Source of the DNA: a bacterium
GTDB lineage: Bacteria > Patescibacteriota > CPR2 > UBA1875 > CAIMLA01
Reading direction: 5' to 3'
Length of the DNA stretch: 64,000 nucleotides
NCBI GenBank assembly: GCA_037129835.1
Contig: JBAXUE010000005.1
Location: 13,975 to 77,974, forward strand
Position numbers and translations under genes: made by a program. How positions within the stretch are numbered: the first letter of the stretch is position 1; each line of letters opens with the position of its first letter. The notes under the pieces were generated by a model. That model saw only the letters and a list, made by a program, of their open reading frames with translations, made no database searches and had not been told where the DNA came from. Below, piece by piece: positions 1 through 64,000 of this stretch.

Positions 1-504
1 TTCGATTAATTCACCGGCCGCTGTGTAAGTAAAAGTACGCAAAGGATTAATACTATCACCTGATAGGTCCTTGGTGATGTTACTAGATTTACCGGCTCTA
101 TAGAGATAGGCTTCCGCCTTGCCAGTCTGTGTTACGTAAATAACGCTATCAGAGATAACTGCAAGTACTGCATTGATGTTATTAAGCCAGCCGATATTTC
201 CCTGATGGGTAATTTCTGCTAAGCTTTCGTTTATCTTGGTAAGAGCAATTTCAAAACTAGACATAGGGTCTCTGTTTAGATCGAGGTAAAATTCACTGTG
301 GAAGGCGTCTGTGATAACCTCTGCGACTTCTTCAGCACTTTCAGACGAAGCTTTCACATTTATTAATGCATAAATAGAGCCATGATTTCTCTCATCGCCA
401 TCGTTTGGAATATGTTCGTAAGCAACCGCGATACCTTGGTGCTTGCGACCTCTTTTTGATTCGCTAAGAATCTTTGCAGTTCTAGCGATTAGTTTTTTTC
501 GCAT
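1..504 (-). CDS. PP2C/PPM-like domain protein, partial (continues beyond left edge)
   Basis: Minus-strand ORF read by hand (ATG at 504..502, AAGG 8 nt upstream). Its translation contains a ...NAVLAVISDSVIYVTQTGKAEAYLYRAGK... segment resembling the PPM motif GSTAvv..vaNvGDSRayl. Catalytic residues look degenerate. Not in the ORF track because it runs off the window. Confidence 0.35.
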   Translation of the reverse strand, partial: MRKKLIARTAKILSESKRGRKHQGIAVAYEHIPNDGDERNHGSIYALINVKASSESAEEVAEVITDAFHSEFYLDLNRDPMSSFEIALTKINESLAEITHQGNIGWLNNINAVLAVISDSVIYVTQTGKAEAYLYRAGKSSNITKDLSGDSINPLRTFTYTAAGELIE

Positions 505-671
505 TAGTAAGGCCTTAATACTTGTCAAACTATAACATTTTTATATGTGTTTGACAAATATTTATTAACTTTTAATTAATTCTATTGCCTCTTTGAATAT
601 TGAGTGTAAGATGATGTCACGAAGGTGTCATTCCTTAGTTCCTACTAGATGATCCGGGAAGGGAGATCACG

Positions 672-1535
672 ATGAAAGAGGTAAATCTCTGCGTCGATGG
701 TGTTCGAATCCTGGCGAGCAGTCAGGGGGTCAAAATAGAATCCGTCAAGGATTCAACCAAATATTTTCATCTGGATTACGATTGGATTACGTTGCTTGTG
801 GTCAACGAAGAAATAGTTGACCGCTTTCTCAGGGCCGTCGATGATGGCCTAGCGACAACGCTGTATCTCGGATATGAGCCAAGCGAAAAAGAGCTCAAGG
901 AAGGGATTCTGCCAGAAACTCCGATGCTTACCTTGCATGTCTGCAAGGATAAGACGTGGAGATTCGGCTTCGTCGATCGACCTAGTCGAAAGATGTCGCG
1001 ACGAAGGCAATGGTTGAGAGTAGATGGAATGCGGTTTTTCAGCATTCTCTTTGCTGCCATCGGCTATCGCTACGAGAACACTGTAGTCGACACTGAAACA
1101 GCGAAGCTCAGTCAGATGTTTTGGATTGTCACCGGCCATCATAGTGATCCGGCGATGGAGTACGTCATCAACCCGCGGGCAATGCTCTTTGAGTATTCTC
1201 CGGGAGACAAGATCGCTATTCAGCGCGACAAGGGCGACTTCTGGGAAAACATCGCAGATCTTTGCGAGGTTATCACGGACAGTGATATTTCAAGTTCGGT
1301 CATGGATTACCAACCGGACGAAGAACTCTCTACAAGCACTGTCAATGTCGTTAAGATAAGCGACAGTGTTCTCAGTATTGAGCTTTTGGATGGCGACTTC
1401 CTTTGGGACTCGATTGAGTTTCCCATCGAGTCCTTGCAGATGTTCAATGTGATAAAGCCGAGGTTTTGGCCTCAGTCGAGCGGATCTACTGTCACCTTCA
1501 GCTTCATTGACGAAGATGACGACGACTCAATCTAG
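672..1535 (+). CDS. hypothetical protein (GC-rich island, acidic C-terminus)
   Basis: 287-aa ORF with GGGAGAT RBS 6 nt upstream. Local GC ~50% versus ~35% for flanks. No recognisable motifs. Confidence 0.5.
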   Translation: MKEVNLCVDGVRILASSQGVKIESVKDSTKYFHLDYDWITLLVVNEEIVDRFLRAVDDGLATTLYLGYEPSEKELKEGILPETPMLTLHVCKDKTWRFGFVDRPSRKMSRRRQWLRVDGMRFFSILFAAIGYRYENTVVDTETAKLSQMFWIVTGHHSDPAMEYVINPRAMLFEYSPGDKIAIQRDKGDFWENIADLCEVITDSDISSSVMDYQPDEELSTSTVNVVKISDSVLSIELLDGDFLWDSIEFPIESLQMFNVIKPRFWPQSSGSTVTFSFIDEDDDDSI

Positions 1536-1583
1536 AGAGGGGGTATCTACTTTTGTAAAAGTTGCGTCACTCTGAAGGGGGAG

Positions 1584-1811
1584 GTGTTTCGGTTGGATTC
1601 CACGTATAATCTGGTTCTGTTCGGTTCGTTTTTACTGTTTCTGGCCGTTGTGACCGTCGGTATCACTCTGCTTTTCAAGCGGAGTGAGAGGTGCAGCGAG
1701 ATCGAAGGCGACTTCGATCAGCTCTATCCGGCCGATCTGGACGATGTTGAGGACCAGTTGTCACCAATGGCGGCTTTTATGCCGGCGGTATCTACTAGCC
1801 CTCATCGCTAG
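1584..1811 (+). CDS. small hypothetical membrane protein
   Basis: GTG start preceded by AAGGGGGAGG. One hydrophobic helix (LVLFGSFLLFLAVVTVGITLLF). Co-oriented with 672..1535 in the same GC-rich island. Confidence 0.3.
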   Translation: MFRLDSTYNLVLFGSFLLFLAVVTVGITLLFKRSERCSEIEGDFDQLYPADLDDVEDQLSPMAAFMPAVSTSPHR

Positions 1812-1933
1812 GTCTGTAACATTCATTCTTGCCTCGCGAAAGGAGGTAATACGCCCGGGATATCGCGTTAGCGGTACCCGGGTTTTGGTTTTGTATACTA
1901 GTTTTGTATATCAAAAAATACTAGAATATTATT

Positions 1934-2302
1934 ATGAATTATTATCGTTCGAACGAAGTGATAATTAAAACTTCGGACAATAGTTCTCGGCCGTACACTC
2001 GAACAATAACAAAAAGACAACACCCTAATTATTGTTCGAACGAAGTGAGAACTAAAAAATGGCATTGGTATGTCTACATTTTGGAATGTCTAGACGGTCT
2101 TTATTACACTGGAATGACATGGAACGTTGAAAATCGATTGGAACAACATTCTCTGGGTTTCGGCTCTAAGTTTACATCCAAACATGGGTTTAGGCAGATT
2201 CGGTATGTTGAAGAATTTTCAGATATTACTTCTGCTCGGGAAAGAGAAGTCCAACTAAAAGACTTTAGTCGTAAAAAGAAAGAAGGACTTTGGAATAATT
2301 AA
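1934..2302 (+). CDS. GIY-YIG nuclease superfamily protein (YhbQ/UPF0213-like); true start probably internal (GTG 2045)
   Basis: YVYILECLDGLYYTGMT...RLEQH matches the GIY-YIG core. The first 37 codons run through two copies of a non-coding repeat motif (YRSNEV twice), so the ~86-aa product from GTG 2045 is more plausible. Confidence 0.65.
   Translation: MNYYRSNEVIIKTSDNSSRPYTRTITKRQHPNYCSNEVRTKKWHWYVYILECLDGLYYTGMTWNVENRLEQHSLGFGSKFTSKHGFRQIRYVEEFSDITSAREREVQLKDFSRKKKEGLWNN
1944..1970. repeat. ATCGTTCGAAC-GAAGTGATAATTAAAA motif copy (GTTCGAAC palindrome family)
   Basis: Direct reading. Related to copies at 2031, 2343, 14463, 44780, 45328, 45429 and 45743. Confidence 0.6.
2031..2058. promoter_or_regulatory. 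ATTGTTCGAAC-GAAGTGAGAACTAAAAA motif copy, ends ~2 nt before an ATG
   Basis: Same family. Half-palindrome CGAACAATAAC also present at 2000..2010. Confidence 0.45.
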
Positions 2303-2342
2303 GGAGTAGTTCTCAGCCGCATACTAGAACAATAATATATTT

Positions 2343-2370
2343 ATCGTTCGAACTACGTGAGAACTAAATC
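2343..2370. promoter_or_regulatory. ATCGTTCGAAC-TAC-GTGAGAACTAAATC motif copy, ends 4 nt before the start of ORF 2374
   Basis: Same family. Inverted partner AGTTCTCAG at 2307..2315. Confidence 0.45.
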
Positions 2371-2373
2371 AGA

Positions 2374-2634
2374 ATGACGAGAAACATGTACACAGATATA
2401 AATAAAAAAATAAAAGTAATCGCGTTGTTTGAAAATGGGAAAATAATTCCCAAGATTTTTAGGTGGCAAAATCGTGATTACAAAATCAAAGAGATCAGCT
2501 TGGCTTATCAGGAGAGAGAAGGTCGGTCGATAAATTATTTTTTCGGCGTTGAGACTGAGGACGGCAACGTTATGAAGCTTCGCTACAATGACGAGAAGCT
2601 TACTTGGTGGCTGCTAGAGACTTGGGTAGACTAA
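2374..2634 (+). CDS. hypothetical protein (86 aa)
   Basis: ORF directly downstream of the repeat motif. No recognisable family. Sits immediately upstream of the ATP-grasp gene. Confidence 0.5.
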   Translation: MTRNMYTDINKKIKVIALFENGKIIPKIFRWQNRDYKIKEISLAYQEREGRSINYFFGVETEDGNVMKLRYNDEKLTWWLLETWVD

Positions 2635-2664
2635 TACTTTAAAATTCTTTGTAGCTCGTATATC

Positions 2665-3972
2665 ATGACTTGTATGGATCCATTAATTTATCAAAAAGTA
2701 GGTACGGAAAAAGATAAGACATATTTCTTAACATCTTTGACTAATCGGTTTGATTTTGTTACTGACATGTTTCGCAAAGAGCTAGAGATTAGGTACGGTG
2801 GCTTGTTTGAGCCTATATATATTTATCAAAATTATCCAGCACCCAAATACGAAAAAAATAATTACATAGTCGTTAATGGGAAATTGGGAAACAAAAAATC
2901 GTTTATAGTTGGCGAAGAATATGAAGATCTTAATATCTACTTAAGTAACTCACGGCAATTTAGTTTTTTAATTGATAATATCTTGACGAATCAAGACAAA
3001 ATATTTATGGTTGGTTTCACTAATTCTTTTCTAAACATCGATTGCGATAAGATTATATATGTTGGCCCGAAACCTAAAATAGCCACATATTTTGATAATA
3101 AACTGGAGCAATTGAAGCTATTTCAAAAAATTGGTGTTAGCCATCCACAATTTCGGTTTTATGACGATATTAATCAATTGGAAAAAGAAAAATTTCCTTT
3201 ATATCTAACTTCTTGTTTTTCTAGCGGTGGAATTGAATCTGGTTTAATAAATAACTACCATGAGGCAAAAAAATTTGTTTCTACTTGGCGTGAATATACC
3301 AAAGATAAAATAATAGTAACCGAGCTTATAGATGGGGCAGAATACTTTCCTAATTCGGTAGCAATTGTTGATAAAGAAAAGGCAGTATCACTTATAGTTT
3401 CTGACCAGATTTTATCTGGGAATGCCTATATTGGAAATATTTTTCCTAGTAAGCTCTCAAGAGAAGTTGTATCGAATATACATAAAATGACTGAGAAAAT
3501 TGGCGAACACCTAAGACTACAAGGATATCGAGGTATGTTTGGGTGTGATTTTATTGTCAAGGGTGAAGAAATTACTGTTCATGATTTAAACCCTCGTCAC
3601 CAAGGGGGTTATTTGATTAATAATCTTCAATATATACATAATGAATTAGTGAGGGCAGAAATATCGACCAGCCTAGATGAAGTAGTTTTAATCGAGAGAA
3701 AAAAGGTAACGTCTGCATATTTCCTGGCTCATATTAAGGTTAAGCTCCATGACAGAAAAGAGCACGTGCTTCTTAGTGAAGTTAATATTAATTCTGAAAA
3801 TACACCAACCACTGAAATTGGTAAAGAATATATGACGTCATTCTATAAACAGGGCTATAAGATCCAAGATACCTATCCAGGATATCTGATAAAATCCGGA
3901 AATAATTATGAGAGCCTAATCGATGAAATAAAAAAAGATGCCGAAAGGCACTTAAATGAGTTGGTGGATTAA
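2665..3972 (+). CDS. ATP-grasp superfamily protein (carboxylate-amine/peptide ligase-like)
   Basis: IVTELIDGAEYFPNSVAIVD and GMFGCDFIVKGEEITVHDLNPR resemble the ATP-grasp central and C-terminal motifs (E-x-i-x-G, G-x-x-G-v-D-f-i, NPR). Confidence 0.6.
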   Translation: MTCMDPLIYQKVGTEKDKTYFLTSLTNRFDFVTDMFRKELEIRYGGLFEPIYIYQNYPAPKYEKNNYIVVNGKLGNKKSFIVGEEYEDLNIYLSNSRQFSFLIDNILTNQDKIFMVGFTNSFLNIDCDKIIYVGPKPKIATYFDNKLEQLKLFQKIGVSHPQFRFYDDINQLEKEKFPLYLTSCFSSGGIESGLINNYHEAKKFVSTWREYTKDKIIVTELIDGAEYFPNSVAIVDKEKAVSLIVSDQILSGNAYIGNIFPSKLSREVVSNIHKMTEKIGEHLRLQGYRGMFGCDFIVKGEEITVHDLNPRHQGGYLINNLQYIHNELVRAEISTSLDEVVLIERKKVTSAYFLAHIKVKLHDRKEHVLLSEVNINSENTPTTEIGKEYMTSFYKQGYKIQDTYPGYLIKSGNNYESLIDEIKKDAERHLNELVD

Positions 3973-3975
3973 TAA

Positions 3976-4317
3976 ATGAGTATTTGGAAAAATCATCGCA
4001 AAGAACCATATTATACCTTTGTAAAAAATGGTCAAAAGACCGTAGAGGGTCGTTTGATTAAAGGTAAATATGCAGAGATGAATGTCGGAGATCATATTGT
4101 CGTCCAAAAAGAGGACGAGAGCGAAAGCTTTGAAGTTGAGATTACTGCTCTTAATAAATATTTAACCTTCCGCGATATGCTCATGAGTGAAGGACTTACA
4201 AATGTTCTGCCTGACGCTGGTGACGTAGATGACGGTGTTTCTATTTATCGCCAGTTTTATACCAAAGAACAAGAAGTAGAATATGGTGTTATTGCGATAA
4301 AAGTTATCTTAGTTTAA
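3976..4317 (+). CDS. ASCH domain protein (YqfB-like, possible N4-acetylcytidine amidohydrolase family)
   Basis: GQKTVEGRL...GDHIVV...FEVEITAL...IYRQFYTKEQEVEYGVIAIKVI mirrors E. coli YqfB (KTITIRD...GDVLRV...TIEVTAT...IYPGQTQFYVIEFK). Confidence 0.6.
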   Translation: MSIWKNHRKEPYYTFVKNGQKTVEGRLIKGKYAEMNVGDHIVVQKEDESESFEVEITALNKYLTFRDMLMSEGLTNVLPDAGDVDDGVSIYRQFYTKEQEVEYGVIAIKVILV

Positions 4318-4372
4318 TTGTTTTGTTTTAATACATTTGTTATTATCAAATAGTAATAATAAGGAGATAGAT

Positions 4373-4906
4373 ATGCCACCAGAGAATCCGTTTGACCCAT
4401 CGCAACAAACCGCGGAAGCGGATGAGAAAAAAATAAAACAACAGGCACAAATTGATGAAATGGCTAGTGACCTCCATGAGGAATGGAGAGCTCCACGGAA
4501 ACAGGAAGACGGTACTTATGAGCCAAGAATGAAAGAAACCCGTGATCAGGCTTGGATTGAGAGAACTGGAGCTGAAACACGTCTTGATGATCGGGGTCGA
4601 GTTACATCAGAAGTTGATATAGCCAATACGGAATACAAAGATTTGCCAAGCGAATGGCAGGCGGAAAATAAAGTTTCTGCGGAAGTCTCCTTGGATTTGG
4701 TAAATATTGCAATTGAAGCTGGGAAGCCCCTTGACGAGGGACTTATCGAGGATGTGAGCGCCGTAGTTCACGAAAAGTGGTTAGAAAGAAATGGTGAATG
4801 GGCACCCGAGGAACAGAAAAAGCCTTATTCTGAATTGTCTGAGGAAGAAAAAGAAAAAGACAGAATCTTCATTCGAAAAGCGATTACAATAGCGACAAAA
4901 GAATAA
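4373..4906 (+). CDS. hypothetical acidic protein
   Basis: ATG at 4373 with AAGGAG 6 nt upstream. The track start at 4337 has no RBS. E/K-rich, no motifs. Confidence 0.5.
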   Translation: MPPENPFDPSQQTAEADEKKIKQQAQIDEMASDLHEEWRAPRKQEDGTYEPRMKETRDQAWIERTGAETRLDDRGRVTSEVDIANTEYKDLPSEWQAENKVSAEVSLDLVNIAIEAGKPLDEGLIEDVSAVVHEKWLERNGEWAPEEQKKPYSELSEEEKEKDRIFIRKAITIATKE

Positions 4907-4940
4907 GTTACTGTAATTATTATAAATTGTGTTTACTAGA

Positions 4941-4972
4941 AAATTCTCGCATAAAAAACGAGAATTTTTTTA
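4941..4972 (+). terminator. rho-independent terminator
   Basis: AAATTCTCG-cataaaaaa-CGAGAATTT hairpin followed by TTTTT. Confidence 0.55.
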
Positions 4973-5164
4973 TGAGAACGATACTTCTTATAGACATGAA
5001 CCCCTACCTTGCTACCCGTTGACTGGGGCTGAGAGATTTGGTAGTGGTTTATTATTAAGGTTACTTTTATAGACACAAATGGTAAACGGTGTTAGATTAA
5101 CCATTGCAGTGAATGTTAGTATCTTGAAAACTTTTTTCTTATCCGAACAACCCTAGGAGGGTTT

Positions 5165-7492
5165 ATGTCTGACAAGCTTCCGATCGACGCTTATGAGAAA
5201 GAAATCAAGGAAGCAGTCATGGCCCATCAGGTTGTGATTGTTGAAAGTCCTACTGGCTCAGGCAAGACGACTCGTATTCCTCGCTTTTTGTTAGGGATAG
5301 AGGGTCTGTCAAGTCTGGGCATGATCGGCGTTACGGAGCCAAGGAAAAACGCCACGACCTGGGTAGCACATTTTGTAGCTACTGAGCTCGGGGTGGAAGT
5401 TGGCGAAGAGGTGGGTCATCAGATCCGTTTCAATCGTAGGGTCGGTCCTCAGACGAAGATCAAGTTCATGACAGATGGAATACTACTACGAGAGATTCAG
5501 GAGGATCGTTTTCTCCGGGCCTATTCTGCAATCGTTGTAGATGAGGCTCATGAGAGAAGTCAGAATATCGACTTCATCTTGGGATTGCTGAAAAGCGTTC
5601 TGGTGAAGCGCCTTGACCTCAAGGTCATCGTGACGTCTGCCACTATCGACACAAAGAAGTTTTCGAACTTCTTCGACGGGGCACCGGTCATCAAGGTTCC
5701 GGGGCGTCTCTATCCGGTAGAAGTAATCTATCGGCCGGTGACACTGCCCCAGGACAAGCAGAAGTGGTCGGAAACATACACCACTGCTGCTGCAAGGCTG
5801 GTTCGTGAAATACACCAGCATCAGGCGAAAGGTGATATCCTCGTCTTTATGCCAGGTCTGGATGACATCAACTTGACGATAACCACGCTCGAGGAGATGA
5901 AACTAGCGGGGCTGGAAATCTTCTCTGCTCATAGTGATATGTCAGCAGAAGATATGAACAGGATTCACGAAGACTATCCAGGACGACGAAAAGTAATTGT
6001 TGGAACCAACATCCTGGAGACAAGTGTCACAGTTGACGGACTGGTCTACGAGATAGACTCTGGCTTTGTGAAGCTGGCAGGATACGATACTCTTTTGGGT
6101 CTCGCCTCTCTAATCAGAGTCGAACATTCCCAAATGGGTTGTCTGCAACGTACCGGACGAGTGGGTCGAACCCAAGCCGGTTACTGCTATCGCCTCTTCT
6201 CAGAAGCAAATTTCCTCGCAAGACAGATACACACTTTGCCCGAGATTCTCCGTACGGAGTTGGCTTCTGTGTTACTGTCGATGAAGTCTCTCGGGATACA
6301 CAATGTACGCAAGTTTGATTTTGTAGATTCACCAGACAAAGTGTCTCTACAAATCGCTCACAAGACTCTGGCGAGACTCGGAGCTATACAGCTAGGGGGT
6401 AATCTGACAACTGTCGGAACCCTCATGGCGAAGCTACCTGTCGAACCTCAGTCAAGTGCCATGATCATCGCTGGCGATGCACGTGGCTGCCTTGATGAGA
6501 TATTGACCGTGGTCGCTTTTAGATCACTTGGCCGATTGTTTCATCGTCCCAGGGGAAAAGAAGAACAGGCAGACAAGGCCAAGCAACAGTTCGTTGTTCA
6601 AGGCTCAGACTACCTTACTTCGCTCAAAGTCTGGAATCACTTCCTCGTAAACCACAAAAGTCGCATCTGGGCCAGAGATCATTTTCTCAACTACCATCTC
6701 CTGTGTGAGGTGGGGTTGCTGCGAGAGCAGCTGACCAAGGAGCTGATAGCAAGTGGCTTCGAGATCACGAGTAACCCAGACCCGATACAGATTGCCAAGT
6801 GCATTACCGTAGGTCTCATCGAGAACGTCTGTAAACGTAACGGGTCAAAGAGCTTTAGGTACACAAACGGGACGAATGGTTTATACGTCTTCCCGGGATC
6901 GGTGGTTTGGGGGAGTAATCCTCGTATGTTCGTCTGTAATCAGATCCGCAACAATGGCTCTAAGTCATATGGTGTGGACTGTCAGGCGATAAAACCCGAG
7001 TGGCTCTATGAAGTCGCTTCACACCTCTGTACTAATGTGATAGAGGCAGGAGGAATAACTTACGACACAGTGGCAAATGCCTATACTGTGACAAGTAGGG
7101 TACATTTCGATGGACTGGGGCGTATTTGTAGTCTTGAAACTACAAGCTACCCAGGAGATCCGGATCACCAGAAGCTACGGCGTCTCTATGCAAGAGATAT
7201 AGCCTGGGAGAGTTTTCTGGGCGCTTATCCCGAAATGCTGGTTTTCCCAGGTTCAAGTAAGGACTTCGACGTAGGCGATCCGCAAGTGATCATAGAGACT
7301 GATTCTAGTCTCGAGCACCCGTGTATCGAGGTTCTCGGTTACCCGTATGTTCGTCAAGAACTTCATCCTGACGGATCTACAAAATATCTTCAGGGTTTCA
7401 CCAAGTATGAGCCGACGGCAACAGAATATACCCGTCTTGCCAAGAAGGCTTGGGAACTCTCAGAATCGCCACGGGCGAATAAAGTCGGATAA
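5165..7492 (+). CDS. ATP-dependent DEAH-box helicase, HrpA/HrpB family
   Basis: AGGAGG RBS. Motifs SPTGSGKTT (Walker A), VVDEAHERS (DEAH), TSATID. 775 aa is closer to HrpB length. Confidence 0.8.
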   Translation: MSDKLPIDAYEKEIKEAVMAHQVVIVESPTGSGKTTRIPRFLLGIEGLSSLGMIGVTEPRKNATTWVAHFVATELGVEVGEEVGHQIRFNRRVGPQTKIKFMTDGILLREIQEDRFLRAYSAIVVDEAHERSQNIDFILGLLKSVLVKRLDLKVIVTSATIDTKKFSNFFDGAPVIKVPGRLYPVEVIYRPVTLPQDKQKWSETYTTAAARLVREIHQHQAKGDILVFMPGLDDINLTITTLEEMKLAGLEIFSAHSDMSAEDMNRIHEDYPGRRKVIVGTNILETSVTVDGLVYEIDSGFVKLAGYDTLLGLASLIRVEHSQMGCLQRTGRVGRTQAGYCYRLFSEANFLARQIHTLPEILRTELASVLLSMKSLGIHNVRKFDFVDSPDKVSLQIAHKTLARLGAIQLGGNLTTVGTLMAKLPVEPQSSAMIIAGDARGCLDEILTVVAFRSLGRLFHRPRGKEEQADKAKQQFVVQGSDYLTSLKVWNHFLVNHKSRIWARDHFLNYHLLCEVGLLREQLTKELIASGFEITSNPDPIQIAKCITVGLIENVCKRNGSKSFRYTNGTNGLYVFPGSVVWGSNPRMFVCNQIRNNGSKSYGVDCQAIKPEWLYEVASHLCTNVIEAGGITYDTVANAYTVTSRVHFDGLGRICSLETTSYPGDPDHQKLRRLYARDIAWESFLGAYPEMLVFPGSSKDFDVGDPQVIIETDSSLEHPCIEVLGYPYVRQELHPDGSTKYLQGFTKYEPTATEYTRLAKKAWELSESPRANKVG

Positions 7493-7512
7493 GAAAGGAG
7501 TACATGAACGGT

Positions 7513-7545
7513 GGGGTCCTCTATGGGCCCCGCCGTTTTTCTTTT
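7513..7545 (+). terminator. rho-independent terminator
   Basis: GGGGTCC-tctat-GGGCCCC stem (one G-U pair) then GCCGTTTTTCTTTT. Confidence 0.5.
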
Positions 7546-7586
7546 GTATACTAATATTGTCAACGTACGTATATTACAATATCTCT

Positions 7587-8798
7587 ATGAGACAAATATT
7601 ACATATAGATATGAACTCTTACTTTGCGACGGTCGAGCAACAAGCGAATCCCAAACTTCGTGGTAAGCCAGTGGCAGTTCTCGGGAGTAAAGCAAAAAGG
7701 ACGATAATAGTAGCGGCCAGTGTAGAAGCGAAGAAATTTGGAGTCAAAACCGGTACCAAAATAGAAGATGCTCCGAAGCTTTGCCCTGATATTATATTTG
7801 TTCACGGGGAACAACGAAAATATTCTTGGGTTACGAAAAAGTTTATTGAAATCTTTGAAGATTATACTGATAAGGTGGAGATTTTTTCAATAGACGAAGC
7901 ATTTTTAGATGTAACGGCTACGGAAAAGATATACGGCGGCGTCGAGATAATAGCAAAAGAGATAAAGCGTAGAATCAAAAAAGAAATCGGTGAATATATT
8001 ACTTGTTCTGTCGGTATTTCTCACAATAAGTTTCTAGCAAAGACTGGTAGCGACCTCAAAAAACCAGACGGACTTACCATTATTAACATGGAGAATAAAG
8101 ATGAGATATTGCTTTCACTTCCACTCCATGAATTTTGTGGTATTGGTAGAAGGATCCGGTCTCGCTTATCTATGCTAGGAGTCGAAAATACTCAGCAACT
8201 TCGTGACTATTCCAACATACTTCTAAATAAAGAATTTGGTATTGCTACAGGCGAAAAATTGAAGAGAATGGCGCATGGTATGGATAGTTCACCGGTGATT
8301 TCTCGGCACGATAGGGCTGACGCGAAGTCATATGGACACTCAAGAACCCTGAATAAAAACGTCACCGATAGAAATGAGATAAGAAAGCACATTCTCTTAC
8401 TTTCAGAAAAGATAGGCACTAGGATGCGTAAAGACGGTATGATGGGCCGCGAGGTGGGTATCTGGCTTCGATACGGAGACTTTGGAGGATCAGGTGAACG
8501 ACATCGCGGTGGTAAGTGGACCCATGACGAACTAGAAATATATGATTCAGCTTCAAAAATACTAGCTAAAATCAAACTACGAGCACCTGTTCGGGCTATC
8601 GGGGTCTATATTTCGCAGGTACAGAGGAATAACCATGTATCTACTAGTCTTTTGGATGACGATAAAATAAACGACAAAATACTTGCCACTATGGATGCAG
8701 TGAATAATAGATTTGGCGAATCCGTGGTAACTCGTGCTCGTCTTGCTGGCACTAAGTTAAAAGTGATAGTTTCTGGAATGGGAAGAGATAAGTTCTGA
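7587..8798 (+). CDS. dinB: DNA polymerase IV
   Basis: MRQILHIDMNSYFATVEQ...SIDEAFLDVT matches the Y-family polymerase N-terminus. The track ORF begins at 7347, but the conserved start is the ATG at 7587. Confidence 0.8.
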   Translation: MRQILHIDMNSYFATVEQQANPKLRGKPVAVLGSKAKRTIIVAASVEAKKFGVKTGTKIEDAPKLCPDIIFVHGEQRKYSWVTKKFIEIFEDYTDKVEIFSIDEAFLDVTATEKIYGGVEIIAKEIKRRIKKEIGEYITCSVGISHNKFLAKTGSDLKKPDGLTIINMENKDEILLSLPLHEFCGIGRRIRSRLSMLGVENTQQLRDYSNILLNKEFGIATGEKLKRMAHGMDSSPVISRHDRADAKSYGHSRTLNKNVTDRNEIRKHILLLSEKIGTRMRKDGMMGREVGIWLRYGDFGGSGERHRGGKWTHDELEIYDSASKILAKIKLRAPVRAIGVYISQVQRNNHVSTSLLDDDKINDKILATMDAVNNRFGESVVTRARLAGTKLKVIVSGMGRDKF

Positions 8799-8850
8799 CG
8801 ATAAAATAAATTATTAGCTCAAAATCATTCTGTTTGCTAGAATTAGTAAG

Positions 8851-10734
8851 ATGAAGCAAGAATTAAAAAAAGAACTTGATCTAATATATAATTATTTTTG
8901 GCTGGAAAATGGTCTAGTTACTTTGTTTATATTTACAATGGCTATAAAGGCAATATTACTGAACTTTATAATAACCGATAATCTACCTGTTATATTTATC
9001 GACGGAGCGGTAGGTAATATACTTATCTGTTTCTTTATCTTGTATTTACCATTATTTTTCGTGAAAAAACCAAAAAATATATTAGCGATATTATTAACAA
9101 CCGCATTAACGGTTATCTTGATTGCCGATTTGATATATTACCGATATTTCAATATATTTTTATCTATTTCTCAGTTAGCAGTCTCTAAGCAAGCTTTTAG
9201 TGTTGTGCCGGCGATAATAGATAAATTTAAAATAATAGATTTATTATTTTTCTCGGATGTGATTATTGGGACAATCTTATTATTTACGAACAAAAAGGAA
9301 AAATATATAGTAACAAGAAGTAATAGTAAACAAATGGTTATTTTGCTATTTGCAATATTGCTGACATCAAGTATTTATCTTTTAGTTCTTAATAATAATG
9401 TATATGGCTCAGATTTAAAGACTAATTATTTTTCCAGTCATTTTATGTCATTGAGGTTCGGTTATTTTGGAACTCATTTAATTGAAACATGGATGTTTCT
9501 ACAAGAAAAAGAAGTAAAAATAACTTCTAATGAGAAGAAAGAAGTAAAAGATTTTATTTCTAATAATTCAATAAAACAAAAAGACAATCAATTTACCGGT
9601 ATCGCGAAAAACAAAAATATTATTATGATTCAAGTAGAGTCACTTACGAGTGCTGTTATAGGTAAGACCGTTGAGGGACAAGAAATCACCCCCAATATCA
9701 ATAATCTTATTGATGGGTCATATTACTACTCGAATCATTATACTCAAATTGCTGCGGGGGGGACATCTGATACAGATTTGGCAGTAAATACTTCGTTATA
9801 CCCTTTACAAAAAGAGCCTGCATTCGTTTTTTATGGAAATGTAAATTATAGCTCTTTGGCTAATGATTTAGTTAATGACAATTACCATACTTATTCCTAT
9901 CATGGATATGATGCAGATTTTTGGAATAGGAAGGTTGCTTTCTTATCTCTAGGTTACGAAAATTCATTTTTCGGTAATACCTACGATAAGTTAAATATAA
10001 GTATGAACATGGGCATTAACGACAAAAATTTTTTTGATCAAACATTAATAAAAATGAAAGACCAGTTAGAACCATATTTCAGTTATATTATTACACTTTC
10101 AAGCCATACACCATATTCCATTACAAAAGAAGATAGTTATCTAAAAATAGATGAAAAAAAATATTCAAATGACGGGTATGGATATATGCAGAACATTCGT
10201 TATACTGATCAGGCAATAGGTGATTTTTTAACTAAACTTAAAAATAATGATCAATATGAAGATAGTCTGATATTATTGTATGGCGACCATGGACCGGCTA
10301 TAGATAGTCTCATTTTTGATAAGGGACGTTTAGATAAAAATAATCCAAACCTTTTTGGTGTTCCGCTTGTTGTCAAACTTCCAAATCAAAAAGTAGCAGA
10401 AGTTAATGATATCGCATCATCTCATTTAGATATTATGCCAACAGTTTTGAATTTAGTTGGTATCAAATCGAATTCCAACATGTTTGGAAGGGATTTATTC
10501 GGTTCAGAAGAACCGTGGTTTGAAGTAATGGATCATTATTTCAAAAAATCTTATATAAAAGGTGATCTAAAATTAACTATAAGTAATTCTGAAGAAAAAC
10601 AATGTTTTGTGCGTATTAACAAAACTTATCAAGGGATTAATTTAAGTAGGTGTGATTCTGTTGTTGGTAACTTATTAAATATAAGAGAAAATACTGAAAA
10701 ATTGATAAAGAATAATCTTTTTAGTCTTAAATAA
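8851..10734 (+). CDS. LTA-synthase/sulfatase family membrane protein (alkaline-phosphatase superfamily)
   Basis: Five N-terminal TM helices. Extracytoplasmic domain with SSHTPY and LLYGDHGP motifs typical of LtaS/MdoB-type enzymes. Confidence 0.65.
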   Translation: MKQELKKELDLIYNYFWLENGLVTLFIFTMAIKAILLNFIITDNLPVIFIDGAVGNILICFFILYLPLFFVKKPKNILAILLTTALTVILIADLIYYRYFNIFLSISQLAVSKQAFSVVPAIIDKFKIIDLLFFSDVIIGTILLFTNKKEKYIVTRSNSKQMVILLFAILLTSSIYLLVLNNNVYGSDLKTNYFSSHFMSLRFGYFGTHLIETWMFLQEKEVKITSNEKKEVKDFISNNSIKQKDNQFTGIAKNKNIIMIQVESLTSAVIGKTVEGQEITPNINNLIDGSYYYSNHYTQIAAGGTSDTDLAVNTSLYPLQKEPAFVFYGNVNYSSLANDLVNDNYHTYSYHGYDADFWNRKVAFLSLGYENSFFGNTYDKLNISMNMGINDKNFFDQTLIKMKDQLEPYFSYIITLSSHTPYSITKEDSYLKIDEKKYSNDGYGYMQNIRYTDQAIGDFLTKLKNNDQYEDSLILLYGDHGPAIDSLIFDKGRLDKNNPNLFGVPLVVKLPNQKVAEVNDIASSHLDIMPTVLNLVGIKSNSNMFGRDLFGSEEPWFEVMDHYFKKSYIKGDLKLTISNSEEKQCFVRINKTYQGINLSRCDSVVGNLLNIRENTEKLIKNNLFSLK

Positions 10735-10749
10735 CTATTGATTTATTCT

Positions 10750-11285
10750 CAAATATATAGTAAAATCCCATCTTGTGCGCGATAGCGCACGTATATATTT
10801 GGTGGGGTAGTTTTAACTACTAGAACGACTTAATTAATCTCGGTAACAGGGGTGGGCGCGCGCATGAAATGGGGGTGCGTGCTCATTTCTCCCTTGCGGA
10901 GATAATAGTTAAGTAAGTGGGGGTGAAAGGCCCTTCCCTGCCACCAATTTCCCTATCTGCCACTTTATGTGGTTTGTACCTGTCGCTTTTGCGACGAAAC
11001 TAGGCTTTCCTCGTCGAGAATCTCTCGACGAAAGAAAGAAGCCGTCTTCGGTTGAATGGTCGCAGGGCGATCAGAACCTAACTGACGGCGTCAGTAAGTC
11101 TCTTTCGGCTTTCGCCGGCCGCTTGAGAATCTGCTCTCTGTGTCGGCGGGTACCAGAACCCCTGGCACGTCAGTGCGCAAACGATGCAAGTATTTGCTCG
11201 CAAACCGCACACTGGCCCCAAAGGTCTTCGCTTGAGTAATCAGCGAAGGCCCGAGGGGCCTTTCGCATTAAAATATTAGATTTTT
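10750..11285. other. GC-rich hairpin-dense non-coding island; candidate structured ncRNA (unassigned)
   Basis: ~55% GC against ~35% background. Many perfect short hairpins (CGTCGAGA-atc-TCTCGACG, CTGACG-g-CGTCAG, GTCGC-tttt-GCGAC, CCAC-tttat-GTGG, GGCCC-gag-GGGCC). Only a 90-aa low-complexity ORF. No RNase P P4 or SRP consensus found. Confidence 0.3.
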
Positions 11286-11509
11286 GTCATCCTTGCGAAG
11301 GCGAGGATCTCTGAGGTAATAAGAATTAATTTGATTTTGATTATTTTCTATTATCTATTTTCTCTTGAAAAAAAATGGAGTTAAGTTCAAGAAAAATCGA
11401 ACTCCTTCGTCTCTGCACTGAATTTTCAAACAAATTGAATAATTCCTTACATTCGACGATAGTTGGGTGTGTGGCACCGAAGCGATTTTTCATAAAAAGT
11501 AAAAGAATA

Positions 11510-12223
11510 TTACCTAGGTTTTTTAATAGCCGTCGTGGTAAGATTCGGTCCTAATAAAAACCAAAATTTATGTTTAAATCCAGATGTTTGGATTTGAGTA
11601 AATCCTGTTTTCCTTAAGAGCTGTTTCATCTCTGTTTTGGTCCAAGCATGAAAGTACCTGGTAGTCGTAACGATCGTGTCTGATCTTTTCCAAGGCATAA
11701 AAAAATCTCCAAGTGGGAGCTTGTTATCTGATAAGAAAGAGGCCCGGATTTGTTTGAGATATTTCGATTTATTCCAAAAATACCAATTTGTAAAAAATAT
11801 TTGTCCTCCTGGTCTAAGTATTCTTGATATCTCTTTGAGAGCTTCTATTCGTAACTCCTTACTCGGAATGTGGTGAAGAGTAGCGATACAATAGATGACA
11901 TCAAATTGGCCGTCTTCAAAAGGAGTTTTGAGCAGATTGCCAGCCACAAAATCGCCTTTTGGATATTTATTTTTGGCGATTTTGATTAAGTCGGGGCTTA
12001 GATCAAGTCCTGTATATCGAGCACCCTTCGACGTAAGGAATTCGTAAAGACGTCCATTTCCACATCCAAGGTCTAGAACATTCATATTTTTGAGCGCAAA
12101 TGATTCCGTGGCTTTTTCTATATCCGCCCATACATAATAACGAGTCCTAGAAAAGTGTTCCGATATTAGGTTATAATCATCACGGGTCTTAGTTATTAAA
12201 TTGTGAGCATATTTTTTATTCAT
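11510..12223 (-). CDS. class I SAM-dependent methyltransferase
   Basis: VLDLGCGNGRL (motif I) and DVIYC (motif II). Confidence 0.75.
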   Translation of the reverse strand: MNKKYAHNLITKTRDDYNLISEHFSRTRYYVWADIEKATESFALKNMNVLDLGCGNGRLYEFLTSKGARYTGLDLSPDLIKIAKNKYPKGDFVAGNLLKTPFEDGQFDVIYCIATLHHIPSKELRIEALKEISRILRPGGQIFFTNWYFWNKSKYLKQIRASFLSDNKLPLGDFFMPWKRSDTIVTTTRYFHAWTKTEMKQLLRKTGFTQIQTSGFKHKFWFLLGPNLTTTAIKKPR

Positions 12224-13901
12224 GAATATTAAAGAAGAAATTATTTATAAATTATTGGAAGCAAAAGCTTGTACACGAGGCGATTTTACTCGTGTGGTCG
12301 CTTCGGTGTATAAAAATGATAACACAAGCGGGTACCATTCGAATATGGAATTACGTTCTACGTACCAAATGCTTGTTGATTCTGGCGATATCGAAATAAA
12401 CGAAAACCTAGAAAAACTACTGATCACCAAAAAGATGCGTTCGCTCTCTGGAGTCTCCGTTATCACAGTTCTAACGAAACCGTATCCTTGCCCGGGTAAC
12501 TGTATATATTGCCCTACTGTAAAGAATGTTCCAAAGAGCTATTTGCCAGATGAGCCGGCAGTAATGAGGGCAATTCTCAATGATTATGACCCCAAGAAAC
12601 AAGTAGAAACTAGGATGGAATCCCTGGTCGGGCAAGGCCATCCTGTTGAGAAGGTGGAGTTAATCATAATAGGCGGTACTTTTTCACATTTACCCAAATC
12701 TTATCAGGAAGAGTTTGCGAAAAGTTGCTTTGATGCGCTAAACGGAAGCGTGTCAAAAAATTTGGTGGAGGCCAAAAAGTTAAATGAATTATCTATATCT
12801 CGATGTGTTGGCTTAACATTGGAAACCAGGCCTGACCATATTACAAAAGAAGAGGTGAAATGGTTTCGATATCTGGGCGCTACCAGAGTTGAGTTAGGTG
12901 TCCAAACTATCTATAACAATATTCTGCAGTTAAATAATCGTGGTGAAAAAATAGAAGACACTGTTCGAGCGACGAAACTGTTAAAAGACGCTGGATTTAA
13001 AATTTGTTATCACCTGATGCCAAATCTTTATGGCTCAGATTTGAAGAAAGATAAGCAAATGTTTGTTGAAATTTTCAACAATTCAGATTTTTGTCCAGAC
13101 TACATCAAAATATATCCCTGTATGGTAATTAATGGCACTGAACTATATAAACTTTGGCAAGAAGGAAAATATACATCATATACAGATGAAGAGTTATCAG
13201 AATTAATTTGCGATATCAAAAGAGAAGTACCTTATTGGATTAGGATTATGAGAACTATCCGTGATATTCCTGCGGGTAATATAGAATCAGGCTCTAAGGT
13301 GTCCAATATGCGCCAAAACATCCTTAAACAGGCAGAGGATGAGGGCTGGAAATGTCATTGTATTCGCTGTCGTGAAATTGGCGCAGGTCCGGCTTATTCT
13401 TCTTCGTCATCCTCATTCGAGCCTGAGCGAAGAGGTTCTCAGGCCTCAGAGCCGAATGGCCTGGTCACAAACCCAGGGATCTCTGACGGTCCATCCGAAG
13501 GAGATCTTCACCTTCGTAAGGATGACAAACCGATTATGTTTACAGACAAATACGATGCCAGTGAGGGAACAGAATACTTCTTAAGTTTCGAAGATGAAAA
13601 AAGAGAAAACCTTTATTCCTTACTCAGATTGAGATTAACGAACAACCAAACTATTGATGCTATTAGAAACTGCGCGATTATTCGAGAAGTACATACATAT
13701 GGTAAGGAAGTTGAGATTGGCAAAAAGGGGGACAATCAACACAAAGGATATGGCAGAAGGTTGATTGAAGAGGCTGAGAAGATTGCTAAATCTAATGAAT
13801 ACAAACAGATAGCGGTAATATCGGGGATCGGTGCCCGCGACTATTATCGCAAATTTGGTTATGAAGTTGTAGGCGAATACATGGTTAAAGAGTTGACATA
13901 G
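12222..13901 (+). CDS. Elp3-like radical SAM / GNAT acetyltransferase (tRNA wobble-uridine modification family)
   Basis: CPGNCIYCP radical-SAM cysteine triad, CHCIRCREIG, YDASEGTEYFLSFED and QHKGYGRRLIEEAE GNAT motif. Carries an in-frame ~120-bp GC-rich element (13405..13527). Confidence 0.8.
   Translation: MNIKEEIIYKLLEAKACTRGDFTRVVASVYKNDNTSGYHSNMELRSTYQMLVDSGDIEINENLEKLLITKKMRSLSGVSVITVLTKPYPCPGNCIYCPTVKNVPKSYLPDEPAVMRAILNDYDPKKQVETRMESLVGQGHPVEKVELIIIGGTFSHLPKSYQEEFAKSCFDALNGSVSKNLVEAKKLNELSISRCVGLTLETRPDHITKEEVKWFRYLGATRVELGVQTIYNNILQLNNRGEKIEDTVRATKLLKDAGFKICYHLMPNLYGSDLKKDKQMFVEIFNNSDFCPDYIKIYPCMVINGTELYKLWQEGKYTSYTDEELSELICDIKREVPYWIRIMRTIRDIPAGNIESGSKVSNMRQNILKQAEDEGWKCHCIRCREIGAGPAYSSSSSSFEPERRGSQASEPNGLVTNPGISDGPSEGDLHLRKDDKPIMFTDKYDASEGTEYFLSFEDEKRENLYSLLRLRLTNNQTIDAIRNCAIIREVHTYGKEVEIGKKGDNQHKGYGRRLIEEAEKIAKSNEYKQIAVISGIGARDYYRKFGYEVVGEYMVKELT
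13405..13527. mobile_element. RPE-like palindromic element inserted in-frame in the Elp3-like gene
   Basis: GTCATCC...CTGGTCACAAACCCAGGGATCTCT...TTCGTAAGGATGAC with inverted termini. GC-rich, encodes an S/G/P-rich peptide. Near-identical copy inside the AlkD-like gene. Confidence 0.5.
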
Positions 13902-13986
13902 CCTAAAAATATGTTAAAATAATCATCGAGTGATTCTAATCGGAATCAACTGGTAACAAACCGCCTATTATAGGGAGGTAAACCCA

Positions 13987-14331
13987 ATGGGTTTCCTAGA
14001 TAGTATTCTCGAAGTCGTCAAGAAGGCAGCAGTTGCAGCCATAACTCCGATCGTTGAGATTAACGTTTTGAAGGAGGACAGCGCATATGTAGCTATCTAT
14101 ACGACGGTATTGCCGACGTCAGCTTTCGGGCACGAGTGCTACGTTATCCGTCAAGGAAACGCTGCAATCACTATTGCTGGCATGTCCCGCAATGCACAAG
14201 TTCGTCTCGAGGCAAAGGTTCGCGAGACGTTTCGCAACACCCCGGAACCCGGCCTTATGGCTTTTCTGGAGGAGATTGTTTCCACAATGAAAGAGCTCGC
14301 CAATGGCGGACGTCTCTCTGGAGCTATCTAA
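13987..14331 (+). CDS. hypothetical protein (GC-rich)
   Basis: GGGAGG RBS. ~52% GC. No motifs. Confidence 0.45.
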   Translation: MGFLDSILEVVKKAAVAAITPIVEINVLKEDSAYVAIYTTVLPTSAFGHECYVIRQGNAAITIAGMSRNAQVRLEAKVRETFRNTPEPGLMAFLEEIVSTMKELANGGRLSGAI

Positions 14332-14336
14332 TACGG

Positions 14337-14390
14337 GCCCACACCCAGCACTGCTTTGGCAGTCTGCTCCGTGTGGGCTTTCTGCTTTTT
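14337..14390 (+). terminator. terminator-like hairpin
   Basis: GCCCACAC...GTGTGGGC stem followed by TTTCTGCTTTTT. Confidence 0.45.
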
Positions 14391-14462
14391 CAGACTCGAC
14401 GTAATTGTGAAATTATGATATAATTTTGCAGTTACATTGAGTTATTCTTCGAGTTTAGGAGA

Positions 14463-14490
14463 AGTTCTCACTAAACGTTCGAACAATAAC
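14463..14490 (-). promoter_or_regulatory. AGTTCTCAC-TAAAC-GTTCGAACAATAAC motif copy (reverse orientation), 20 nt upstream of typA
   Basis: Reverse complement reads ATTGTTCGAAC-GTTTA-GTGAGAACT, the same family as 2031/2343. Confidence 0.45.
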
Positions 14491-14510
14491 TTTTTATTTT
14501 GGAGAAAACT

Positions 14511-16328
14511 ATGAATATTAGAAACATCGCGATAATTGCTCACGTTGACCATGGCAAGACCACTCTTGTTGATGGCTTTTTGAAACAGACTAAACTTTTT
14601 CGTGAAAACGAAGCCTTGATGAGCCAATCTCTCATTATGGACTCTAGTGATCAAGAGCACGAAAGAGGTATTACAATAACTGCAAAGAATACCGCGGTTG
14701 TTTATAATGAAATTAAGATAAATATTGTCGATACTCCAGGCCACGCTGATTTTGGTGGCGAAGTTGAACGTACTCTAAATATGGCAGATGGCGCGATACT
14801 CGTTGTTGACGCCCAAGAAGGCCCAATGCCTCAGACTAAGTTTGTTTTACGTAAAGCCCTCGAACTGGGTCTCAAAATGATAGTTGTTATCAATAAAATC
14901 GACAAAAAAGATGCCAGAGTCGGCTACGTTATAGATAAAATACATGATCTCTTTCTTGATCTTGCGACCGATATGGATCAGCTTGAGTTTCCTGTATACT
15001 ACGCCATTGCCAAAGAAGGTAAATCTTGGGCAGAGATGCCAAATGATTTCTCAGAGCCAGCCGACTTGTCACCGATTTTTGATGCAATTATAAAATACAT
15101 CCCGGCACCAGATGCTGACAAAAATAAACCATTCCAGATGTTGGTAACCACTCTTGAGAGAGACAGCTACCAAGGCAAGTATGCTATTGGTAGAATTACT
15201 CGTGGATTCGCAAAACCAGGTCAGTCAGTAACTCTTATTTCTCGCGATGGTACAGTGGAAAACACACGAATTGATAAAGTATATATCAGCCAAGGTCTAA
15301 AAAAGGTTGAAGTGGTAACAGCAGAACCTGGCGACATTGTTTCACTTACAGGTATTAAAAATGCCTGTATCGGTGATACTTTGGCCGACTCTACCTTACC
15401 AGAAGCTTTGCCGACAATATCTATAGAAGAGCCGACTCTCAAAATGTCGGTTTCTGCGAATACTTCTCCTTTTGCAGGACGCGAAGGAAAATTTGTTACT
15501 GGACGTCAGATTTTGGACCGTATCAACAAAGAACTGGAAATAAACGTTTCATTAAAAATGGAAATTGGCGAAGAAGGCGATTACATCCTCTCGGGCCGCG
15601 GCGAACTACATTTGTCGGTATTCATCGAAACTCTACGTCGTGAAGGTTTTGAGCTTCAGGTTGGTAAACCCCAAGTAATTGTAAAAGAAATAGATGGCGT
15701 TAGGTGTGAGCCAGTTGAAGAATTAACAGTAGACGTAGCCACTGAATATGTTGGAGCCGCTACAGGTGAAGTTGGTCGCCGAAAAGGCGTTTTACTCGCC
15801 CAGCTTGATAATTCTGACGGAACAAGCCGTCTCGATTTTGAGATTACTACTCGTGGTACTTTGGGTCTCAGAAACCAGCTTCTTACTATGTCCAAGGGTA
15901 CTGCTGTGACAAATTCACTGTTTTTGCGCTTTGATCCTCTTGGTGGTTCTATGCCTAGATTACGAAACGGCGTTCTTATCGCTTCCGAATCGGGCAAAGC
16001 GGTTACTTATGGCCTTAATAATGCTCAGGCAAGAGGGACGGTATTTATCGGACCACAGATACAAGTTTATACAGGCATGATTGTCGGATTAAACACGCGC
16101 GATGAGGATATAGAGATAAATGTTACTCGTGAGAAAAAATTAACGAATACTCGGGCATCTGGCTCAGATGATACTCTTGCCCTGACTCCTCCAACTATTT
16201 TTAGCCTAGAGCAGTCACTAGACTTTCTTGAAGACGATGAGCTTCTAGAAGTGACGCCAGTAAGTCTGAGACTTAGAAAAAAATATTTAGATGGAAACGT
16301 GCGCAACCGATTGCGCAAAAGTAGCTAA
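14511..16328 (+). CDS. typA: translational GTPase TypA/BipA
   Basis: [31 protein letters not shown] and NKID G-motifs. ATG with GGAG RBS. Confidence 0.85.
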
Positions 16329-16369
16329 TACTAACTTAACACGTTAAGCCCATTACAAACTTTATTTCC

Positions 16370-16398
16370 TTGACAAGGGTATTAAGTGTTATTAAGCT
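16370..16398 (+). promoter_or_regulatory. candidate promoter TTGACA-N17-TAAGCT
   Basis: Shares ...GTTATTAAGCTTA... with the promoter of the paralogue at 17767. Confidence 0.35.
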
Positions 16399-16440
16399 TA
16401 GACTAATAACCCTCGTACTTAGTGATTTTAAAGGAGGAAA

Positions 16441-17688
16441 ATGGCTACTGAAGAAGATAAAGGAATTAAACCGCTAGAGGCTGTAGAAACAACTGATAAT
16501 ATGGAGTTCGCCCCAGCCAAAAAAGAAAAACTCAAAATACCCAAGAACTTATTTATACTGCTTCTAGTATGTGTCATCACAATACCAGGAGCATATTTAC
16601 TTTATAGATCATTTGCTTCAGTAACTCGGACGTTGGTTTGGAGCGACGAATTTGACGGTACTGCATTAAATTTAACTAATTGGAGAATGACAGCTCCTTG
16701 GGGAAATGTCGTCAATCCAAATGCAAAAGAACTAGAACACTATTATCCTAAAAATGTAACAGTTAGCGACAGTAACTTAAAATTTAATACAACTAACCTC
16801 GGAACAGATATTACTTATCCTTATGAATCAGGGGTAGTCACAACTAATTCCAAGTTCGGATATGGATACATCGAAATGAGAGCAAAGCTCCCAAAAGGAC
16901 AAGGAATCTGGCCGGCTCTATGGATGATTAATTTCGAAGACACTCACGAAATAGATATTTTCGAGATGCTTGGGAACGAACCAAATAAAGTATATATGAC
17001 ATATCATAATACCAATCAAGAAGTTTACCAATCTGAATATATTGGACCAGATTTTTCTGCTGACTATCATATTTTTGCGGTAGACTGGCAACCAACTTCA
17101 ATCACTTGGTATATAGATGGAGTCCAGAGAGGTCAATATACTGGGGCCATCAAGCCTGACCCTTTGTTTATTTGTGCAAATACTGCAGTTGGAGGTCTTT
17201 GGCCTGGTTCTCCAGATAGTACGACAGTATTCCCACAAAATTATTACATTGATTATATTAGATATTATCAACAGACTGATGCTGTCATCCCTACCCCCAC
17301 TTCTACACCTTCACCAACCGTTGCTCCCACGGCTACTCCGACCCCTACTCCTACACCAACCCCTACTATTACTCCTATTCCTACGCCCACTAAAGTTCTA
17401 ACACCCACCCCTACAATTACCCCAATGGCCGTTTCCATCTCAAGTCCCTTGAGCGGAGGAAAAGTAAGTACTACATCTCAGATTATTAAAGCAACCGTAA
17501 CAGGGCCTTATGCTGTCAAATCAGTAGTGTTCTATATAGACGGAGTAGTTAAGTCAACTGTAACTAAGTCCCCATATTCTTATACTTGGAAAACAACATC
17601 CGTTACTAGGGGAACCCATATTATCAAGGTCCAAGCTACTGATTCATTAGGCCGAACAGCCTACAAGCAGATAATAGTAACCAGATAA
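16441..17688 (+). CDS. glycoside hydrolase family 16 (beta-glucanase/laminarinase-like), membrane-anchored, PT-linker + Ig-like C-terminal domain
   Basis: HEIDIFEM matches the GH16 E-x-D-x-x-E catalytic motif. N-terminal signal-anchor. PTPTPTP linker. Confidence 0.75.
   Translation: MATEEDKGIKPLEAVETTDNMEFAPAKKEKLKIPKNLFILLLVCVITIPGAYLLYRSFASVTRTLVWSDEFDGTALNLTNWRMTAPWGNVVNPNAKELEHYYPKNVTVSDSNLKFNTTNLGTDITYPYESGVVTTNSKFGYGYIEMRAKLPKGQGIWPALWMINFEDTHEIDIFEMLGNEPNKVYMTYHNTNQEVYQSEYIGPDFSADYHIFAVDWQPTSITWYIDGVQRGQYTGAIKPDPLFICANTAVGGLWPGSPDSTTVFPQNYYIDYIRYYQQTDAVIPTPTSTPSPTVAPTATPTPTPTPTPTITPIPTPTKVLTPTPTITPMAVSISSPLSGGKVSTTSQIIKATVTGPYAVKSVVFYIDGVVKSTVTKSPYSYTWKTTSVTRGTHIIKVQATDSLGRTAYKQIIVTR
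17309..17681 (+). repeat. 373-bp direct repeat copy 1 (PT-linker + Ig-like domain coding)
   Basis: Identical by eye to 19979..20351. Confidence 0.85.
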
Positions 17689-17766
17689 TTTATCTTTGTG
17701 AGGAAGATGATACATCTTGGTCTTGATAAACGCGGCTATTTTTCCCTTTAATTAAACAAAAAATCA

Positions 17767-17795
17767 TTGACAACGATAGTGCATGTTATTAAGCT
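17767..17795 (+). promoter_or_regulatory. candidate promoter TTGACA-N17-TAAGCT
   Basis: Same architecture as 16370. Confidence 0.35.
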
Positions 17796-17835
17796 TAATC
17801 TAGTAACATGTATTATTGTATTTTGAAGGAGGACA

Positions 17836-20358
17836 ATGGCTACCAAAGAAGAAAAGGTAATTAAACCACCAAAGTCTATAGAGACAACCGACAAGATGCT
17901 CGTCTCTCCTGTCAAAAAGAAACTAATGATACCCAAAAACTTTTTAATACTGCTTCTAGTATGTGTCATCACAATACCAGGAGCATATCTACTTTATAGA
18001 TCATTTGCCTCGGTTGGGACACAAAGTACGACAGCTACTAATACGGTCGATAGTATCAATTACCCCAGAACGGTAGAATATTGGAAGGACTATACTGCAG
18101 CAGAAAGGGCCAAGGTAGACCTGCTTATTATGGAACCATATCAATATCCAACCGAAACAAATGCTGTTAGAGCGCTTAATCCAGCTACTAAGATAATGCT
18201 TTATGAAGACATTGTAGAGTTTGATTATAATGCCAATGTAGCACCAACAGAATATGTAAATGAGCGTCTAAACGAAGGTTCTACTGATTGGATATTGACT
18301 CAGGTGGGGACTACCTTATCGGCAAGTGTTGATGCCACAACGACCACTATCCCTGTGACCGAGACAACGAAACTTAACGGTACGACTACCGTAGCTTTGT
18401 TCAAAATTGGTGAGCTTGCATTAGTCGATCACGAATTAATGAAAATCACAGCAGTTGGCACTAATACAATAACAGTCCAAAGAGGAGTTGTTAAAAAGGC
18501 GGCTGTACATGCAGCTGGTGTTCGAACAGCGGCCTGTGTAACTTTTTGGCCAGGCAGTGTAGTAACCGATATGACCAAAGCTAGTTTAGCTGTAGATCTC
18601 GGTACCGGCTTCGGACCAGAAACATATTACCAGTGGCGGGCAAGAGTGACGGGGACTAGAGCGGTTACAGAAAAATGGGACGGTGTTTATATGGATAGGG
18701 CAGATGGCAATGAGTCGTGGGTAATATCAACTGGTTATGCTAGAAGCTTTGATCAGGCTCGTACCAATACTTTTGTATCAGACAAATATGCTGCTTTTAA
18801 CACCTCTTGGAATGATGGTGAGATGCTTTATTATAAAGCCCTTAGAGCCAAGGTTGGAGTAGATATGCCGATTTTTGGTAACAGGGCTATCACAGGCTCC
18901 GCGGATATAAACGGTAGTTTAATGGAGGGATTTCCAGATAGTCAGATAAGTTCAAAGTCATGGCATGATATGATTGTTGGTCCCAACCTAGTCGCGGGTA
19001 GAGATGTTACTGGGACTTCTGTAATAGCTCCATATTTTAATTGGGTGAAAAATTCAAGAGATCCAAAATTGAATATAATCAATACTTACGAATATGAAGA
19101 CGGTACCAGCACTACAAATCCTTTTATTGATCCTAATTTTAAACGAAATTATCAGAAAATGAGATTTGGGCTGACAACTACCCTTTTGGGAAATGGCTAC
19201 TATGGTCACTTCTCGGGGATAACGGCTAAAAGCAACGGCTTTGCTTGGTTTGATGAATATGACAATGCTGGAGCGGGCAAAGGGTATCTTGGCCAGCCGA
19301 TTGGCGATGCTTATCAAGTTATCCCATCTCTTACGACTCCAGATCTAGTTAACGGAACTGGCACTTTTAATACACAAGCGCAACTTGATAGTTGGGAGCT
19401 GTATAACCGAGCTGGCTATGCATCGACAAAAACCCTCGATTCCGGCGCGGCTAAAATAAATATTACCGCAGCGGCTGGAAGCTTTAACGGAGTAGGTTTT
19501 TCATACCAGCCTTTTCCCATTACTGTTGGAGTAGAATATACTTTAACGTTTAGAGCAAAGGCTGATAAAGTTGTTAATATATATGCTTCTGCAGAGAAGA
19601 ATAATCCCTGGGGCTTCTTAGCAGAGTATGATGATCTTGGTCTTACTACAGATTGGCAGACTTTCAATATCCCTGTTAAGGCAATTGATTCAAGCACCAC
19701 TGGGACTATGAATTTTCTGCTTGGTGGAACCACTGGCACTATCTGGCTCGACGACGTCAAGCTTCAGGAAGGAAACCGTGAAGTCTACCGTCGTGACTTT
19801 ACTAACGGCATCTCTCTAGTAAATCCCACCGAATCTGCCGTCACTATACCTCTCGGTGGTAATTTCCGTAAAATCAAAGGGACTCAAGTTCCATCTATTA
19901 ATGACGGTTCTATAGTATCGTCAGTTACTCTTCAACCAAAAGATGGGATAATCCTTCTGCGAGAATCTGTCCCTATATCTTCACCAACCGTTGCTCCCAC
20001 GGCTACTCCGACCCCTACTCCTACACCAACCCCTACTATTACTCCTATTCCTACGCCCACTAAAGTTCTAACACCCACCCCTACAATTACCCCAATGGCC
20101 GTTTCCATCTCAAGTCCCTTGAGCGGAGGAAAAGTAAGTACTACATCTCAGATTATTAAAGCAACCGTAACAGGGCCTTATGCTGTCAAATCAGTAGTGT
20201 TCTATATAGACGGAGTAGTTAAGTCAACTGTAACTAAGTCCCCATATTCTTATACTTGGAAAACAACATCCGTTACTAGGGGAACCCATATTATCAAGGT
20301 CCAAGCTACTGATTCATTAGGCCGAACAGCCTACAAGCAGATAATAGTAACGAAGTAG
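17836..20358 (+). CDS. membrane-anchored putative glycoside hydrolase with CBM4/9-like carbohydrate-binding module, PT-linker and Ig-like C-terminus
   Basis: N-terminus nearly identical to the GH16 paralogue. Central TIM-barrel-like region (WDGVYMDRADG). CBM-like segment (WQTFNIPVKA...GTIWLDDVKLQEG). Hydrolase family not assignable by eye. Confidence 0.55.
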   Translation: MATKEEKVIKPPKSIETTDKMLVSPVKKKLMIPKNFLILLLVCVITIPGAYLLYRSFASVGTQSTTATNTVDSINYPRTVEYWKDYTAAERAKVDLLIMEPYQYPTETNAVRALNPATKIMLYEDIVEFDYNANVAPTEYVNERLNEGSTDWILTQVGTTLSASVDATTTTIPVTETTKLNGTTTVALFKIGELALVDHELMKITAVGTNTITVQRGVVKKAAVHAAGVRTAACVTFWPGSVVTDMTKASLAVDLGTGFGPETYYQWRARVTGTRAVTEKWDGVYMDRADGNESWVISTGYARSFDQARTNTFVSDKYAAFNTSWNDGEMLYYKALRAKVGVDMPIFGNRAITGSADINGSLMEGFPDSQISSKSWHDMIVGPNLVAGRDVTGTSVIAPYFNWVKNSRDPKLNIINTYEYEDGTSTTNPFIDPNFKRNYQKMRFGLTTTLLGNGYYGHFSGITAKSNGFAWFDEYDNAGAGKGYLGQPIGDAYQVIPSLTTPDLVNGTGTFNTQAQLDSWELYNRAGYASTKTLDSGAAKINITAAAGSFNGVGFSYQPFPITVGVEYTLTFRAKADKVVNIYASAEKNNPWGFLAEYDDLGLTTDWQTFNIPVKAIDSSTTGTMNFLLGGTTGTIWLDDVKLQEGNREVYRRDFTNGISLVNPTESAVTIPLGGNFRKIKGTQVPSINDGSIVSSVTLQPKDGIILLRESVPISSPTVAPTATPTPTPTPTPTITPIPTPTKVLTPTPTITPMAVSISSPLSGGKVSTTSQIIKATVTGPYAVKSVVFYIDGVVKSTVTKSPYSYTWKTTSVTRGTHIIKVQATDSLGRTAYKQIIVTK
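19979..20351 (+). repeat. 373-bp direct repeat copy 2
   Basis: Identical to 17309..17681. Confidence 0.85.
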
Positions 20359-20481
20359 TCAATTTTAGCTTAATAAACCTTTATAACAATCTTATTTCTG
20401 TTGCCAAAAAGACGATTTTGTACTATAATGCCATGGCAAAACAGGAAAACAACATATTGTATGAGAGGGGGTTGATCCTGA

Positions 20482-20766
20482 GTGGTACCTATATATCTAG
20501 ACACGGGCGTTGTGTCGGCCGGAAGAATTGCTGTTGTCACCGCGCTTCCTATTTGCGAAGACGGTAACTTCAGTGCCATTACTACGAGTAGGAGAGTGGA
20601 GCTGCTCAGTATTTGCGATCGAGTAGCCCTGGTAAACCTAAGTGGTGAATTGTGTGTTGCAAGTACGGAACCAGGGTTTGAATACTTGCTGATGCTTGAT
20701 GCGAGGATAGTCATCCTGGGGGACCAACAGTGGGCCTTCATTGATAATATCCCTACGGCGAATTGA
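20482..20766 (+). CDS. hypothetical protein (GC-rich island)
   Basis: GTG start with GAGAGGGGG RBS. Competes with an antisense ORF at 20370..20741. Chosen because it is co-oriented with the next gene. Confidence 0.3.
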   Translation: MVPIYLDTGVVSAGRIAVVTALPICEDGNFSAITTSRRVELLSICDRVALVNLSGELCVASTEPGFEYLLMLDARIVILGDQQWAFIDNIPTAN

Positions 20767-20782
20767 AGGGAAGGTACATACG

Positions 20783-21226
20783 ATGAGTGATAGACCAGTA
20801 ATGCACTATCCTAGCCAAGAAGAGTTAGATCATCTCGAGGAATTGACTGTTGAGATCTCTGCACAGGCAGCGATACTCTACGGTCAGCTTCGCCGGCATG
20901 GTACGAACGTCGAGTTCGGGCTAGACGACTTCAGCGGTTGCAATACCACAACACGGCTTTTTGATGCTATCGACAAGATACGTACCAAGGGCCCGATCAA
21001 CGAAGTACTTGCATTCACCAACTGGATTGGTGAAGTGAAGCCTCATGCTCATGGCATATCTAACCAGTTTGACCAGGAGATCGAGCGATTTAGCGGGCAG
21101 CTTCTGACGCTACTCGAGGGAGATCTAGTATCGTCCGAGGATGCGCCATTCTTTTGGCGGACACTGTTGGTTCTAGTTAGCGCCGGCGTCGAGTCGGACA
21201 TCGTATCCAACATGCACTACTTGTAG
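20783..21226 (+). CDS. hypothetical protein (GC-rich island)
   Basis: ATG with GAAGGGAAGG RBS. ~50% GC. Confidence 0.5.
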   Translation: MSDRPVMHYPSQEELDHLEELTVEISAQAAILYGQLRRHGTNVEFGLDDFSGCNTTTRLFDAIDKIRTKGPINEVLAFTNWIGEVKPHAHGISNQFDQEIERFSGQLLTLLEGDLVSSEDAPFFWRTLLVLVSAGVESDIVSNMHYL

Positions 21227-21347
21227 TGCTATAGACCCAGCTGGGTCGGCAATAAGCGAAGGCTTGTCCGATTCGGGTGGGCCTTTTGCTTTTAATAAAT
21301 GTAAAATAAATGTACAATCAAAACATACTATATGTGAGGTAATATTC

Positions 21348-21578
21348 ATGGCACGGGAAAATTCAGATTTTGACCACGAAGACTTCAAAGAAAATGAACA
21401 TCAAAGTAGGCTACGACTTGATAAGTTGAAACGTACCTGGGGAATTAGTAACGCCGAGGAGCGCAAGGGAATGATTTTATCTGCAAAAAGTTATTTATCT
21501 AAGTATAAAACTTCCAGAGACCCAAATGAGCAAAGCAAAATTGATGCCTATAATGATTTTTTGAATTTATATAAATAA
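21348..21578 (+). CDS. small hypothetical protein
   Basis: Internal ATG of track ORF 21264..21578. K/E-rich. Confidence 0.35.
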   Translation: MARENSDFDHEDFKENEHQSRLRLDKLKRTWGISNAEERKGMILSAKSYLSKYKTSRDPNEQSKIDAYNDFLNLYK

Positions 21579-21714
21579 GATAAAGTGAGGTATATTTATT
21601 TTTAATAATCAATGGTTAATCTATAAGTTATCGCAGTTTTCGCTAACAAAGAGAGATTATAAGCAGGCGTTTATATTTTCTATATGCATATCTGCTATAT
21701 ATTTTTTTTATACA

Positions 21715-22263
21715 ATGTTTTTGTACAAGATGATGCCAATATTATATGAAAATATCGTTTTGGCAAATGATTACTTTTCGGCCTCGTTATTTAAGAATGT
21801 TAATTTTGGCTACTTCCCGATTGTTATAGCTTGGGTTATGGTGATTTTAGTCATATTTTTCACATATTTATTTATAGCTGATTTTTTTAAGGAATTAAAA
21901 AAAATATCAATTCTTGAGACAGAGACTATCGTACATGGCAGGCCGCTGTCAAAAAATATTGCCTTAAGAAAAATGTATTTAAAGTTTTCTATACTCTTTG
22001 GAATCATTTGTACTTATTATCTAAGTGTTTATCTAGTATTCCCATCGGTAATCAATGTTATAGTATTTACCAGAACGTTTATTTTGGATTTTACCTGGTA
22101 TATACAATTGGTTATATTATTCATCATTAGTGCTTTATTGTGGTTTGTGTATTTCCTGATACTATATTATATAAAGAATATGGTTGCCTATGAGAAACAC
22201 GTTCTTTATCTGGACATCAACCATGACGCGACGCTTCCTGCGGAAGAGACTTTTGAAGATTAA
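21715..22263 (+). CDS. hypothetical membrane protein (4 TM)
   Basis: Hydrophobic helices. No motifs. Confidence 0.5.
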   Translation: MFLYKMMPILYENIVLANDYFSASLFKNVNFGYFPIVIAWVMVILVIFFTYLFIADFFKELKKISILETETIVHGRPLSKNIALRKMYLKFSILFGIICTYYLSVYLVFPSVINVIVFTRTFILDFTWYIQLVILFIISALLWFVYFLILYYIKNMVAYEKHVLYLDINHDATLPAEETFED

Positions 22264-22301
22264 CGAAATAGGTTTAGAAATTGAATTAATCAGGAGCGAT
22301 T

Positions 22302-22691
22302 GTGAGAGAAACGTTAAATAATTTAACATTAAATGAAGCGGAAATAATTAAATTGTGGTCATCGGCGATCGGCAATGGCAAAAGTTCAGAAAATTGGAGT
22401 AACAAGAGTTATTTATCAGAAACTTTGCGTGGGCAGAATGGCGTCAGCGCTAAGATAGAGCTACATCCGGATACTCTGAACGGCCGACATCGCTTAGTCA
22501 TACAGGAATTTTCCGCTATCGAAGGTGACGAAAACTATTTGGATTGCTTACAGTTAGTTGCCCATACTTTGAGCGAATTAAACAAAAATGGTTTGCAGTT
22601 TATTGTACAAGCCCCAGAGGGTTACTCGGACGGTAAACAAATAAAGGCAGATATAGAAGCTTTGTTAACTCCCAGAAAGGAAAATAGATGA
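22302..22691 (+). CDS. hypothetical protein
   Basis: ORF. Its stop overlaps the next start (ATGA). Confidence 0.5.
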   Translation: MRETLNNLTLNEAEIIKLWSSAIGNGKSSENWSNKSYLSETLRGQNGVSAKIELHPDTLNGRHRLVIQEFSAIEGDENYLDCLQLVAHTLSELNKNGLQFIVQAPEGYSDGKQIKADIEALLTPRKENR

Positions 22692-23068
22692 ACGAAATTA
22701 TGAATCCAGAGCAACGAAGGATGGCTGATATAGAGCAAATGACTAGTGGTATCGTACTTTTGGATCGAGATTTAAAGCAGTTATATGATTTGCATGAGGC
22801 AGAAGATATAGAATTCGCAAGAGACGAAATTCAAGAACAAATTGATGAGTTAAAGGGAAAATTGTTTGAGAAGAGAAACTCTAAAGAAAACACAAAAGCT
22901 CTTAGGGGCTACATTGCCGATCATGCCGAAGAATACCAAGAGCTTATAGAGATGGGGTTGCCAGTCGATGAATACAGTATAGCTTATGACGCTTTTCAGA
23001 CAGAAAAAATCTCTGAGGAGTATCTAGAGATTTTGAGACGAGAAATAACTGAGCTTGTTGAGGAATAA
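22688..23068 (+). CDS. hypothetical acidic protein
   Basis: ORF, translationally coupled to neighbours. Confidence 0.5.
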   Translation: MNEIMNPEQRRMADIEQMTSGIVLLDRDLKQLYDLHEAEDIEFARDEIQEQIDELKGKLFEKRNSKENTKALRGYIADHAEEYQELIEMGLPVDEYSIAYDAFQTEKISEEYLEILRREITELVEE

Positions 23069-23071
23069 AGT

Positions 23072-23329
23072 ATGGATATTGAAAAAGAAATTATAGAAAT
23101 TAAGGCAAGGAATAAGCGAGTCGATGGGGACAAGGCTTGGGAAAGAAGTAAATTTCGCATTATTATTGTCTCACTACTTACCTATATCGTCGTCGTTATA
23201 GTATTTAATCTCATTGGTGTAGAGAGTTATCTTTTGTCAGCCCTTATACCAACAATCGGATATATATTGTCTACGTTCACTATACCTGTAGTAAAAAAAT
23301 GGTGGTTGAAAAATAGATATGACAAATAA
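23072..23329 (+). CDS. small membrane protein
   Basis: Two TM helices. Confidence 0.45.
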   Translation: MDIEKEIIEIKARNKRVDGDKAWERSKFRIIIVSLLTYIVVVIVFNLIGVESYLLSALIPTIGYILSTFTIPVVKKWWLKNRYDK

Positions 23330-23930
23330 GACGATAATTTTACTTTCATATTATGGCCCCGCTATGTCTTGGTTACTTGGTTACCTTTCGAAACGAAACG
23401 TTAAAAAAATCGCATATATTTTGAATGCAAAAAAACCTGTTTTAAAAAAAGATTATGATGAGATTCTAAAAGAAATAAAAATATTTGAAAAACATGGCCT
23501 CAATGTTGATGTTATTGACTTAGAAAAGACAGATGATTTAGAAGACAGATTGATGTTGAGTGGTGCTATATATGTAAAGGGCGGAAACACTTTTAAGTTG
23601 CTAAAGGCGATGAAGGAAACTGGCTTTGATAAAGTGATAACTAATATTATAGCCAAAGACGTTATTTATATTGGTGAAAGCGCCGGGAGCTATGTGGCAT
23701 GTCCAACTATAGAGATGGCTCATTGGAAACACCAAGATGCAAATAAAATCGGTCTTGAGGATTTAACAGCCTTAAGTTTAGTCCCATACCTACTGACAGT
23801 TCATTATAAAGATGAATTTAAAACAATAATCAATAATGAAATCAGCAAATCAAAGTATGAGGTTCGGATATTAAGAGATAATCAGTTGATATTAATAGAA
23901 AATGACAAACAGAGTATAATAGAAGTATAA
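23319..23930 (+). CDS. peptidase S51 family (dipeptidase E / cyanophycinase-like)
   Basis: GGNTFKLL and IGESAGS motifs (S51 nucleophile-Ser context). Confidence 0.6.
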   Translation: MTNKTIILLSYYGPAMSWLLGYLSKRNVKKIAYILNAKKPVLKKDYDEILKEIKIFEKHGLNVDVIDLEKTDDLEDRLMLSGAIYVKGGNTFKLLKAMKETGFDKVITNIIAKDVIYIGESAGSYVACPTIEMAHWKHQDANKIGLEDLTALSLVPYLLTVHYKDEFKTIINNEISKSKYEVRILRDNQLILIENDKQSIIEV

Positions 23931-23943
23931 AAAGGAGAATATA

Positions 23944-24468
23944 ATGGAAACTAAAGAAAGTTATTTAAAGGATCTAATGGGTCATGTAATGCAAATCATC
24001 TACATGATATTTTTAGGTGTTATCATCGCCCTCTTCTTTGGCTTAGGCATTGATACTTTTTATCCAGGGCCTAAAGAACCACTATATCCAACTATTTTGC
24101 AGGAAAAACAATATCAGTCATCCCCGACCATTCAAACTGTTGAAGAAAAAGTTGTTGAAAAAAAATTTAATCAAGAGATGGACCAATATAATAAAGACTT
24201 AAAGCCATATAGCCGGAACGTATCTATTATTGCAATTGTTCTTTCTATTGTTGCACTGATTCTTAGCCTCACAGTTCTTATCCGTTGGGAAGTGATAGCA
24301 AACGGAGTGATGCTTGGTGGTGTATTTACTTTGGGATATAGTATTATTATGGGAGCGCAGGCCGATGATCCAAAATTTAGATTTGCGATTATCACGGTTG
24401 GCGTCGTAATAGCGTTTGCTCTTGGATATTACAAGTTTATTTTACCAAACAGAGAACTTAAAAGATGA
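23944..24468 (+). CDS. hypothetical membrane protein
   Basis: Three or four TM helices. Confidence 0.5.
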   Translation: METKESYLKDLMGHVMQIIYMIFLGVIIALFFGLGIDTFYPGPKEPLYPTILQEKQYQSSPTIQTVEEKVVEKKFNQEMDQYNKDLKPYSRNVSIIAIVLSIVALILSLTVLIRWEVIANGVMLGGVFTLGYSIIMGAQADDPKFRFAIITVGVVIAFALGYYKFILPNRELKR

Positions 24469-24830
24469 TTGAAGGTAGCCTAAACATATTGCAAAATAAC
24501 CCAGAAGCTCAAAAAGTGGATAAAATGCTCAATGAGCTTGAGGCTGATATTCCTTATCGTGAAAAAGCCGAAAGAATATTAAACCGTACGGTAGAGGCAT
24601 ATTTATTGGCAGATGACGCTGGAAAAAGAATAATTTATGATAATGCGGTAGAAAAATCACGAACTGGTGAAGATCAAGTAGCTCAGCTAGCAGCAGCTAG
24701 GAATTTTTTAGTAAAAATAGAAAGTGGTGAGTTGGAACGTCCAACAGCGATAGATGCTATAAATATAGTCGAAGAAATCGGAGATAATATCCAGAGGGCT
24801 CCAAATCAAAATAATCCAGAGAATAACTAA
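24465..24830 (+). CDS. hypothetical protein
   Basis: ORF overlapping the previous stop. Confidence 0.5.
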   Translation: MIEGSLNILQNNPEAQKVDKMLNELEADIPYREKAERILNRTVEAYLLADDAGKRIIYDNAVEKSRTGEDQVAQLAAARNFLVKIESGELERPTAIDAINIVEEIGDNIQRAPNQNNPENN

Positions 24831-24844
24831 TAAGGGACATAAAG

Positions 24845-25090
24845 ATGGCAGAGAAAAAAACAGAAGAATTTGTGGTTGATGGTGAGCAAGTACTTGCCAA
24901 GGTAAAAGAAATTATTGCTGCTGGAAATGCTCGTCGAATAATTATTAAAAGTATGGAAGACAAAACTCTACTAGAGGTGCCCGTAACTATTGGAGTAGTG
25001 GTGGCGGTTATTGCTCCGGTTCTGGCCGCTATCGGAGCGCTCGCAGCTATAGTGACGAAGTGTAAGATTGTAGTCGAGAAGACGGTATAG
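24845..25090 (+). CDS. small protein with C-terminal hydrophobic segment
   Basis: 81-aa ORF. AAGATGG context. Confidence 0.4.
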   Translation: MAEKKTEEFVVDGEQVLAKVKEIIAAGNARRIIIKSMEDKTLLEVPVTIGVVVAVIAPVLAAIGALAAIVTKCKIVVEKTV

Positions 25091-25605
25091 TGAAAAAAGC
25101 AATTATTATTCACGCATGGGGGAGTGCATCTGGCGAGCACTGGTACCAAAAAGAGAAAAATATTCTAGAGCAAATGGGCTACCAAGTCTATGTTCCCAAT
25201 ATGCCCAAAACAAACAATCCTGTTCTATCAGAGTGGCTTCAAGTTATAGATAATTATAGACCAGATAAAGATACAATTATTATGGGTCATTCTTTGGGTG
25301 TTCCAACTATTTTGCGATTTTTAGAAAATAGTGATACGAAAATTGATAAAGCTATATTGGTAGCAGGTTTTACAAAAGACCTTGGTTTTGATGAAACAAG
25401 AAATTTTGTAGAAGAGCCTTTTTCGTGGGATAAAATAAAAACAAAATCAAGAAAATTTGTTGTTTTGAATCAAAAAAATGATCCGTGGGTACCGTATGAA
25501 GCAGGTCAGGAATTGGCGAATAATCTAGGGGTGGTTATAATTGGCGTAGACGGTAATAATCATTTTGATACAATGGATATAGATTTAATAAATAAGGAGC
25601 TATAA
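25090..25605 (+). CDS. alpha/beta hydrolase, YdeN/RBBP9-like serine hydrolase
   Basis: IIHAWGS...GHSLG nucleophile elbow. ~170 aa is typical of this family. Confidence 0.6.
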   Translation: MKKAIIIHAWGSASGEHWYQKEKNILEQMGYQVYVPNMPKTNNPVLSEWLQVIDNYRPDKDTIIMGHSLGVPTILRFLENSDTKIDKAILVAGFTKDLGFDETRNFVEEPFSWDKIKTKSRKFVVLNQKNDPWVPYEAGQELANNLGVVIIGVDGNNHFDTMDIDLINKEL

Positions 25606-26556
25606 TTGTCAGAAAAACTCGAATACCCAATTGCCCCTAGCAAAATAGAACGGTCTGAAGCAATGACCCCCACTGATATTAGAATAAAATCAGGGAATAC
25701 AGAAGCAGTTATTTCGCCTGAAATGGGTGGGTTGGTTTCGGTTTTCTCAATTGATGGAGAAAATATTCTTTATGAAAATAGTGAAGCATATAACGACCCA
25801 AATCAAAGAAAAATAAAGGCGGGCATACCGGTTCTATTTCCTTATGCAGGTCCGCGTAAGGGCGGTATTCAGCACGGTGGTGCGCGAGAAGTCCCAGTTT
25901 GGACATGGGAAACTTCTACAGAAAATTCCGTGACCCTATCACTTGATTCTGATCATATAAAAGATATTAAACTACCCTCTATGGTTAAGGGTGAAAAAGT
26001 TGGTGAATTTGATGGCACAATCACTGTTAAAAAGATTATAGACGGTGAAGAAAAAACCGAAACTCAAGACATAGTAGGAAAGCTTGAGGAACTATATGGC
26101 CTGGGCTATCGATTTGATTTTGAGATGAAAATTACAGTTTCTGAGGGTTCGCTGCGTTACGATTTTAAAATAAAAAATCTGAGTGGCAAAGATATGCCTT
26201 TTGCTCCTGGCTTGCATCCATATTTCAAGGTAGATCATACAAAACGAAGTGAGATTAAGACAAATCTTGAAAATTTTGATCTAGCAAGCAGCCTAAATGA
26301 TAATACACAAGTGGCCGAAAGACCAAATGATGGTCGGGTATTTGTTACACTGCCAGACGAGACAAAAATCGAAATCGACTCAAGCCCTGAATTTAAAAAG
26401 TTTGTTGGCTATGCAGAAACAGACGAAAGTGATTATATCTGTATCGAACCATTTGTAGCTCGACCTAGTAGTCCAGAAAAAGATGAAATAATGATAAAAT
26501 ATGAAGAAACAAAAGAATTATTTGTTGAATTTAGAGTTAGTAAAGAAAATAAATAA
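25606..26556 (+). CDS. aldose 1-epimerase family protein (hexose-phosphate mutarotase-like)
   Basis: GIPVLFPYAGP and later HPYF motifs typical of the galactose-mutarotase-like fold. Confidence 0.6.
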   Translation: MSEKLEYPIAPSKIERSEAMTPTDIRIKSGNTEAVISPEMGGLVSVFSIDGENILYENSEAYNDPNQRKIKAGIPVLFPYAGPRKGGIQHGGAREVPVWTWETSTENSVTLSLDSDHIKDIKLPSMVKGEKVGEFDGTITVKKIIDGEEKTETQDIVGKLEELYGLGYRFDFEMKITVSEGSLRYDFKIKNLSGKDMPFAPGLHPYFKVDHTKRSEIKTNLENFDLASSLNDNTQVAERPNDGRVFVTLPDETKIEIDSSPEFKKFVGYAETDESDYICIEPFVARPSSPEKDEIMIKYEETKELFVEFRVSKENK

Positions 26557-26564
26557 GGATATTA

Positions 26565-27257
26565 TTGGAAGATCATATACACATTTTAAAAAGAAAAATC
26601 GAATATAAGCAGATTTTTCAAGTAATACTCGGAATAATAATATACACAATATTAATCGTGGCATTTTATTTTGGTTGGCACGAAGGAATAATTCAAGAGT
26701 TTATTCACGAAGCTGGCTTTATCGCACCATTATTATATATTACAGTCGCATCGGGCAAGGCTATTTTTCCAATCATTCCAGGAGAAGTTTTGATAATAAC
26801 AGGTGTAGTTCTTTTTGGTCCTATTTGGGGTCTTTCGTATGCTCTTTTAGGTCTTACATTGGGTTCCACAGCTGCTTTTTTTCTAGCTAGAAGCTTGGGA
26901 AGAAGATGGGTGAAGTGGTTGCTTGGAGAAAAAAATTATCATAGGATTAATGATCTTTCCGGGGATAAAACAATATTTACTTTCTTTCTAGTTTATTTGA
27001 CCCCGGGGACTCCAGATGATTTCGTTACATATATAGCAGGCTTGACTAGTATCAAGTACTGGCAGTTTATCGCGATATGTATCATCGGTAGATTACCATC
27101 ATATATTATCGCCGTCATTGGCGGGGTGAGTTTAAAGACATTAGATTATCGGCTGATGTTTTTCTGGTGGGGAGTAATGTTTGTCCTAGTGGGATGTCTT
27201 TATTTATATAAAAAATACTTTCTTGATAAAAAACTAAAGGACATTTCTAAAAAATGA
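26565..27257 (+). CDS. DedA/TVP38/SNARE-associated family membrane protein
   Basis: IPGEVLIITGVVLFG...G(ST)xAxFxLAR(SL)LGR and later YLTPGTPDDFVTYIAGLT conserved DedA motifs. Confidence 0.75.
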   Translation: MEDHIHILKRKIEYKQIFQVILGIIIYTILIVAFYFGWHEGIIQEFIHEAGFIAPLLYITVASGKAIFPIIPGEVLIITGVVLFGPIWGLSYALLGLTLGSTAAFFLARSLGRRWVKWLLGEKNYHRINDLSGDKTIFTFFLVYLTPGTPDDFVTYIAGLTSIKYWQFIAICIIGRLPSYIIAVIGGVSLKTLDYRLMFFWWGVMFVLVGCLYLYKKYFLDKKLKDISKK

Positions 27258-28123
27258 CTTATGACGAAGTTATGCTTCGATTAGACAAACTAGCTAGTCA
27301 TGACCCAAAGGATTTGGCGGGCATGGCTCGTTTTGGCATCAACGTTGATAAAGCTTGGGTAATTAGTATGCCGAAGTTAAGAATATTAGCGAAAGAGATA
27401 CTCTCACATTACAAAATACAAAAAATTGATAATAATGTGTCATCCCTGGTCGCAAACCCAGGGATCTCTCCCGTACCATCCGACTTATCCAGCGTAGCTT
27501 TAGCGAAGATGAAAAGAGATCCTCACTTTCGTAAGGATGACACAATAAAGATCCAAGAGCTGCATACCCTCGCTCTAGAAGTTTGGGATTCCGGTATTCA
27601 CGAAGCTAGAATATTAGCTGGTTTGATTGATGATCCAAAGATGGTAACTGGGGAACAAATGGAGAAGTGGGTTCTAGGCTTTGATAGCTGGGATGTCTGC
27701 GACCAGACCTGCGGTAATTTGTTTGATAGGACAGAATTTGCCATAAAAAAAGCACACGAATGGTCAAAAAGATCCGAAGAATTTGTAAAAAGAGCAGGTT
27801 TTGTCTTAATGGCTGGACTTGCCGTTCACGACAAAAAGCTTGAAGACAACGTCTTTATAGAATTTTTAGATATTATAAAACGTGAGTCTGGTGATAAGCG
27901 TAATTTTGTACGCAAGGCTGTGAATTGGGCTCTACGGAGTATTGGTAAATCGAGGAACAAATATTTGTATGAAAAATCCATAAGGGTAGCTGAGGAGATC
28001 CTCGGTCAAGCCAAGGATGACAGCTTGGTATGGAGTGGCACAGAAATAAAGGCTATGAATTTCATCGCCGGTGATGCAAAAAGAGAACTAGAAAAAGATT
28101 ATATAAAGAATCGTTTTCTATAA
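27254..28123 (+). CDS. DNA alkylation repair enzyme (AlkD/AlkC-like HEAT-repeat glycosylase family)
   Basis: HEARILAG, WDVCDQ and VRKAVNWALRS motifs resemble the DNA_alkylation family. Carries an in-frame GC-rich element at 27437..27542. Confidence 0.55.
   Translation: MTYDEVMLRLDKLASHDPKDLAGMARFGINVDKAWVISMPKLRILAKEILSHYKIQKIDNNVSSLVANPGISPVPSDLSSVALAKMKRDPHFRKDDTIKIQELHTLALEVWDSGIHEARILAGLIDDPKMVTGEQMEKWVLGFDSWDVCDQTCGNLFDRTEFAIKKAHEWSKRSEEFVKRAGFVLMAGLAVHDKKLEDNVFIEFLDIIKRESGDKRNFVRKAVNWALRSIGKSRNKYLYEKSIRVAEEILGQAKDDSLVWSGTEIKAMNFIAGDAKRELEKDYIKNRFL
27437..27542. mobile_element. RPE-like palindromic element inserted in-frame in the AlkD-like gene
   Basis: TGTCATCC-CTGGTCGCAAACCCAGGGATCTCT...TTCGTAAGGATGACA. 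The core is near-identical to the Elp3 copy. Both are translated in the same frame (LVxNPGIS...H-RKDD). Confidence 0.5.
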
Positions 28124-28172
28124 AAGAGAAAGGGAGCCACGCTAGGCCACCTTTCTGGTAGTGCATGTCTCC

Positions 28173-28580
28173 CTATGTTTCGAAACGTCCTCGTCCGCGA
28201 TATTCTGTGTTCCCCATCTGTTTATTGACACGATTGACGAGACTGAAAGAGAAGTTGGCTCTGGTTTTGTGAGCTTGTTGCTCAGAGACGAAAGTATCGT
28301 CCCATTCCTTTCTGATACTCTTGAACTTCTTTCCATTTACGAAGTTCTGAAGATCCAGAAGGTCATTTTCGGTTGCTTTTTTCCAGATGCTAGTAACTAG
28401 CCGAACCCGAATGCCATTAATAGTGGCAAGACCCGCTTTTCGTAAGGGGCCATAGAGCGAATCTGGGACTCTGACAAGAGTCTTTTTTACCAAACCGTTG
28501 ACTGGATTGGTAAAAAGTATGCAAAGTGCAAGAATCAGCCGATGCTCTTGGTCAACATCCTTTAGGATATTGGGAACCAT
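28173..28580 (-). CDS. hypothetical protein (GC-rich island, possible remnant)
   Basis: 135-aa minus-strand ORF in a ~48% GC patch. Overlapping alternative ORFs on both strands. No motif recognised. Confidence 0.3.
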   Translation of the reverse strand: MVPNILKDVDQEHRLILALCILFTNPVNGLVKKTLVRVPDSLYGPLRKAGLATINGIRVRLVTSIWKKATENDLLDLQNFVNGKKFKSIRKEWDDTFVSEQQAHKTRANFSFSLVNRVNKQMGNTEYRGRGRFET

Positions 28581-28695
28581 TCCAGCCTCCTTCTAGTAGT
28601 AGGTACGTGCGAGGATTCTAGCACGAAAACACAAATTTTTCAACCATATACGGTATTTATATTAATTATAAATTAGTAATATTCTAATAATTAAT

Positions 28696-28724
28696 TTGAC
28701 ATCGTAATGTGTCGGTTTTAAAAT
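28696..28724 (+). promoter_or_regulatory. sigma70-like promoter TTGACA-N17-TAAAAT upstream of pyrG
   Basis: Exact -35 consensus with 17-nt spacer, then TAAAAT. Confidence 0.5.
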
Positions 28725-28786
28725 GTTGTTAGTAAAGAGGTGGATGTCCCAAAATTTTGGGGCATTTTAAGAATAGAGGGGGATAA

Positions 28787-30391
28787 TTGGGTAAGCAGAC
28801 AAAATTCATTTTTGTAACCGGTGGGGTTATTTCTGGTCTCGGAAAAGGGATATTAGCAGCCTCTATTGGCAACATCCTAAAAAGCCGAGGCTTTTCGGTT
28901 AATATGCAAAAATGTGATCCTTATCTGAATGTAGATGCTGGCACACTGAATCCTGGCGAACATGGTGAAGTATTTGTTACGGATGATGGAGCCGAGACAG
29001 ATCTAGACCTTGGACATTATGAGCGCTTTACCGATACACCGATGACGAAGCTTAGCTCTGTTATGACCGGTCGTATTTATACCCAAGTACTTGAAGACGA
29101 GAGAAAAGGTAAATATTTAGGTAAGACTGTTCAGGTTATCCCACATATAACAAACAAAATTCAGGAAAATATAATCAAAGCAGCTGGCGATTTTGATATT
29201 CATATTGTCGAAATAGGCGGCACTGTTGGTGACTATGAAGGCTTGCATTTTATAGAAGCTATTCGTCAGATGAGACGAAAAGTCGGCAGAGAAAACGTTT
29301 TGTATGCACATCTTGTATTTTTGCCTTTTATTGAATCCACAAAGGAGCTTAAGACAAAGCCAGCGCAGAATAGCGTCCGTGATCTTCTTCAGCTTGGCAT
29401 TCATGCAAATATTATAGGTTGCCGTGCAGACCATGAAATAGGAGAAGAGCATCTCTTAAAAATAGCTTTATTTTCAGACGTAGATAATCAAGCAGTCTTT
29501 CCACTTCCAACAATAAAGAGTGTTTATGAAGTACCAAGAAATCTAGAAAATGCAGGTCTGGGCGAGTATATTACTAATCATTTACATCTACCGAAGAGGA
29601 ATCTAAAAACAAATGGACTGGAACACTATGTCGATAGTCTAACCAAGCTTAAGGGTGAGCTACGCGTTGGCCTAATAGCAAAATATATGTCCAATGAAGA
29701 CACATACAAGAGTGTCAATGAAGCATTGCAGTCAGCAGCGGTTAATAATGGTACTAGTGGGAAAATTGTTTGGATAGATGCAGAAAAGATAGAAAAGCAT
29801 GGAGTTGAAATATTAGAAGGTCTCGACGGGATTATCGTTCCTGGTGGTTTCGGTAATAGGGGTACAGAGGGCAAGATAATGGCTGCTTGTTATGCCAGAG
29901 AAAACAACATTCCGTATCTAGGCTTATGCCTTGGGATGCAGATCGCGGCTATTGAGTTCGCAAGAAACGTTATCGGCTGGGAAGATGCAAATAGCGGGGA
30001 GTTTGATACCAAGACGACCCATCAAGTGATCCATATTATGCCAGAACAACGAGTGAATATGGAAGATACTAACTATGGTGCTACTATGCGCCTTGGTGCC
30101 TATCCGTGTGTTTTAGATAAGAAGTCTCGCTCTATTATTCTATACGGTACTAATAAAATCAGCGAGAGACATCGCCATAGATACGAATTTAATAATGACC
30201 ATCGTGAGGAGTTTGTCGAGAATGGTATGCTCTTTGCTGGTCTTTCGCCGGACCATCATCTTGTTGAAATTTTAGAGCTTCCTGAACATAAATTCTATGT
30301 CGCCGTGCAGTTTCACCCAGAGTTCAAGTCTCGCCCGGGCAAGCCACATCCACTTTTTGATGGTTTTGTAAAAGCAATATTAGGTAAATAG
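28787..30391 (+). CDS. pyrG: CTP synthase
   Basis: FIFVTGGVISGLGKG N-terminus. GATase domain GLCLGMQ...HRHRYE. TTG start with AGAGGGGGA RBS. Confidence 0.9.
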   Translation: MGKQTKFIFVTGGVISGLGKGILAASIGNILKSRGFSVNMQKCDPYLNVDAGTLNPGEHGEVFVTDDGAETDLDLGHYERFTDTPMTKLSSVMTGRIYTQVLEDERKGKYLGKTVQVIPHITNKIQENIIKAAGDFDIHIVEIGGTVGDYEGLHFIEAIRQMRRKVGRENVLYAHLVFLPFIESTKELKTKPAQNSVRDLLQLGIHANIIGCRADHEIGEEHLLKIALFSDVDNQAVFPLPTIKSVYEVPRNLENAGLGEYITNHLHLPKRNLKTNGLEHYVDSLTKLKGELRVGLIAKYMSNEDTYKSVNEALQSAAVNNGTSGKIVWIDAEKIEKHGVEILEGLDGIIVPGGFGNRGTEGKIMAACYARENNIPYLGLCLGMQIAAIEFARNVIGWEDANSGEFDTKTTHQVIHIMPEQRVNMEDTNYGATMRLGAYPCVLDKKSRSIILYGTNKISERHRHRYEFNNDHREEFVENGMLFAGLSPDHHLVEILELPEHKFYVAVQFHPEFKSRPGKPHPLFDGFVKAILGK

Positions 30392-30481
30392 CTAGCTTTA
30401 TTTAAATAAATATGAAAAGTATGTATTGACATACTTTAGTATTTTTTGTTATCATTAATTAGTTAATAAAAAGGAGAAGCG

Positions 30482-32158
30482 TTGGAAAAAATTAAAAGTC
30501 AAAAAATCTGCAAAGAAGAAAAAAAAGAAGGATTTTTCCAAAAATGGGGCACCGTCTTTGTTCTTTCGCTTGCTCTCGCGATTATCCTAATTGACGCAAC
30601 TCTTTTAAACGTTTCATTAACCACTTTGGTTAAGGATTTAAACACTAATTTCCAAAGTTTACAGTGGGTTATTACAGCATATTCATTGACTATAGCCGCA
30701 CTGACAATCACTGGCGGTCGCATTGGAGATCTATTTGGCCGGAAAAAAATGTTTATTTTGGGTGCTATAATTTTTGCTATTGGTTCTTTTATCGCCTCTA
30801 TAAGTCAAAACGTAACTCAGATGGTTATCGGCTGGTCTATTATTGAGGGTATTGGCGCAGCACTAATGATGCCCGCTACGGCATCACTTTTAGTTTCTAA
30901 ATACAAGGGTAGAGACAGAGGAATTGCATTCGGAATCTGGGGTGGTATAGCCGCCGCTTCTTCGGCTATTGGACCGCTTCTCGGCGGTTGGCTTACAACG
31001 AATTTTAGTTGGAGATATGGCTTCAGGATAAACGTATTTGTGGCCATTATACTTATTATTGGTTCTGTCTTAATTAATGAGTGTCGTGATGAAGAAGAAA
31101 AACCTTCATTAGATATTATTGGTGCAATCCTTTCTTCACTGGGGATGTTGGCCGTGGTATATGGTATTATCGAATCCTCAAAATATGGTTGGTGGTCTGC
31201 TAAAAAAGTCTTTGAGATTTTTGACAAAACTTTTAACTTTTCATGGGGTTTGTCGGTTACTCCTTATGCCCTTTTGGTTGGTGCAATTTTCTTAACACTA
31301 TTTATAATCTGGGAAAGAAGAGTTGAGAGAATCGGCAAAACACCGTTAGTGTCTCTTAAACTTTTCACTAACCGTCAATTTGTATCTGGAACGACAACTA
31401 CTGCAATTATGGCACTTGGACAAGCGGGATTAATATTCTCAATACCGTATTTCCTTCAAACTGTGCGAGGAGCAGACGCTTTTAATACCGGGCTTGCACT
31501 TCTGCCTATGTCAATCACAGCTCTTATCGTCGCACCTATAGGCGGCTTTATGTTGCACAAATATCCGCCAAAATTGTTTATCCAGTTGGGCTTAGTGTTT
31601 AATGCTCTTGCCTATATTATTTTGTACTTTACCCTAAACGTTAATAGCGTTGCGTCCGACTTTATCTTCGCGTTTGCCCTTATGGGTGTTGGGATGGGCC
31701 TTACTATGGCTACGATTAGTAACCTTACTCTTTCTGCCGTTTCAGTAGAACAATCGGGAGAAGCTTCCGGGGTAAATAATACTTTAAGGCAAGTTGGTGC
31801 TACTTTAGGGACTGCGATTATAGGGGCAGTAATGTTGGCTGCCGTAACTACAAATATTTCAGCTGGCATTCAGGATAGCAAAGTTATCCCAGCGGCCTTA
31901 AAAACAACAGCAGATGGCATGGTGGAAAATAATTCTATGGGATCAGGCTCTGGTGGTGAAATAAATATACCTAGTTTTATTCCAAATTCCGTAGGAATAA
32001 CCAAAGAAATAAAAAATATAAGCAAACAAGCGATCACTGACGCCAACAAAGAAGCACTTGCGTATGCAGTCGCCTTCGCATTCATCGGGCTATTGTCTTC
32101 TGTCTGGTTGCCAAATGGCAAAAATATAGAAGTAGGCAAGAGCCTAGCAAAGGAGTAA
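30482..32158 (+). CDS. MFS transporter, DHA2 (14-TMS drug:H+ antiporter) family
   Basis: GRIGDLFGRKKMFILG (MFS motif A). 14 predicted TM helices. Confidence 0.8.
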   Translation: MEKIKSQKICKEEKKEGFFQKWGTVFVLSLALAIILIDATLLNVSLTTLVKDLNTNFQSLQWVITAYSLTIAALTITGGRIGDLFGRKKMFILGAIIFAIGSFIASISQNVTQMVIGWSIIEGIGAALMMPATASLLVSKYKGRDRGIAFGIWGGIAAASSAIGPLLGGWLTTNFSWRYGFRINVFVAIILIIGSVLINECRDEEEKPSLDIIGAILSSLGMLAVVYGIIESSKYGWWSAKKVFEIFDKTFNFSWGLSVTPYALLVGAIFLTLFIIWERRVERIGKTPLVSLKLFTNRQFVSGTTTTAIMALGQAGLIFSIPYFLQTVRGADAFNTGLALLPMSITALIVAPIGGFMLHKYPPKLFIQLGLVFNALAYIILYFTLNVNSVASDFIFAFALMGVGMGLTMATISNLTLSAVSVEQSGEASGVNNTLRQVGATLGTAIIGAVMLAAVTTNISAGIQDSKVIPAALKTTADGMVENNSMGSGSGGEINIPSFIPNSVGITKEIKNISKQAITDANKEALAYAVAFAFIGLLSSVWLPNGKNIEVGKSLAKE

Positions 32159-32160
32159 TC

Positions 32161-32379
32161 ATGTTCCATAAACAACCAAAAATGTACGGAGTATCTAGTC
32201 TTGGCGAGAGAGGCCAGATAGTGATACCGGCGAAGATGCGTGAAGAAATTGGTCTAGAAAAGGGTGATAACTTTGTATTTGTTTCACGTGACAAATTTAT
32301 CGGAATGATTCGTGAGGAAGATATGACCGGTTATCTAAAGGAAATGCTCGACCAGATCGAAGATTTCAAGAAAGAATAG
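32161..32379 (+). CDS. AbrB/MazE/SpoVT family DNA-binding protein
   Basis: GERGQIVIPAKMREEIGLEKGD matches the swapped-hairpin AbrB-N domain. Confidence 0.55.
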   Translation: MFHKQPKMYGVSSLGERGQIVIPAKMREEIGLEKGDNFVFVSRDKFIGMIREEDMTGYLKEMLDQIEDFKKE

Positions 32380-32481
32380 CTAAAAACGAATTTGATTACG
32401 CGACTACGCCAAGTAAGGGATATCAGTTTCGTTTCTTGTAGTTATCTATCATAAAGCTTAGTTAATTGATAAAATAGATTT

Positions 32482-32955
32482 ATGTTACGAGATGATAAAT
32501 GGCTTTTCCAACTTTTTGATGATGTCTGGGACACCTTTTTTCCTGATGTGCCTCAAGAAAATGACGTAAAGATAGTTTGGGGTAGAAAAGCAAGAAGACG
32601 CCTCGGTTCAATAAAACATGGCGAAAAACGGCACGGAGAGCATCCACAGACAATAATTACTATAAATTCTCTTTTTAAAGACCCTTTTATACCAGATTAT
32701 ATTGTTACGGCGACTATAGCCCATGAGTTGGCTCATTATGCTCACGGCTTTGGCTCACCACTTGAGCGTAAGTTCGATAAACCTCATGAAGGCGGAGTAG
32801 TCCATAAGGAGCTAGAAAATCGCGGAGTCAATAAACTTGAAAAGATGCAAAAAAAGTGGCTCAAGGAGAACTGGACTGACTATTTGAACAAAAAAATGCC
32901 TCAAAAAACTTCTATAAGACGGATGAAGAGAAAGATATTATTCAAGTGGATATAA
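32482..32955 (+). CDS. SprT-like/DUF45-type zinc metallopeptidase (HExxH)
   Basis: TIAHELAHYAHG HExxH motif in a ~150-aa protein. Confidence 0.45.
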   Translation: MLRDDKWLFQLFDDVWDTFFPDVPQENDVKIVWGRKARRRLGSIKHGEKRHGEHPQTIITINSLFKDPFIPDYIVTATIAHELAHYAHGFGSPLERKFDKPHEGGVVHKELENRGVNKLEKMQKKWLKENWTDYLNKKMPQKTSIRRMKRKILFKWI

Positions 32956-33569
32956 AGGTTAAAATAATTCGAGTAGGCTTAGAGCGAACGAACTGCTACA
33001 TCGTTTCTGACAAAAATGGTAACACGTTCGTTATCGACCCCGGTGCAGAAGCAGATAAAATATTAGCTCAACTACAGGAAATAAAGAATATTAATCTTAA
33101 ATTTATCATTCTTACTCATGGTCATTTTGATCATGTTGGAGCAGTTGATGAGATAAAAAAAGTATATCCACATTGTATCGTCTATCTACCGGAATATGAT
33201 GAGGTTTTATATCGTGATTTGCCTGAGCAAGGTGCTTTCGTTGGGAGAGTCCTTATACCACAACATTCTGAGATAAACGCTGTTTCTGGCGGGCAATTTA
33301 TCAAATTTTGTGACGAGAATATAGAAATTATCGATACTCCTGGGCATACTCCAGGGGGTGTTTGCTACTTACTCGGAGGCAATCTGTTCACAGGTGATAC
33401 TTTGTTCTTTCATACGTATGGCAGAGTAGATTTGCCGCTCGCAGACCCTAAGAAAATGAAAGAGAGCCTAGATAAGCTTTTACGTATGTCGTCTGATTTG
33501 ACCGTCTACCCTGGTCATGGTCAAGCCACTACTATTGCCGAAGAGAAGGCGTATTACAAGTACTATTAA
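32946..33569 (+). CDS. MBL-fold metallo-hydrolase (glyoxalase II-like)
   Basis: ILTHGHFDHVG (HxHxDH) and later TPGHTPGG motifs. Confidence 0.75.
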   Translation: MDIKVKIIRVGLERTNCYIVSDKNGNTFVIDPGAEADKILAQLQEIKNINLKFIILTHGHFDHVGAVDEIKKVYPHCIVYLPEYDEVLYRDLPEQGAFVGRVLIPQHSEINAVSGGQFIKFCDENIEIIDTPGHTPGGVCYLLGGNLFTGDTLFFHTYGRVDLPLADPKKMKESLDKLLRMSSDLTVYPGHGQATTIAEEKAYYKYY

Positions 33570-33648
33570 GCTTGAAATATTATCATTTTGAGGCTATAAT
33601 GTTGCGGTCAGGCAATCGTGACAACAATCTCAAGGGGAGGCAGTTTGA

Positions 33649-33837
33649 GTGAACACGTATAAGTTTGTTCAGCTCGGATGTGGCGCTAGCATCTACTTTG
33701 CTGTTCTCTGTAACGGTAAGAAGATGAAGGGACTACGTAGCGAAAACTACGAAGGTATCCAGAAGAAGCTGGCACAGTATCTTCGGATAACCACAAGGCT
33801 CCATAGCGGCAAGTACAAGGTTATTCCTATCAACTGA
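33649..33837 (+). CDS. small hypothetical protein in GC-rich island
   Basis: GTG start 9 nt after AAGGGGAGG. ~50% GC. Competes with antisense ORF 33747..34013. Confidence 0.25.
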   Translation: MNTYKFVQLGCGASIYFAVLCNGKKMKGLRSENYEGIQKKLAQYLRITTRLHSGKYKVIPIN

Positions 33838-34058
33838 TCCAGTAGGAGAGATTGGGGGGGAGTCCCGTGCACTCCGGTAAGATGCACGAGATTGAACGTG
33901 TGGGGAAGTTTCGCCAGGTTCGTACCTGCAAATGCTTGCTCTTCGGTATCATAAGCTCTCTCGTTAAGGTCGGTAAACGGCCACAACGCCTCGTTCGTCA
34001 CTGATTGCCTCATCTACGGTCGTCCCTTTCTGGGGCGACCGTGGGGAGCATTATAAAA

Positions 34059-34640
34059 ATGGTAATATATAAATCTTTTAATAATCCTAAGCTCGTTAAG
34101 CTCATAAAAGATGGTGGTATCGGAGTGATACCAACAGATACTATTTATGGGCTAATTTGTTCTGCAAATGATAAGGAAGCGATTGACGCACTTTATAAAA
34201 TTAAAGGCAGAGATACGGATAAGCCTCTCATAATACTTATCTCAAATATTAAAGAACTAAAAAACTTCGGTGTATTACTTTCAAAAATACAATTCGATTT
34301 TCTTAAAAATAACTGGCCTGGTAAAAAAAGTATAATATTTAACGCCGAACTCGGGGAAAATGATTATTTGCAGAGGGGCTCAAATACTCTGACGTTTCGG
34401 TTGCCCGCAGATAATAAGCTTCTCTCTCTATTGCAAAAAACCGGCCCGCTTGTCGCACCAAGCGCAAATCCACAGGGCAAAAGTCCTGCTGAAAATATTG
34501 ATGATATTATGAACTATTTTATTGGTCAAGTTGACTTTGTCGTAGATGGTGGGAACATTACTGGAGTGCCTTCTACTCTAGTAAGCCTCGTCGGTGATAA
34601 GCCAAAGGTATTACGCCAAGGCGAAGAAAAAATTATATAG
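34059..34640 (+). CDS. tsaC: L-threonylcarbamoyladenylate synthase (TsaC/YrdC family)
   Basis: VIPTDTIYGL and later LVAPSANPQGKSP motifs. The ATG at 34059 fits the family N-terminus. The track ORF begins at TTG 34005 inside a GC hairpin. Confidence 0.7.
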   Translation: MVIYKSFNNPKLVKLIKDGGIGVIPTDTIYGLICSANDKEAIDALYKIKGRDTDKPLIILISNIKELKNFGVLLSKIQFDFLKNNWPGKKSIIFNAELGENDYLQRGSNTLTFRLPADNKLLSLLQKTGPLVAPSANPQGKSPAENIDDIMNYFIGQVDFVVDGGNITGVPSTLVSLVGDKPKVLRQGEEKII

Positions 34641-34720
34641 TTTCTAAAAATTATTATATATCTACCTAATGTTCGACAACAAAGGTATAATATATATAGT
34701 AATTAATAAAAGGAGGATAT

Positions 34721-34864
34721 ATGAAGTTATCTACCGGAAGAGGAATTCAATTTTTTAAGAAACCTTTTTTTGTTAATCACAAGAAGTATGCTCAAAATAT
34801 TTACAAATCGGGCAGAAATAATATTGGGAAAGTATATCAAAACCTACTTGGTAAAAAGAAATAA
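34721..34864 (+). CDS. small lysine-rich ORF (47 aa) upstream of mscL
   Basis: ATG 6 nt after AAGGAGG. Below the ORF-track length cutoff. Confidence 0.3.
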   Translation: MKLSTGRGIQFFKKPFFVNHKKYAQNIYKSGRNNIGKVYQNLLGKKK

Positions 34865-34873
34865 AGAGGCGGC

Positions 34874-35176
34874 ATGGGTTTAAAAGGCTTTATTAAATTT
34901 GTTCGTGAACAGGGCGTCGTGGGCTTAGCGGTAGGCTTTATTTTAGGAGGAGCTATCTCTGCAGTCGTTGCGTCGCTAGTAACCGATATAATAAATCCGC
35001 TTATCAGCGGAGTTCTTTCCAACACACAGCAACTTTATATTACCGTAGGAACAAGTAAAATTGCTTACGGAAGTTTTCTTGGAAGTATTATCAATTTTGC
35101 GATAATAGCTTTGGTGGTTTACAATATTGTTAGATTTTTTCACCTTGATACCTTCGATGAAAAAAAGAATAAATAA
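34874..35176 (+). CDS. mscL: large-conductance mechanosensitive channel
   Basis: FIKFVREQGVVGLAVGFILGGA...IINFAIIALVVY matches the MscL TM1/TM2 pattern. Confidence 0.85.
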   Translation: MGLKGFIKFVREQGVVGLAVGFILGGAISAVVASLVTDIINPLISGVLSNTQQLYITVGTSKIAYGSFLGSIINFAIIALVVYNIVRFFHLDTFDEKKNK

Positions 35177-35231
35177 CTCAGTTTTTTCTCAGCTATTTAT
35201 TATAAATTATTAAGTACAACCTCGGAGGAAG

Positions 35232-35894
35232 ATGCAACCAACACATAATAAATTACGTTTTGATATCGTCTTTATATTTATCTTACTAGCCATACCCATA
35301 GGAATATGGTTGATGATGCAACCTATTTCAGAACGTTTTAATACTTCAACGATGATACTAACCAGTATTGGACAGCTTACAGGCTTAGTAGGTATGACAC
35401 TGGTTGCACTTAGTATGATATTCCAGGTGAGATTGTCTAAATATTTTAACCTAGTTACCATTAAACCCACCGCTGTGACCGATATTCATCATTACTTAGG
35501 TGTTTATGGTCTTTTGTTGTTACTTATTCATCCCATTATTCTAGCTGTTCGATTTTTGCCCATTTCTTTGGCGCTTACTTCTAGTTTCTTATTTACTACT
35601 AATCTTATTAATTTGTCTGGCACAGTAGCTCTTTTTATTATGATCATATCGATATATGTATCGTTATTTGTACCTCGTACTTTTCGTTTCTGGAAGTTGT
35701 TGCATCAAATCATGCTTATTGCCTATGCCTTTATTTTATATCATTTATTATTCGTTAGCAGCGATATTACTAGAAGTGTTCCATTGAGATCATATATTTT
35801 GATTATAACAATATTGGGGGGAGTTGCTTTTGGATGGCAAAAAGTTTCTTATTATATTAATAAATTTGGTAAAAAAAATGAAATATCTAATTAG
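35232..35894 (+). CDS. polytopic membrane protein, ferric-reductase-like transmembrane (bis-His heme) domain candidate
   Basis: Six TM helices with paired His (DIHHYLG...LIHP; LLHQIM...LYHLLF) as in FRD/MsrQ-type heme b carriers. Confidence 0.4.
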   Translation: MQPTHNKLRFDIVFIFILLAIPIGIWLMMQPISERFNTSTMILTSIGQLTGLVGMTLVALSMIFQVRLSKYFNLVTIKPTAVTDIHHYLGVYGLLLLLIHPIILAVRFLPISLALTSSFLFTTNLINLSGTVALFIMIISIYVSLFVPRTFRFWKLLHQIMLIAYAFILYHLLFVSSDITRSVPLRSYILIITILGGVAFGWQKVSYYINKFGKKNEISN

Positions 35895-36198
35895 TATTAC
35901 AGCCTTTGTTATTTTAGCCGCTTTAGGGACAACGCTATTGGCAAGCCAGTTGATTGGAAGATATGGGAATGTTCGAAAGGTTACAGAATTGACTAAAAAT
36001 AAAAAGGAAATTATAAAAGTACAAAAAAATATCCAACCAACAGTAACTTCCGGCACAAGTGGCTCTGTTAGTAATGGTAATACTTCAGTAACGGTACCAT
36101 CTGTCACCACGAGCCCTTCTTCGACGCCAACTATCATCCACTCTGTAGAAAATTCGGAAGAAACTGATAGAGAAGATGAAGAGGAGAAAGATGATTGA
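35878..36198 (+). CDS. small secreted/anchored Ser-Thr-rich protein
   Basis: Internal ATG of the track ORF. Signal-anchor, then T/S-rich segment and acidic tail. Confidence 0.4.
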   Translation: MKYLISITAFVILAALGTTLLASQLIGRYGNVRKVTELTKNKKEIIKVQKNIQPTVTSGTSGSVSNGNTSVTVPSVTTSPSSTPTIIHSVENSEETDREDEEEKDD

Positions 36199-36691
36199 TA
36201 AAATTACAAAAATTTTATTTGTGACTGTGGTATTTATTTTTGTTGTTTCATTCTCTGGTATTGGAATAGCCGCACTTTTTGACAAAAGCGTAGTTCAAAA
36301 AGTTGTAAAAACGGTTGTTACCAAAGAAGTAGAAGAAGATGAATCGGTGGCGACCCCTGAGCCAACAAATATCACTTCTTCAAATACTACAAACACGGGT
36401 ACTACTCAACAAAATATAACTAATAGCCCTGTAACCCCAACTGTTACTACTGCACCAACGAGTAGTGGATATACACTGGCAGACGTTTCTGCTCATGGTT
36501 CAAGTAATGGTTGCTGGGTAGTATATTCAGGAAATGTATATGCCTTAGGTAGCTATCCATCATCTAGTCATCCCGCTGGGCCAAACATTCCCTGCGGAGG
36601 AGATATGACAAGCTTATTAAATTCTTCACATAATCATTCTGGTTTAGCAATTTCTCTACTAAAGAGTTTTTATAAAGGGCCATTAATCTAA
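36176..36691 (+). CDS. membrane-anchored cytochrome b5-like heme-binding domain protein
   Basis: YTLADVSAHGSSNGCWVVYSGNVYALGSY...HPAG parallels the cyt b5 fold (YTLEEV..H....CW..I.G.VYDVT.F..HPGG). N-terminal TM. T/S/N-rich linker. Confidence 0.55.
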   Translation: MKRRKMIDKITKILFVTVVFIFVVSFSGIGIAALFDKSVVQKVVKTVVTKEVEEDESVATPEPTNITSSNTTNTGTTQQNITNSPVTPTVTTAPTSSGYTLADVSAHGSSNGCWVVYSGNVYALGSYPSSSHPAGPNIPCGGDMTSLLNSSHNHSGLAISLLKSFYKGPLI

Positions 36692-36705
36692 TTTGGAGGG
36701 ATAAT

Positions 36706-36978
36706 ATGAGCGAGCAAAAAAAATATACTTTCGAGGAAGCAAAAAGAATTGGCGAAGCACTAGGCGTAGATTGGTCCAATTGGGACGTCGAACAATTTCG
36801 AAAAGGGATGGATGTGGAGCTTGAACATGGACAAGTTTCGCCACTTACCAATGTAACTGATGACGACCCACTACTTACGGGTAAAATAGCGCTCGCGCAT
36901 CTAAACGAGTTTCCGGACTATTATACTAGGCTAGAAGTACTAGAAGACGAAGCCGAAAAATTTTGGAAAAATAATTAA
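36706..36978 (+). CDS. hypothetical protein
   Basis: GGAGGG RBS. No motifs. Confidence 0.5.
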   Translation: MSEQKKYTFEEAKRIGEALGVDWSNWDVEQFRKGMDVELEHGQVSPLTNVTDDDPLLTGKIALAHLNEFPDYYTRLEVLEDEAEKFWKNN

Positions 36979-36998
36979 ATTATTCGAAAGGAGTCACA

Positions 36999-37514
36999 GT
37001 GAAAGCTTTTATTCCCGAAAAAGTACAGTTACCGGACAGAAAAGTATTAACTATTACGAGCATGGGTGACCCCAATAAGGTTGGCGAAGAAGTTTTTTCA
37101 GCCTTATACGGAACCGCTTTTGGAACTCGTTTTAAAGTATATAAACCCAAGGGACTAGAAGTAAAATTCGGCAAGCTCACAGCTCTATGGCCCGATGCTC
37201 ATTTGAAACCAAAAGATGAATGGACCGGTATTTGGGCAATACCAGTGCCAGACTTTTATGAAGAAAACGATTTAGTACAAAAAGACCCCGATAACTCTGT
37301 GAAAGTTGAGATATGGAAGGGTGGTACTTATGCGCAAGTACTGCATCTGGGGTCCTATAGTGAGGAAGAGCCTACAATAAAAACATTGCATGAGTATATC
37401 AAAGAGGAGTTTGGAATGGATATGAAGGACGTTCCTGGGATCCACGAAGAAGAATACCTTACTAGTCCTGATGCGAAGGTTGTTAAGACCATAATACGCT
37501 ACCGTATAAGCTAA
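36999..37514 (+). CDS. GyrI-like small-molecule-binding domain protein
   Basis: Length and spacing of aromatic/acidic residues suggest the GyrI/AraC-effector fold. Weak assignment. Confidence 0.35.
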   Translation: MKAFIPEKVQLPDRKVLTITSMGDPNKVGEEVFSALYGTAFGTRFKVYKPKGLEVKFGKLTALWPDAHLKPKDEWTGIWAIPVPDFYEENDLVQKDPDNSVKVEIWKGGTYAQVLHLGSYSEEEPTIKTLHEYIKEEFGMDMKDVPGIHEEEYLTSPDAKVVKTIIRYRIS

Positions 37515-37564
37515 ATATTTATTTGTATACTTGCTTTTGTTTATATATGAAATAAAATGTAACT

Positions 37565-38596
37565 ATGGATATAAACACTATTATTATTGTAGGTTTGATC
37601 GTCGTGGGTTTCGGAGCGCTGTTTTATTTCGTAAATCAGAAGTTCACTGAGCTAGCCAAGCCTAAAGAAGACGACAAAAGCCTTTTGTTGTTAAACCAAA
37701 ACATGCAAGGGCTTCAAGATAAGCTAGAAAATACCAAAGACCACTTGAATAGTCAGTTAGAAAAGGTAACACAAGTACTCAACGACGTCAAAGTTTCAAA
37801 CAGCCGGCTGACTGATTTCTCAAAACAGCTTGTAGGACTAGAGAATATTCTTAGAAACCCAAAACACAGAGGGGTTTTTGGTGAATATTTACTGGAAAAT
37901 TTACTAAGCAATGTCTTTCCCCCAGAAATATATGAAAGCCAGTTTGCACTTGGCAAAGACTCAGATGGTCGCGAAATCAAGGTAGATTTCATCATGCATG
38001 TAAATAAAGCTATTATTCCGATAGATTCCAAGTTTTCTATGGAAAACTATAACAAGTTTATCGGCGAAGAGAATAAACAACAAAAAGAAGAGTTTCTAAG
38101 GTTATTAAAAGGGGATTTAAAGAAGAGGATCGACGAAACAGCAAAATATATCAAGCCAAACCTCGGTACTACAGATTTTGCCTTTATGTACATTCCATCG
38201 GAGGCAATATATTATGATCTCCTTGTTAACAAAACGGGGTCTCTGGATACACTGAGTCTGATTGATTACGCCTATATAGAGAAAAAAGTTATTATCGTTT
38301 CCCCTACGACCTTTTTAGCTTACCTTCAAACTGTTTTGCAGGGCTTAAATTCACTAAAAGTGGAAAAATCGATAGAGGTAGTGGTTAGCAATGTAAAAAC
38401 GCTCCGCAAACACCTAAATTCTTTTACAGACAAGCAAGTAAAGGTGGGAAGAAGCTTGGTAACGCTTGTAAACTCTGTTAATGAGTCTGCCGGAGAATAC
38501 CGGAAGATAGACAAGGATATTACCAAGATTGCTGGCAAGGGAATAGGTTCTGAGGAAATAGTTCTGATCGATAAACCTTATTCCGAAGATGAATAG
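37565..38596 (+). CDS. rmuC: DNA recombination protein RmuC
   Basis: N-terminal TM and coiled coil. VFGEYLLENLL...VDFIM...IPIDSKF matches the RmuC core. Confidence 0.75.
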   Translation: MDINTIIIVGLIVVGFGALFYFVNQKFTELAKPKEDDKSLLLLNQNMQGLQDKLENTKDHLNSQLEKVTQVLNDVKVSNSRLTDFSKQLVGLENILRNPKHRGVFGEYLLENLLSNVFPPEIYESQFALGKDSDGREIKVDFIMHVNKAIIPIDSKFSMENYNKFIGEENKQQKEEFLRLLKGDLKKRIDETAKYIKPNLGTTDFAFMYIPSEAIYYDLLVNKTGSLDTLSLIDYAYIEKKVIIVSPTTFLAYLQTVLQGLNSLKVEKSIEVVVSNVKTLRKHLNSFTDKQVKVGRSLVTLVNSVNESAGEYRKIDKDITKIAGKGIGSEEIVLIDKPYSEDE

Positions 38597-38637
38597 TTGT
38601 TGCTGACGGGACAGCAATATTTTGTTATAATTTTGTT

Positions 38638-39018
38638 ATGAGTAAGAAAACCTTTATTCCTATTACGTTAACACTGGCTATCATTTCTGGCGCGTTCTTG
38701 TTGTATCTTTTTTATACACAGGATCCAAGATCTGGGAATACCGTTATCGCACTCTTTTTAATATCTGTCTTTGTTATGATAACCTCGTTTAGCTCGCTTC
38801 TACTTTTTTTATTTCGTATCATGTTTAGTGATAAGGAAATGGTTTACAGAAAAGCAAAGAATTCTTTACGTGAAGGATTTTTCTTAGCTGTTTATGCTGT
38901 TGCTTTACTTTCTTTAGGTGCAACCAGTCTCTTGACTTGGTGGGACTCACTACTTTTGGCTTTAAGTTTAGTACTATTTGAGATATACTTTTTATCAGGT
39001 AGGGAGAAAAAGTTATGA
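38638..39018 (+). CDS. hypothetical membrane protein
   Basis: Four TM helices. Confidence 0.45.
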   Translation: MSKKTFIPITLTLAIISGAFLLYLFYTQDPRSGNTVIALFLISVFVMITSFSSLLLFLFRIMFSDKEMVYRKAKNSLREGFFLAVYAVALLSLGATSLLTWWDSLLLALSLVLFEIYFLSGREKKL

Positions 39019-39380
39019 GCCAAGTACAACTAATAATAAGTGGTTTGATTTTATTTTTCTTGATTAATATATCAGTAACCACGGCGTTTATCTTTATATA
39101 TTTCAAAATAATAAAAGAAAAAAATAACCTCAAAGAAAAATTTCTACTTTCACTATTTTTATCAGCTGTAAACTATTTCATACAGATTTTAACTTTGATA
39201 ATTTTTTTTGCAGTTGGTCCTATCGGACTTTATTCTGCCGTTGCAGTAACATCGATGCTAGGCTACGCATTAATATTAAAGCACCACTATCATTTTGATA
39301 TTTTACGAATCGCAATAATCACATTTAGTCTTACGATACTTCTTAGCCCAGCCTGGATGAGACTACTCGGGATAAAATAA
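39015..39380 (+). CDS. hypothetical membrane protein
   Basis: Four TM helices. Stop abuts pheS (TAAATG). Confidence 0.45.
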   Translation: MSQVQLIISGLILFFLINISVTTAFIFIYFKIIKEKNNLKEKFLLSLFLSAVNYFIQILTLIIFFAVGPIGLYSAVAVTSMLGYALILKHHYHFDILRIAIITFSLTILLSPAWMRLLGIK

Positions 39381-40379
39381 ATGATAGATATAATTGAAAA
39401 AATTAGAAAAGAATTTGACGACGAAATTCAAGTGATAGATACTAGTAGTCTTGAATTTATTAAAACTAAATATATCGGTCGTAAAAGTCAATTAAATGAG
39501 ATTTTACGTTCACTAAAAGATGCAACAATAGAAGAACGAAAGATAGTCGGATCCAAGGCAAACGAGCTACAAAAACATATAGAGCAAGCTATTCTGGAAA
39601 AAGAAAATCAGTTTTCTTCTGTGACTGGGGACGCCCTAGACGTTACTTCTCCAGGTCGGACTTATCCTTTGGGGCATGTCCACCCAGTAAATCAGGTCGT
39701 AACAGAACTGGTTGGAATTTTCAAAAATTTAGGATATGAGGTAGCTGAGGGGCCAGAAATAGAGGATGAGTGGCACAACTTTGAGGCGCTTAATATGCCG
39801 AACAATCACCCAGCAAGAGATATGCAGGATACTTTTTATTTAAAAAACGGAGCAATTCCTAGAACCCAAACATCTTCAGTGCAGATTCGTTATATGGAAG
39901 ATAATAAGCCACCAATTAAGATCATTTCACCGGGAAAAGTCCATAGAAATGAGAACGAAGACGCTACACATAGCTGGGTATTTCATCAACTAGAAGGTTT
40001 GGTAATTGACGAAGGAGTAACATTCGCTGACCTTAAGGGGACGCTTGAATTAGTGGCAAAGAAAATATTCGGGCCAGATACAAAGACTCGTTTTCGACCA
40101 AACTTCTTTCCCTACACAGAACCAAGCGCAGAAATGGATGCTAGTTGTCCTCAATGTAATGGGAGAGGTTGTCGTTCCTGCGGTGGTACTGGTTGGCTAG
40201 AGCTTCTTGGCGCTGGTATGGTGCATCCTCAAGTCCTTCGAAATATGGGAATCGACCCAGAAAAATACAGTGGATTTGCTTTTGGATTAGGCATTGATAG
40301 AATCGCGATGATAAAGCATCAGATACCAGACGCTAGACTATTCTGGCACCCAGATGTAAGATTTTTGGAGCAGTTCTGA
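39381..40379 (+). CDS. pheS: phenylalanine--tRNA ligase alpha subunit
   Basis: Class II aaRS motifs (FRPNFFPYTEPS, GAGMVHP, FGLGIDRIAM). Confidence 0.9.
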   Translation: MIDIIEKIRKEFDDEIQVIDTSSLEFIKTKYIGRKSQLNEILRSLKDATIEERKIVGSKANELQKHIEQAILEKENQFSSVTGDALDVTSPGRTYPLGHVHPVNQVVTELVGIFKNLGYEVAEGPEIEDEWHNFEALNMPNNHPARDMQDTFYLKNGAIPRTQTSSVQIRYMEDNKPPIKIISPGKVHRNENEDATHSWVFHQLEGLVIDEGVTFADLKGTLELVAKKIFGPDTKTRFRPNFFPYTEPSAEMDASCPQCNGRGCRSCGGTGWLELLGAGMVHPQVLRNMGIDPEKYSGFAFGLGIDRIAMIKHQIPDARLFWHPDVRFLEQF

Positions 40380-40390
40380 CTGGAGACCCT

Positions 40391-40472
40391 GTCATTCCTG
40401 GTCGCAAGCCAGGAATCCACCCATATAAATATTTTATTTGAAATAGATTCCTGGCTTGCGACCAGGAATGAC
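40391..40472. repeat. perfect 27-bp inverted repeat pair (GTCATTCCTGGTCGCAAGCCAGGAATC ... GATTCCTGGCTTGCGACCAGGAATGAC) in the pheS-pheT spacer
   Basis: Direct reading. Each arm is itself a hairpin. Same GTCATYCC family as the in-gene elements. Confidence 0.6.
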
Positions 40473-40487
40473 AAAGAGGAAAAAGAA

Positions 40488-42869
40488 ATGAAACTACCCC
40501 TAAGCTGGCTAAAAGAATATGTTAAAACGAAGTATTCTGCAGAAGAAATTGCTGATAAGCTCACGATGGCCGGACTTGAAGTAGAGGAAATTATCCGAGA
40601 AGTTGTCTTTTCTGGTGTAGTTATCGGTGAGGTTATTGCCAAAGAAAAACATCCCAATGCAGATAAGCTCAATATAGCAAAGGTGAATGTTGGTAAAAAA
40701 AGTCTACAGATTGTTTGTGGCGCACCGAATCTTGCTGTTGGTCAGATGGTACCAGTCGCACTTGTCGGCGCAAAGCTCGGGGATTTTGAAATAAGCAAGG
40801 CTGTACTCCGTGGTGTTGAGTCAAATGGAATGATTTGTAGCGAACGAGAACTCGGCATCTCTGACGAGCACGAAGGTATTATGGTACTAGAAAAGGAAGT
40901 AGAAGTCGGTGGTGATTTCGGCGAATATCTTGGCAAAGACGAAGTTATCGATGTAAAAGTACTGGCAAATAGACCAGATTGCATGAGTATTCTTGGTTTG
41001 GCACGAGAAGTATCCGCCCTAACATCAGAAAAGCTTGTCGAGCCAAAGGTAAATATCAATGAAGTGGTAGGTACTGAGAAGATTGTTGTAAGAGTAGAAG
41101 ATTCCTCACTTTGCCCTAGATACGTTTCACGAATTGTTAAAAATGTGAAACTTGTTGGAACTCCAAAGTGGATGAAAGAAAGACTTCTTGCTTCTGGGGT
41201 ACGCTCGATAGATTTGTTTGTAGATATTTCGAATTATGTCATGCTTGAATATGGGCAGCCATTGCACTTTTTCGATTTAGATAAATTAACTGATCGTAGC
41301 ATCATAGTTAGATCGGCAAAAGAGGGCGAAACTCTTGTTACTCTTGATGGGCAGAACAGAAACCTAACAAAAGATAATCTGGTGATTGCTAACAAAAAGA
41401 TCCCAATAGCACTTGCGGGTGTAATGGGTGGAGAGACAACTGAAATTAGTAAAGATACTAAGAACATATTTATAGAAGCCGCGGTTTTTGATAAGGCAAG
41501 TATTCGTAAAACTTCACGTGCTTTAGGGCTTCGCTCTGAGGCAGTAGCTAGATTTGAAAAAGGAATCAGCCTAGATCTTCCCGATATTGCGATAGATAGA
41601 GCTGCCCAGCTACTAACTGAACTCGGACTAGGAGAAGTACAAAAAGGTAAAAATGACGTATCTGATGGGGCTACCCAGAAGCTAAATATTATTATAAACC
41701 CAAGCAAGCTAAATGCATTTTTAGGAACTTCCTACTCTAATAAAGAAATAGTTTCTACTCTTACTTCTTTGGGTTTCAAAGTTAGTGAGAAAACCAAATA
41801 TTCGTTGGATATAGTGATCCCATGGTGGAGGGTTGATATATTAGAGCCAGTCGATATTTATGAAGAAGTAGTGCGTATCATAGGTTATGAGAGTGTGCCT
41901 AGCACCTTGCCTTTCGCTGTCGCCGTCATACCGCAAAAAAATCAGTTTTTTGAATTTAGCCAAGTGGTTAGAAACACTATGGTTGGTGCGGGGTTTACAG
42001 AGATTATGACATATTCATTTGCCGGCGAAAAGGAGATCGGCTTAGTGAGCGCTGATGCCAAAGAAGCTTTGGAAGTAGCGAATCCTCTTGTAAAAGAACA
42101 GAAGTATTTGCGCACATCACTAGTTCCGAAAATGCTTGAATCCTTGGCAGCGAACCAGTTTAATCGAGATAGCTTACATTTATTTGAAATAGCCAAAACT
42201 TACCACAAAAATGGGAAAGATATACTTCCGAAAGAAAAAACTATTCTTTCTATCGGAGTCGTTGGGGGTACTGCTTGGCCCTTTAATTCAGTCAGCGGTG
42301 CTAATTTTTATGATTGTAAAGGTACAATTCAAAATTTACTCAAGAATTTGAAAATACAGGATGATTTGATCAGCTACAGGCCTGCAAGAGATTCTTTATT
42401 TGCCATAGGGCACAGTTGCGAACTTTTCTACAAAGATAAAGTTATTGGTCAAATCGGGGTAATATCTGTGAGTGCTGGCAATATATCGGGCCTAAAGAAA
42501 GCCGCTGCGACCGCAACTATTGATTTGAATCTGCTTTATTCATTATTACCACAAGTAGATCAGATATGTGCTGAAATTAGTAAATACCAAAAATCCGTAC
42601 GTGACATCTCGGTAACTGTGCCAAAAAATATATCAGCAGAAACTGTTCTGGATGCAACTAGAAATGCTGATGGCTTGATTCAATCAATAGATATCATCGA
42701 TATTTATGAGGGTAAAAACATTAATTCTGATGAGAAAAACATCACTATTAGGCTAGAGATATTTAGTTTTGAAAAAACATTGACCGAAAAAGATGTAGAT
42801 AATACTGTCAAAATATGTCAAAATATATTAATTATGTTGGGGGGAAAGCTTCGGGGTGTCGAAAAGTAA
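40488..42869 (+). CDS. pheT: phenylalanine--tRNA ligase beta subunit
   Basis: MKLPLSWLKEYV N-terminus, tRNA-binding and B3/4 domain patterns. 793 aa. Confidence 0.9.
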   Translation: MKLPLSWLKEYVKTKYSAEEIADKLTMAGLEVEEIIREVVFSGVVIGEVIAKEKHPNADKLNIAKVNVGKKSLQIVCGAPNLAVGQMVPVALVGAKLGDFEISKAVLRGVESNGMICSERELGISDEHEGIMVLEKEVEVGGDFGEYLGKDEVIDVKVLANRPDCMSILGLAREVSALTSEKLVEPKVNINEVVGTEKIVVRVEDSSLCPRYVSRIVKNVKLVGTPKWMKERLLASGVRSIDLFVDISNYVMLEYGQPLHFFDLDKLTDRSIIVRSAKEGETLVTLDGQNRNLTKDNLVIANKKIPIALAGVMGGETTEISKDTKNIFIEAAVFDKASIRKTSRALGLRSEAVARFEKGISLDLPDIAIDRAAQLLTELGLGEVQKGKNDVSDGATQKLNIIINPSKLNAFLGTSYSNKEIVSTLTSLGFKVSEKTKYSLDIVIPWWRVDILEPVDIYEEVVRIIGYESVPSTLPFAVAVIPQKNQFFEFSQVVRNTMVGAGFTEIMTYSFAGEKEIGLVSADAKEALEVANPLVKEQKYLRTSLVPKMLESLAANQFNRDSLHLFEIAKTYHKNGKDILPKEKTILSIGVVGGTAWPFNSVSGANFYDCKGTIQNLLKNLKIQDDLISYRPARDSLFAIGHSCELFYKDKVIGQIGVISVSAGNISGLKKAAATATIDLNLLYSLLPQVDQICAEISKYQKSVRDISVTVPKNISAETVLDATRNADGLIQSIDIIDIYEGKNINSDEKNITIRLEIFSFEKTLTEKDVDNTVKICQNILIMLGGKLRGVEK

Positions 42870-44697
42870 GCAGCTAGATGGAATAAACAATTCTGAGTCA
42901 CAAATTGTTACTGGCCAGGCTCAGTATCAAGAGCCTCTGCAAAATGCTGAGGAGCTTATTTCTGTTAAACAACCAAACGGTGCTGCCCCAAAAAATATTG
43001 TCATGCCCAAAAAACCCCACTTCCTTTTTAGAAAAGTTTTCCAAAAGAAATCAAAAGCAACATTAGAACAGGCGAAAAAACGAATAGTCGCCGACGCTCA
43101 AGAGAAAAGCGCAAAAAAACTAAAAGAGCCTATTGTAAAAACTTCAAATGCGGCTAAAGACAAGCAGAGCATTGAAGACATAACTAGCAAGGACTCTTTA
43201 TTTAGAAGTCATAAGAAGATATTTGTTCCTCTCTTTATTGTTGTTGCTATTTTGCTCCTGACAACAGGAGCTGTTGTGGGTGCGGCGTATGCCCACCAGA
43301 CAATATACGAAAATAAATTTTTCCCTGGCGTAATCGTTTGGGGAGAAAATGTTGGTGGCAAAACTACCAATGAAGCACAACTGATAATAAACAAAAAAAT
43401 AGACAGCTATAAGGTTGTTATCGGGGGACCTGACCAGGATTACTCTGCTAGTGCGAGCGATCTGGGGATACTGTTCGATTCTGAAAAAATGGTATTTAGC
43501 GCTTTTAACACCGGTAGAAAGGAGAGTTGGTTTAACAATTATTTGGTTCGAGCAAGGTTGTTTATTTCTTCGCTTGGGTGGGATCAGACTACTAAGCTTG
43601 TAGATTCGGCCTCTCTTGTGGTAAAGCCCGTATATATAGTTGAAGATACTAAGCTTACAGAATATCTGACTAAAATATCAGATAATATTAAGATAGATCC
43701 TCAAGACTCTCAGATTACTGTTACAGGGGCGACAACACAGTTGAAACCGGCTATATATGGACGCAAAGTTGATTTTGATAGCTTAAAAAATAGTGTAAAA
43801 TCTTCTATTGGATTGCTTAAAACTGATAAAATTACCGTTCAAACTACTAAAATACAACCTGCAATTGTTGATAATAGTGCTCAAGAAGTAATGGTACAGG
43901 CTGAAAGCGTAATGCAGAGACCTGTCATACTCAATTATCAGGGGCTTGATTACAGGCCGAGTCAAGAAACCGTTGCATCTTGGATCGCTTTCGCTAAAAA
44001 CCCAGGTGAAATCAAATATACTATAGTGCTAGATCAATCAAAGATGACAAATTACTTTTCTTTTCTCAAAAACAAAATTGATATTGAGCCGATTGGTCGC
44101 AATGTACGAGTTGAAAACGGCGTTAAGTCGACAGAGACTCAAGCAGGTAAGGATGGCCTCCGCGTTGATACTGCACTCCTTGGAAAGCAAATTGCTGAGG
44201 CCTTACCCGTTCAGCCTGATGTCGCTTTGGCAATACCGACATATGTCGAAACCTTTCAGACAAAATATGAAAATGTCGTTGTCGCAGACTGGGACAAATA
44301 TGTCGATATTAATCTCTCGACACAAACAATGCTTGCCTGTGAGCGGGGTGGAATAAACTGTCGAGAATGGAGAGTTATGACAGGTAAAAACAGTACCCCC
44401 ACACCAGTCGGCACTTTCTTAGTACTGGGGCGAACAGCTAATTTTTGGATGACTGGACTAGAGGGAACGCCAGAAGCTTATCGACTATGGGTGCCTTATG
44501 CTACTTGGTTCAAGGGTGGTGGGTATGCTATCCACAGTGCCAGCTGGAGAAACAACAATCCAGAATCTTCTAATGGTTTTGGCAATCAGTCTTATACTTG
44601 GAACGGTTCGCATGGATGTGTTAATTCACCGGACGACGCAGCTGCCTTTATATACAACTGGGCACCAGTGGGTACCCCTGTCACAGTCCATAACTAA
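42856..44697 (+). CDS. L,D-transpeptidase (YkuD) family protein with N-terminal TM and large extracytoplasmic domain
   Basis: C-terminal YkuD motif ...GYAIHSA...NGSHGCVN (catalytic Cys in SHGC). Confidence 0.75.
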   Translation: MSKSKQLDGINNSESQIVTGQAQYQEPLQNAEELISVKQPNGAAPKNIVMPKKPHFLFRKVFQKKSKATLEQAKKRIVADAQEKSAKKLKEPIVKTSNAAKDKQSIEDITSKDSLFRSHKKIFVPLFIVVAILLLTTGAVVGAAYAHQTIYENKFFPGVIVWGENVGGKTTNEAQLIINKKIDSYKVVIGGPDQDYSASASDLGILFDSEKMVFSAFNTGRKESWFNNYLVRARLFISSLGWDQTTKLVDSASLVVKPVYIVEDTKLTEYLTKISDNIKIDPQDSQITVTGATTQLKPAIYGRKVDFDSLKNSVKSSIGLLKTDKITVQTTKIQPAIVDNSAQEVMVQAESVMQRPVILNYQGLDYRPSQETVASWIAFAKNPGEIKYTIVLDQSKMTNYFSFLKNKIDIEPIGRNVRVENGVKSTETQAGKDGLRVDTALLGKQIAEALPVQPDVALAIPTYVETFQTKYENVVVADWDKYVDINLSTQTMLACERGGINCREWRVMTGKNSTPTPVGTFLVLGRTANFWMTGLEGTPEAYRLWVPYATWFKGGGYAIHSASWRNNNPESSNGFGNQSYTWNGSHGCVNSPDDAAAFIYNWAPVGTPVTVHN

Positions 44698-44779
44698 GAT
44701 AAGTAATTATATATGCATACCATTAGGTATTATTATTGTCATATCTTTACAGGATCTGCTCTCCTAGGGCCCAATAATT

Positions 44780-44880
44780 TATTGTTTGAAGTCCCGCAAC
44801 TGCCGGATCGAGAACTACTTCCCGCGTCATTTCTCAATCTAGTTGAGGACAGGCTCTAAACTAGATTTAGCTTGCCTGCG
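44780..44880. repeat. repeat unit R1 (ATTGTTTGAAGTCCCGCAACTGCCGGATCGAGAACTAC...CCTCAATCTAGTTGAGG...)
   Basis: About 90% identical to R2 at 45328. Confidence 0.6.
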
Positions 44881-45327
44881 GTAAGCAGGGATCCATTTCG
44901 TAATACTTTGATACTTTTATCTATAGTTATTCTGTATTTACCACTTTTTTAGTAAAAGTGGTGCAAAAAGCCCGAACTGTCGGATTCTCACAGAGTCAGT
45001 AACTCACTTATTCATGTTTAGTAAAATTAACTCCCCGGCTATTGCCGGTTCAAACAAAATTATTACCAAAATATTTATAAGTAAGCTACTTCGCTTCTCG
45101 AACCGATTGTTCGGATAGAAACCGCGTAAACTCCCACGAATTCGGGTATCGTGCGTCGTCTATAACCCCATTGTCATCCCTGGACGACTCGTCCATCGTA
45201 GCCTTGGTGAAGTTGGAAGTGGAGAGATCTAACACAATATTTACCGTCATCCTTGGCTTGCCCGAGGATCTCTCGCACCTCCCCGTCATTTCAAACTCAA
45301 TTTGGAGTCCGTATCCACACCTTTTTT

Positions 45328-45418
45328 ATTGTTCGAAGTCCGGCAACTGCCGGATAGAGAACTACTCCCCGCGTCATTCCTCAATCTAGTTGAGGACAGG
45401 CTCTAAACTTGATTTAGG
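45328..45418. repeat. repeat unit R2 (ATTGTTCGAAGTCCGGCAACTGCCGGATAGAGAACTAC...CCTCAATCTAGTTGAGGACAGGCTCTAAACT)
   Basis: Contains two hairpins (TCCGGCA-ac-TGCCGGA; CCTCAA-tctag-TTGAGG). Confidence 0.6.
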
Positions 45419-45428
45419 ATCTCTTTCA

Positions 45429-45455
45429 TATCGTTCGAATGCCAATGAGAACTAT
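45429..45455. repeat. ATCGTTCGAA-TGCCAA-TGAGAACTATA motif copy
   Basis: Same ATYGTTCGAA...GAGAACTA family. Confidence 0.5.
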
Positions 45456-45742
45456 AGATACACTTACTTATTTCCGTTCATTTCTTCTTGATAAGAAACG
45501 AACCAAACCTGCCTGCCGCAGGCGGGGAATCAAGAAAAATCCTCCTACGCACCAGAGCTTCGGACGGACAGGTCGAACTCCTTCTACTCGGCTCGTAATT
45601 TTGTTACCAATAATTACTCGACCTCGTAGATAGTCGGAGCTGTGAGCCCAAAGCGATTTTTCGTTAGGGATATACACTATCAAACCATATTTTCGAAACC
45701 CCCACGATCACCCCCTGGCAGTAAACAGAGGATCTCCTTTTT

Positions 45743-45780
45743 ATTGTTCGAAGTCCGGCGACTGGCGGAAGGAGAACTAA
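45743..45780. repeat. repeat unit R3 (partial): ATTGTTCGAAGTCCGGCGACTGGCGGAAGGAGAACTAA
   Basis: Third copy of the R1/R2 5' module. Confidence 0.55.
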
Positions 45781-45900
45781 TTCCCCACCTTTTCCCTTTC
45801 AGACAAGCTGTAAAAAGTAGATATATTATTAAAGGGAGTTTGCAATATCGACAAAAAATTTGCAACAATGGTAAACCTTGTAAAATGCGATGTTTTGTAC

Positions 45901-45929
45901 TTGATTAAGCTTCAAAAAGTATATAAAAT
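45901..45929 (+). promoter_or_regulatory. candidate promoter TTGATT-N17-TAAAAT for the giant gene
   Basis: Same -10 hexamer and spacing as the pyrG promoter. Confidence 0.4.
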
Positions 45930-45942
45930 GTATATATAACTT

Positions 45943-48900
45943 GTGAGGGTAATGAAACCTAGAAAAGCTCAATTCAGAGATGAACGAAAACGAGCTATGG
46001 TCAGACCTTCTGTGTTTGCTTATTTTAGTGTACGTAAAATATTACAAAAGGTTAAAAATTGGGCTTCGGAGAGCTATTTTGTGAGGTTATTCAGAACTTA
46101 TCGGTTATCCCCAGTGATGTTTGGAAAATCTAGGTCTCATAGGCAATTTAAGCCTCAAAAGGTGAGAATATCTATTATGAAGCGAATCCGTTTGTTTTAT
46201 TTTGAGTTATTATATCTACCACACCTCTTTGCTAGAAAACCGCACGACACTGCCTATAAGAATATTAAAATATATAAAAAATACATGGATCATCCTGCTT
46301 CGGGTCCGATAAACCGTTCTGTTGTGGCTGGGTTCTTGGCTTCGACCCTGATATTTTTGACACTTCAATATGTAATGCCAAATGTATTTAATCTTTTTAC
46401 CCCCAATAGGGTAGAGGCATCATCAACGCCGATAACTTGGACCAGTAATGCCGATTTCAATACAAATGCAGTGACCACTGGGACAGCCACCACTATATCC
46501 TCAACTAACGCGACCCCGAACATTATTGTGAGCAATAATCAAATGAAATTGAATACTGGCGCTGGGGTACCCATAGTCCAAACAAGTACATTTACAGTAC
46601 CGGCACTTGTAACAAGTATTAGTGTAAATATCTCCGGCGGCGGCGGCGGAGGTGGTGGTGGGGGTTATAGTTCTCGTCTTAGACAATATTCTGGTACTGC
46701 TGGAACTGCAGGTACTTTTTCAAGTATTAATGTCGGAGGGATGACATTTACTGCAAATGGTGGTAGTGGTGGTGGTGGTGGTTCCCCAAATACAACTACG
46801 CCTGGAGCAAACGGGGCTAGCGGTAGCACTCCTTTCAGCGGATATCCATCGCTAAGTGGGATTCCTGGCGGCGGTGCTGTCGGTGGAGCAGGTGGATCAG
46901 CATATGCCGCCATGTATATCGCTAGTGCTGGCGGAAGTGGCGGTGCTGGGGGAGTAATAACTGGCACAATTTCAGTTACGCCTGGTCAAGTCGTAACATT
47001 AGTTACTGGGATAGCGGGTCAAGGCGGCACAAGCCAGTCTTATTCTGGCTCTGGCTCTAGCGGCGGGGCTGGTTTATCTCAGGTAACTTACATATTGCCA
47101 TATAGACCAAGCGGCAATATTTCTGGACTAAAAGTAGATGCTGGTAATGGTGTGAACTATAACTGGGAAAGCATCAATTGGAAATCACAATCCTTGCCCG
47201 CAGATACTTCTATCTCTTTTCAAGTCAGAACTAGTGATAATAATGCAAACTGGTCGGCTTGGGGTGGTCCCTTTACCCAAACTGTGGCTGGTAGTATCTC
47301 TGGAACGGGCAGTATTTCTAGTATGGCGATGTCTCGATATTTAGAAATATATATAATCTTAAATTCACCATTGCAATACTCAACGCCCATCCTTGACGAA
47401 TTTACAATAAACCACAATTCTGTCGAGGCGCCCCTGAATAATGCGACGACACTTTCAAGGATAAATAATGTAAGGTTAAAAAAGTCGACAGGTGGCGAGT
47501 TACCCGCAGGTTCACCAGGAGGAACTACGAGTGAGACCGGCATAAAAGTCACTACAACTGGTCTAAGCTGTGTCGGATGTGCAGTCTCTTATAATCCTTT
47601 TGTCGAAGTGGAATACAAACCAGTCGGGACGGCATTTGACGGCGCTACCAATCTCTTTACGGGTACGGCTGATGGTACTAATACATCTGTGGCAACCATA
47701 AGTGGCCTTCCTACGAGCACTAGCTATCATCTGCAGATGAGGGCTAGAGATGCTCAGGGCAGGGCTTCTAATTGGGTACCATATGGCACGGCTCCAGAAA
47801 ATATTAATGAAGCAGATTTTATTATCGATCATGTTTCTCCTATAGGTTCGATTACTGGTTGGAAATCTAAAACTAATGTAGCAAATGTCTTGTATGGAGA
47901 TAAATACTACGCATCATCGCGAGATATTAAGATTGCTTTTACCGCAACAGATGCCGGTGGCTCGAATCTATCACATGTTCAATTTTCTAATGACGGTAAT
48001 AGCTGGGGGAGTGTAGCTTTGGCAAATGGGGTTGATGGGTTACCAAACACGATTGATGATGTATATACTTTTGTTTCTGACGGAACTAGTCCGATCACGG
48101 GTGCTTATTATGCTGGAGATATTCCTTGGCAGCTTACAGCAAATGACGGTCAAAAGTTAGTCTATTATAGAGTGGTTGATAATGCGAATAATCAAACACC
48201 TTCGTATGTTTGGAGTGTACAACAAGATTTCAACGGTATAACGCAAGGGACACTGGCTACGCTGAATAATATTGATCTCGTTACAAATCCAGACTCAATC
48301 GGAATCTCTACTTTATCGACACCGATCGTTCAAACTTATAGTACGCCTGGTGATTATAGTTTTGCTGTACCTGCTGATGTCGTGACGATGTCTGTTGAGG
48401 TTATCGGTGCTGGAGGCGGAGGTGATACACCAACTACTGGTGGTGCCGGGGGTCCATCGACATTGAGCATAAATGGAAATCCTTCATATTATGTGACTTC
48501 AAATGGTGGTGCAGGCGGTGGAGTAGTGGGAGGGACTTCGGTCGGTGGGTTTGCGGGGCTTACAGCTATAGATGGTCAAGGCGGTGCTGGTGGTGCTACT
48601 GGAACTGAATCAACATTTGTTCCAGCGGGCCCAGACTATGATGATTGTGACCCCCCTAATATAATAGGTTGGCATGATGCGCATTGGGACACTGTTTACT
48701 ATTCAAATGGCGGTGCGGGGGGTAAAGTAACAGGGAATATAACTCCAGTTACAGTGGCGGGGCAAACCTTATCTATAAATGTTGGTGCAGGTGGTGTGGG
48801 GGCAACCGATAGTGCTCCGGATAGTACAAACGCCGGTAATGGTGATAACGGGAGTATTAAAATTACTTATACTACACCTAGCGCTTTTCTGAAAGGAACT

Positions 48901-51900
48901 ATAGGAAATACCGGTGTCGGATTGCGAGTCGGTGATGAGACGAACGGGGTAAAACAAACATGGTCTAGCATGAACTGGTCAGCGACAGGCTTGAGTGCTC
49001 TAAATAAAATTGGCGTCAAGGTACGAGCTTCCGATGTATATGGCAGTGGAAGTTACGTAAATCCATCAAATAATACTAATAGTTTTTATTATTTAAGCTC
49101 TGGAACCTCCGGAGTGATTCCAATATCAGCAAGTATATCTAAGACGAAAACAATTGAAGTTCAGCTAGAGCTCAATGGAGATGGTCTGACCTCGCCGATA
49201 CTAAATGATCTATCTATATCTGCTCTACAGGATCCATCAGCAATCACACTAGAAAGTATTGCACCAACAGGAACGGTAGTCGTAAAGGACGCCACTACTA
49301 GTAGTACTACGTATGCAAAATCCAAAGCTGTTAAGCTTATCATGACTTCTTCGGATGCAGGTTCGGGGGTTAAGGATTTTCAGGTTTCAAATGACGGGAC
49401 TAACTGGGGTACATATACTGATGCAAGTGGAGTAATCTTGGATACAGTAGGAAACTGCACTACTCCAAAAAGTTGGGACGAGACAACCTTAACTTGTTTT
49501 AAGCCTTGGGATTCTTCCTATAGTTCCACGGGCTATACTGCCTGGAGCCTTGGTGGATCAGACGGGCCAAAGACTATTTATGTACGTTACCGAGACAACG
49601 CAGGTAATATTTCTGGTGCGTCAGGATTATATACAACGCCGAATACATACAGCTATACTGTACCGGCAGGTATTACTAGTCTGTATGTGGACATAATGGG
49701 TGGCGGTGGTGGTGGTTCAGCTCCTTACTTTACCTCTGGTTTTGGGGGTGGTCCATCGTCGATAACTGTTGGAGCTAGTACTTATACTGCAGCAGGGGGC
49801 TGTGGTGGTAGTGGTGAGTTTGGACCTGGAACTTGTTCTTCTTTGCCAACAAATAATATTGGATTAACAGTTGTTACTGGCGGCGGCGGTGTTGGTGGAG
49901 CACCAGAGTGTTCTGACGGTTGCGGTGAACCGGGGGCTCCTGGGGATAGAGTCTATGGAAATATCAATGTTACCCCTGGTCAAGTGATAACACTTATAGT
50001 TGGCGCTGGGGGTCTTCCTGGTGGGGGTTATGATGGGGAGCCATTGCCAGGTTCAGCTGGTTCAATTTCTTACAACGTTGGTGCAAAAGCAGATATTGTC
50101 CTTGACACTGCTGGTCCAACAGGAGGCACGATAACCTCCCCTGACGGTTTTATCACCGCTACTTCAAATGCTCTAGTGGTTAACGATGGCACAGATACAG
50201 CTAGCGGAGTTGATACAGCCACAAGGAAAGTCCAACGAAAATCAGCCACACTTTCTGCTGGCGTTTGTGGCAGTTATGGTTCCTTCGCCGATATTACCAC
50301 TACTGGAACTTATCCGAACTTTGTTGATGGGACAATCGCCTCAGATAACTGTTACCAATACCAATATTTGGTTTCTGACAAGGCCGGTCACCAAACTATT
50401 TATACAAGCACTGGTATTGCAAAGGTGGATAATGCCGGTCCTGCGGGTGGTTCTATCTCATATAATAGTGGTTATTTTACCGCTACCTCAATAGCCCTAA
50501 CTGCAAGTGATGGCACAGATACAGCTAGTGGTGTGAATATCGCAAGTAGAATAATGCAAAGAAAATCAGCAACGCTCTCGGCAGGAACATGTGGAGCATA
50601 TGGGTCATTCGCGACCATTACTCCTACCGGGTCTTATCCGAACTTTACAGACACGACGGTTGTAAATGCGAACTGTTACCAATATCAATATCTAGTATCA
50701 GATAATTCTGCCAATAGAAAGACCTACACCACAACAAATGTAGCAAGGGTGGATACGGTCGCTCCCACTACTACGGGTTCTATTACAGCCGGTACGACGG
50801 GAGCTAACGACTGGTACAAAGAAGATAATGTCACATATACTCTCATTCCTGCAGATGTAACTTCGACGGTGGCAACCACTATGTACTGCTTGGACACAAT
50901 CGGCAACTGTAGCCCAACCACAGTATTAACGACACCATTTCATATCACTCTTTCAACGGAGTCAGCGACAAACCATATACGTTACAAATCAACTGATAAT
51001 GCTGGGAATGTACAGACTGTTGTAGATTCCGGAGTTATCAAGCTAGACAAAACGGGACCAAACGGTTCGGTAACAGTAAATAGTGGTGATAAGGCCACCA
51101 ATGATCCTGAATTAAAAGCAAACCTAGCCTTTACTCTCAATGACTCACTTTCTGGTGTTGAGAAATATCAGATAGATAATAATGATAATGCTTGGCTACC
51201 ATCCACTCCTGTTGATATATCTACTTCGGGTGCTTCTATGTCTGGTACTTACCCAAATTGGCAGCTAGCACCTGCTGGTGATGGTAGAAAAGTAGTAAGA
51301 ATAAAACTTACCGACCTCGCTGGTAATGAGGTAACTAATATAACCAATTGGATTGCTTATGATACGACACCGCCAAGTTCTGTAAACACGATAGTTGTAA
51401 AAAACGGAGATAATCTTTCACAAACACTAGAAGCAAATGGACACTCGCAGGGATGGTATACATATAATAAACCACAGTTCAACTTTGGCGCCGTCGATGA
51501 TGAATCGGGTATCAAGGAATTTAAATATTGTTTCTACCGAGCTGCAGATGAGAACTGCGACTATAGTGTTAACACGCCAATACCAGCGATAGAAGAAGGG
51601 GAGACAAGTACCTATAAAGCAAACTATATGCCGACTCTTACGGACTTAAGACAAGGTGCTTTAACCTTTAAGGTAAAGGGTGTCGACTATGTCGGCCTCG
51701 AGTCTCCTGTTGCAACATATATCTATAAATATGATGTGACCTTACCAGGTAGGGTATCTGGTTTTTCCGCTTCGAAGGGAACAGAAGAAACAACAGTAAA
51801 GCTTACTTGGAATGTGGCAAATATTGATACTGGATACCAGGCGCCTATAGAACAATACAAGATTGAGAGACTGCTTGCATCCGAATATACCAGCGGACTC

Positions 51901-54900
51901 GGTGTAGACGGTAATTGGGCAGAAACAATAAACGGTACGAAAATGTATCCAAGTTATTATTCTATAGTCTTGGATACTGTAACTGATTCGGCTAAGATTC
52001 CAAAAATAGATAATATCTATAACTATCGTGACGAAACTATGGAAAATTCTACTAAATATATCTATCGTATCTCTGCAAAAGATTTTTCTAATACTACTCC
52101 TAACGATGGCTTTGGACCACCGCCTGTCAACGAGCCAGCGTTTGAGACTTATGGTTATACAAAGGATAGTAAGACTCCAGAGATAATGCCTTCCGGCGTG
52201 ACGGCGGATGTATGTGATGGGGCCAGTCTCTATAATATCGTTTCAAGCCCAACAGGTAATTGTACTGATCTCTCTAAGAGGGCCAAAGAGGTTAAGGTGT
52301 CTTGGTCGGGAGCTTCTGACAAAGGCTCGGGAATTGATTATTATGAAATCTATCGTCGAGAAGGCTATAGTAGCATGGATTTAACAGGTTGGACAGTGGT
52401 GGGGACATCCCCCGAAACAAATGATAGTCTTATTGTTAGACGAGTATTTTTTGATGAGACTGTGCTTGATGCTAAAAAATATTCATATCGTATTGTGGCT
52501 TATGATAATGCAAGGCCCATTCCTGCGAATAGTACAGATCTTATTTTGAATAATGACGAAACTGACGTCACGAATGCTACTATTATTCCAGCAGAAGTTC
52601 CCGACATCACCGCACCAATTGTGCCAGACGCATTTGGTATTTTACCGCTAGGTATTGATTATAATAATCCCGCAAAAGACGCAAACGGCGACCCCTTTCA
52701 GAAAGTAATGATCAGTTGGAAACAAACAACTGACAACTATGCAAACACCAGCATAACTTATGACCTTTACTTTAAGAACGTGGCCTCTGAGGAACCTTTT
52801 GAACAAATACATACCGAATCGTCGGAGCCTTACGACCCAGCTGTTATCCCTCCTGCCACGGAACCACCAACTAAATTATCGTTCTCTTATAGTCAGACAG
52901 GTCTAGAAGGATTAACATCGTATTATTATCAACTAAAGGTTACTGACTCGGACGGAAACACCGCCACTAGTAGTACTAAAGTAATAACTACGGGAAACAG
53001 CGCTGCACCAACACCTCCAACAGAAGTCGAAGTTAGAAATGATGTCAATTCTTTAACCAATGCGAGTACTCAGCTTGCAGTTTCATATCGAGGAAGCTGG
53101 TCTAGAAAGTGTAACTCAGTTACAAAGGCAAACTGTATTATCGGATACGAGGCATACCAAACAACCAGTAATATTTCTCCAGATATCGACGGCAGTCAGA
53201 CAGTAACTGATTCTGACAACTGTAGTTTGACTGAAACGCCAGATGATTGTTGGATAAGAATCAATAGTGCTACTCTTGTTAATAATCAAACACTAAACCC
53301 AATAGAAGATGAGAGATATACAAGCAAGAGAAGCTTTGTTGCAAATAATCTGATCTCGGCAACCAGGTATTATTATAGAGTTCGAGCAATCGATAATAGT
53401 ACAGATGTCGTCGGTGGATTGAAGTCAGCTTTTTCAACAACATTCGAAGAAACAAAACATAAAACAAATGACCTTCCGGATTCTGGCTGGGATATAACAA
53501 GGGACCTTACTCCTCCTCCACTTCCAATAGATGGTCTAGAAGTTAAGGTACGTGATACCCATCCAAATTCTACTTTGCTGAGAAACTTAATTAGTTGGAA
53601 AATACTAAGTGAAAAACCCTTAAGAAAGAAACTTCCTTATGAAACAGCTTATAACGCTACGACGAATCCAAAGGGCTGTAAAATAGTGGTTGTGAGCGGT
53701 GTAGACTACTGTAACGACTTTTATAGTTATGAAGTATATCGAGAAGTAGTGGACTCTAATGATAAAGTGATTTACGAAACTTCTACCCCGATAAAGACAG
53801 AGATTAACCCTGAGACGAATTTCTATATCGATGAGATTGGCAACACAGATCTTATCGGTGGTACGGGCAACAGCTCATTACTTATCGACGCCAAAATAAG
53901 ATACTATGTCAAAGTCGTAGATAGTTCTACTCATAATTTCAACTATCCAGATGGCTCTAGTATTAATGCGCTTCCAAATAAAACCGAGAGGCAAAATTCT
54001 GCCTATACTATTATTCCAGCCAAAGCGATACCTGCCGTTATCGGCAGTGTAAGCTTAACTGATGTTAGCGTTACGACAGCTGTTGTTGGTTGGGCTACGG
54101 ATCAAGATACAGATTCCCTCGTTCAATATAGAGTCAAAGGAAGCACCGGGGATTGGGTAACTGTAGGCCAAGTTGAGAGAAGTTCTTCACATTCCGTGAG
54201 ACTTATCGGAATGCTCCCAAATACGGCATATGAGTACAAGCTAGTTTCTAGAAATTATCTCGATAACAGAGCTTTGTATGTTGAATCTTCTGTTCCTGAT
54301 CTGGCAACTACTGGCTTCAATATTACACCGGGTACTGTAACAACCACTACTTCTACAACTGAAGTTAAATGGACTACTAATCTAGACGCTTCATCGGCCT
54401 TTGTCGAGTATCAACTTCAAAAACAACCAGGTGATGACCCTCAGGGAGGTACTGCTGGCGTAGAACCGGCGGCTCTTGCTGCAAGTCCTGCAAATCATAA
54501 GGTAATCATCAAGGGTCTACGTTCATCCAGGACTTATACCTACAAGATTAAATCTATATCCAAAGATGGTTATCTCGCCGAACATCCTGCCGGTGAATTC
54601 GCAACATTCAAGACCAGGTCTTTCGATTCGGCCCAGTTTACTCTCTCTCCTTCATCTTCAAATGTTGCAGAAAGAAATATTACAGCTACCACAGCCCAGA
54701 TAGTTTGGCAGACAGAGAATCCCACTACCTCATGGGTGGATTACTCTACTACCTCAGGTGTTTACGATGGTGCGGCGGGTAATAATGATTTAGTAAGTTC
54801 TCATGTTGTAGTAATAGATGGTCTTATTCCAGGTACGAAGTATTTCTACAGGGTTCGGGTAAAAGATGTCAATGAAGTAGAATATACGTCTCAGGAGTAT

Positions 54901-55611
54901 TCTTTCACCGCTATTCTTAAGCCAAAGATTGCTAATATGTCAGTTAGAGACATTACCCCATACTCAGTTACTATTTCTTGGGAGACAAATGTTGATACCG
55001 AAACGATTCTTAACTGGGGTACAACGGCTGCTTATGGCGAAAAGAGGGGTATTACGGGAGAGTCCAAGGCCCATCAGATAAAGGTAGATAATCTCTTAGA
55101 CAATCAAGAATATCACTATCAGATTGTAGCGAAAGATGAGACTGGTAATGAAGTTGTTGATATTGACAAGATAGTTAGAACGCCGCTAGATACCGATGGG
55201 CCCAAGATTACAAATGCCAAGGTTGATATCCTTCCAATGGGCGAGAGCGACAGTACATCCTCTATTATCGTTTCCTGGCAGACAAATAAACCTGCCTCTA
55301 CACAAGTTAAATATGGGGAAGGAATGCTTGGAGGAGAGTATGCGAATGAGTCTGTAGAAGACCCATCTCTTAACAATTCTCATACGGTTATCATCAAGGG
55401 CCTTAGACCTGCATCGACTTATCATTACAAGATGATATCTAAGGATAAGCGTGCTAATGTAACAGAATCCCAGGATTATACGTTTGTTACCCCAACCAAA
55501 GAAAAATCTATTCTTCAACTTATTCTTAAATCACTAGAAGACACCTTTGCTTGGACAGGAAAACTCAACCAGTTCTTTGGTAAGCTGGGCAATAGGTTTA
55601 TGGGACGGTAA
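45943..55611 (+). CDS. giant (about 3,200 aa) extracellular/cell-surface protein with signal-anchor, Gly-rich beta-repeat modules, tandem internal repeats and multiple FN3-like domains
   Basis: Uninterrupted 9.67-kb ORF. Hydrophobic anchor VVAGFLASTLIFLTLQYV near the N-terminus. Poly-Gly runs. Repeated ~120-aa units (ASDGTDTASGV...NCYQYQYLVSD twice). Many FN3-type Tyr-corner motifs (YYYRVRAIDN, YEYKLVSRN, YFYRVRVKD, YHYQIVAKD, YHYKMISKD). Exact start uncertain (GTG 45943, ATG 45952 or ATG about 46177). Confidence 0.8.
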   Translation: MRVMKPRKAQFRDERKRAMVRPSVFAYFSVRKILQKVKNWASESYFVRLFRTYRLSPVMFGKSRSHRQFKPQKVRISIMKRIRLFYFELLYLPHLFARKPHDTAYKNIKIYKKYMDHPASGPINRSVVAGFLASTLIFLTLQYVMPNVFNLFTPNRVEASSTPITWTSNADFNTNAVTTGTATTISSTNATPNIIVSNNQMKLNTGAGVPIVQTSTFTVPALVTSISVNISGGGGGGGGGGYSSRLRQYSGTAGTAGTFSSINVGGMTFTANGGSGGGGGSPNTTTPGANGASGSTPFSGYPSLSGIPGGGAVGGAGGSAYAAMYIASAGGSGGAGGVITGTISVTPGQVVTLVTGIAGQGGTSQSYSGSGSSGGAGLSQVTYILPYRPSGNISGLKVDAGNGVNYNWESINWKSQSLPADTSISFQVRTSDNNANWSAWGGPFTQTVAGSISGTGSISSMAMSRYLEIYIILNSPLQYSTPILDEFTINHNSVEAPLNNATTLSRINNVRLKKSTGGELPAGSPGGTTSETGIKVTTTGLSCVGCAVSYNPFVEVEYKPVGTAFDGATNLFTGTADGTNTSVATISGLPTSTSYHLQMRARDAQGRASNWVPYGTAPENINEADFIIDHVSPIGSITGWKSKTNVANVLYGDKYYASSRDIKIAFTATDAGGSNLSHVQFSNDGNSWGSVALANGVDGLPNTIDDVYTFVSDGTSPITGAYYAGDIPWQLTANDGQKLVYYRVVDNANNQTPSYVWSVQQDFNGITQGTLATLNNIDLVTNPDSIGISTLSTPIVQTYSTPGDYSFAVPADVVTMSVEVIGAGGGGDTPTTGGAGGPSTLSINGNPSYYVTSNGGAGGGVVGGTSVGGFAGLTAIDGQGGAGGATGTESTFVPAGPDYDDCDPPNIIGWHDAHWDTVYYSNGGAGGKVTGNITPVTVAGQTLSINVGAGGVGATDSAPDSTNAGNGDNGSIKITYTTPSAFLKGTIGNTGVGLRVGDETNGVKQTWSSMNWSATGLSALNKIGVKVRASDVYGSGSYVNPSNNTNSFYYLSSGTSGVIPISASISKTKTIEVQLELNGDGLTSPILNDLSISALQDPSAITLESIAPTGTVVVKDATTSSTTYAKSKAVKLIMTSSDAGSGVKDFQVSNDGTNWGTYTDASGVILDTVGNCTTPKSWDETTLTCFKPWDSSYSSTGYTAWSLGGSDGPKTIYVRYRDNAGNISGASGLYTTPNTYSYTVPAGITSLYVDIMGGGGGGSAPYFTSGFGGGPSSITVGASTYTAAGGCGGSGEFGPGTCSSLPTNNIGLTVVTGGGGVGGAPECSDGCGEPGAPGDRVYGNINVTPGQVITLIVGAGGLPGGGYDGEPLPGSAGSISYNVGAKADIVLDTAGPTGGTITSPDGFITATSNALVVNDGTDTASGVDTATRKVQRKSATLSAGVCGSYGSFADITTTGTYPNFVDGTIASDNCYQYQYLVSDKAGHQTIYTSTGIAKVDNAGPAGGSISYNSGYFTATSIALTASDGTDTASGVNIASRIMQRKSATLSAGTCGAYGSFATITPTGSYPNFTDTTVVNANCYQYQYLVSDNSANRKTYTTTNVARVDTVAPTTTGSITAGTTGANDWYKEDNVTYTLIPADVTSTVATTMYCLDTIGNCSPTTVLTTPFHITLSTESATNHIRYKSTDNAGNVQTVVDSGVIKLDKTGPNGSVTVNSGDKATNDPELKANLAFTLNDSLSGVEKYQIDNNDNAWLPSTPVDISTSGASMSGTYPNWQLAPAGDGRKVVRIKLTDLAGNEVTNITNWIAYDTTPPSSVNTIVVKNGDNLSQTLEANGHSQGWYTYNKPQFNFGAVDDESGIKEFKYCFYRAADENCDYSVNTPIPAIEEGETSTYKANYMPTLTDLRQGALTFKVKGVDYVGLESPVATYIYKYDVTLPGRVSGFSASKGTEETTVKLTWNVANIDTGYQAPIEQYKIERLLASEYTSGLGVDGNWAETINGTKMYPSYYSIVLDTVTDSAKIPKIDNIYNYRDETMENSTKYIYRISAKDFSNTTPNDGFGPPPVNEPAFETYGYTKDSKTPEIMPSGVTADVCDGASLYNIVSSPTGNCTDLSKRAKEVKVSWSGASDKGSGIDYYEIYRREGYSSMDLTGWTVVGTSPETNDSLIVRRVFFDETVLDAKKYSYRIVAYDNARPIPANSTDLILNNDETDVTNATIIPAEVPDITAPIVPDAFGILPLGIDYNNPAKDANGDPFQKVMISWKQTTDNYANTSITYDLYFKNVASEEPFEQIHTESSEPYDPAVIPPATEPPTKLSFSYSQTGLEGLTSYYYQLKVTDSDGNTATSSTKVITTGNSAAPTPPTEVEVRNDVNSLTNASTQLAVSYRGSWSRKCNSVTKANCIIGYEAYQTTSNISPDIDGSQTVTDSDNCSLTETPDDCWIRINSATLVNNQTLNPIEDERYTSKRSFVANNLISATRYYYRVRAIDNSTDVVGGLKSAFSTTFEETKHKTNDLPDSGWDITRDLTPPPLPIDGLEVKVRDTHPNSTLLRNLISWKILSEKPLRKKLPYETAYNATTNPKGCKIVVVSGVDYCNDFYSYEVYREVVDSNDKVIYETSTPIKTEINPETNFYIDEIGNTDLIGGTGNSSLLIDAKIRYYVKVVDSSTHNFNYPDGSSINALPNKTERQNSAYTIIPAKAIPAVIGSVSLTDVSVTTAVVGWATDQDTDSLVQYRVKGSTGDWVTVGQVERSSSHSVRLIGMLPNTAYEYKLVSRNYLDNRALYVESSVPDLATTGFNITPGTVTTTTSTTEVKWTTNLDASSAFVEYQLQKQPGDDPQGGTAGVEPAALAASPANHKVIIKGLRSSRTYTYKIKSISKDGYLAEHPAGEFATFKTRSFDSAQFTLSPSSSNVAERNITATTAQIVWQTENPTTSWVDYSTTSGVYDGAAGNNDLVSSHVVVIDGLIPGTKYFYRVRVKDVNEVEYTSQEYSFTAILKPKIANMSVRDITPYSVTISWETNVDTETILNWGTTAAYGEKRGITGESKAHQIKVDNLLDNQEYHYQIVAKDETGNEVVDIDKIVRTPLDTDGPKITNAKVDILPMGESDSTSSIIVSWQTNKPASTQVKYGEGMLGGEYANESVEDPSLNNSHTVIIKGLRPASTYHYKMISKDKRANVTESQDYTFVTPTKEKSILQLILKSLEDTFAWTGKLNQFFGKLGNRFMGR

Positions 55612-55666
55612 TATTATTGTATCGTTTGGAATATAGTTCATAATATAGAGTAAGCTAGGAGGAATA

Positions 55667-56104
55667 ATGCTACAAAATACACAAAATACACAAAACATAC
55701 AACCTCAAACTGTAGAAAATATACCGGAGGGAGCTGTCGAATTACCTCAAGTCCAGGTGGAACAAGCCATACCGGCCGTAGAAAGTACTGTCGTATCAGA
55801 GCAGCTACCTACAAATATTGTGAGTAATAATACAGTGCAACAAGCTAATGATGCTGTTGTTGCCCAAGCGACCGTTACGGCGGTGGCTGCCGTTTCTGAT
55901 ACACCAAGAGCACTACCTCCGGTAAAAATTAAAGATGATACCATAGAGCTAAAAGGTGATGATATATATCTCAGAGAGGTGAAAAGAGTTATTAAAGAAG
56001 ATGCTGAAAACCCAGAAAAGCAAGAAGAAGATGCTGAAACAATTCAGGTCGATTATATGGCAAATCATTTTGGGGTTAAAATGAAGAGAGAGGAAGATGA
56101 GTAA
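55667..56104 (+). CDS. hypothetical Q/T/V-rich protein
   Basis: ATG 6 nt after AGGAGG. Stop abuts the next start. Confidence 0.5.
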   Translation: MLQNTQNTQNIQPQTVENIPEGAVELPQVQVEQAIPAVESTVVSEQLPTNIVSNNTVQQANDAVVAQATVTAVAAVSDTPRALPPVKIKDDTIELKGDDIYLREVKRVIKEDAENPEKQEEDAETIQVDYMANHFGVKMKREEDE

Positions 56105-58585
56105 TTGTTAGTTGATATACTTCTTCTTTTATTGATTGGGACAATTGCTGTTACTGTTATAATAGTTTCTTTTGTAGTATTTAGACGTTCTAGATATTGG
56201 AAAAAACAGATGGAGCGTTCGTTGAAAATAGTCCCTTTGCTTATTTCAATTCCGCGTGATTCTGGTTCAAAAGACTATGAGGCGAAACAACGCGACGATA
56301 GAGAAGCAATGCACGAGGTGATATCGGTTGCCGAGAACTTCTATGCTAATATCACTACTTTATATGATAAATATAAGATTGTATCAAACTTTATGGTTGG
56401 AGCGCCACATATTACTTTAGAAATCGTAGCTAAAGAGCATGAGATATTCTTTTATATAGCGGTTCCTTATCCATATTTGGATATGGTGGAAAAAGCTATA
56501 AGTTCACAATATCCGGATTCATATATTGAAAGAGCTGCAGAACATAATATATTTAATAAAGATTGGGGAATCGATAAGGTATACGGGGGGGAAATACGCT
56601 CGACGAATAGTTTTTATTATCCCATCAGAACTTATCAGGAGCTAGACTCGGAGCCTCTAGAAAGTATTACAAACGCCATGAGTAAGCTAGAAAAAGATGA
56701 GGGCGCTTGTTTGCAAATTCTATTTCGTCCAGTAAGCCCTAGTATTACAAAAAAGGTTTCAAATATTTCAAGGAAAATGCAGTATGGTAAAAAAACAAAT
56801 TTTATTGATGAAATATTGAATGCAACTCTTTATAAAACGTCGCAGGAAGTGGCAGCAAAAGAGAAACCAGAGCTAACGCCAATGGAAGAAGAGGGGGTAA
56901 AAGCTATAGAAAAATGGGCCTCAAAACATATTTTTGAAGCTCAAATACGTGTTATCGCCTCATCATCTTCGTCAAGTAGATCTAAAGAAATTGTCACAAA
57001 TATTTATTCTACTTTCCATCAGTTTACCAACCAGAGTTTTAATGGTTTTACTTTCGTTCCGGCAAGAAACATAGAAGAACTTGCAACCGACTATATCTTT
57101 CGGTTTTTTGTTCACAGAATAGTCAGCTGGAATACGCAATTTCGGTTTTTCCGAGGTGCTAATGTCTGTTTGAACACCGAAGAGCTAGCATCCATCTATC
57201 ATCTACCAAACTTTTTAGTTAGAACGCCTGGAATAAGGTGGCTAGCTTCAAAAAAATCAGAACCACCAACGTTTATTTCACCCGATGGAGTTATAATCGG
57301 TCGCAGCAATTTTAGGGGAGAAGAGAAAGTCATTAGAATTTCTGAAAATGACAGAAGACGCCATGTTTACATATTAGGGCAGACCGGTACTGGCAAAACC
57401 ACATCTATGATTAACATGATTTTGTCTGACATTAAAGAAGGTAAGGGAGTTTGTTATATTGACCCACATGGTCAAGATCTTGTAGAACATATTTTGCCAT
57501 ATATTCCTAAAGAAAGAGCAGACGATGTTATTGTGTTTGCAGCTGCCGACACCGAAAGGCCGATAGGTATCAACCTTTTTACTGCGAAAACTCAGGAACA
57601 AAAAGACTATGTAATTCAAGAGTTGATAGGGATGTTTTACCGACTCTACGACCCTGGTCATCAAGGTATAGTAGGCCCTCGTTTTGAACATTGGTTTCGC
57701 AATGCAGCACTTACGTTAATGGCAGGTCCAACGCCTGGAACTTTTATAGAGGTGCCGAGAATATTTACAGATGATGAATTTTTAGCCGATAAACTTCAAT
57801 ATGTTACTGACCCGGTGGTAAGAAGCTTTTTTTTGAAGGAAATGGCAGAAACAAGTGACTATCATAAATCTGAAATGCTAGGTTGGTTTGTAGGTAAATG
57901 GAGTGCATTTATGACGAATATGACAATGAGAAATATTATAGGTCAAACAGAGTCAGCTTTTGATATTCGTCAGATTATGGATGACCAAAAGATTCTTCTT
58001 ATTAATCTTGCAAAAGGTCAGGTCGGTGAAGAAAATATGAAACTTTTGGGAATGATGCTAATTGCCAAAATTCAGATGTCGGCAATGTCGCGAGTTGATA
58101 TGCCAGAAGATCAAAGAAAAGATTTCTATCTATATGTGGATGAATTTCAAAATTTCGCAACAGATTCCTTTAGTTCGATACTGTCTGAGGCAAGAAAGTT
58201 CCGACTTTGTTTGACGGTTGGTAATCAGTTTATTGGCCAATTAACAGACGATATTAAGGAAGCCGTTTTTGGTAATGTCGGTTCACTAATGTGTTTTCGT
58301 ATCGGTAACGATGATGCCGAATATATGGCACATCAATTCGAGCCAGTTTTTAATGAACAAGATCTGATTAATTTGGAAAACTACAATAGCGTTACTAAAA
58401 TTTTAGCCAATAGTACCCCCACTAGACCGTTTAGTATGCAAGGCTATAATTACCCACCCGGAGCTAGCAAAGAGATTGGCGATGCTATAATTCAGTTATC
58501 GCGCTTGAAATATGGGCGTCCACGCGATATAGTAGATATAGAAATCCAAGAAAGAATGAGCATTCGAGAATCAGGAGGGAAATGA
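56105..58585 (+). CDS. membrane-anchored P-loop ATPase of the FtsK-HerA superfamily, VirB4/TraC-like (type IV secretion-type) architecture
   Basis: N-terminal TM, ~400-aa N-domain, then HVYILGQTGTGKTT (Walker A) followed by CYIDPHGQD, and FYLYVDEFQNF (Walker B) about 215 aa later. The spacing and position (Walker A near residue 430 of 826) resemble VirB4. Confidence 0.55.
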   Translation: MLVDILLLLLIGTIAVTVIIVSFVVFRRSRYWKKQMERSLKIVPLLISIPRDSGSKDYEAKQRDDREAMHEVISVAENFYANITTLYDKYKIVSNFMVGAPHITLEIVAKEHEIFFYIAVPYPYLDMVEKAISSQYPDSYIERAAEHNIFNKDWGIDKVYGGEIRSTNSFYYPIRTYQELDSEPLESITNAMSKLEKDEGACLQILFRPVSPSITKKVSNISRKMQYGKKTNFIDEILNATLYKTSQEVAAKEKPELTPMEEEGVKAIEKWASKHIFEAQIRVIASSSSSSRSKEIVTNIYSTFHQFTNQSFNGFTFVPARNIEELATDYIFRFFVHRIVSWNTQFRFFRGANVCLNTEELASIYHLPNFLVRTPGIRWLASKKSEPPTFISPDGVIIGRSNFRGEEKVIRISENDRRRHVYILGQTGTGKTTSMINMILSDIKEGKGVCYIDPHGQDLVEHILPYIPKERADDVIVFAAADTERPIGINLFTAKTQEQKDYVIQELIGMFYRLYDPGHQGIVGPRFEHWFRNAALTLMAGPTPGTFIEVPRIFTDDEFLADKLQYVTDPVVRSFFLKEMAETSDYHKSEMLGWFVGKWSAFMTNMTMRNIIGQTESAFDIRQIMDDQKILLINLAKGQVGEENMKLLGMMLIAKIQMSAMSRVDMPEDQRKDFYLYVDEFQNFATDSFSSILSEARKFRLCLTVGNQFIGQLTDDIKEAVFGNVGSLMCFRIGNDDAEYMAHQFEPVFNEQDLINLENYNSVTKILANSTPTRPFSMQGYNYPPGASKEIGDAIIQLSRLKYGRPRDIVDIEIQERMSIRESGGK

Positions 58586-60585
58586 CAAAGGAAGAAGCTA
58601 AATACCGAAAATCGCAGCAGTTATATCTAGACGCGGGGCGCAGATATACTGATTTGTTATTAAGGGTCTCGAAAAGCAATAGAAAATTATTACAGATTGC
58701 TACAGAAATTAAATCAATCGGTGATAATATCCATGTTTTTGATAGTCCTGTAATTACAAAAGCTTATAATGAAATTATCTCAAATTCACGAATATCGCCT
58801 GAATATCATGGTCTTGTAAAAGAGTTGGAAAAAGTAAAATCTGACCTCGATATTGCGAATTATCAACTTGTGAAAGACCGATTAAAATATTTTTTAGCAA
58901 AGTCCGGCGTTCCTTATACGCAAAATAATTATTCTCCAGAAAAACTTTTTTCTGTTGTTAATAATCCTAATTCTGGATTTCTTGAGAAGTTATCAGTCGC
59001 GGCTCCATATGTAGAGGATGAGATATCTAGGTTTGTTGACTTTATAGATAGCAAAGAAATTCAGATTAAAAATGGCAAAATATCGGCAGCTACTCGAGAC
59101 GCAAAAAATTATCTTCGTAATTTGGAATTAACCTTAATGACGCGGGTAAATAACTCTTTTATATCTGAGAAGAAGATCGATATTAAGGATTTGTATTCTG
59201 AAAAGTTGAATAACGGGCAAAAAGATTTATTTATAGATATGGCCACAGTAGGTGATCAGGAACATATCAGAGAGCTCGAAAGACGGCTATTATCTGGAGA
59301 TGTTACTATTGAAAAAGATCAGATATCACCATTAACGACCAAGGGGAAGCGTTACCTTGATTTACTGGATGAAGAATTTACAAGTCTTTTAGAAAAAAAG
59401 CTGGAAGAAAAACTGATAAATAATAATAATTTATCAAGAAGTGGCAACAAAGTTTTGAACGATATATCCCGTTTAGTAGATGAAAAAGAAGAAATAAATC
59501 TTAAGCATAAAAATTTCAGTAAACGTATTCCGCATGCAAAAGCGTATAGAATGCTTTCACAAAAATATGATAATGACTTAAATGGGATCAAGCTAGATAA
59601 GCAGAACATCCTAAACCAGATAGACGCAATATCTTTATCGGCCATCTCAATTAAAAAGAAACTGTTACTAACGACAACGAGACAGGATGTGTCTATAAAG
59701 GATTCTATATTGCTTGCTTCAGCTTTAGCTTATCTCGGGATTTATGAAAACCAATTATCACATGATGTTTCTGTGTTGGCGGGTAAGCTTGACATAGACG
59801 GTGATTTTGAATCAGATAGATTCAAAGATATTAAGTTTGAAAAGTCAGAAAAAAGCTTTGATTCTCTGTTTGATTCTACCTTGAGTAAAGAGCTAAAGAA
59901 AAAAACAGCTTTTCAAAAAAATCTTGATTTAGTTATACATGAATATGTTTATACTTCTAAGGAATATAAAGACTTTGAAGCTCTTTGTAGCAAGCAAAAT
60001 TTATTGAAAATGAAATTAGCCGATATCGCCATAAATCAGGACTCTTTATATTCAAACTTCTCCCTTTCCGAGAGCCTTTTAGTAGAAATAATTGAGCTTG
60101 AAACAAAGAAAAAGTTACTTGTTACAGAATTACTGCACCAAGCGGACTTGGCACATAAAAAGATTTGGCTCGATAAAATTAAAAAAGATAATAACACATA
60201 TATTGATACGAACTTCGATGGGCATAACATTTTATCGAAAGATTATGCAAGAAAAATCAATGAACAGTTATTTGAAAGATTTGAACTGGAAATAAAAAAA
60301 GTTGCCGAAAAACATCATAAATTACAGCAAAAACACCCGGATGAATTTTATGATTATCTCAAAAAATCTTCACAGCGAGTTAAGAACGGTGAGGATGTCT
60401 CTAAAGTATCAAAGGATATGCTCAATTCATGGAATTGCTATAACGATGATTATGTCATGCTATTAGACGAGATCAATACTGACATGAAAAGGTTAGAAAG
60501 TTACCTGGGTACGTTTGGTGAAAAGTCGCGAAAAGAGATTGAAAAAAATCTAATTTTAGATATTCGCAAAAGAGTAAGAATGTAA
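58582..60585 (+). CDS. hypothetical K/E-rich coiled-coil protein (667 aa)
   Basis: Start overlaps the ATPase stop (ATGA). No TM, no enzymatic motifs. Confidence 0.55.
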   Translation: MTKEEAKYRKSQQLYLDAGRRYTDLLLRVSKSNRKLLQIATEIKSIGDNIHVFDSPVITKAYNEIISNSRISPEYHGLVKELEKVKSDLDIANYQLVKDRLKYFLAKSGVPYTQNNYSPEKLFSVVNNPNSGFLEKLSVAAPYVEDEISRFVDFIDSKEIQIKNGKISAATRDAKNYLRNLELTLMTRVNNSFISEKKIDIKDLYSEKLNNGQKDLFIDMATVGDQEHIRELERRLLSGDVTIEKDQISPLTTKGKRYLDLLDEEFTSLLEKKLEEKLINNNNLSRSGNKVLNDISRLVDEKEEINLKHKNFSKRIPHAKAYRMLSQKYDNDLNGIKLDKQNILNQIDAISLSAISIKKKLLLTTTRQDVSIKDSILLASALAYLGIYENQLSHDVSVLAGKLDIDGDFESDRFKDIKFEKSEKSFDSLFDSTLSKELKKKTAFQKNLDLVIHEYVYTSKEYKDFEALCSKQNLLKMKLADIAINQDSLYSNFSLSESLLVEIIELETKKKLLVTELLHQADLAHKKIWLDKIKKDNNTYIDTNFDGHNILSKDYARKINEQLFERFELEIKKVAEKHHKLQQKHPDEFYDYLKKSSQRVKNGEDVSKVSKDMLNSWNCYNDDYVMLLDEINTDMKRLESYLGTFGEKSRKEIEKNLILDIRKRVRM

Positions 60586-60737
60586 GCTAAAATTATTTGC
60601 TTTTGTGCTTGAATTGAGCTAGAATAATAGTATCAAAAAGAGTGCATTTTTATATATTTAATATCACATCATTTTAGAATCTTGAGAGCGATAATATTGC
60701 TCAAGGAATTCTTAAATTGTGGCTAAGAAAGAAGGCT

Positions 60738-62810
60738 ATGGTAGATAAAACAAAGACGGTAAAATACGATGCTTCATCAATCCAAGTTCTCGAAGGACTT
60801 CAGGCTGTTCGTAAGCGACCTGGAATGTATATCGGTGGTACTGGCAAAGAAGGTCTCCATCATCTTATCTGGGAGATCGTCGACAATGCTATTGATGAGG
60901 CAATGGCTGGTAGATGTGACAACATAGGTGTAATTCTTCATGCCGATGGCTCAGTTTCAGTTTCAGACAATGGCGCAGGTATACCAGTTGATAAACATAA
61001 ACAGACAGGTAAAAGTGCTTTAGAAACAGTTATGACCATACTTCATGCAGGCGGTAAATTTGGCGGCGGCGGCTACAAAGTATCTGGTGGTTTACACGGT
61101 GTCGGAGTTTCTGTAGTAAATGCACTTTCTACATACGTCAAGGCAGAAGTGCGTAAAAGTGGTAAGATTTGGGTACAAGAATATAAAGATGGTGGTAAGC
61201 CGGCTGGTCCGCTTAGAAGTATTGGTGAGACAGCAGAGACCGGGACTATTATCACTTTTATACCAGACCCAGAAATTTTTGAAACTGTAGATTTTGACTA
61301 CAAGGTAGTTTTAGACAGGATTCGCCAGCAGGCTTATCTTACAAAGGGTGTAAAAATAAAACTTACAGACGAGAGAATAAGCGAGAGTTATGCATTTTAT
61401 TTTGAAGGTGGTATCAGATCATATGTAGACCATCTTAATCGAACGAAATCAGCTATCAACGAGCCGATATTTTATGTTGATAAGTCGCTAGACAATGTTA
61501 ATGTAGAGCTGGCTGTTCAGTATACAGATGGTTATACAGACAACGTCCAGACATTTGCTAATAACATTCATACTCCAGAGGGTGGGACGCACCTTACGGG
61601 CTTTAGAACTTCTTTGACGCGCACCCTGAATGATTATGCTAGGAAAAATTCGCTTCTTAAAGACAATGAAAGTAACCTTACGGGTGATGACGTGCGCGAA
61701 GGATTGACAGCAGTTATCTCAGTCAAGCTTGCTGACCCACAATTTGAAGGGCAGACAAAGGCAAAACTCGGAAATCCAGAAATATCAAATATCGTTCAAA
61801 CTGTTTTCACTGAGTATTTTTCATATTATTTGGATGAGAATCCCAATGAAGCTAAGAAAATTATAAATAAATGCTCGCTCTCTGCACGTGCCAGACTGGC
61901 TGCTAGGGCTGCTAGAGATACAGTTATCCGTAAGGGCGTTCTCGAGGGGATGACCTTACCAGGCAAGCTCGCTGATTGTTCTAGTAAAAACGCTGAGATA
62001 TCAGAGATATATATCGTAGAGGGAGATTCAGCTGGAGGCTCGGCAAAACAAGGTCGTGATCGCCGCTTTCAGGCCATATTACCACTACGTGGGAAAATCC
62101 TTAATGTAGAACGTGCCCGTATGGATCGGATGCTTTCTTCTGACGAGGTAAAAGCGCTTATTATTGCCCTTGGTACTGGTATTGGTGAACAGTATGATCC
62201 ATCAAAGCTACGTTATCATCGAGTAATAATAATGACAGATGCCGATGTAGACGGAGCACATATCCGTGCTTTACTTTTGACGCTATTTTATCGTCACTTC
62301 CCAGAGCTTATTTTAAACGGAAATATTTACATCGCTCAGCCTCCCCTGTACAAGGTTCAAAAAGGAAAACAAAAATTTTGGGCTCACGATGAAGCAGAAA
62401 AAGACGAAATACTCGCAGAAATGCTTCAGAATATGAAAACAAAGCCTAGCAAAACAGAAGACGGACTCTTTGAAATTAAGGAGCTTGGTGCAGATACTCA
62501 AGAACCTGAAGACAGTGAAGAGTCGGCAGAAAACGAAGATTTGTCAGAATCTCAAGGTGATGATAATTCAGAATCGGAAATCAAAATTCCTGGGGTTTCC
62601 ATACAGCGCTACAAGGGTCTTGGTGAAATGAATCCAGAACAACTATGGGAGACAACAATGGATCCAGAAAACAGGATTCTGCTTCAAGTTACCGCTGAAG
62701 ATGCGGAAAAGGCAGACGAAATTTTCACTATTCTAATGGGGGACGAAGTCGAACCACGGAAGCGCTTTATACAGACACATGCAGCAAACGTAAAAAATCT
62801 GGATATTTAG
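60738..62810 (+). CDS. gyrB: DNA gyrase subunit B
   Basis: [29 protein letters not shown] ATPase, Toprim EGDSAGG and [10 protein letters not shown] motifs. Possible TTG start at 60717. Acidic low-complexity insert near the C-terminus. Confidence 0.9.
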
Positions 62811-62832
62811 AGAAGATTATCGCTTCCTTTCT

Positions 62833-62856
62833 GTCATTCCCGCGAAAGCGGGAATC
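62833..62856. repeat. GTCATTCC-CGCGAAAGCG-GGAATC hairpin element downstream of gyrB
   Basis: ATTCCC-N8-GGGAAT palindrome with GTCATTCC head. Same family as 40391. May act as a terminator, although no T-run follows. Confidence 0.45.
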
Positions 62857-62905
62857 TATATCCAAAAATTAGTAAGAATGATCGGGAAGGAACAAAGGAG
62901 AAAAT

Positions 62906-64000
62906 ATGGCAAAAGAGAAAAAATTATTAGACGAAAAAATGTTTGGTGAAGAGATCGGTTATGTTAAGGAGAGAGACCTTTGTACCGAAATGAAAGAGAG
63001 TTTCCTGGATTATGCCATGTCGGTTATTGTCTCTAGGGCTCTACCAGATGTAAGGGATGGGCTTAAGCCAATTCATAGACGTATTTTATATGCAATGAAT
63101 GATACGGGCGTTCGTTCAACAGCGAAATATCGTAAATCCGCAACCATAGTCGGTGAAGTTATGGGTAAATATCACCCGCATGGTGATTCGGCTATCTATG
63201 AATCCATGGTCCGAATGGCTCAATACTGGTCAATGAGATATCCAATGATAGACGGTCAGGGTAACTTTGGCTCGATGGATGGTGATAGTGCAGCTGCGAT
63301 GCGCTATACGGAAGCACGTATGGCCAAGCTAGCGGACGAAATGCTTGGAGATATCGATAAAGACACAGTGGATTTTGTCCCAAATTACGACGGTAGTCAA
63401 AAAGAACCATCAGTAATGCCGGCCAAACTACCTAACTTACTTTTAAATGGACAACTAGGTATAGCTGTAGGTATGGCAACTAATATACCGCCACACAATC
63501 TCGGTGAGCTCGTAGACGGGATAATCTCGCTTATCGACGAACCTGATTCTACTGTAGAAGATTTGATGAAATACGTTAAAGGGCCAGACTTTCCAACAGG
63601 CGCTCAGATCTATGACCCAGAAATCATCAAACAGGCCTATGCAACAGGACGCGGTTCGATAATCATGCGAGCAGTCGCGGAAATAGAAGAGGATCATAGG
63701 GGATTACAACGAATAATCGTTTCCGAGATCCCATATCAGGTTAATAAGGCTACTTTAATAACTAAAATAGCAGATTTAGTTAAAGAAAAAACAATAGTAG
63801 GTATTAGTGATATTCGCGACGAGTCCGACCGCAAGAATCAAGTTAGAATAGTTGTCGAGCTCAAGAAAGATGCTTTTGCTAGCAAAATATTGAATCAACT
63901 GTATAAGTTTACTCAGATGCAATCAAGCTTCGGGGTTAACATGATCGCTCTTGTTGATGGTATCCAGCCACGTATCATGACCTTGAAGGCTATCCTTGAG
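62906..64000 (+). CDS. gyrA: DNA gyrase subunit A, N-terminal part (continues beyond window)
   Basis: ATG after [35 protein letters not shown] and later YHPHGD motifs. Confidence 0.9.

Follow-up and report, generated by a model that had tools for sequence, protein, structure and literature searches.

REP-like GTCAT hairpin repeats in a patescibacterial genome and their likeness to the NTS/dRS3 repeats of Neisseria

Background

The closest described system is that of the NTS repeats of Neisseria, the consensus of which contains dRS3; these repeats are cut as single-stranded DNA (ssDNA) by SsnA, a small GIY-YIG nuclease that recognises ssDNA in a strand-specific manner and is inactive on RNA (Chenal et al. 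2025, PMC11893778). Binding by SsnA depends most critically on the C that follows the palindrome, and cleavage on the three nucleotides that precede it; the gene layout in the Ssn system is NTS-ssnA-NTS (PMC11893778). In N. meningitidis 2% of NTS are intragenic and NTS cluster near surface-protein genes; Rickettsia is among the SRM-rich genera, the search pattern for SRM being HGTCWYN(0-2)YYVSBRHN(0-5)WNVSBRGN(0-2)RNCYNB (Chenal et al. 2025, PMC11893778).

The REP, BIME and REPIN sequences associated with RAYT are short imperfect palindromes that occur as singletons and as inverted doublets, the replicating unit, and they rely on an enzyme, encoded in single copy, that has ssDNA hairpins as its substrate (PMC3116915, PMC3337134). 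Rickettsia palindromic elements (RPE; PMC10969869) are ~100-150 bp long, specific to Rickettsia and inserted in frame at tolerated sites of unrelated housekeeping genes. Correia elements carry TIRs of 26 nt together with promoters and TA duplications, and an intrinsic terminator needs a T-run immediately behind a GC-rich hairpin. The NIMEs are mosaic arrays of Neisseria with dRS3 boundaries. The repeats compared with these systems here come from a 64-kb stretch of patescibacterial DNA, the whole of which is referred to as the window.

Design and frequency of the hairpins

About 13 copies of one common design are present in the window, each consisting of (T)GTC, an 8-9 bp stem starting AT(C/T)C, a loop of 4-8 nt that is frequently GAAA or GAAG, and G(G/A)AT-C(TCT), and they occur as singletons or as inverted doublets with the heads outward (Table 1). 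A dispersed hairpin family had been proposed in a preliminary description of this DNA from four groups of copies, all of which are present, and the counts exceed those in all 100 shuffles of the window: GTCATYC-N10-40-GRATCY was found nine times against 0.57 expected, and GTCATYCC, the head originally proposed, 13 times against 2.87, numbers that were reached in none of the shuffles. Around half of the 13 GTCATYCC matches are due to chance, and since GTCATCCT is found at 11286 and 45246, the head of the family is properly GTCATYC. Other details also needed adjustment. The groups themselves are real, but boundaries had been placed one nucleotide out (the first singleton spans 27 nt and the degenerate copy begins at 45173), and the inverted pair in the pheS-pheT spacer, although 100% complementary as claimed, has arms of 28 rather than 27 nt (40390-40417 and 40446-40473, separated by a 28-nt AT-rich spacer). 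The family had been placed in intergenic positions, which holds only in part, as five of the ~13 (~40%) lie inside ORFs; the intragenic copies at 13406-13526, 27439-27541 and 27994-28021 were absent from its list, as were those at 44826 and 45373.

The design was recovered independently of its motif. A motif-blind scan of the window gave 124 strand-specific hairpins with a stem of 8 bp or more. GTC directly on the 5' side and C directly on the 3' side were seen in nine, against 0.29 expected, and eight of these nine were members of the GTCAT family. With DNA parameters the hairpins fold at -3.8 to -9.0 kcal/mol, the stem opening directly after GTC, and they are palindromes of the kind that defines NTS/SRM repeats (20-50 nt, hairpin-forming). 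An alignment of 22 copies with an 8-bp stem and a 4-nt loop, picked by hairpin-based criteria and sharing ancestry, showed an invariant GTCAT head and post-stem AT-C, compensatory change on both sides in five of the eight stem pairs and pairing in 98.9% of stem cells, as against 87% in shuffles. On the GTCAT strand 27 G.T pairs were counted to one A.C, a biased figure in that the metagenome pattern itself enforces a T.G pair and the copies were chosen in the same hairpin-based way from a common ancestry; as a hint only, the T.G excess would fit the strand-specific recognition reported for SsnA. Searches of the window against Rfam returned no family at gathering thresholds, only a chance match near 11300-11520.

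Table 1. GTCAT hairpins, hairpins of a second family and the GIY-YIG gene, by position in the window.
Feature	Position	Strand	Details
Second hairpin family, TTAT(T/C)GTTCGAAC-GAAG-TGAGAACTA	1942..2368		Brackets the GIY-YIG gene
Second-family copies at the GIY-YIG gene	1942-1969, 1981-2009, 2029-2056, 2307-2334, 2341-2368	+, -, +, -, +	
Single-domain GIY-YIG nuclease gene	2045..2302	+	85 aa, GTG start (mechanical ORF 1934-2302); PF01541, E = 1.4e-13
Isolated head GTCATTCTGA	2369..2378	-	Abuts right end of GIY-YIG cassette
Singleton hairpin GTCATCCTTGCGAAGGCGAGGATCTCT	11286..11312	+	27 nt; 8-bp stem with one T.G pair, GAAG loop; -5.4 kcal/mol
Doublet in Elp3-like ORF	13406..13526		aa 395-437, in frame
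Second-family copy	14461-14489	-	One further copy
103-nt doublet in AlkD-like ORF	27439..27541		aa 62-98, in frame (VSSLVANPGIS...RDPHFRKDD)
Singleton GTCATCCTTGGCTTGACCGAGGATCTCC in AlkD-like ORF	27994..28021	-	aa 248-256, EILGQAKDD
82-nt doublet in pheS-pheT spacer	40391..40472		Two identical hairpins GTCATTCCTGGTCGCAAGCCAGGAATC, heads outward; -7.1 kcal/mol each
Second-family copies in mosaic	44779-44818, 45326-45365, 45428-45455, 45741-45780	+	Interleaved with GTCAT hairpins
Long degenerate GTCATTTC-headed variant	44826..44893	+	End GGGATCC; in 93-nt repeat 44778-44870; weak fold
Degenerate copy GTCATCCCTGGACGACTCGTCCATCG	45173..45199	+	Head retained, stem base lost
Singleton hairpin GTCATCCTTGGCTTGCCCGAGGATCTCT	45246..45273	+	96% complementary to 27995-28021
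Long-stem variant GTCATTCCTCAATCTAGTT...AACTTGATTTAGGATCTCT	45373..45425	+	In 93-nt repeat 45325-45417
NTS/dRS3-type singleton GTCATTCCCGCGAAAGCGGGAATCT	62833..62857	+	22 nt past gyrB stop codon; -9.0 kcal/mol, z = -5.2

Setting of the copies and the match to NTS

The 11286 hairpin lies between convergent genes, one sulfatase-like (8851-10734) and the other for a methyltransferase (11510-12223). The doublet in the AlkD-like ORF is made up of type A (27439-27469, +) and type B (27515-27541, -), and that in the Elp3-like ORF has the same parts with a further element nested in the first: a head GTCATCC (13406-13412), a nested insert of 47 nt (13413-13459), the remainder of type A (13460-13484, +), a spacer and then a type-B hairpin (13500-13526, -). 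Pfam confirms the assignment of both pheS and gyrB. The arm sequence of the pheS-pheT doublet recurs in a related contig (L208:8458), the copy after gyrB as an identical 27-mer in another (L210:12208), and a long hairpin homologous to the long-stem variant in a third (L220). The repeat mosaic at 44.7-45.9 kb precedes a 3222-aa fn3-rich ORF, and it is apparent in both the window and L210 that hairpins cluster upstream of giant surface-type genes. A further possible copy is seen at 45285.

Comparison with the 28-nt NTS consensus CGTCATTCCCGCGMAVGCGGGAATCYRG showed identity at 26 of 28 positions for 62831-62858, within which 62836-62855 has the exact dRS3 form ATTCCC-N8-GGGAAT. This form had been recognised previously, but its likeness to dRS3 was taken to be only an analogy, which understates it; the other copies, with ATCC or ATTCC stems, do not fit the form. 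The SRM pattern likewise has its sole match in the window at 62832-62859 (one against 0.18 expected), the GTCATCC...GGATCTCT copies failing at interior positions; catching one of the ~13 copies, it was dropped as a means of counting the family. Unrelated contigs, Neisseria-like arrays among them, are rich in the 24-mer class to which the copy after gyrB belongs. In all copies the palindrome is still preceded by GTC and followed by C, which are the positions important for cleavage and binding by SsnA.

Turnover between relatives

The family is polymorphic between relatives and nested within itself, and the REP/MITE-like pattern of dispersed hairpins and doublets suggested for it beforehand is upheld. 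The comparison of insertion-site occupancy that had been proposed found empty and filled sites among relatives at pheS-pheT, AlkD and Elp3. At pheS-pheT five relatives (L129-L133) have no spacer at all, the genes overlapping at TAATG, and another (L128) has a different doublet. In Elp3 the insert is absent from two relatives (L005, L006) and other inserts are found in L208 and in L261, the latter a near-identical strain in which the flanks are identical. The 27439-27541 doublet in AlkD is shared with a 94%-identical JGI relative (L003/L004). Synteny with L261 breaks between the 11286 hairpin and ~11340, ~30-60 nt to the right of the hairpin. The Elp3 insert and both AlkD inserts separate conserved blocks of the proteins, and orthologues lack them. 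The doublets end in the inverted sequences TGTCAT...ATGACA, and no target-site duplications were seen when filled and empty sites, that at pheS-pheT among them, were compared. A doublet unit of 74 nt, equal to the Elp3 doublet minus its nested insert, was found in four other contigs (L225, L236, L242, L248), and one doublet of 72-74 nt, present in the window, is repeated in six or more further contigs from metagenomes (these four, L237 and L246 included).

The GIY-YIG gene and a second hairpin family

The product of the gene at 2045-2302 is, judged from its sequence, a candidate hairpin-binding ssDNA nuclease. The nearest solved structures are the UPF0213 proteins 1zg2 and 1ywl, and its identity with Ssn-like ORFs of proteobacteria that have NTS on their flanks is 33%; with 52 bits to 1zg2 as against ~30 bits to NTS-flanked Ssn-like proteins, it looks closer to UPF0213. 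A second hairpin family brackets the gene, as it does in L208, L210, L211, L262, L264 and L265, and inverted hairpin repeats bracket GIY-YIG homologues in seven independent Patescibacteria contigs, an arrangement that resembles NTS-ssnA-NTS, although the hairpins at the window's gene are of this second family. Gene order in L208 is similar (GIY-YIG, IMS polymerase, methyltransferase, Elp3), with extra genes between in the window, and at the place equivalent to the isolated head at 2369..2378 it has GTCATCCTGAAA; only in L262 is the whole GIY-YIG cassette enclosed by a perfect 15-nt inverted repeat, TGTCATTGCGAGCGA. Within the mosaic the second-family region 45324-45366 folds at -8 kcal/mol. 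No ORF like cd10448 was seen in 425 kb of Patescibacteria DNA made up of partial genomes, and no transposase or integrase Pfam families were found in the scanned window ORFs of at least 100 aa or in the called genes of related loci.

Nature of the repeats

The GTCAT hairpins share with NTS/SRM repeats (PMC11893778) an oriented hairpin in which GTCAT precedes the palindrome and C follows, many copies per genome with clusters near large surface-protein genes, and a small single-domain GIY-YIG gene amid inverted hairpin repeats. They differ in that most window copies fall outside the SRM pattern, in the host, a patescibacterium, and in that the GIY-YIG protein looks UPF0213-like and has another hairpin family flanking its gene. 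With REPs they share short imperfect palindromes that stand alone or form inverted doublets as the repeated unit. REPs are extragenic, whereas GTCAT hairpins are also intragenic; the head motif differs too, and no RAYT was found among the window ORFs and the called genes of related loci. The likeness to RPE is one of insertion style, with in-frame palindromic inserts at tolerated sites of unrelated housekeeping genes in both cases, but here as hairpins of 27-31 nt or doublets of 72-103 nt. Like NIMEs, the mosaic is built from several families of repeats, has dRS3-type hairpins as boundaries and shows block replacement from strain to strain, and none of the features of Correia elements was seen in the GTCAT family.

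On balance, if by no great measure, we take the GTCAT repeats to be REP-like ssDNA hairpins of the NTS/SRM (dRS3) type that are linked to GIY-YIG nucleases and are not terminators. Where DNA is transiently single-stranded, as it is on the template of the lagging strand or on entering a cell by transformation, the GTCAT strand would fold into a hairpin, which a small single-domain GIY-YIG nuclease would bind and nick a few bases to the 5' side, as SsnA does with the near-identical NTS of Neisseria. Breaks and their repair at hairpins could then give points of sequence replacement, gain and loss between relatives, and nesting; the spreading unit would apparently be either one hairpin or a head-out doublet of 72-74 nt, and intragenic copies would survive only when in frame within surface loops or linkers. 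Against this reading stand the single copy that fits the published SRM pattern, a GIY-YIG gene that looks closer to UPF0213 than to Ssn-like proteins and is flanked by the second hairpin family without GTCAT hairpins on both sides, the lack of a cd10448-like ORF in the 425 kb, and an intragenic share far above the 2% of Neisseria NTS. Nor is Ssn known to transpose anything. A more far-reaching version, which we consider unlikely, is that in Patescibacteria small UPF0213-like GIY-YIG nucleases and their hairpins form an ssDNA 'cut and repair-copy' mobile system. The GTCAT hairpins and doublets would then derive, as non-autonomous forms, from a GIY-YIG cassette with TGTCAT...ATGACA ends like that in L262, and would enter loops in essential proteins and be exchanged from strain to strain.

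REPINs, too, are laid out as head-out doublets around a conserved spacer (PMC3116915), and it could be argued that these are classical REPs or REPINs moved by a Y1 (HUH) transposase with its gene at another place in the genome, to which the GIY-YIG gene would have no relation. The short conserved 5' motif of the hairpins is consistent with this, and the strand asymmetry of the stems would suit ssDNA recognition by any hairpin-binding enzyme. However, no Y1 transposase was found among the window ORFs or the called genes of related loci, and one copy is a near-exact NTS, the known partner of which is a GIY-YIG nuclease. REPs recognised by RAYT carry a GTAG head, whereas the head conserved here is GTC(AT), and such an origin is thought quite improbable. 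That a site-specific recombinase or integrating element might instead use the hairpins for attachment or recombination, their spread being a by-product of recombination, is brought to mind by the synteny break adjoining 11286, by the Elp3 cassette swapped between near-identical strains and by the description of dRS3 as a phage recombinase target in Neisseria. No recombinase or prophage genes were found in the window, though, and this would leave unexplained both the compensatory changes in the hairpins and the 72-74 nt doublets across many contigs; it is regarded as very improbable.

The role as terminators or mRNA stabilisers that was put forward in the preliminary description has not been borne out. 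Among singletons the GTCAT sequence is on the coding (+) strand in six cases to one, GAAA and GAAG loops on stable stems are common and G.U pairs are tolerable in RNA, all of which would suit intercistronic hairpins acting in termination or in the protection or processing of mRNA. No copy is followed by a T-run, however, none was called by a terminator scan of 40000-46000, five are translated in frame, and the doublets leave one arm in the non-G.U orientation; nor does SsnA act on RNA. Sites are empty in close relatives, including that where pheS and pheT overlap, which implies no conserved regulatory need. A function at the RNA level is thus judged highly unlikely as the explanation of the family, but hairpins may have secondary effects on mRNA.

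Implications

Hairpins of the NTS/dRS3 type, which had been known chiefly from Neisseria and had no functional explanation before 2025, are now found in a tiny Patescibacteria genome. The orthologous sites, empty or filled, the differing hairpins in one protein loop and the swap of an insert between identical flanks amount to natural experiments. Such episymbiotic patescibacteria probably rely on DNA and nucleotides from outside the cell. Should the link to GIY-YIG nucleases be true, this would be a compact system for tests of hairpin multiplication, recombination or DNA uptake; should 'cut and repair-copy' be true, GIY-YIG enzymes would join Y1 transposases and DDE enzymes as a third class of mobiliser for REP-type repeats, and a mechanism for RPE-like in-frame insertions would be at hand. 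The annotation of candidate phyla is affected in any case, as the repeats inflate or alter predicted proteins (peptides VIPAKAGIQ and LRGNDE) and break assemblies. Candidate ssDNA substrates of the GIY-YIG protein would be the hairpin sequences GTCATCCTTGCGAAGGCGAGGATCTCT, GTCATTCCCGCGAAAGCGGGAATC, GTCATTCCCGCGAAAGCGGGAATCTAT and TTATTGTTCGAACGAAGTGAGAACTAAA.

A family of oriented hairpins

The preliminary description proposed a dispersed family of repeats headed GTCATYCC, and the strings that it quoted are all present in the window, with two coordinates one base off. The head is enriched (13 occurrences against 2.87 expected) but is a poor descriptor of the family, about half of its matches being due to chance, and two true copies carry GTCATCCT instead. 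The full design, GTCATYC-N10-40-GRATCY, was found nine times against 0.57 expected, a count reached in none of 100 shuffles. A motif-independent, strand-specific scan for stems of at least 8 bp gave 124 hairpins, nine of which, against 0.29 expected, had GTC directly 5' and C directly 3' of the stem; eight of the nine belong to the GTCAT family. The motif count and the motif-blind scan both exceed expectation in the window and the dispersed family is real, with a total of ~13 hairpins when degenerate and long-stem variants are included.

GTCAT hairpins in the window
Feature	Position	Location
GTCAT hairpin	11286	
GTCAT hairpins, two	13406-13526	in Elp3-like ORF
GTCAT hairpins, two	27439-27541	in AlkD-like ORF
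GTCAT hairpin	28021	
GTCAT hairpins, two	40391-40472	pheS-pheT spacer
GTCAT hairpins	44826, 45173, 45246, 45373	
GTCAT hairpin, doubtful	45285	
GTCAT hairpin	62833	

The unit consists of (T)GTC, a stem starting AT(C/T)C, a 4-8 nt loop, frequently GAAA or GAAG, a return arm ending G(G/A)AT and a C that mostly precedes TCT. Stems start exactly at the base that follows GTC and fold at -3.8 to -9.0 kcal/mol with DNA parameters. An alignment of 22 copies of the form with an 8-bp stem and a 4-nt loop, drawn from the window and from other contigs, showed no variation in GTCAT or in the AT-C that follows the stem, and five of the eight stem pairs varied on both sides. Paired cells made up 98.9% of the alignment and 87% in shuffles, a comparison biased toward pairing by the hairpin-finder selection. 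In the commonest subfamily, position 6 of the stem remains a T.G pair on the GTCAT strand, and the adjoining pair alternates between G-C and A-T. G.T pairs outnumber A.C pairs on this strand by 27 to 1, a ratio inflated by common ancestry and the search pattern, and the excess is no more than a hint that one strand is the folded one. The family is oriented and conserved in structure.

Turnover between relatives

In the GTDB genome set, PheS is closest (70-73% identity) to that of MAGs from uncultured Candidatus Saccharibacteria and Patescibacteria, and loci from these MAGs share gene order with the window. Between relatives GTCAT hairpins have been inserted, lost and replaced. The pheS and pheT genes of five relatives overlap in TAATG, whereas in the window a 108-nt spacer contains an 82-nt doublet; locus L128 has a different doublet at this site. 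No copies were found in ~100 kb of related loci L006 and L129-L133, compared with eight in 12.7 kb of contig L208. All five intragenic hairpins are translated in frame, and such copies survive in protein loops. The AlkD-like protein has 289 aa in the window and 224-235 aa in insert-free orthologues, and in many close orthologues the same two loops hold other peptides derived from hairpins (e.g. ISTEVEKS..RSLGYARDD, VTLSGTKGPG..SSCGQNDG, VIPAKAGI, EILKQVQDD). The window, L208 and L261 each have an insert, unrelated to the other two, in the Elp3-like linker that follows CIRCREIGA; L005 and L006 lack any. Strain L261 matches the window at 100% identity over >200 nt elsewhere, and its synteny with the window stops between the 11286 hairpin and ~11340.

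The Elp3-linker insert of ~125 nt at L261:2200-2480 is completely different from that at window 13330-13600 and lies between identical flanks, the shared edges being GGTCC (left) and ATGAC (right). A 300-nt direct repeat of 99% identity (17303-17602 and 19973-20272) lies at the 3' ends of two adjacent glycoside-hydrolase-like genes, overlaps the Big_7 (bacterial Ig) domains of both and suggests recent gene conversion or duplication.

Relation to NTS and to GIY-YIG genes

The Neisseria Transformation Sequence (NTS), defined as CGTCATTCCCGCGMAVGCGGGAATCYRG, contains the dRS3 repeat and is bound, as ssDNA only and on one strand only, by SsnA, a 94-aa single-domain GIY-YIG protein whose cut site lies a few bases upstream; binding depends most on the C that follows the palindrome, and cleavage on the three bases that precede it (Chenal et al. 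2025, PMC11893778). The motif typically lies on the flanks of ssnA genes, and the Ssn-related motif (SRM) is found across phyla (PMC11893778). Of the 28 NTS positions, the hairpin at 62833 shares 26, and it fits the SRM pattern; the remaining copies depart from that pattern at interior positions but still share GTC, both ends of the palindrome (AT...AT) and the C afterwards. As judged from sequence, the family matches a motif whose ssDNA nuclease partner is known. A pattern covering three window copies, run against viral contigs, returned among the matches listed mainly GTCATTCCCGCGAAGGCGGGAATC(CAG) and GTCATTCCCACGAAAGTGGGAATC, some densely arrayed.

A GIY-YIG gene is embedded among hairpin repeats in the window. 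The product of ORF 1934-2302 is a single-domain protein (PF01541, E = 1.4e-13), most plausibly starting at GTG 2045 to give 85 aa. Its identity is 40% to the UPF0213 structure 1zg2 (E = 6e-13) and only 33% to NTS-flanked GIY-YIG ORFs of proteobacterial contigs, and because it is closer to the former it is not placeable in the Ssn clade (cd10448). A second, different hairpin family also brackets GIY-YIG homologues in other contigs (L208, L210, L211, L262/L263, L264, L265), often directly touching start and stop codons, and a lone GTCAT head adjoins the right end of the cassette in the window and L208.

The window cassette is compact (1942-2378), with the gene between inverted second-family hairpins, TTATYGTTCGAAC-GAAG-TGAGAACTA. 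Best hits among the bracketed homologues are ~62-82% identical and come from very different Patescibacteria contigs. In a Levybacteria MAG (L262:2860-3447) a 588-bp GIY-YIG cassette lies inside a perfect 15-nt inverted repeat, TGTCATTGCGAGCGA / TCGCTCGCAATGACA. It resembles either an IS-like element whose ends are of the GTCAT type or a GTCAT hairpin that has received the cassette in its loop.

Mechanism and alternatives

The GTCAT hairpins are plausibly linked to a GIY-YIG nuclease, although the link is unproven. The GTCAT strand would fold on ssDNA, the nuclease would bind the folded hairpin and nick 5' of GTC, and repair of the break would give rise to copying, replacement and recombination at hairpin sites. 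The nuclease serving the GTCAT hairpins could be the one encoded in the window or a paralogue encoded elsewhere, or there may be no such nuclease; an influence on how foreign DNA is taken up or integrated is speculative. Mobilisation of the REP/RAYT type would agree with the doublets, but the head motif is different and no Y1 gene was found among the scanned window ORFs or the genes called in related loci. Were the hairpins recombinase targets, the breakpoints would be accommodated, but the conserved fold would be left unexplained and no recombinase was found in the window; no transposase or integrase families were found among the scanned window ORFs.

The preliminary description had also suggested transcription terminators or mRNA stabilisers. 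Singleton orientation agrees with a role at the RNA level, but T-runs are absent, the terminator scan was negative, some copies are translated and orthologous sites are empty in relatives, which argues against this suggestion. The repeats are best read as NTS/SRM-type, REP-like ssDNA hairpins, a kind already known, and what is noteworthy is local: the host belongs to the Patescibacteria, copies read in frame inside genes are frequent, one doublet unit recurs, and turnover is rapid.

Doublets, arrays and mosaics

GTCAT hairpins are either single or joined head-out into inverted doublets (TGTCAT...ATGACA). One doublet type, GTCATCCCTGGTSRCAAACCCAGGGATCTCT plus the reverse complement of GTCATCCTTRCGAAWGYGAGGATCTC with a spacer of the form ..CCCTCCGAAG, is a 72-74 nt unit found in contigs L225, L236, L237, L242, L246 and L248. 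It has two copies in the window: that in AlkD is 103 nt with a longer spacer, and in that of Elp3 a foreign hairpin of 47 nt is nested directly 3' of GTCATCC. Contig L255 (2053-2216) has a head-to-tail tandem array of GTCATCCTTGCG...GAGGATCTC hairpins with a period of 31 nt, and TARA contigs L224, L228 and L244 (50-56% GC) have arrays at ~90-nt or larger spacing, so this subfamily is present outside Patescibacteria and is array-capable.

In the 1.2 kb 5' of a 3222-aa fn3-rich ORF, GTCAT hairpins, the second family and a third repeat of ~150 nt form a mosaic, and giant genes in L220 and L210 are likewise preceded by similar mosaics. The third repeat, bounded by GAAAAATCG...CGATTTTTC, lies at window 11355-11495 and 45470-45662 and on the L220 reverse strand at ~6480-6660, and has no Rfam match; a hairpin remnant with GGGGAATC at its end interrupts the copy at 45.5 kb. 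The L220 mosaic closely resembles that of the window, and between it and the giant ORF lies a second, different type of single-domain GIY-YIG gene (reverse strand 1603-1848); the corresponding window site, 45786-45942, contains no gene. Beside the window's densest repeat cluster, 45943-55611 and 56105-60585 encode the 3222-aa fn3 / purple-acid-phosphatase-N repeat protein and then a TrwB/VirD4-like ATPase (826 aa); together with a 667-aa ORF without a Pfam match in the same region (45943-60585), these genes may form a surface or secretion module.

Follow-up and report, generated by a model that had tools for sequence, protein, structure and literature searches.

A GC-rich island beside a Trm9-like/Elp3 gene pair: a candidate structured RNA with a tRNA-shaped 5' module in a CPR/Patescibacteria-like bacterium

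On balance, we lean towards the view that approximately 10773-11285 (+) of the window, the whole 64,000-nucleotide stretch analysed here, is an independent non-coding RNA gene. It would be a diverged member of an undescribed family, known so far only from one CPR/Patescibacteria-like group and always beside a Trm9-like methyltransferase gene and an Elp3 gene. A structured RNA family new to Rfam is well supported in relatives, and the window element is likely to be orthologous to it, mainly by synteny and architecture. An earlier reading, made from the letters alone (the sequence-only reading), had proposed a structured RNA candidate of open class for this island. Our results support a structured RNA of undescribed class: the island has no Rfam or ARAGORN match, its fold is significant, and a conserved, covarying RNA occupies the same gap in relatives. 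Absent from that reading were the cloverleaf-shaped 5' third ending in ACCA, the promoter-like site that orients the element, and a REP-like palindrome at 11283-11311.

The GC content was 0.49-0.55 across 10800-11299 and 0.27-0.33 in the flanking coding sequence (200-nt windows), which confirms that the island is GC-rich; we put it at 10790-11275, with 49-55% GC against flanks of 27-33%. The value of about 35% GC that had been given for the genome roughly suits the local flanks, but the entire 64-kb window has 39.7% GC. The sole ORF, 10967-11239 (90 aa), had been judged not credible, and a Pfam search with it gave no match. The island lies, as had been described, between convergent genes: an LtaS-like gene (+) ends at 10734 and a class I methyltransferase gene (-) ends at 11510.

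The MFE of 10790-11275 (+) was -203.7 kcal/mol, against -155.9 +/- 5.4 kcal/mol for dinucleotide shuffles (z = -8.9), and none of 100 shuffles matched the native + strand. The reverse strand gave z = -8.1. The + strand MFE was 20 kcal/mol better than that of the - strand, and 21 kcal/mol was lost when the + structure was mirrored onto the - strand. The + orientation is favoured because of the fold energy, because the sole sigma-70-like site is on +, and because the syntenic RNAs of relatives all lie on the same strand. This promoter-like site, TTGATT-17 nt-TAAAAT at 10738-10766 (+), is the only one in 10400-11700; it is a consensus match only, with a predicted start near 10773. Relatives carry TTGACA-17-TATAAT-type sites at the equivalent position.

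The predicted unit opens with a leader hairpin, GUGCGC-GAUA-GCGCAC (GTGCGCGATAGCGCAC), which is paired in the MFE structure of 10773-11285. It had been noticed before, at 10783; its true position is 10775-10790 (+). A terminator scan flagged this hairpin, yet it is located at the 5' end of the unit. The next part is a tRNA-shaped module with a four-way junction (10801-10946, +), whose MFE alone was -61.9 kcal/mol (z = -4.5). The fold contains an acceptor-like stem GGUGG/CCACC, with an alternative register GGUGGGG/CCCUGCC then A-CCA, a D-like hairpin (10806-10821, +), a closed 'anticodon' arm of 87 nt with a 16-bp G.U-rich helix (10828-10914, +), and a T-like hairpin (10919-10935, +). The 3' end of the module reads ...GCCACCA, and the three GGGGTG boxes listed earlier are present at approximately 10850, 10873 and 10920. 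The module therefore shows the cloverleaf, the acceptor stem and the 3' NCCA of a tRNA (in the MFE structure, ending ...CCACCA), but it has no D-loop GG, its T-like loop UGAAAGG is without UUC, and its anticodon position is the 87-nt hairpin, not a 7-nt loop with U33. Because the D-loop GG and the T-loop UUC are absent, the module is tRNA-shaped, yet not a tRNA. Tried as a tRNA, 10801-10946 failed both RF00005 and ARAGORN, and ARAGORN in standard, relaxed and intron modes found no tRNA in the window.

Downstream of the module, 10956-10995 (+) consists of hairpin CCAC-UUUAU-GUGG, UUUGUACCU, and hairpin GUCGC-UUUU-GCGAC, and is a candidate counterpart of the family core. Both hairpins were known from the sequence-only reading and were recovered at 10960-10972 and 10982-10995. 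At 11003-11044 (+), a hairpin GGCUU...AAGCC, seen in the sequence and the MFE structure, surrounds the perfect stem CGUCGAGA-AUC-UCUCGACG; the previously reported CGTCGAGA-atc-TCTCGACG lies at 11012-11030. Two folds compete at 11033-11119 (+). The MFE prefers small hairpins, GCCG-UCUU-CGGU plus CUGACG-G-CGUCAG, the second of which corresponds to the earlier CTGACG-g-CGTCAG (11082-11094). The other fold is a three-tier hairpin, GCCGUC / GGUU / UGGUC-loop-GAUCA / AACC / GACGGC, which resembles the central domain of the relatives L012, L096 and L098. Model R1, which represents that central domain and fails to generalise even to L097, gave a weak 7.2 bits (E ~0.03) on 11033-11119 with filters off. 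A first 'AGAACC' motif lies inside this segment. A second, 'CCA-GAACC', lies in a hairpin with GGGUACCAGAACCCCUGG at 11139-11170 (+; sequence and fold); matched by eye, it is common to the window, L012 and L096 (GGGCACCAGAACCUCC) and L098 (GCACCAUAGAACCUC).

A hairpin GUGCG...CGCAC with an inner hairpin (11173-11210, +; MFE) is followed by a long terminal hairpin, GGCCCC / GGUCUUCGCU, loop, AGCGAAGGCC / GGGGCC, with an A/U-rich tail (11214-11285, +; MFE). This is probably the 3' end or terminator of the unit; a simple terminator scan did not call it, as a clean T run is lacking. It overlaps with an alternative hairpin, GCGAAGGCCC-GAG-GGGCCUUUCGC, and the GCGAAGGCCC-gag-GGGCCTTTCGC hairpin described before was located at 11243-11266. 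A two-tier terminal hairpin ending ...GGGCCUUU(U)C(GC) also occurs in L012, L096, L097, L017 and L098; that of the window is two-tier and ends GGGGCCUUUCGC, as in L097. The strain variant L002 overlaps the element by 125 nt and differs from the window only at 11212 and 11169-11170. These substitutions were dropped as evidence of compensation, since the positions opposite them lie past the end of the L002 contig.

The window derives from an uncultured bacterium of lake metagenomes; among named organisms, its BipA is best matched in Patescibacteria, CPR2 and WS5. Related contigs, from species with BipA 83-88% identical or methyltransferase 64-67% identical, keep the gene order DinP - gap - methyltransferase(-) - Elp3-like - BipA. 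The window departs from this order by an LtaS-like gene that separates DinP from the island; the nearest homologue of the LtaS-like protein is 37% identical and was of no use for synteny. About 15 related CPR/Patescibacteria-like contigs (L011, L012, L096-L099, L017, L020, L021, L024-L027, L102 and L103) carry a + strand unit in the same gap. The gap is non-coding in all relatives of this group and holds a promoter, a leader, a tRNA or tRNA-like gene, and a GC-rich sequence of 250-560 nt that closes with a long hairpin. The window element has the same location, between DinP and the Trm9-like/Elp3 genes and on the Elp3 strand, with its own promoter-like site and a long terminal hairpin. More distant loci were obtained by scanning metagenomes with Elp3, and a separate Elp3 scan of genome contigs returned only archaeal Elp3 loci of 36-41% identity.

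The methyltransferase gene is Trm9-like (11510-12223, -) and divergent to a bacterial Elp3 gene (12222-13901, +; radical SAM + GNAT). Two homologues of the methyltransferase are named 'tRNA (uracil-5-)-methyltransferase TRM9' in JGI. More than 50 metagenome loci contain the two genes as a pair, the more distant ones being flanked by U34-anticodon tRNAs (Arg-UCU, Gly-UCC, Pro-UGG and Leu-UAA). The Trm9-like/Elp3 pair suggests that these bacteria have a wobble-uridine pathway of the Elongator type. Where the island meets the methyltransferase region, the junction is polymorphic in the population, because strain L003 encodes a 100% identical methyltransferase protein but carries another gene (C-terminus ...KKKGFTVYGGH-stop; L003 4418-4642) directly left of 11350. 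Another contig stops at window position 11348 (the L004 and L016 contigs end near 11349).

The evidence for the family comes from the downstream RNA of relatives. Between L012 and L096, this downstream block is 79% identical and an upstream block (Block A) 77%, and their DinP, Elp3 and BipA genes match at 77-80% identity; no alignment was obtained for the tRNA-like piece or for the methyltransferase gene. The downstream block is non-coding because L012 and L096 differ in it by indels of 1, 2 and 8 nt. A small-protein reading was rejected on the same ground, as the indels break the frame. RNAalifold on L012, L096 and L098 gave the three-tier central hairpin with compensatory changes. On L020, L024, L102 and L103 it gave four helices, with double changes in 15 of the 33 pairs. 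The covariance model R2 was made from the helices of these four loci and widened to R3. Scores with R2/R3 were 70 bits for L096, 51 for L017, 35 for L012, 16 for L097, 14 for L099 and 12.5 for L098, and accepted R3 members ranged from 12 to 117 bits. Since R2/R3 recover L096, L017, L012 and L097-L099, the sub-groups form one family. In a 7-sequence alignment, 97.8% of cells were paired, against 34-47% in slid controls, and double changes occurred in 21 pairs, against 1-4; these pair counts are inflated, since the alignment had been fitted to the model.

The conserved core consists of hairpin H1 (ACGCC-N4-GGCGU), single-stranded UGCACC(N)UAUA and a second hairpin, H2, and C-rich loops recur downstream of it in relatives. 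Helix P-x is absent in L096, and P-x and P-y are both absent in L012. A pattern scan of viral contigs with ACGCC-N3-6-GGCGTTGCACC gave at least 120 matches, approximately the chance estimate for 16 specified bases. R3 was then applied to 80 of those loci: a single locus gave 22.6 bits (E 0.005), and no locus scored as high as L012, L017 and L096. Block A is a second conserved non-coding RNA of 550-650 nt directly downstream of DinP (L012 6480-7110; L096 2357-3000; L097 1475-2045; L098 1545-2075; L017 1270-1800). It has its own promoter and a terminal multi-branch hairpin, and no ORF or Rfam match was found in it. The window is without Block A, and its LtaS-like gene occupies that position.

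Covariation in relatives had been suggested as a check on the island. It is strong in the syntenic RNAs of relatives, but the window copy itself has no significant match to them. Searches of the island with nhmmer and blastn against all fetched loci returned identical strains only (L001 and L006 being identical), and models R1, R2 and R3 gave at most ~7 bits on the window. With filters off, the best R3 match in the island was 10956-10995 (+), at 5.0 bits (E ~0.09; model positions 79-119), which is not significant alone. This match immediately follows the tRNA-shaped module on its 3' side, an arrangement also seen in L012, L097, L098 and L099. Helices P-x and P-y, upstream of H1, were not found in the window with R2/R3. 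It also speaks against our reading of the island that the tRNA-shaped part is fast-evolving and broken in L096, and may be dispensable, and that strain L003 has a different gene left of 11350, so that the element is not fixed at the junction.

The modules of relatives range widely in their likeness to tRNA. As a tRNA, the L011 module scored 52.7 bits (63-nt insert), that of L012 43.6 bits (43-nt insert), that of L020 59.4 bits (6-nt loop), and that of L102 51 bits (loop without U33). In L021 and L024 the body is of the Ser type and the variable arm is oversized (35-38 nt). The tRNA model did not detect the modules of L096-L099, L017 and L103, and in L096 the T-arm is broken. Because the apparent anticodons differ among syntenic loci (GCA, GUC, GAC, GGC, CUA, or 2-nt calls), these loci have kept no common decoding identity. 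When folded by themselves, the L011, L012, L098 and L099 modules form a cloverleaf with a long closed anticodon arm, as does 10801-10946. The window thus has the 5' tRNA-shaped module, the elongated closed anticodon arm and the encoded CCA. The tRNA-like genes L011 7223-7357 and L020 2491-2565 contain a G3.U70 pair, and L020 also has A73; the anticodon loops of both are unusable. G3.U70 is the alanine identity element. The modules of L011, L020, L021 and L024 are candidate tRNA mimics, non-decoding yet chargeable. At this one syntenic site the modules grade from canonical tRNA into a cloverleaf that is no longer recognisable, a natural case of a tRNA gene re-used as a structural module.

The main rival, which we consider unlikely, is that the locus is a decayed tRNA gene cluster beside the Elp3/Trm9 pair, that is, functionless pseudo-tRNAs and hairpin debris. 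Ordinary tRNA genes do occur beside the same gene pair in more distant loci. Relatives span canonical tRNAs with inserts (52.7 and 43.6 bits) to undetected modules, and their anticodon loops have 4, 6 or a non-canonical 7 nt or are replaced by hairpins. A second T-arm-acceptor-CCA unit lies within the downstream RNA of L012 and L096, the window element is unalignable to relatives, and the junction at 11350 is polymorphic between strains. However, neutral debris in surroundings of 27-33% GC should have lost both its 50-55% GC and a fold of z = -9, and the promoter and terminal hairpin are retained in all relatives. The covariation is found in helices unlike those of tRNA, and the downstream RNA of L012 and L096 is conserved like housekeeping genes, whereas the tRNA-like piece is not.

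It is quite improbable that the island is cis-acting, either as a structured 3' UTR of the LtaS-like gene or as a bidirectional terminator or antisense region for the convergent methyltransferase gene. The island lies between two convergent genes and begins 4 nt past the LtaS stop codon, and the terminal hairpin could end both transcripts. Relatives, however, have the RNA without an LtaS gene, following DinP or the upstream RNA and with its own strong promoter. In addition, 500 nt and a cloverleaf far exceed the needs of a terminator.

It is highly improbable that the island encodes one of the universal RNAs (RNase P RNA, tmRNA or 6S RNA) in an unrecognised, strongly divergent form. Aberrant RNAs are frequent in CPR lineages. 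By eye, there are RNase P likenesses in GGGGGUGAAAGG, and in UUGAAUGG...AUCAGAACC, which stand in RNase P order, and the 3' end of the - strand reads ...CCCCACCA. However, the RNase P, tmRNA, SRP, 6S, tRNA, T-box and intron models had no match at E<=10 in the island, and the RNase P, tmRNA, 6S and SRP models had none in 7 relatives. The ARAGORN tmRNA search found none down to 80% of threshold, and only implausible permuted calls at 70%. The sequence has neither a tag frame nor a canonical T-loop, a P4 partner strand is missing at the required distance, and the motif positions are not conserved among relatives.

Among the checks proposed by the sequence-only reading, the Rfam and ARAGORN scans were negative: no Rfam 15 family reached its gathering score on either strand of the window, and ARAGORN gave no tRNA or tmRNA there. 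A permissive Rfam scan of 10500-11600 (E<=10) gave chance-level matches only, and Rfam scans of the window and 25 related loci (gathering and E-value) gave tRNA matches only. Several specific candidates were tried and rejected. RNase P RNA was judged by a P4 helix with the conserved strands GGAAAGUCC and ACAGAA-CCGGCUUA, or by detection with Rfam; types A, B, archaeal and T had no match at E<=10, and the P4 strand GGAAAGUCC is absent. Readings by hand (GGGUGAAAGG; UGAAUG...CAGAACC) had no P4 partner, and their motif order is not conserved in relatives. For tmRNA, there was no Rfam or ARAGORN match, canonical T-arm or tag reading frame; on the - strand, the T-arm is non-canonical, the acceptor has just 4 bp, and there is no tag frame. 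A riboswitch or cis leader was dropped, as the next downstream gene is convergent and riboswitch and T-box models had no match in the island.

A REP-like cluster or a decayed mobile-element end, the fallbacks of the sequence-only reading, are very improbable: the left junction does differ between strains, and the island is directly adjoined by a true REP-like palindrome (11283-11311), but no part of 10790-11275 recurs elsewhere in the 64 kb, as copies of a repeat would, it holds only two direct repeats, of 11-12 nt, blastn against phage and plasmid collections found no match, terminal repeats and mobility genes are absent, and the locus is syntenic across many species.

The palindrome at 11283-11311 lies just outside the element and has at least five relatives in the window. 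These REP-like imperfect palindromes (TGTCATCC..TGG ... CCA..GGATCTC) are found at 11283-11311, 13460-13529, 27438-27483, 27995-28021, 40390-40473 and 45246-45272. Two REP-like units lie in frame inside the Elp3-like ORF 12222-13901 and encode a low-complexity insert (...SEPNGLVTNPGISDGPSEGDLHLRKDDKP...). The insert segment is unaligned in the strain variants L002-L004, and the Elp3 of related species is 36-64 aa shorter. In-frame insertions of palindromic elements are known from Rickettsia, and the units in the window Elp3 ORF resemble them in this respect. Other repeats were also observed. The AT-rich 11397-11491, between the island and the methyltransferase stop, has a paralogue of 70-74% identity at 45573-45662, 34 kb off, which adjoins a cluster of 48-93-nt direct repeats (44776-45785). 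Two adjacent genes in 16441-20358 share a 300-nt segment of 99% identity (17303-17602 / 19973-20272), and further repeats of 77-89% identity occur upstream (16367-16622 / 17764-18014). From the sequence, 16441-20358 looks like a recent partial duplication.

Returning to the reading of the island as an RNA gene, several known systems are similar in part. With tRNA (RF00005) and insert-bearing tRNA genes, the window shares the four-way cloverleaf and the acceptor-like stem ending A-CCA, and its site is syntenic with relatives still scoring as tRNA (L011, L012, L020 and L102). The inserts are too short to be group I introns, and no bulge-helix-bulge motif was seen by eye in L012. ROOL and GOLLD, two Rfam families of large 'ornate' bacterial RNAs that often lie beside tRNA genes, likewise have hundreds of nt of conserved, covarying non-coding structure adjoining tRNA-type genes. 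They differ in motifs and host lineage, and our element has no Rfam match to either, nor was a phage association found. YrlA, a bacterial Y RNA (RF02553), is also an RNA containing a tRNA mimic. The YrlA gene is found with rsr, and the free ends of its RNA are in the stem on the opposite side from the tRNA-like elbow. At our locus the acceptor end with its CCA is open, there is no rsr gene in the neighbourhood, and RF02553 gave no match in the window. The RF02553 match over the L102 tRNA was sub-threshold (20 bits against a gathering score of 69).

For the proposed mechanism, the closest analogy is mascRNA, a tRNA-like processing module at the 3' end of MALAT1 (PMC8457004). The likeness, which concerns the proposed mechanism only, is a non-decoding tRNA-shaped element co-transcribed with a larger structured non-coding RNA; the difference is that MALAT1 is eukaryotic and its tRNA-like element lies 3' of the long RNA, whereas here it lies 5'. 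By analogy with mascRNA-type systems (PMC8457004), RNase P and the tRNA 3' enzymes would set the RNA ends here.

Transcription would start from approximately 10773, with the short leader first. The tRNA-shaped module would follow, having kept the acceptor, D, T and CCA layout and lost a usable anticodon loop, and then about 330 nt of stable hairpins would close with the long terminal hairpin. The module is probably not for decoding; it may be a handle for the tRNA-processing machinery, with a processing or stabilising role. Because the decoding features are lost and the shape and CCA are kept, it probably recruits RNase P and tRNA 3'-end enzymes. RNase P would act at the 5' side of the module, with 3' trimming or CCA recognition at the 3' side, and this processing would set and stabilise the ends of the downstream structured RNA. 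The downstream RNA would be the trans-acting functional part. For the C-rich loops of relatives, pairing with G-rich ribosome-binding sites or protein binding are options.

A broader and quite doubtful reading places the locus in a CPR-wide RNA system, where non-decoding tRNA mimics would share transcripts with large structured RNAs next to the wobble-uridine modification genes (Elp3 and Trm9-like). The mimics, whose anticodon loops are ruined, would either carry aminoacyl groups for non-ribosomal purposes or act on the tRNA-modification enzymes as regulators or decoys. Anticodon-independent synthetase features are kept in some mimics, namely G3.U70 (L011 and L020) and the Ser-type long variable arm (L021 and L024). 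If this reading were true, the Block A RNA (550-650 nt) would be a further partner. Generally, the genomes of CPR/Patescibacteria are tiny, and hardly any of their non-coding RNAs have been characterised. For annotation, an island of high GC in an AT-rich uncultured genome can flag an RNA gene that is invisible to current models. A conserved transcription unit of up to ~1.2 kb that has no Rfam match and is kept beside tRNA-modification genes across a group of species points to lineage-specific RNA biology.

Follow-up and report, generated by a model that had tools for sequence, protein, structure and literature searches.

The window, by which we mean the whole 64,000-nt stretch of DNA analyzed here, encodes proteins whose best homologues come from named Patescibacteria. 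Among its genes is an intact ORF for Elp3, a tRNA U34 modification enzyme that combines radical-SAM and GNAT domains; the assignment draws on the ORF list, on homologues named Elp3 with PF04055/PF16199, and on PDB chains of Elp3. An earlier note on this DNA had described inside the ORF a palindromic segment that is translated in frame, is richer in GC and in Ser, Gly, and Pro than its surroundings, and is bounded by GTCATCC...GGATGAC inverted termini. The sequence, coordinates, and ORF of this segment are borne out (Table 1): it reads cGTCATCC...GGATGACa and contains CTGGTCACAAACCCAGGGATCTCT. Its GC content is 55.3%, as against 38.2% in the remainder of the gene, a level reached by just 0.9% of the 123-nt windows in the 64 kb, and Ser/Gly/Pro account for 41% of the insert compared with 16% of the remaining protein. 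The element strand folds better than all 200 of 200 shuffles (z -3.17), in line with the hairpin that the note had expected. The inverted termini are present as well, but they are non-significant by themselves, since 9 occurrences of each heptamer are scattered over the window, and they do not bound a simple terminal-inverted-repeat element; the segment is instead a dimer of hairpins with a third nested inside.

Table 1. Positions of the genes, the element and its parts, and the related units (window coordinates unless another locus is named)
Feature	Position	Strand	Description
Small GIY-YIG gene	2059..2302		PF01541, E 5.5e-14; sole one in the window
Solo intergenic unit	11285..11311	+	Subfamily of the Elp3 right unit
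Elp3 host gene	12222..13901	+	559 aa, intact ORF
Whole element	13405..13527	+	123 nt = 41 codons, YGTCAT...ATGACR; encodes residues ~395-435
Left unit, 5' part	13405..13411	+	Tag cGTC and first stem bases ATC
Nested 48-nt hairpin	13412..13459	+	CTCATTCGAGCCTGAG...CTCAGAGCCGAATGG; 16 codons, within left-unit stem
Left unit, remainder	13460..13484	+	CCTGG-tcacaaac-CCAGGGAT-CTCT
Inter-unit spacer	13485..13500	+	16 nt
Right unit, inverted	13501..13527	-	tGTC-ATCCTTAC-gaag-GTGAAGAT-CTC
Junction-spanning stretch of insert			Includes ...GSQASEPNGLVTNPGISDGPSEGDLHLR...
Sister element	27438..27542	+	105-nt heterodimer, in frame in AlkD-like DNA-glycosylase gene 27254..28123
Parts of sister element	27438-27468; 27469-27515; 27516-27542		Left unit; spacer; right unit
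Solo unit in AlkD-like gene	27995..28021	-	In frame near C-terminus; encodes EILGQAKDD
Intergenic homodimer, pheS-pheT	40390..40473	.	Perfect 28-nt arms, 28-nt spacer
Truncated relative of AlkD element	~45172-45232
Solo intergenic unit	45246..45272	+	96% identical to reverse complement of 27995-28021
Canonical NTS/dRS3-type unit, gyrB-gyrA spacer	62832..62859	+	TGTCATTCCCGCGAAAGCGGGAATCTAT
Dimer in locus L003	4176-4249 (of L003)

Anatomy of the element and related units

The element is a CGTC-REP dimer, made of two convergent hairpin units of ~27 nt with the third hairpin inside the left one, and each unit follows the plan of a YGTC tag, an AT-initiated 8-bp stem, a loop, and a C-tail. With the nested 48 nt left out, 13405-13411 joined to 13460-13484 forms a perfect 8-bp stem, ATCCCTGG/CCAGGGAT; when the AlkD copy is aligned with the element, a gap of 48 nt opens directly behind the CGTCATC of the Elp3 left unit. 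The right unit is slightly degenerate, with one C·A mismatch and one wobble. Within the window, 13460-13484 matches 27445-27469 at 24 of 25 positions (E 1.6e-6) and the right unit matches 27516-27542 at 25 of 27 (E 2.6e-5), while 26 of 29 positions are shared between the right unit and the reverse complement of 11283-11311. The left-unit module (13460-13484 type) is present in 7 metagenome loci.

Every unit begins with the YGTC tag; stems across units include, besides that of the left unit, ATCCTTAC/GTGAGGAT and ATTCCTGGT/GCCAGGAAT, loops measure 4, 5, or 8 nt, and tails are CTC, CTA, or CCA. The homodimer next to pheS (identified by Pfam) folds at -36.6 kcal/mol (z -12.6). The unit in the gyrB-gyrA spacer is the sole window match to the published SRM pattern, applied as HGTCWYN(0-2)YYVSBRHN(0-5)WNVSBRGN(0-2)RNCYNB (PMC11893778), for which 0.18 matches are expected by chance, and it differs from the Neisseria NTS consensus by 2 substitutions of 28. 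A weak, sub-threshold Rfam match to Francisella FtrB was observed over the solo unit at 11285.

The note had also pointed to a near-identical copy in the AlkD-like gene. This copy is better described as a mosaic relative, in which a backbone of ~75 nt is held in common and indels of 48 and 30 nt set the two apart: the Elp3 copy has the additional nested hairpin and is without 30 nt of the AlkD spacer. The claim that both are read in the same frame does hold, as the peptides LVTNPGIS/LVANPGIS and HLRKDD/HFRKDD (Elp3/AlkD copies) attest. The sister element is absent from most AlkD-like orthologues and is 87.5% identical over 104 nt to part of a MiaB/RimO-like gene in another metagenome locus (L012).

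The insert in the Elp3 linker

Alignment of the window protein with PDB Elp3 chains (E 1e-128) falls into two stretches, residues 65-388 and 440-558, and residues 389-439 are skipped between them; the region between the blocks comprises 51 aa here and 16 aa in the Elp3 of M. infernus (6IAZ). In an AlphaFold2 model with a mean pLDDT of 86.6, values below 50 are confined to residues 390-431 and 498-502, and the insert is predicted to be the sole long disordered loop of an otherwise confident structure. Between the CIRCRE and YDASEG motifs the linker spans 58 aa, compared with a median of 17 (quartiles 17-21) among 120 orthologues. The excess of 41 aa equals 123 nt, so the earlier note was right about the lengthening of the linker but set it too low, at about 30 residues. 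In the comparison with orthologues proposed there, the 13405-13527 segment is carried by no Elp3 orthologue among those aligned, and most orthologues of <=67% identity have a short linker.

The linker varies across the family in both length and sequence, and unrelated repeat peptides appear at the insert site in the orthologue alignment. Since other hairpin repeats occupy the same linker in 18 of the 120 orthologues, this linker is, judged from the aligned sequences, a recurrent hot spot for hairpin repeats. In a subset judged by eye, the ...ATGAC end of these repeats lies 6-7 codons ahead of a conserved K/E-Y; given this similar placement and the 18 occupied linkers, the site may have been occupied for long, with internal turnover, rather than having received a recent insertion. 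Insert hot spots recur in the AlkD-like gene as they do in Elp3.

The nearest strain (L001) and the window share 99-100% identity over 11350-13390 and once more from ~14150 onward. At the position of the element L001 has an unrelated palindrome, and in the ~600 nt that follow identity falls to 83-96%; the palindrome lies inside this diverged tract, which measures ~0.6-0.8 kb. We read the diverged tract beside the element as recombination; a donor was looked for and none was pinned down. Among close relatives none with an empty site came to light, and because the nearest strain holds a different palindrome there, we infer insertion at the Elp3 site only from the orthologues of <=67% identity.

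Relatives in other metagenomes and candidate enzymes

The search for further copies, which the note had likewise proposed, found them in unrelated genes and in intergenic DNA, both in the window and in other metagenomes. A match to the Elp3 element is in a QueA-like gene (locus L009; 85% over 123 nt, E 1e-34), and this copy also has the nested 48-nt module. Relatives of full length occupy in-frame positions in QueA-, MiaB/RimO-, DHH-, and QueH-like ORFs, with further copies intergenic, and those in QueA-, MiaB-, and DHH-like genes resemble the Elp3 element more than the AlkD copy does. Besides the three dimers of the window (13405-13527, 27438-27542, 40390-40473), dimers occur in loci L003-L013. 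The frame check came out the same way for every intragenic copy: all are 3n long and without stops in the host frame. Lengths of 84 and 114 nt in intergenic copies had raised 3n length as a possible signal there too, but other copies contradict it and we give it no weight.

All repeat-bearing genomes found are MAGs of Patescibacteria or Ca. Saccharibacteria; a scan for the CCTGG-type unit in a genome collection that does not contain the source genome returned 4 matches in 2 MAGs, and a BLAST comparison of the element with plasmids returned none. Neither a flanking direct repeat, as a target-site duplication would leave, at any of the ten copies compared nor a conserved target motif across them was detected. 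In the literature searched we found no published account of such inserts in Patescibacteria.

Pfam detected no transposase, HUH/Y1, or IS110 gene among the 48 window ORFs. The candidate put forward in print for this class of hairpin is Ssn, a small GIY-YIG nuclease that acts on ssDNA. Enzymes of this group bind NTS hairpins in single-stranded form and cut them, and cognate hairpins flank the genes that encode the enzymes (PMC11893778). The GIY-YIG gene of the window has on either side hairpins of another family, TTATYGTTCGA...GAGAACTA, and its orthologues in four other Patescibacteria contigs are likewise flanked by a hairpin family that is not of the YGTCAT type. In none of the fetched loci do YGTCAT units flank a GIY-YIG gene. 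Because this gene adjoins a different hairpin family, we link no cognate enzyme to the YGTCAT units.

Interpretation

Membership in the repeat family, absence from most orthologues, an open reading frame, and a predicted disordered loop are directly supported by the evidence presented here. The best explanation, to which we assign a probability of roughly 80% together with the mode of spread proposed for it, is that the element is a non-autonomous CGTC-REP dimer carried as a neutral passenger in the Elp3 linker. The element occupies DNA that codes for the flexible stretch joining the radical-SAM domain to the acetyltransferase domain in this Patescibacteria Elp3, with the nested 48-nt hairpin, of related design, sitting inside the left unit. 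On this explanation it would persist because its length is a multiple of three, it brings no stops into the host frame, and its translation would yield a surface loop, disordered and rich in Ser/Gly/Pro, that does no harm to the fold. Spread could proceed through single-stranded hairpin intermediates processed in trans by a hairpin-specific nuclease, with Ssn as a candidate, and copies could also pass between strains when whole gene segments are exchanged by homologous recombination; at the Elp3 locus, the element would be essentially neutral.

The alternative that survives best, although we consider it unlikely, is that in-gene hairpins are selected as cis-acting DNA or RNA signals, for instance as sites recognized by an Ssn-like ssDNA nuclease that would gate the recombination of incoming DNA in compact genomes such as these, with the protein loop as the price. 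One line of evidence for such maintenance comes from the solo unit near the C-terminus of the AlkD-like protein, where five orthologues have a GTCAT hairpin of 27 nt at identical codon positions. Across these six lineages, 4 of 8 stem pairs show compensatory changes, 89.6% of cells are paired, compared with 15-52% when the partners are slid, and the covariation score of 0.40 (0.24 in shuffles) is reached by 2 of 500 shuffles; in 5 of the 6 sequences, a D/N codon change (GAT/AAT) tracks a synonymous Ile change (ATC/ATT). Maintained hairpins would explain these compensatory stems, the recurrent occupation, across many lineages, of the same loops in Elp3 and the AlkD-like gene, and a replaced element adjoining a diverged tract in a 99%-identical strain; further, NTS together with Ssn modulates transformation in Neisseria (PMC11893778). 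However, the covariation involves six sequences only, and gene conversion from resident copies or repeated insertion gives the same pattern. The Elp3 units are interrupted or mismatched, as decay would make them, no cognate nuclease adjoins YGTCAT units in the fetched loci, and just 2% of NTS copies in N. meningitidis are intragenic (PMC11893778). If true, this alternative would tie the recently described Ssn ssDNA nucleases to a control of recombination exerted from within genes.

It is far less probable that the peptide SSLVANPGIS...RKDD is itself a selected module, such as an interaction loop or a linear motif, that has been reshuffled between proteins and to which the palindrome is incidental. 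The use of one frame, and hence one peptide, in Elp3 and in AlkD-, QueA-, MiaB-, and DHH-like proteins could suggest this, but such sharing is forced because only one or two of the six frames are open in each copy (four in one short copy), the host frame always among them. The QueH-like copy is read from the opposite strand as a different peptide, so what the copies have in common is DNA rather than peptide, and further copies are intergenic. In addition, the nested module of the DHH-like copy (L010) lies in the opposite unit and in a different frame from that in Elp3, disorder is predicted for the loop, and the orthologues have unrelated repeat peptides at this site.

We give next to no credence to the possibility that the segment is a drifted, hypervariable, low-complexity linker that involves no mobile DNA and resembles 27438-27542 by chance: the variability of the linker in the family and the weakness of the 7-nt termini would allow it, but the 17-point jump in GC, the shared palindromic architecture of intergenic copies, and the match of the sister element in L012 speak against it, and drift as the only process is ruled out by metagenome matches inside unrelated genes such as the QueA-like one. 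Patescibacteria rRNA genes are known to carry intervening sequences, and the strong predicted secondary structure might recall an intron- or intein-like segment absent from mature Elp3; this too we regard as very improbable, as 41 aa is much below intein size, 3n length and a stop-free host frame in all intragenic copies are a signature of translation, and no Rfam family accounts for the element, whether the whole window is searched at the gathering threshold, 13300-13650 at E up to 5 (where the only matches, to snoRNAs and lncRNAs, are of chance level), or two repeat-rich spacers at permissive E-values. A tRNA scan found no tRNA.

Significance and comparison with known repeat systems

In-frame behavior of hairpin repeats is already known, and what is new here is the phylum Patescibacteria. 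The CGTC REPs (dRS3/NTS, RPE-4/-6), which are selfish or semi-domesticated, are now extended to the Candidate Phyla Radiation, in whose compact genomes they settle repeatedly, and in frame, in those few loops where housekeeping enzymes (Elp3, AlkD-, QueA-, and MiaB-like) tolerate them. Such inserts inflate and diversify proteins, can lead to errors in assigning orthologues or placing domain boundaries, and mark sites at which strains differ through recombination.

REPINs and BIMEs are mobilized by RAYTs (IS200/IS605-type Y1 transposases); the tag of REPINs is GTAG, and hardly any of them lie within genes. The element resembles them in having two inverted REP hairpins which, together with a spacer, can form a single long hairpin, in being non-autonomous, and in the absence of a target-site duplication; it differs in its tag, YGTC rather than GTAG, and the window ORFs include no Y1 gene. 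MITEs have terminal inverted repeats of 15-30 bp, and the DDE transposases that move them produce target-site duplications. Like some of them (Correia/NEMIS, ERIC, Nezha, Chunjie), the element is small, non-autonomous, and palindromic, and MITEs too are occasionally in frame in ORFs, but neither a duplication nor a DDE transposase was found here.

With NTS/dRS3, the units share the hairpin design CGTC-ATTCCCGC-loop-GCGGGAAT-C. The strict SRM pattern gives no match to the Elp3 and AlkD units; the Elp3 inserts in L003 and L015 and the insert in the QueH-like ORF of L008, however, match the Neisseria NTS 28-mer with 0 substitutions, so that some Patescibacteria copies fit that consensus exactly. 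NTS are rarely intragenic, unlike the in-gene copies described here. The window has a small GIY-YIG gene between hairpin repeats, an arrangement reminiscent of the NTS/Ssn system, but the repeats beside it are of the other family.

The closest fit is to the CGTC-tagged REPs, families CGTC-1 to -4, defined by Di Nocera, De Gregorio and Rocco 2013 (PMC3733652). A unit of this kind has an unpaired CGTC tag (variants TGTC, CCTC), an 8-9-bp stem whose first two pairs are A-T and T-A, a loop of 4-5 nt (longer in some families), and a short unpaired tail, mostly CCA; the units form mainly inverted dimers, homo- or (often) heterodimeric, with spacers of 20-100 bp, some lie within ORFs, where dimers encode 20-30 aa, and no dedicated transposase is known (PMC3733652). 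The units of the window agree with this definition in tag, stem, loop and tail, and dimer arrangement, with the differences that one subfamily has an 8-nt loop, that tails are mostly CTC or CTA and not CCA, and that the Elp3 copy adds a nested third hairpin.

The earlier note had likened the behavior of the element to that of RPEs, and this likeness is upheld. RPEs (Ogata et al. 2000/2002) are, in the summaries given in PMC10969869 and PMC3733652, palindromes of ~100-150 bp in frame in housekeeping genes, which they leave undisrupted, and are judged there to be compatible with the protein fold; an in-frame insert in an intact ORF, at a domain linker and in a low-confidence loop, is what we find in Elp3. 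The host is a member of Patescibacteria and not Rickettsia, and RPE-1 is longer than, and different from, our element. [quoted passage not shown] Because all sequence features fit this superfamily, which unites dRS3/NTS with RPE-4 and RPE-6, the resemblance of the Elp3 insert to RPEs is probably one of homology and not mere analogy.

Element identity and host protein

Our analyses confirm the in-frame palindromic element in Elp3 (13405-13527) and support its RPE-like interpretation: it belongs, here in a Patescibacteria host, to the CGTC-REP superfamily, the group that holds Neisseria dRS3/NTS and Rickettsia RPE-4/-6, and it occupies a predicted disordered domain linker. The segment, with ends cGTCATCC...GGATGACa, is contained in frame in the intact 559-aa ORF 12222..13901, whose product is Elp3: PF04055 and PF16199 occur in thousands of homologues, mostly from Patescibacteria and annotated as the tRNA U34 radical-SAM/GNAT enzyme, and solved Elp3 structures match the ORF at E 1e-128. 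As an earlier note had described, the segment is GC-rich and palindromic (55.3% GC versus 38.2% in the remaining gene, a value reached by only 0.9% of 123-nt windows across the 64 kb) and its product is rich in Ser/Gly/Pro (41% of the insert's 41 residues versus 16% in the remaining protein). The linker is indeed lengthened, although by more than the ~30 residues proposed: CIRCRE and YDASEG are separated by 58 aa versus a median of 17 (quartiles 17-21; 120 orthologues), and the surplus is 41 codons, exactly 123 nt. The alignment with PDB Elp3 chains falls into two blocks (residues 65-388 and 440-558) separated by 51 residues here versus 16 in M. infernus Elp3. An AlphaFold2 model (62 sequences) has good overall confidence (mean pLDDT 86.6), with values below 50 in one long stretch, 390-431, and one short one, 498-502.

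The 7-nt termini by themselves could have arisen by chance, because each heptamer is present nine times in the window; the repeat relationships of the element are not due to chance. The element is not a simple TIR element; it is composed of ~27-nt hairpin units, each consisting of YGTC, an 8-9-bp stem starting AT, a loop, the complementary stem, and C. Both the Elp3 element and its sister at 27438-27542 in an AlkD-like DNA-glycosylase gene comprise two convergent units flanking a spacer. Global alignment of the two gives a common backbone of ~75 nt, to which the Elp3 copy adds 48 nt directly after CGTCATC (13412-13459; itself a hairpin) and the AlkD copy a spacer longer by 30 nt, so that "near-identical" was an overstatement; the family relationship and common reading frame are real. 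Once the 48 nt are excluded, all 8 bp in the stem of the left Elp3 unit pair perfectly; the right unit has one mismatch and one wobble. The Elp3 strand folds better than 200 of 200 shuffles (z -3.17), and in an intergenic homodimer (40390-40473; z -12.6) the two 28-nt arms are perfect.

In Rfam, the Francisella sRNA FtrB gives a weak hit at 11264-11361 that stays below threshold (27 bits, with gathering set at 66; E 0.036). The hit overlaps the solo unit 11285-11311 and probably reflects a CGTC/NTS-like hairpin within that family's model.

Hairpin units in the window and related copies at other loci
Feature	Position or locus	Strand	Detail
Hairpin unit	11286	+	structural scan
Hairpin unit	27439	+	structural scan
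Hairpin unit	27518	-	structural scan
Hairpin unit	27997	-	structural scan
Hairpin unit	40391	+	structural scan
Hairpin unit	40446	-	structural scan
Hairpin unit	45246	+	structural scan
Hairpin unit	62833	+	structural scan
TTATYGTTCGA-loop-GAGAACTA unit	1941-1967	+
TTATYGTTCGA-loop-GAGAACTA unit	1981-2009	-
TTATYGTTCGA-loop-GAGAACTA unit	2029-2055	+
TTATYGTTCGA-loop-GAGAACTA unit	2307-2335	-
TTATYGTTCGA-loop-GAGAACTA unit	2341-2367	+
48-93-nt repeat with TTGTTCGAAGTCCGGCAACTGCCGGAT.GAGAAC hairpins	44776-44870, 45323-45417, 45738-45785		three copies
Copy, 123 nt	L009		in frame, QueA-like ORF; 85% to Elp3 element including nested hairpin, E 1e-34
Copy, 104 nt	L012		in frame, MiaB/RimO-like ORF; 87.5% to AlkD element
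Copy	L010		DHH-phosphoesterase-like ORF; nested hairpin in other unit, different frame
Dimer	L008		within QueH-like ORF, read on opposite strand
Copies	L013, L014		intergenic

Copies elsewhere

Further copies occur in unrelated genes, intergenic regions, and other metagenome loci. Seven loci in a metagenome scan contain the 21-nt core; the QueA-like copy uses the same reading frame as the Elp3 element, and the copy in the MiaB/RimO-like ORF lies between the N-terminal and radical-SAM domains. In a scan of a genome collection, the same unit was present in hetero-dimers of two MAGs (Patescibacteria group; Ca. Saccharibacteria). One or two of the six frames are open per copy (four in one short copy), always including the host frame in each intragenic case. 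Every copy compared is free of target-site duplication, a pyrimidine always precedes GTCAT, and a purine always follows ATGAC.

Insertion hot spots and a probable allele replacement

Most Elp3 orthologues at ≤67% identity have a short linker, so the same segment is not ancestral protein sequence. Long linkers with other hairpin-repeat peptides (e.g., VIPAKAGIQ...DSRLRGND, VIPSEVEESRSLRSSRDD, VILSKAKNLDPSAKPQDD, GSDP...RVGP) are found in 18 of the 120; the DNA of three is palindromic, and both arms of the Elp3 insert at locus L003 are the exact 28-nt Neisseria NTS consensus. The ...ATGAC end lies 6 or 7 codons ahead of the conserved K/E-Y in ~14 inserted orthologues (alignment read by eye), and the site is therefore occupied recurrently or anciently. 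Elp3 has two more hot spots for insertion, one following residue ~178 and one following ~474, and the AlkD-like gene has two. In the alignment, all three Patescibacteria Elp3 hot spots (~178, 393-436, ~474) hold hairpin-repeat peptides, in different lineages.

A near-identical strain contig (L001) matches the window at 99-100% identity over 11350-13390 and again from ~14150 to 15772. At the Elp3 linker it holds an unrelated GGGTCCGACCC-type palindrome (GGGTCCGACCC...GGGTCGGACCC) instead of the element, and identity then drops to 83-96% for ~600 nt. The same alternative palindrome is present in a 63%-identical Elp3. Positions 2267-3050 of L001 against 13391-14150 form a mosaic tract beginning at the element. 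We read this tract as recombination that would have exchanged one occupied allele for another; a donor was sought for the diverged tract, and none was identified.

A solo CGTC-type unit (27995-28021) is read in frame as EILGQAKDD close to the C-terminus encoded by the AlkD-like gene, and in five orthologues (56-61% aa identity) the same codons hold a GTCAT-headed hairpin of 27 nt, with differing stems and no indels. Over this set of six, 89.6% of cells are paired versus 15-52% with slid partners, compensatory changes affect four of eight stem pairs, and the covariation score is 0.40 versus 0.24 in shuffles (reached by 2 of 500). It is possible that the hairpin is maintained; selection on structure, gene conversion from resident repeats, and repeated insertion all fit these six sequences. 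The EILGQAKDD segment is missing from more distant orthologues.

Other features of the window

A 1.2-kb non-coding stretch (44700-45940), without Rfam matches, is dense in repeats, including CGTC-type units at 45172 and 45246 and a ~95-nt segment (45573-45662) that is 70-74% similar to 11397-11491. Neighboring glycoside-hydrolase-like genes (16441..17688, 17836..20358) have a duplicated 300-nt C-terminal Big_7 (bacterial Ig) domain (17303-17602 and 19973-20272; 99% identity) and similar upstream stretches of 44-101 nt (16367/17764, 16522/17914). A giant 3222-aa ORF with Gly-rich repeats (45943..55611; no Pfam match in its first 1000 residues) precedes an ORF of 826 aa (56105..58585), for which Pfam gives weak matches to HerA/DUF87 and to the DNA-binding domain of the TrwB type IV coupling protein. 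Presumed genes (long ORFs) are on the + strand except about three (11510..12223, 20370..20741, 28173..28580), cumulative GC skew rises along the whole window, and no tRNA genes were found in the 64 kb.

Relation to known repeats and nucleases

Neisseria NTS are dRS3 with oriented flanks, bound and cut as ssDNA by the 94-aa GIY-YIG nuclease Ssn, whose gene typically has its own hairpins on its flanks; only 2% of NTS copies are intragenic (PMC11893778, dated 2025). The one small GIY-YIG protein in the window (81 aa; gene 2059..2302; PF01541, E 5.5e-14) has hairpins on either side of its gene, but these belong to another family, TTATYGTTCGA-loop-GAGAACTA. Orthologues across Patescibacteria are 65-85% identical, and the same flanking hairpins recur beside them on four other contigs, the downstream one overlapping the stop codon. 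With the same gene-plus-hairpin architecture as Ssn, the protein resembles an Ssn-type nuclease whose cognate hairpin would be a different one. As we found no nuclease tied to the YGTCAT units and no transposase among 48 window ORFs (Pfam scans), the mobilization step of these units is one that we infer. The published SRM (Ssn-related motif) pattern is matched by one unit of the window, at 62832-62859 between gyrB and gyrA (0.18 chance matches expected), and not by the Elp3 units. The gyrB-gyrA spacer unit, TGTCATTCCCGCGAAAGCGGGAATCTAT, is off the Neisseria NTS consensus at 2 of 28 positions; units at L003, L008, and L015 have the exact consensus, which is striking for Patescibacteria versus Neisseria.

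CGTC-tagged REPs have a CGTC or TGTC tag, stems of 8-9 bp starting AT, 4-5-nt loops, and a short tail; inverted dimers with 20-100-bp spacers predominate, heterodimers are frequent, some copies are intragenic and code for 20-30 aa, and no dedicated transposase is known (Di Nocera et al. 2013; PMC3733652). They include dRS3 (CGTC-1 of Neisseria) and, in R. conorii, RPE-6 (CGTC-1) and RPE-4 (CGTC-4) (PMC3733652). The analogy with RPEs drawn earlier is strengthened, since our structural scan finds all sequence-level features of CGTC-REPs in the units here, and the resemblance most likely reflects homology among members of one superfamily. Less expected are the recurrent hot spots, the allele replacement between near-identical strains, and the possible hairpin maintenance. 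In a literature search of incomplete coverage, no account of inserts of this kind in Patescibacteria turned up. Like CGTC-tagged REPs in every sequence-level feature, the window units are unlike them in phylum, Patescibacteria being absent from the five phyla listed (PMC3733652): the behavior is already known in kind, and the phylum is new.

Follow-up and report, generated by a model that had tools for sequence, protein, structure and literature searches.

Two adjacent, probably extracytoplasmic glycoside hydrolase genes of a Patescibacteria bacterium share 5' and 3' modules around unrelated predicted catalytic cores

In Cellvibrio japonicus (Pseudomonas fluorescens subsp. cellulosa), the adjacent genes for xylanase B and arabinofuranosidase C are said, in the 1990 work of Kellett et al., to encode identical cellulose-binding domains. 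In the Caldicellulosiruptor glucan degradation locus, adjacent multi-modular cellulases and xylanases share CBM3 modules and Pro/Thr linkers; the expansion of this locus has been ascribed to recombination after duplication, and unintended deletions arise from its repeats (PMC7142884). Among bacterial paralogues, rRNA operons and tuf genes undergo concerted evolution through gene conversion; in a prokaryote-wide survey, the defining pattern of such evolution is that paralogues are alike within a lineage and differ between lineages (PMC6053082).

Here, we analyzed a 64-kb stretch of DNA (the window) from an uncultured Patescibacteria (CPR) bacterium. Two adjacent genes, gene 1 (16441-17688, 415 aa, NCBI MEI6266983.1, "family 16 glycosylhydrolase") and gene 2 (17836-20358, 840 aa, NCBI MEI6266984.1), both on the + strand like every feature described below, probably encode extracytoplasmic or surface glycoside hydrolases, in which unrelated predicted catalytic cores are placed between shared 5' and 3' modules. 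Each gene is a mosaic of three parts (5' module, catalytic body and 3' module) and would have its own promoter. The original prediction, made from the DNA, had called the two genes paralogues; the end modules are indeed paralogous, but since the catalytic cores are unrelated folds and the genes mosaics, paralogy is confined to these modules and does not extend to the whole genes. Scans of the 64-kb window for tRNA and Rfam families gave no matches.

The gene 1 protein, assigned from Pfam and PDB matches, consists of a leader, a GH16 domain (residues ~62-280), a Pro/Thr linker (281-328) and a Big_7 domain (329-415). PF00722 matches it with 101.2 bits (cut-off 22, E 5.8e-29) over profile positions 13-174 of 175, and, among solved structures, laminarinases and endo-beta-1,3-glucanases match it best (E 6e-39 to 1e-31). 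The closest is the Thermotoga laminarinase 3azx (E 6.2e-39), whose EIDIME motif aligns with EIDIFE at residues 170-175, in agreement with the GH16 domain and E-I-D-I-F-E motif originally read from the DNA. By homology, gene 1 encodes a GH16 laminarinase-type enzyme and a predicted beta-glucanase with a putative substrate; its NCBIfam equivalog scores are far under the cut-offs.

For gene 2, the assignment relies on Pfam, AlphaFold and Foldseek. The leader is followed by a GHL15 TIM-barrel-like core (~70-510) with an inserted beta domain (159-215), a CBM4-like beta-sandwich (~520-645), a second beta domain (~650-710), a Pro/Thr linker and a Big_7 domain (754-840). PF14885 (GHL15) scores 40.6 bits (cut-off 27) over residues 266-492 and is carried by more than 100 full-length homologues, a TIM-barrel fold having been predicted for GHL families (PMC5765458). 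The AlphaFold model (mean pLDDT 79.8) exceeds a pLDDT of 90 through most of residues ~70-710, in which strands and helices alternate, and its Foldseek matches include GH168 endo-1,3-fucanase barrels (E ~3e-10, target TM-score 0.54-0.59). The residues D287, D306, E364, D473, E474 and D476, invariant in 46 homologues, are candidate catalytic residues only. The CBM4-like module matches 1gui both by phmmer (E 1.2e-5) and by Foldseek (E 1.4e-11, target TM-score 0.74), and most gene 2 homologues are annotated with PF02018 (CBM_4_9); against gene 2 itself, PF02018 gave no match at E <= 0.1. These profile and structure matches support the TIM-like core and CBM4/9-like module which had been proposed. 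As modeled, gene 2 encodes an uncharacterized GHL15 TIM-barrel-like core with a CBM4-like module, and a predicted glycosidase. The link of GHL15 to a laminarinase-type GH16 and to a laminarin-type CBM4 points to beta-glucans as a substrate hypothesis.

The 5' modules of the two genes (16367-16622 and 17764-18014) are 79% identical at the nucleotide level over 257 nt by blastn, i.e., they differ by ~21%, and contain a promoter-like element, a Shine-Dalgarno sequence, an ATG, a charged tail of 35 residues and a single hydrophobic segment. The motif TTGACA-N12-GTTATTAAGCTTA, originally noted upstream of both genes, is matched without mismatch at 16370 and 17767, and no third site exists in the 64 kb when up to 3 mismatches are allowed (0.05 chance matches expected). 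At gene 1 (16370-16410), TTGACA (16370-16375) is separated from TAAGCT (16393-16398) by a 17-nt spacer, and the gene 2 element (17767-17807) has the same TTGACA, 17-nt spacer and TAAGCT. An inverted repeat overlaps the element, GTTATTA-N9-TAATAAC at gene 1 (16388-16410, 0 mismatches) and GTTATTA-N9-TAGTAAC at gene 2 (17785-17807); further inverted-repeat matches at 30448 and 63740 were dismissed as within chance expectation. The promoter-like element is conserved in 4/4 leader-family members. A sigma-70 scan at its thresholds left it unflagged because TAAGCT fits only three of six positions, and the same scan returned no convincing terminator between gene 1 and gene 2. In gene 1, the Shine-Dalgarno sequence AAGGAGG (16431-16437) stands before the ATG at 16441; the upstream element would function as a promoter, and the ribosome-binding site appears strong. 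The "promoter architecture" said to be shared is present at both genes, not as a separate feature but as part of the duplicated 5' module.

Residues 1-61 of the two proteins are 74% identical, and the hydrophobic segment plus the following residues, ILLLVCVITIPGAYLLYRSFASV, are identical in both. The near-identity originally claimed for the N-terminal ~60 codons hence holds for the anchor, whereas the charged tails are less alike than claimed. The gene 1 protein has a single hydrophobic segment (about residues 36-55; maximum Kyte-Doolittle 19-residue mean 2.45), directly preceded by KKEKLKIPKN, i.e., the one segment with a positive N-side flank that characterizes a type II signal-anchor. Just after this segment, [ST]-F-A-[SAG] is conserved in 4/4 family members and fits the -3/-1 rule (small-x-small); such a conserved site makes cleavage possible, and the segment may be a cleavable signal peptide. 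The signal-anchor originally proposed consequently keeps its hydrophobic segment and flank and is a putative anchor only, the conserved [ST]-F-A permitting cleavage. The 5' module would direct export, probably with a membrane tether, leaving the 35-residue tail in the cytoplasm. An exhaustive HMM search found the leader module in four proteins only among 1.84 billion (1.84e9) representatives and, as judged from this search, the leader is private to this lineage.

The 3' modules, R1 (17309-17681) and R2 (19979-20351), form one unbroken run of 373 identical base pairs when compared base by base at offset 2670, exactly as the original prediction had it. To the left of the run, mismatches are found at 17306 and 17308, and to the right they resume at 17682, R1 ending two codons before the stop; blastn extends the match to 379 nt at 99.5%. 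The run encodes ~37 residues at the C-terminal end of the Pro/Thr linker and the Big_7 domain; the predicted PTPTPTP linker and Ig-like domain are both there, but the domain counts 87 residues and not "~110". PF17957 (Big_7) scores 50.6 bits in gene 1 (E 3.1e-13) and 49.2 bits in gene 2 (cut-off 24.1). In the gene 2 model, the Big_7 fold has a pLDDT <50, owing to the absence of the domain from the alignment rows. By BLASTP, Big_7 is 32-39% identical to distant proteins of both the GH16+Big_7 and the GHL15+Big_7 type, a range which does not show the first owner of the domain.

Such a repeat could be created by an assembler, which would have made the second copy, or its perfect identity, by reusing a repeat node or collapsing a consensus. 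The repeat does mislead assemblers, as seen directly in two contigs which bear out the predicted proneness to deletion and assembly collapse: L004 (MEGAHIT k141) joins window position 17681 straight to 20352 and skips gene 2, and L003 is a 2,792-bp contig making one pass round a 2,670-bp unit, as in a cycle. Other-sample contigs of the locus are short and end in or beside the repeat. We nevertheless consider an artefact very improbable. Lineage B, which is represented by L002 and L001 from two JGI samples and is mutually consistent between them, has both 3' copies, distinguishable, on one contig (L002), which shows the tandem layout to be genuine in that lineage. Near the left junction, just 32 nt in a row are identical in lineages A and B, too few for a graph path switch at k >= 99. 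Finally, in other samples' assemblies, the window-type linker is joined at 100% identity to both unique cores, that of GHL15 in L003 and that of GH16 in L004. Because these two contigs join each core to the same linker, the identity of the repeat is, on the contig evidence, not an assembly artefact. All linker differences lie at most 92 nt from unique sequence; differences hidden in the unphased mid-repeat, more than ~140 nt from either unique flank, are possible.

It can also be proposed that L004 and L003 are true variants and that R1 and R2, as direct repeats, drive real and frequent variation, RecA-type recombination deleting gene 2 (A-R-C) or amplifying it. The two contigs are exactly what R1 x R2 recombination should yield, and the gene content of the slot differs by lineage (one, two or three cassette genes). 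Moreover, MEGAHIT would normally break at a 2-in/2-out repeat node, and a contig running through it, like L004, suggests low coverage of the gene 2 branches in that sample. However, de Bruijn assemblers commonly yield the same two contigs from an A-R-B-R-C layout, and an excised circle devoid of a replication origin should fall short of assembly coverage, which leaves this explanation rather unlikely. In the preferred explanation (see below), too, the repeats allow gene 2 to be deleted or amplified, and they confuse short-read assemblers. Because short-read assemblies are broken or mis-joined at this exact repeat of 373 bp, any gene count or pangenome call made for this lineage is unreliable at this locus.

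The comparison with lineage B, in which both 3' modules are distinguishable, supports the recent gene conversion that had been predicted. Lineage B differs from the window at 3 positions over ~3.7 kb of unique cassette, 6 in R1 and 30 in R2. Between the two lineage B copies, 30 of 116 sites differ in the linker, against 2 of 257 in Big_7 (Fisher p 9e-15). The linker of the window 3' module shows 4/116 differences to that of lineage B R1 (B_R1) and 26/116 to that of R2 (B_R2); the window R2 linker has accordingly 0 differences to window R1 vs 26/116 to its own lineage B orthologue. Likewise, the window 3' modules have 0/373 differences, synonymous sites included, vs ~21% in the 5' modules of the same genes. 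At 17598/20268 and 17675/20345, the two copies of any one lineage agree, while the base changes from one lineage to the other, the concerted pattern resting on these two sites and on lineages that are metagenome contigs, inside which strains may be mixed. Gene conversion, i.e., concerted evolution, most probably maintains the identity of the 3' modules.

An old duplication would have produced both the 5' and the 3' module pairs, the former being ~21% apart and the lineage B linkers still 26%. The 3' modules, direct repeats 2,670 bp apart, would then have been repeatedly homogenized by non-reciprocal homologous recombination. In the window lineage, the latest conversion tract would span at least 373 bp and most likely ran from the GH16 gene to the GHL15 gene, with R2 as probable acceptor and its linker divergence erased. 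This direction is deduced from the window module being closer to B_R1 (4/116) than to B_R2 (26/116), with one comparison lineage bearing the cassette and no outgroup; alternatively, the lineage B R2 linker is the imported one. One could invoke one-off domain shuffling, which placed a young GH16 3' end on GHL15, or a later import of the lineage B R2 linker from an unseen third donor, neither involving linker conversion in the window lineage. Besides the missing outgroup, this is favored by the rarity of Big_7 in GHL15 homologues (2/120 among the matches listed) and by the R modules being 20-100x more divergent between lineages than the unique cassette, so that tracts were clearly imported from somewhere; 4 changes crowded into 9 nt and present in B_R1 only (17408-17416) likewise look imported. 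Yet the B_R2 linker is of equal length and differs by substitutions only, at a level (~26%) which agrees with the ~21% of the 5' modules, as if both stemmed from the original duplication, and the two concerted sites indicate that conversion operates on the R1/R2 pair regardless. We thus judge shuffling or reversed polarity improbable and retain gene conversion as the preferred explanation.

The genes occupy a slot after bipA which, in the other assemblies compared, holds one to three leader-module genes depending on the lineage (searching for the two window proteins by exact sequence returned no contig, and cluster members were used for this comparison). A segment of ~4.45 kb (15906-20351), comprising the bipA 3' end, gene 1 and gene 2, is ~99.9% identical between lineages, with flanks that are ~12-32% divergent. 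The left edge is sharp, L058 having 51 differences to the window in 15575-15905 and 0 in 15906-17293 (Fisher p 1e-38); right of 20351, L056 matches the window at 68-88% only. This suggests that, judging from these boundaries, 15906-20351 is a unit of recent lateral exchange between related lineages. The right bound of the variable slot is a promoter-like site, TTGCCA-17-TATAAT (20401-20429, 11/12 consensus positions), conserved across lineages A, B and C, with unalignable sequence on its left. Within 6 kb of bipA, the cassette was absent in the relatives found by a BipA scan of genome contigs, and a scan of the genome contigs with gene 2 gave no match. Loss of a third gene by recombination of R2 with a third module copy was rejected: this third gene, X (L006), has no Big_7 and terminates in a Pro/Thr tandem repeat, and the window junction (20352-20395) fails to align with the sequence after X. 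A tentative broader reading, possible though not the favored one, is that bipA-to-20401 is a strain-variable display locus, whose private promoter/operator-leader exports interchangeable extracellular bodies (GH16, GHL15, NBR1-type Ig). It takes the deletion and cycle contigs (L004 and L003) as real and calls for exchange of the 4.45-kb two-gene segment between lineages with flanks ~15% apart, gene conversion of the tail, and gene 2 being lost or amplified through the repeats, all acting jointly.

Collectively, this locus is a clear yet ordinary instance of modular enzyme evolution, which leaves current understanding standing and provides a clean, datable case in which a CPR bacterium with a reduced genome shows concerted evolution at the level of modules. 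As in the Cellvibrio japonicus pair, adjacent genes with unrelated catalytic domains carry an identical non-catalytic module and linker; there, the identical module is reportedly N-terminal and cellulose-binding, whereas that of the window is a C-terminal Big_7 domain. The likeness to Caldicellulosiruptor is that neighboring genes for modular glycoside hydrolases differ in their catalytic domains, while their non-catalytic modules and linkers are repeated and nearly identical. In contrast to its CBM3, the shared parts are here Big_7 and a private leader, with one catalytic domain per protein and a small-genome CPR host, and conversion is backed by a between-lineage comparison. Like the rRNA and tuf cases, the tracts are closer within a genome than orthologues are between lineages, with sharp edges and divergent flanks; unlike them, a single module of otherwise unrelated genes is homogenized, the tract covering Big_7 only in lineage B and linker plus Big_7 in the window. 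Lastly, the gene 1 catalytic domain aligns full-length, with its ExDxxE motif, to Thermotoga maritima Lam16A (3azx), and the laminarin-binding CBM4-2 of Lam16A (1gui) is the closest to the binding module of gene 2; unlike in Lam16A, the GH16 domain and the CBM4-like module are carried in the window by two separate proteins.

Base-by-base comparison within the window has shown that the 3' modules of the GH16 gene (gene 1) and the GHL15 gene (gene 2), hereafter R1 and R2, are identical over a single uninterrupted stretch (17309-17681 and 19979-20351, offset 2,670), with 0/373 differences, as the original prediction had stated. This identity is bounded on the left by mismatches at 17306 and 17308, and on the right mismatches resume at 17682; by blastn, the module match is 379 nt at 99.5%. 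The 373 bp code for ~37 residues of Pro/Thr linker and a Big_7 domain; an Ig-like domain thus follows the linker as proposed, but with 87 residues instead of ~110. The 5' modules are also repeated (16367-16622 and 17764-18014), with 79% identity over 257 nt, and this repeat is older than the 373-bp one. The TTGACA-N12-GTTATTAAGCTTA element expected ahead of both genes is present at 16370 and 17767, its only two sites in 64 kb even with up to 3 mismatches, for 0.05 expected by chance.

The catalytic bodies of the two genes are unrelated folds, and the genes are therefore mosaics with common end modules: their description as paralogues holds for these modules but not for the whole genes. Pfam detects GH16 (E 5.8e-29) and Big_7 (E 3.1e-13) in gene 1 (16441-17688; 415 aa), and the anticipated EIDIFE catalytic motif is at residues 170-175. 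Among solved structures, its best matches are to laminarinases and endo-beta-1,3-glucanases, the first being Thermotoga 3azx (E 6e-39). Gene 2 (17836-20358; 840 aa) carries Big_7 and matches GHL15/PF14885 with 40.6 bits (cut-off 27). GHL families are predicted TIM-barrel hydrolases which were uncharacterised in 2017 save GHL1, moved to GH129, and GHL10, characterised in that same study (PMC5765458). The gene 2 core is common to more than 100 homologues (33-44% identity), most of which also possess CBM_4_9. Its AlphaFold model, with 46 homologues as input, is confident over residues ~70-710 (mean pLDDT 79.8). Foldseek searches with this predicted model matched the core to GH168 endo-1,3-fucanase TIM barrels (E ~3e-10) and residues ~520-645 to CBM4, the top match being the laminarin-binding CBM4 of Thermotoga Lam16A (1gui; Foldseek E 1.4e-11, target TM-score 0.74; phmmer E 1.2e-5). 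These matches agree with the TIM-like core and CBM4/9-like module first read from the sequence.

Contigs from other samples, reached via cluster members of the two proteins, allowed the window's lineage (A) to be compared with a second one (B). The latter is represented by L002 (JGI 3300021074), which carries window positions 15875-20295 on a single contig, and by L001 (JGI 3300021473; 17564-20371), which is the same at all shared sites. Lineage B differs from the window at 3 sites in ~3.7 kb of unique cassette sequence, at 6 in R1 and at 30 in R2. Its own two modules, B_R1 and B_R2, differ at 30/116 linker sites and 2/257 Big_7 sites (p 9e-15). The B_R2 linker is of equal length with substitutions only, and has diverged (~26%) to a degree similar to that of the 5' modules (21%). 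At 17598/20268 and 17675/20345, both window copies have one base and both lineage B copies another; such within-lineage sharing is the defining pattern of concerted evolution (PMC6053082). The window module linker shows 4 differences from B_R1 and 26 from B_R2, which points to the GH16 gene as donor.

The comparison fits gene conversion between R1 and R2, in line with the recent conversion or shuffling initially put forward. An old duplication followed by recurrent conversion is the reading we consider probable: the duplication would have produced the 5' and 3' modules of both genes, conversion would have occurred repeatedly between the two direct 3' repeats, and the most recent event would have copied 373 bp or more from gene 1 into gene 2 in the window's lineage. 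Reversed polarity, or a one-off graft of the module, is an improbable account of the same differences. A cluster of 4 changes in 9 nt (17408-17416), found only in B_R1 (L002 and the further contig L058) and missing from the three remaining copies of the module, looks like a micro-tract brought in from elsewhere.

Two further contigs, each 100% identical to the window, bear on the physical arrangement of the repeats. L003 (JGI 3300021601) covers 17583-20351 and then 17682-17704 again, corresponding to one turn of the 2,670-bp unit, and L004 (a MEGAHIT assembly from ENA) has 10750-17681 fused directly to 20352-21858, without gene 2. In these other assemblies, each unique core is physically linked to the window-type module, and the repeat is either wrongly traversed by assemblers or truly recombining. 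Real repeat-mediated deletion or amplification is possible though rather unlikely, and would be compatible with recurrent conversion. An assembler artefact behind the repeat itself deserves hardly any credence, being contradicted by L002, L003 and L004. The initial observation on the two genes is real and its reading correct.

Between lineages which are otherwise 12-32% apart, a ~4.45-kb segment (15906-20351) with the 3' end of bipA and the two hydrolase genes shows ~99.9% identity, suggesting recent exchange by recombination. Identity rises from ~85% to ~99.9% inside bipA and falls precisely where the 3' module stops; beyond 20351, lineage B is only 68-88% identical to the window (L056). On L058, 51 differences from the window, mostly at third positions, lie in 15575-15905 (15%) and none in 15906-17293 (p 1e-38). 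L002 lacks the five differences of L058 at 15875-15905, so that the left boundaries differ and at least two recombinant haplotypes exist. Chimeric metagenome contigs are a caveat to this exchange; the linkage of lineage-B-type R1 SNPs to the divergent bipA speaks against a chimera. L058 also has a 1-base deletion at window 17294, within the C5 run that opens the Pro/Thr linker, which parts GH16 from its Big_7 into two ORFs (P0244 and P0243) and may reflect either a sequencing error or a true frameshift.

The space after bipA is a variable slot. It contains the GH16 and GHL15 genes in lineage A, these two followed immediately 3' of gene 2 by a third gene, X, in lineage B, and only a related gene, X', in a lineage C (bipA ~78% nucleotide identity). 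In all three, its right edge is a conserved, near-consensus TTGnnA-17-TATAAT promoter-like site (TTGCCA-17-TATAAT at window 20401-20429; 11/12 consensus), followed by a conserved ~94-100-aa hypothetical ORF (20482-20766). X (L001 2805-3505; L006 135-1395; L056 and L057 219-1364) shares the leader of genes 1 and 2 and has a pair of NBR1-type Ig domains, a domain type also borne by X', and a Pro/Thr tandem repeat of unit PTGVAITITPTPIPS, with 3 copies in L006 (396 aa) and 2 in protein P0249 (381 aa); Big_7 is absent from X. The putative promoter of X is identical to that of gene 1 over 38 nt.

Genes 1 and 2, the only window genes with this leader, both start with a strong Shine-Dalgarno ahead of the first ATG, a 35-residue charged tail and one hydrophobic segment (Kyte-Doolittle 2.45), followed by a conserved [ST]-F-A site which makes leader cleavage possible. 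An exhaustive HMM search among 1.84 billion representatives retrieved the 64-residue leader in four proteins only: genes 1 and 2, X (P0249) and X' (P0248). The conserved upstream block is TTGACA-17-TAAGCT. At every gene with this private leader, its -10-like hexamer is overlapped by an inverted repeat, GTTATTA-N9-TAATAAC (16388-16410 and 17785-17807; L006 ~154-176; L055 ~455-477). The arms are kept and the 9-nt spacer varies, making this repeat a candidate operator; two more matches in the window (30448 and 63740) are no more than chance predicts.

The window is bacterial chromosome, with helicase, dinB, bipA, pyrG, pheST and gyrB among its genes, nearly all on the same strand. Both proteins have NCBI entries (MEI6266983.1 and MEI6266984.1), derived from a MAG contig of 115.8 kb. 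For BipA, identity is 84-88% to MAGs labelled Patescibacteria or Saccharibacteria and 69-74% to Berkelbacteria, and the cassette is absent within 6 kb of bipA in these relatives. On L010 and L011, a homologue of window 23944-24468 lies within ~0.8 kb after bipA; this short spacing and the cassette-less relatives define window ~16.3-23.9 kb as a variable region. Elsewhere, the window encodes a 3,222-aa ORF abundant in FN3 and purple-acid-phosphatase-N-type domains (45943-55611), a VirD4/TrwB-like ATPase (56105-58585) and an ELP3-like radical-SAM and GNAT protein (12222-13901), all usual CPR features.

Tail sharing between GHL15 and GH16 enzyme types recurs in a high-GC lineage. There, the nearest GHL15 homologue, P0002 (L059 2665-5319), and a close GH16 homologue, P0125 (L061 474-2147), have a common C-terminal module (45-55% identity, E 2e-47) of cadherin-like repeats and a basic beta domain, unlike the Big_7 type; their genes are non-adjacent on the contigs read. 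A further case of tail swapping on GH16 is L054 (140-2469), where two GH16 genes in tandem, with 62-64% identity to gene 1 and overlapping stop and start, carry unlike C-terminal domains (CarboxypepD_reg-like and DUF5648).

Adjacent hydrolase genes which share modules are an already known kind of system; new here is the comparative case for conversion, together with the family of proteins sharing the private leader, the variable slot after bipA and the segment exchanged between lineages. One of the two closest analogues is found in Cellvibrio, where adjacent xylanase and arabinofuranosidase genes have identical binding domains. The other is the glucan degradation locus of Caldicellulosiruptor, in which neighbouring modular hydrolases have repeated CBM3/linker regions in common, ascribed to recombination after duplication (PMC7142884).
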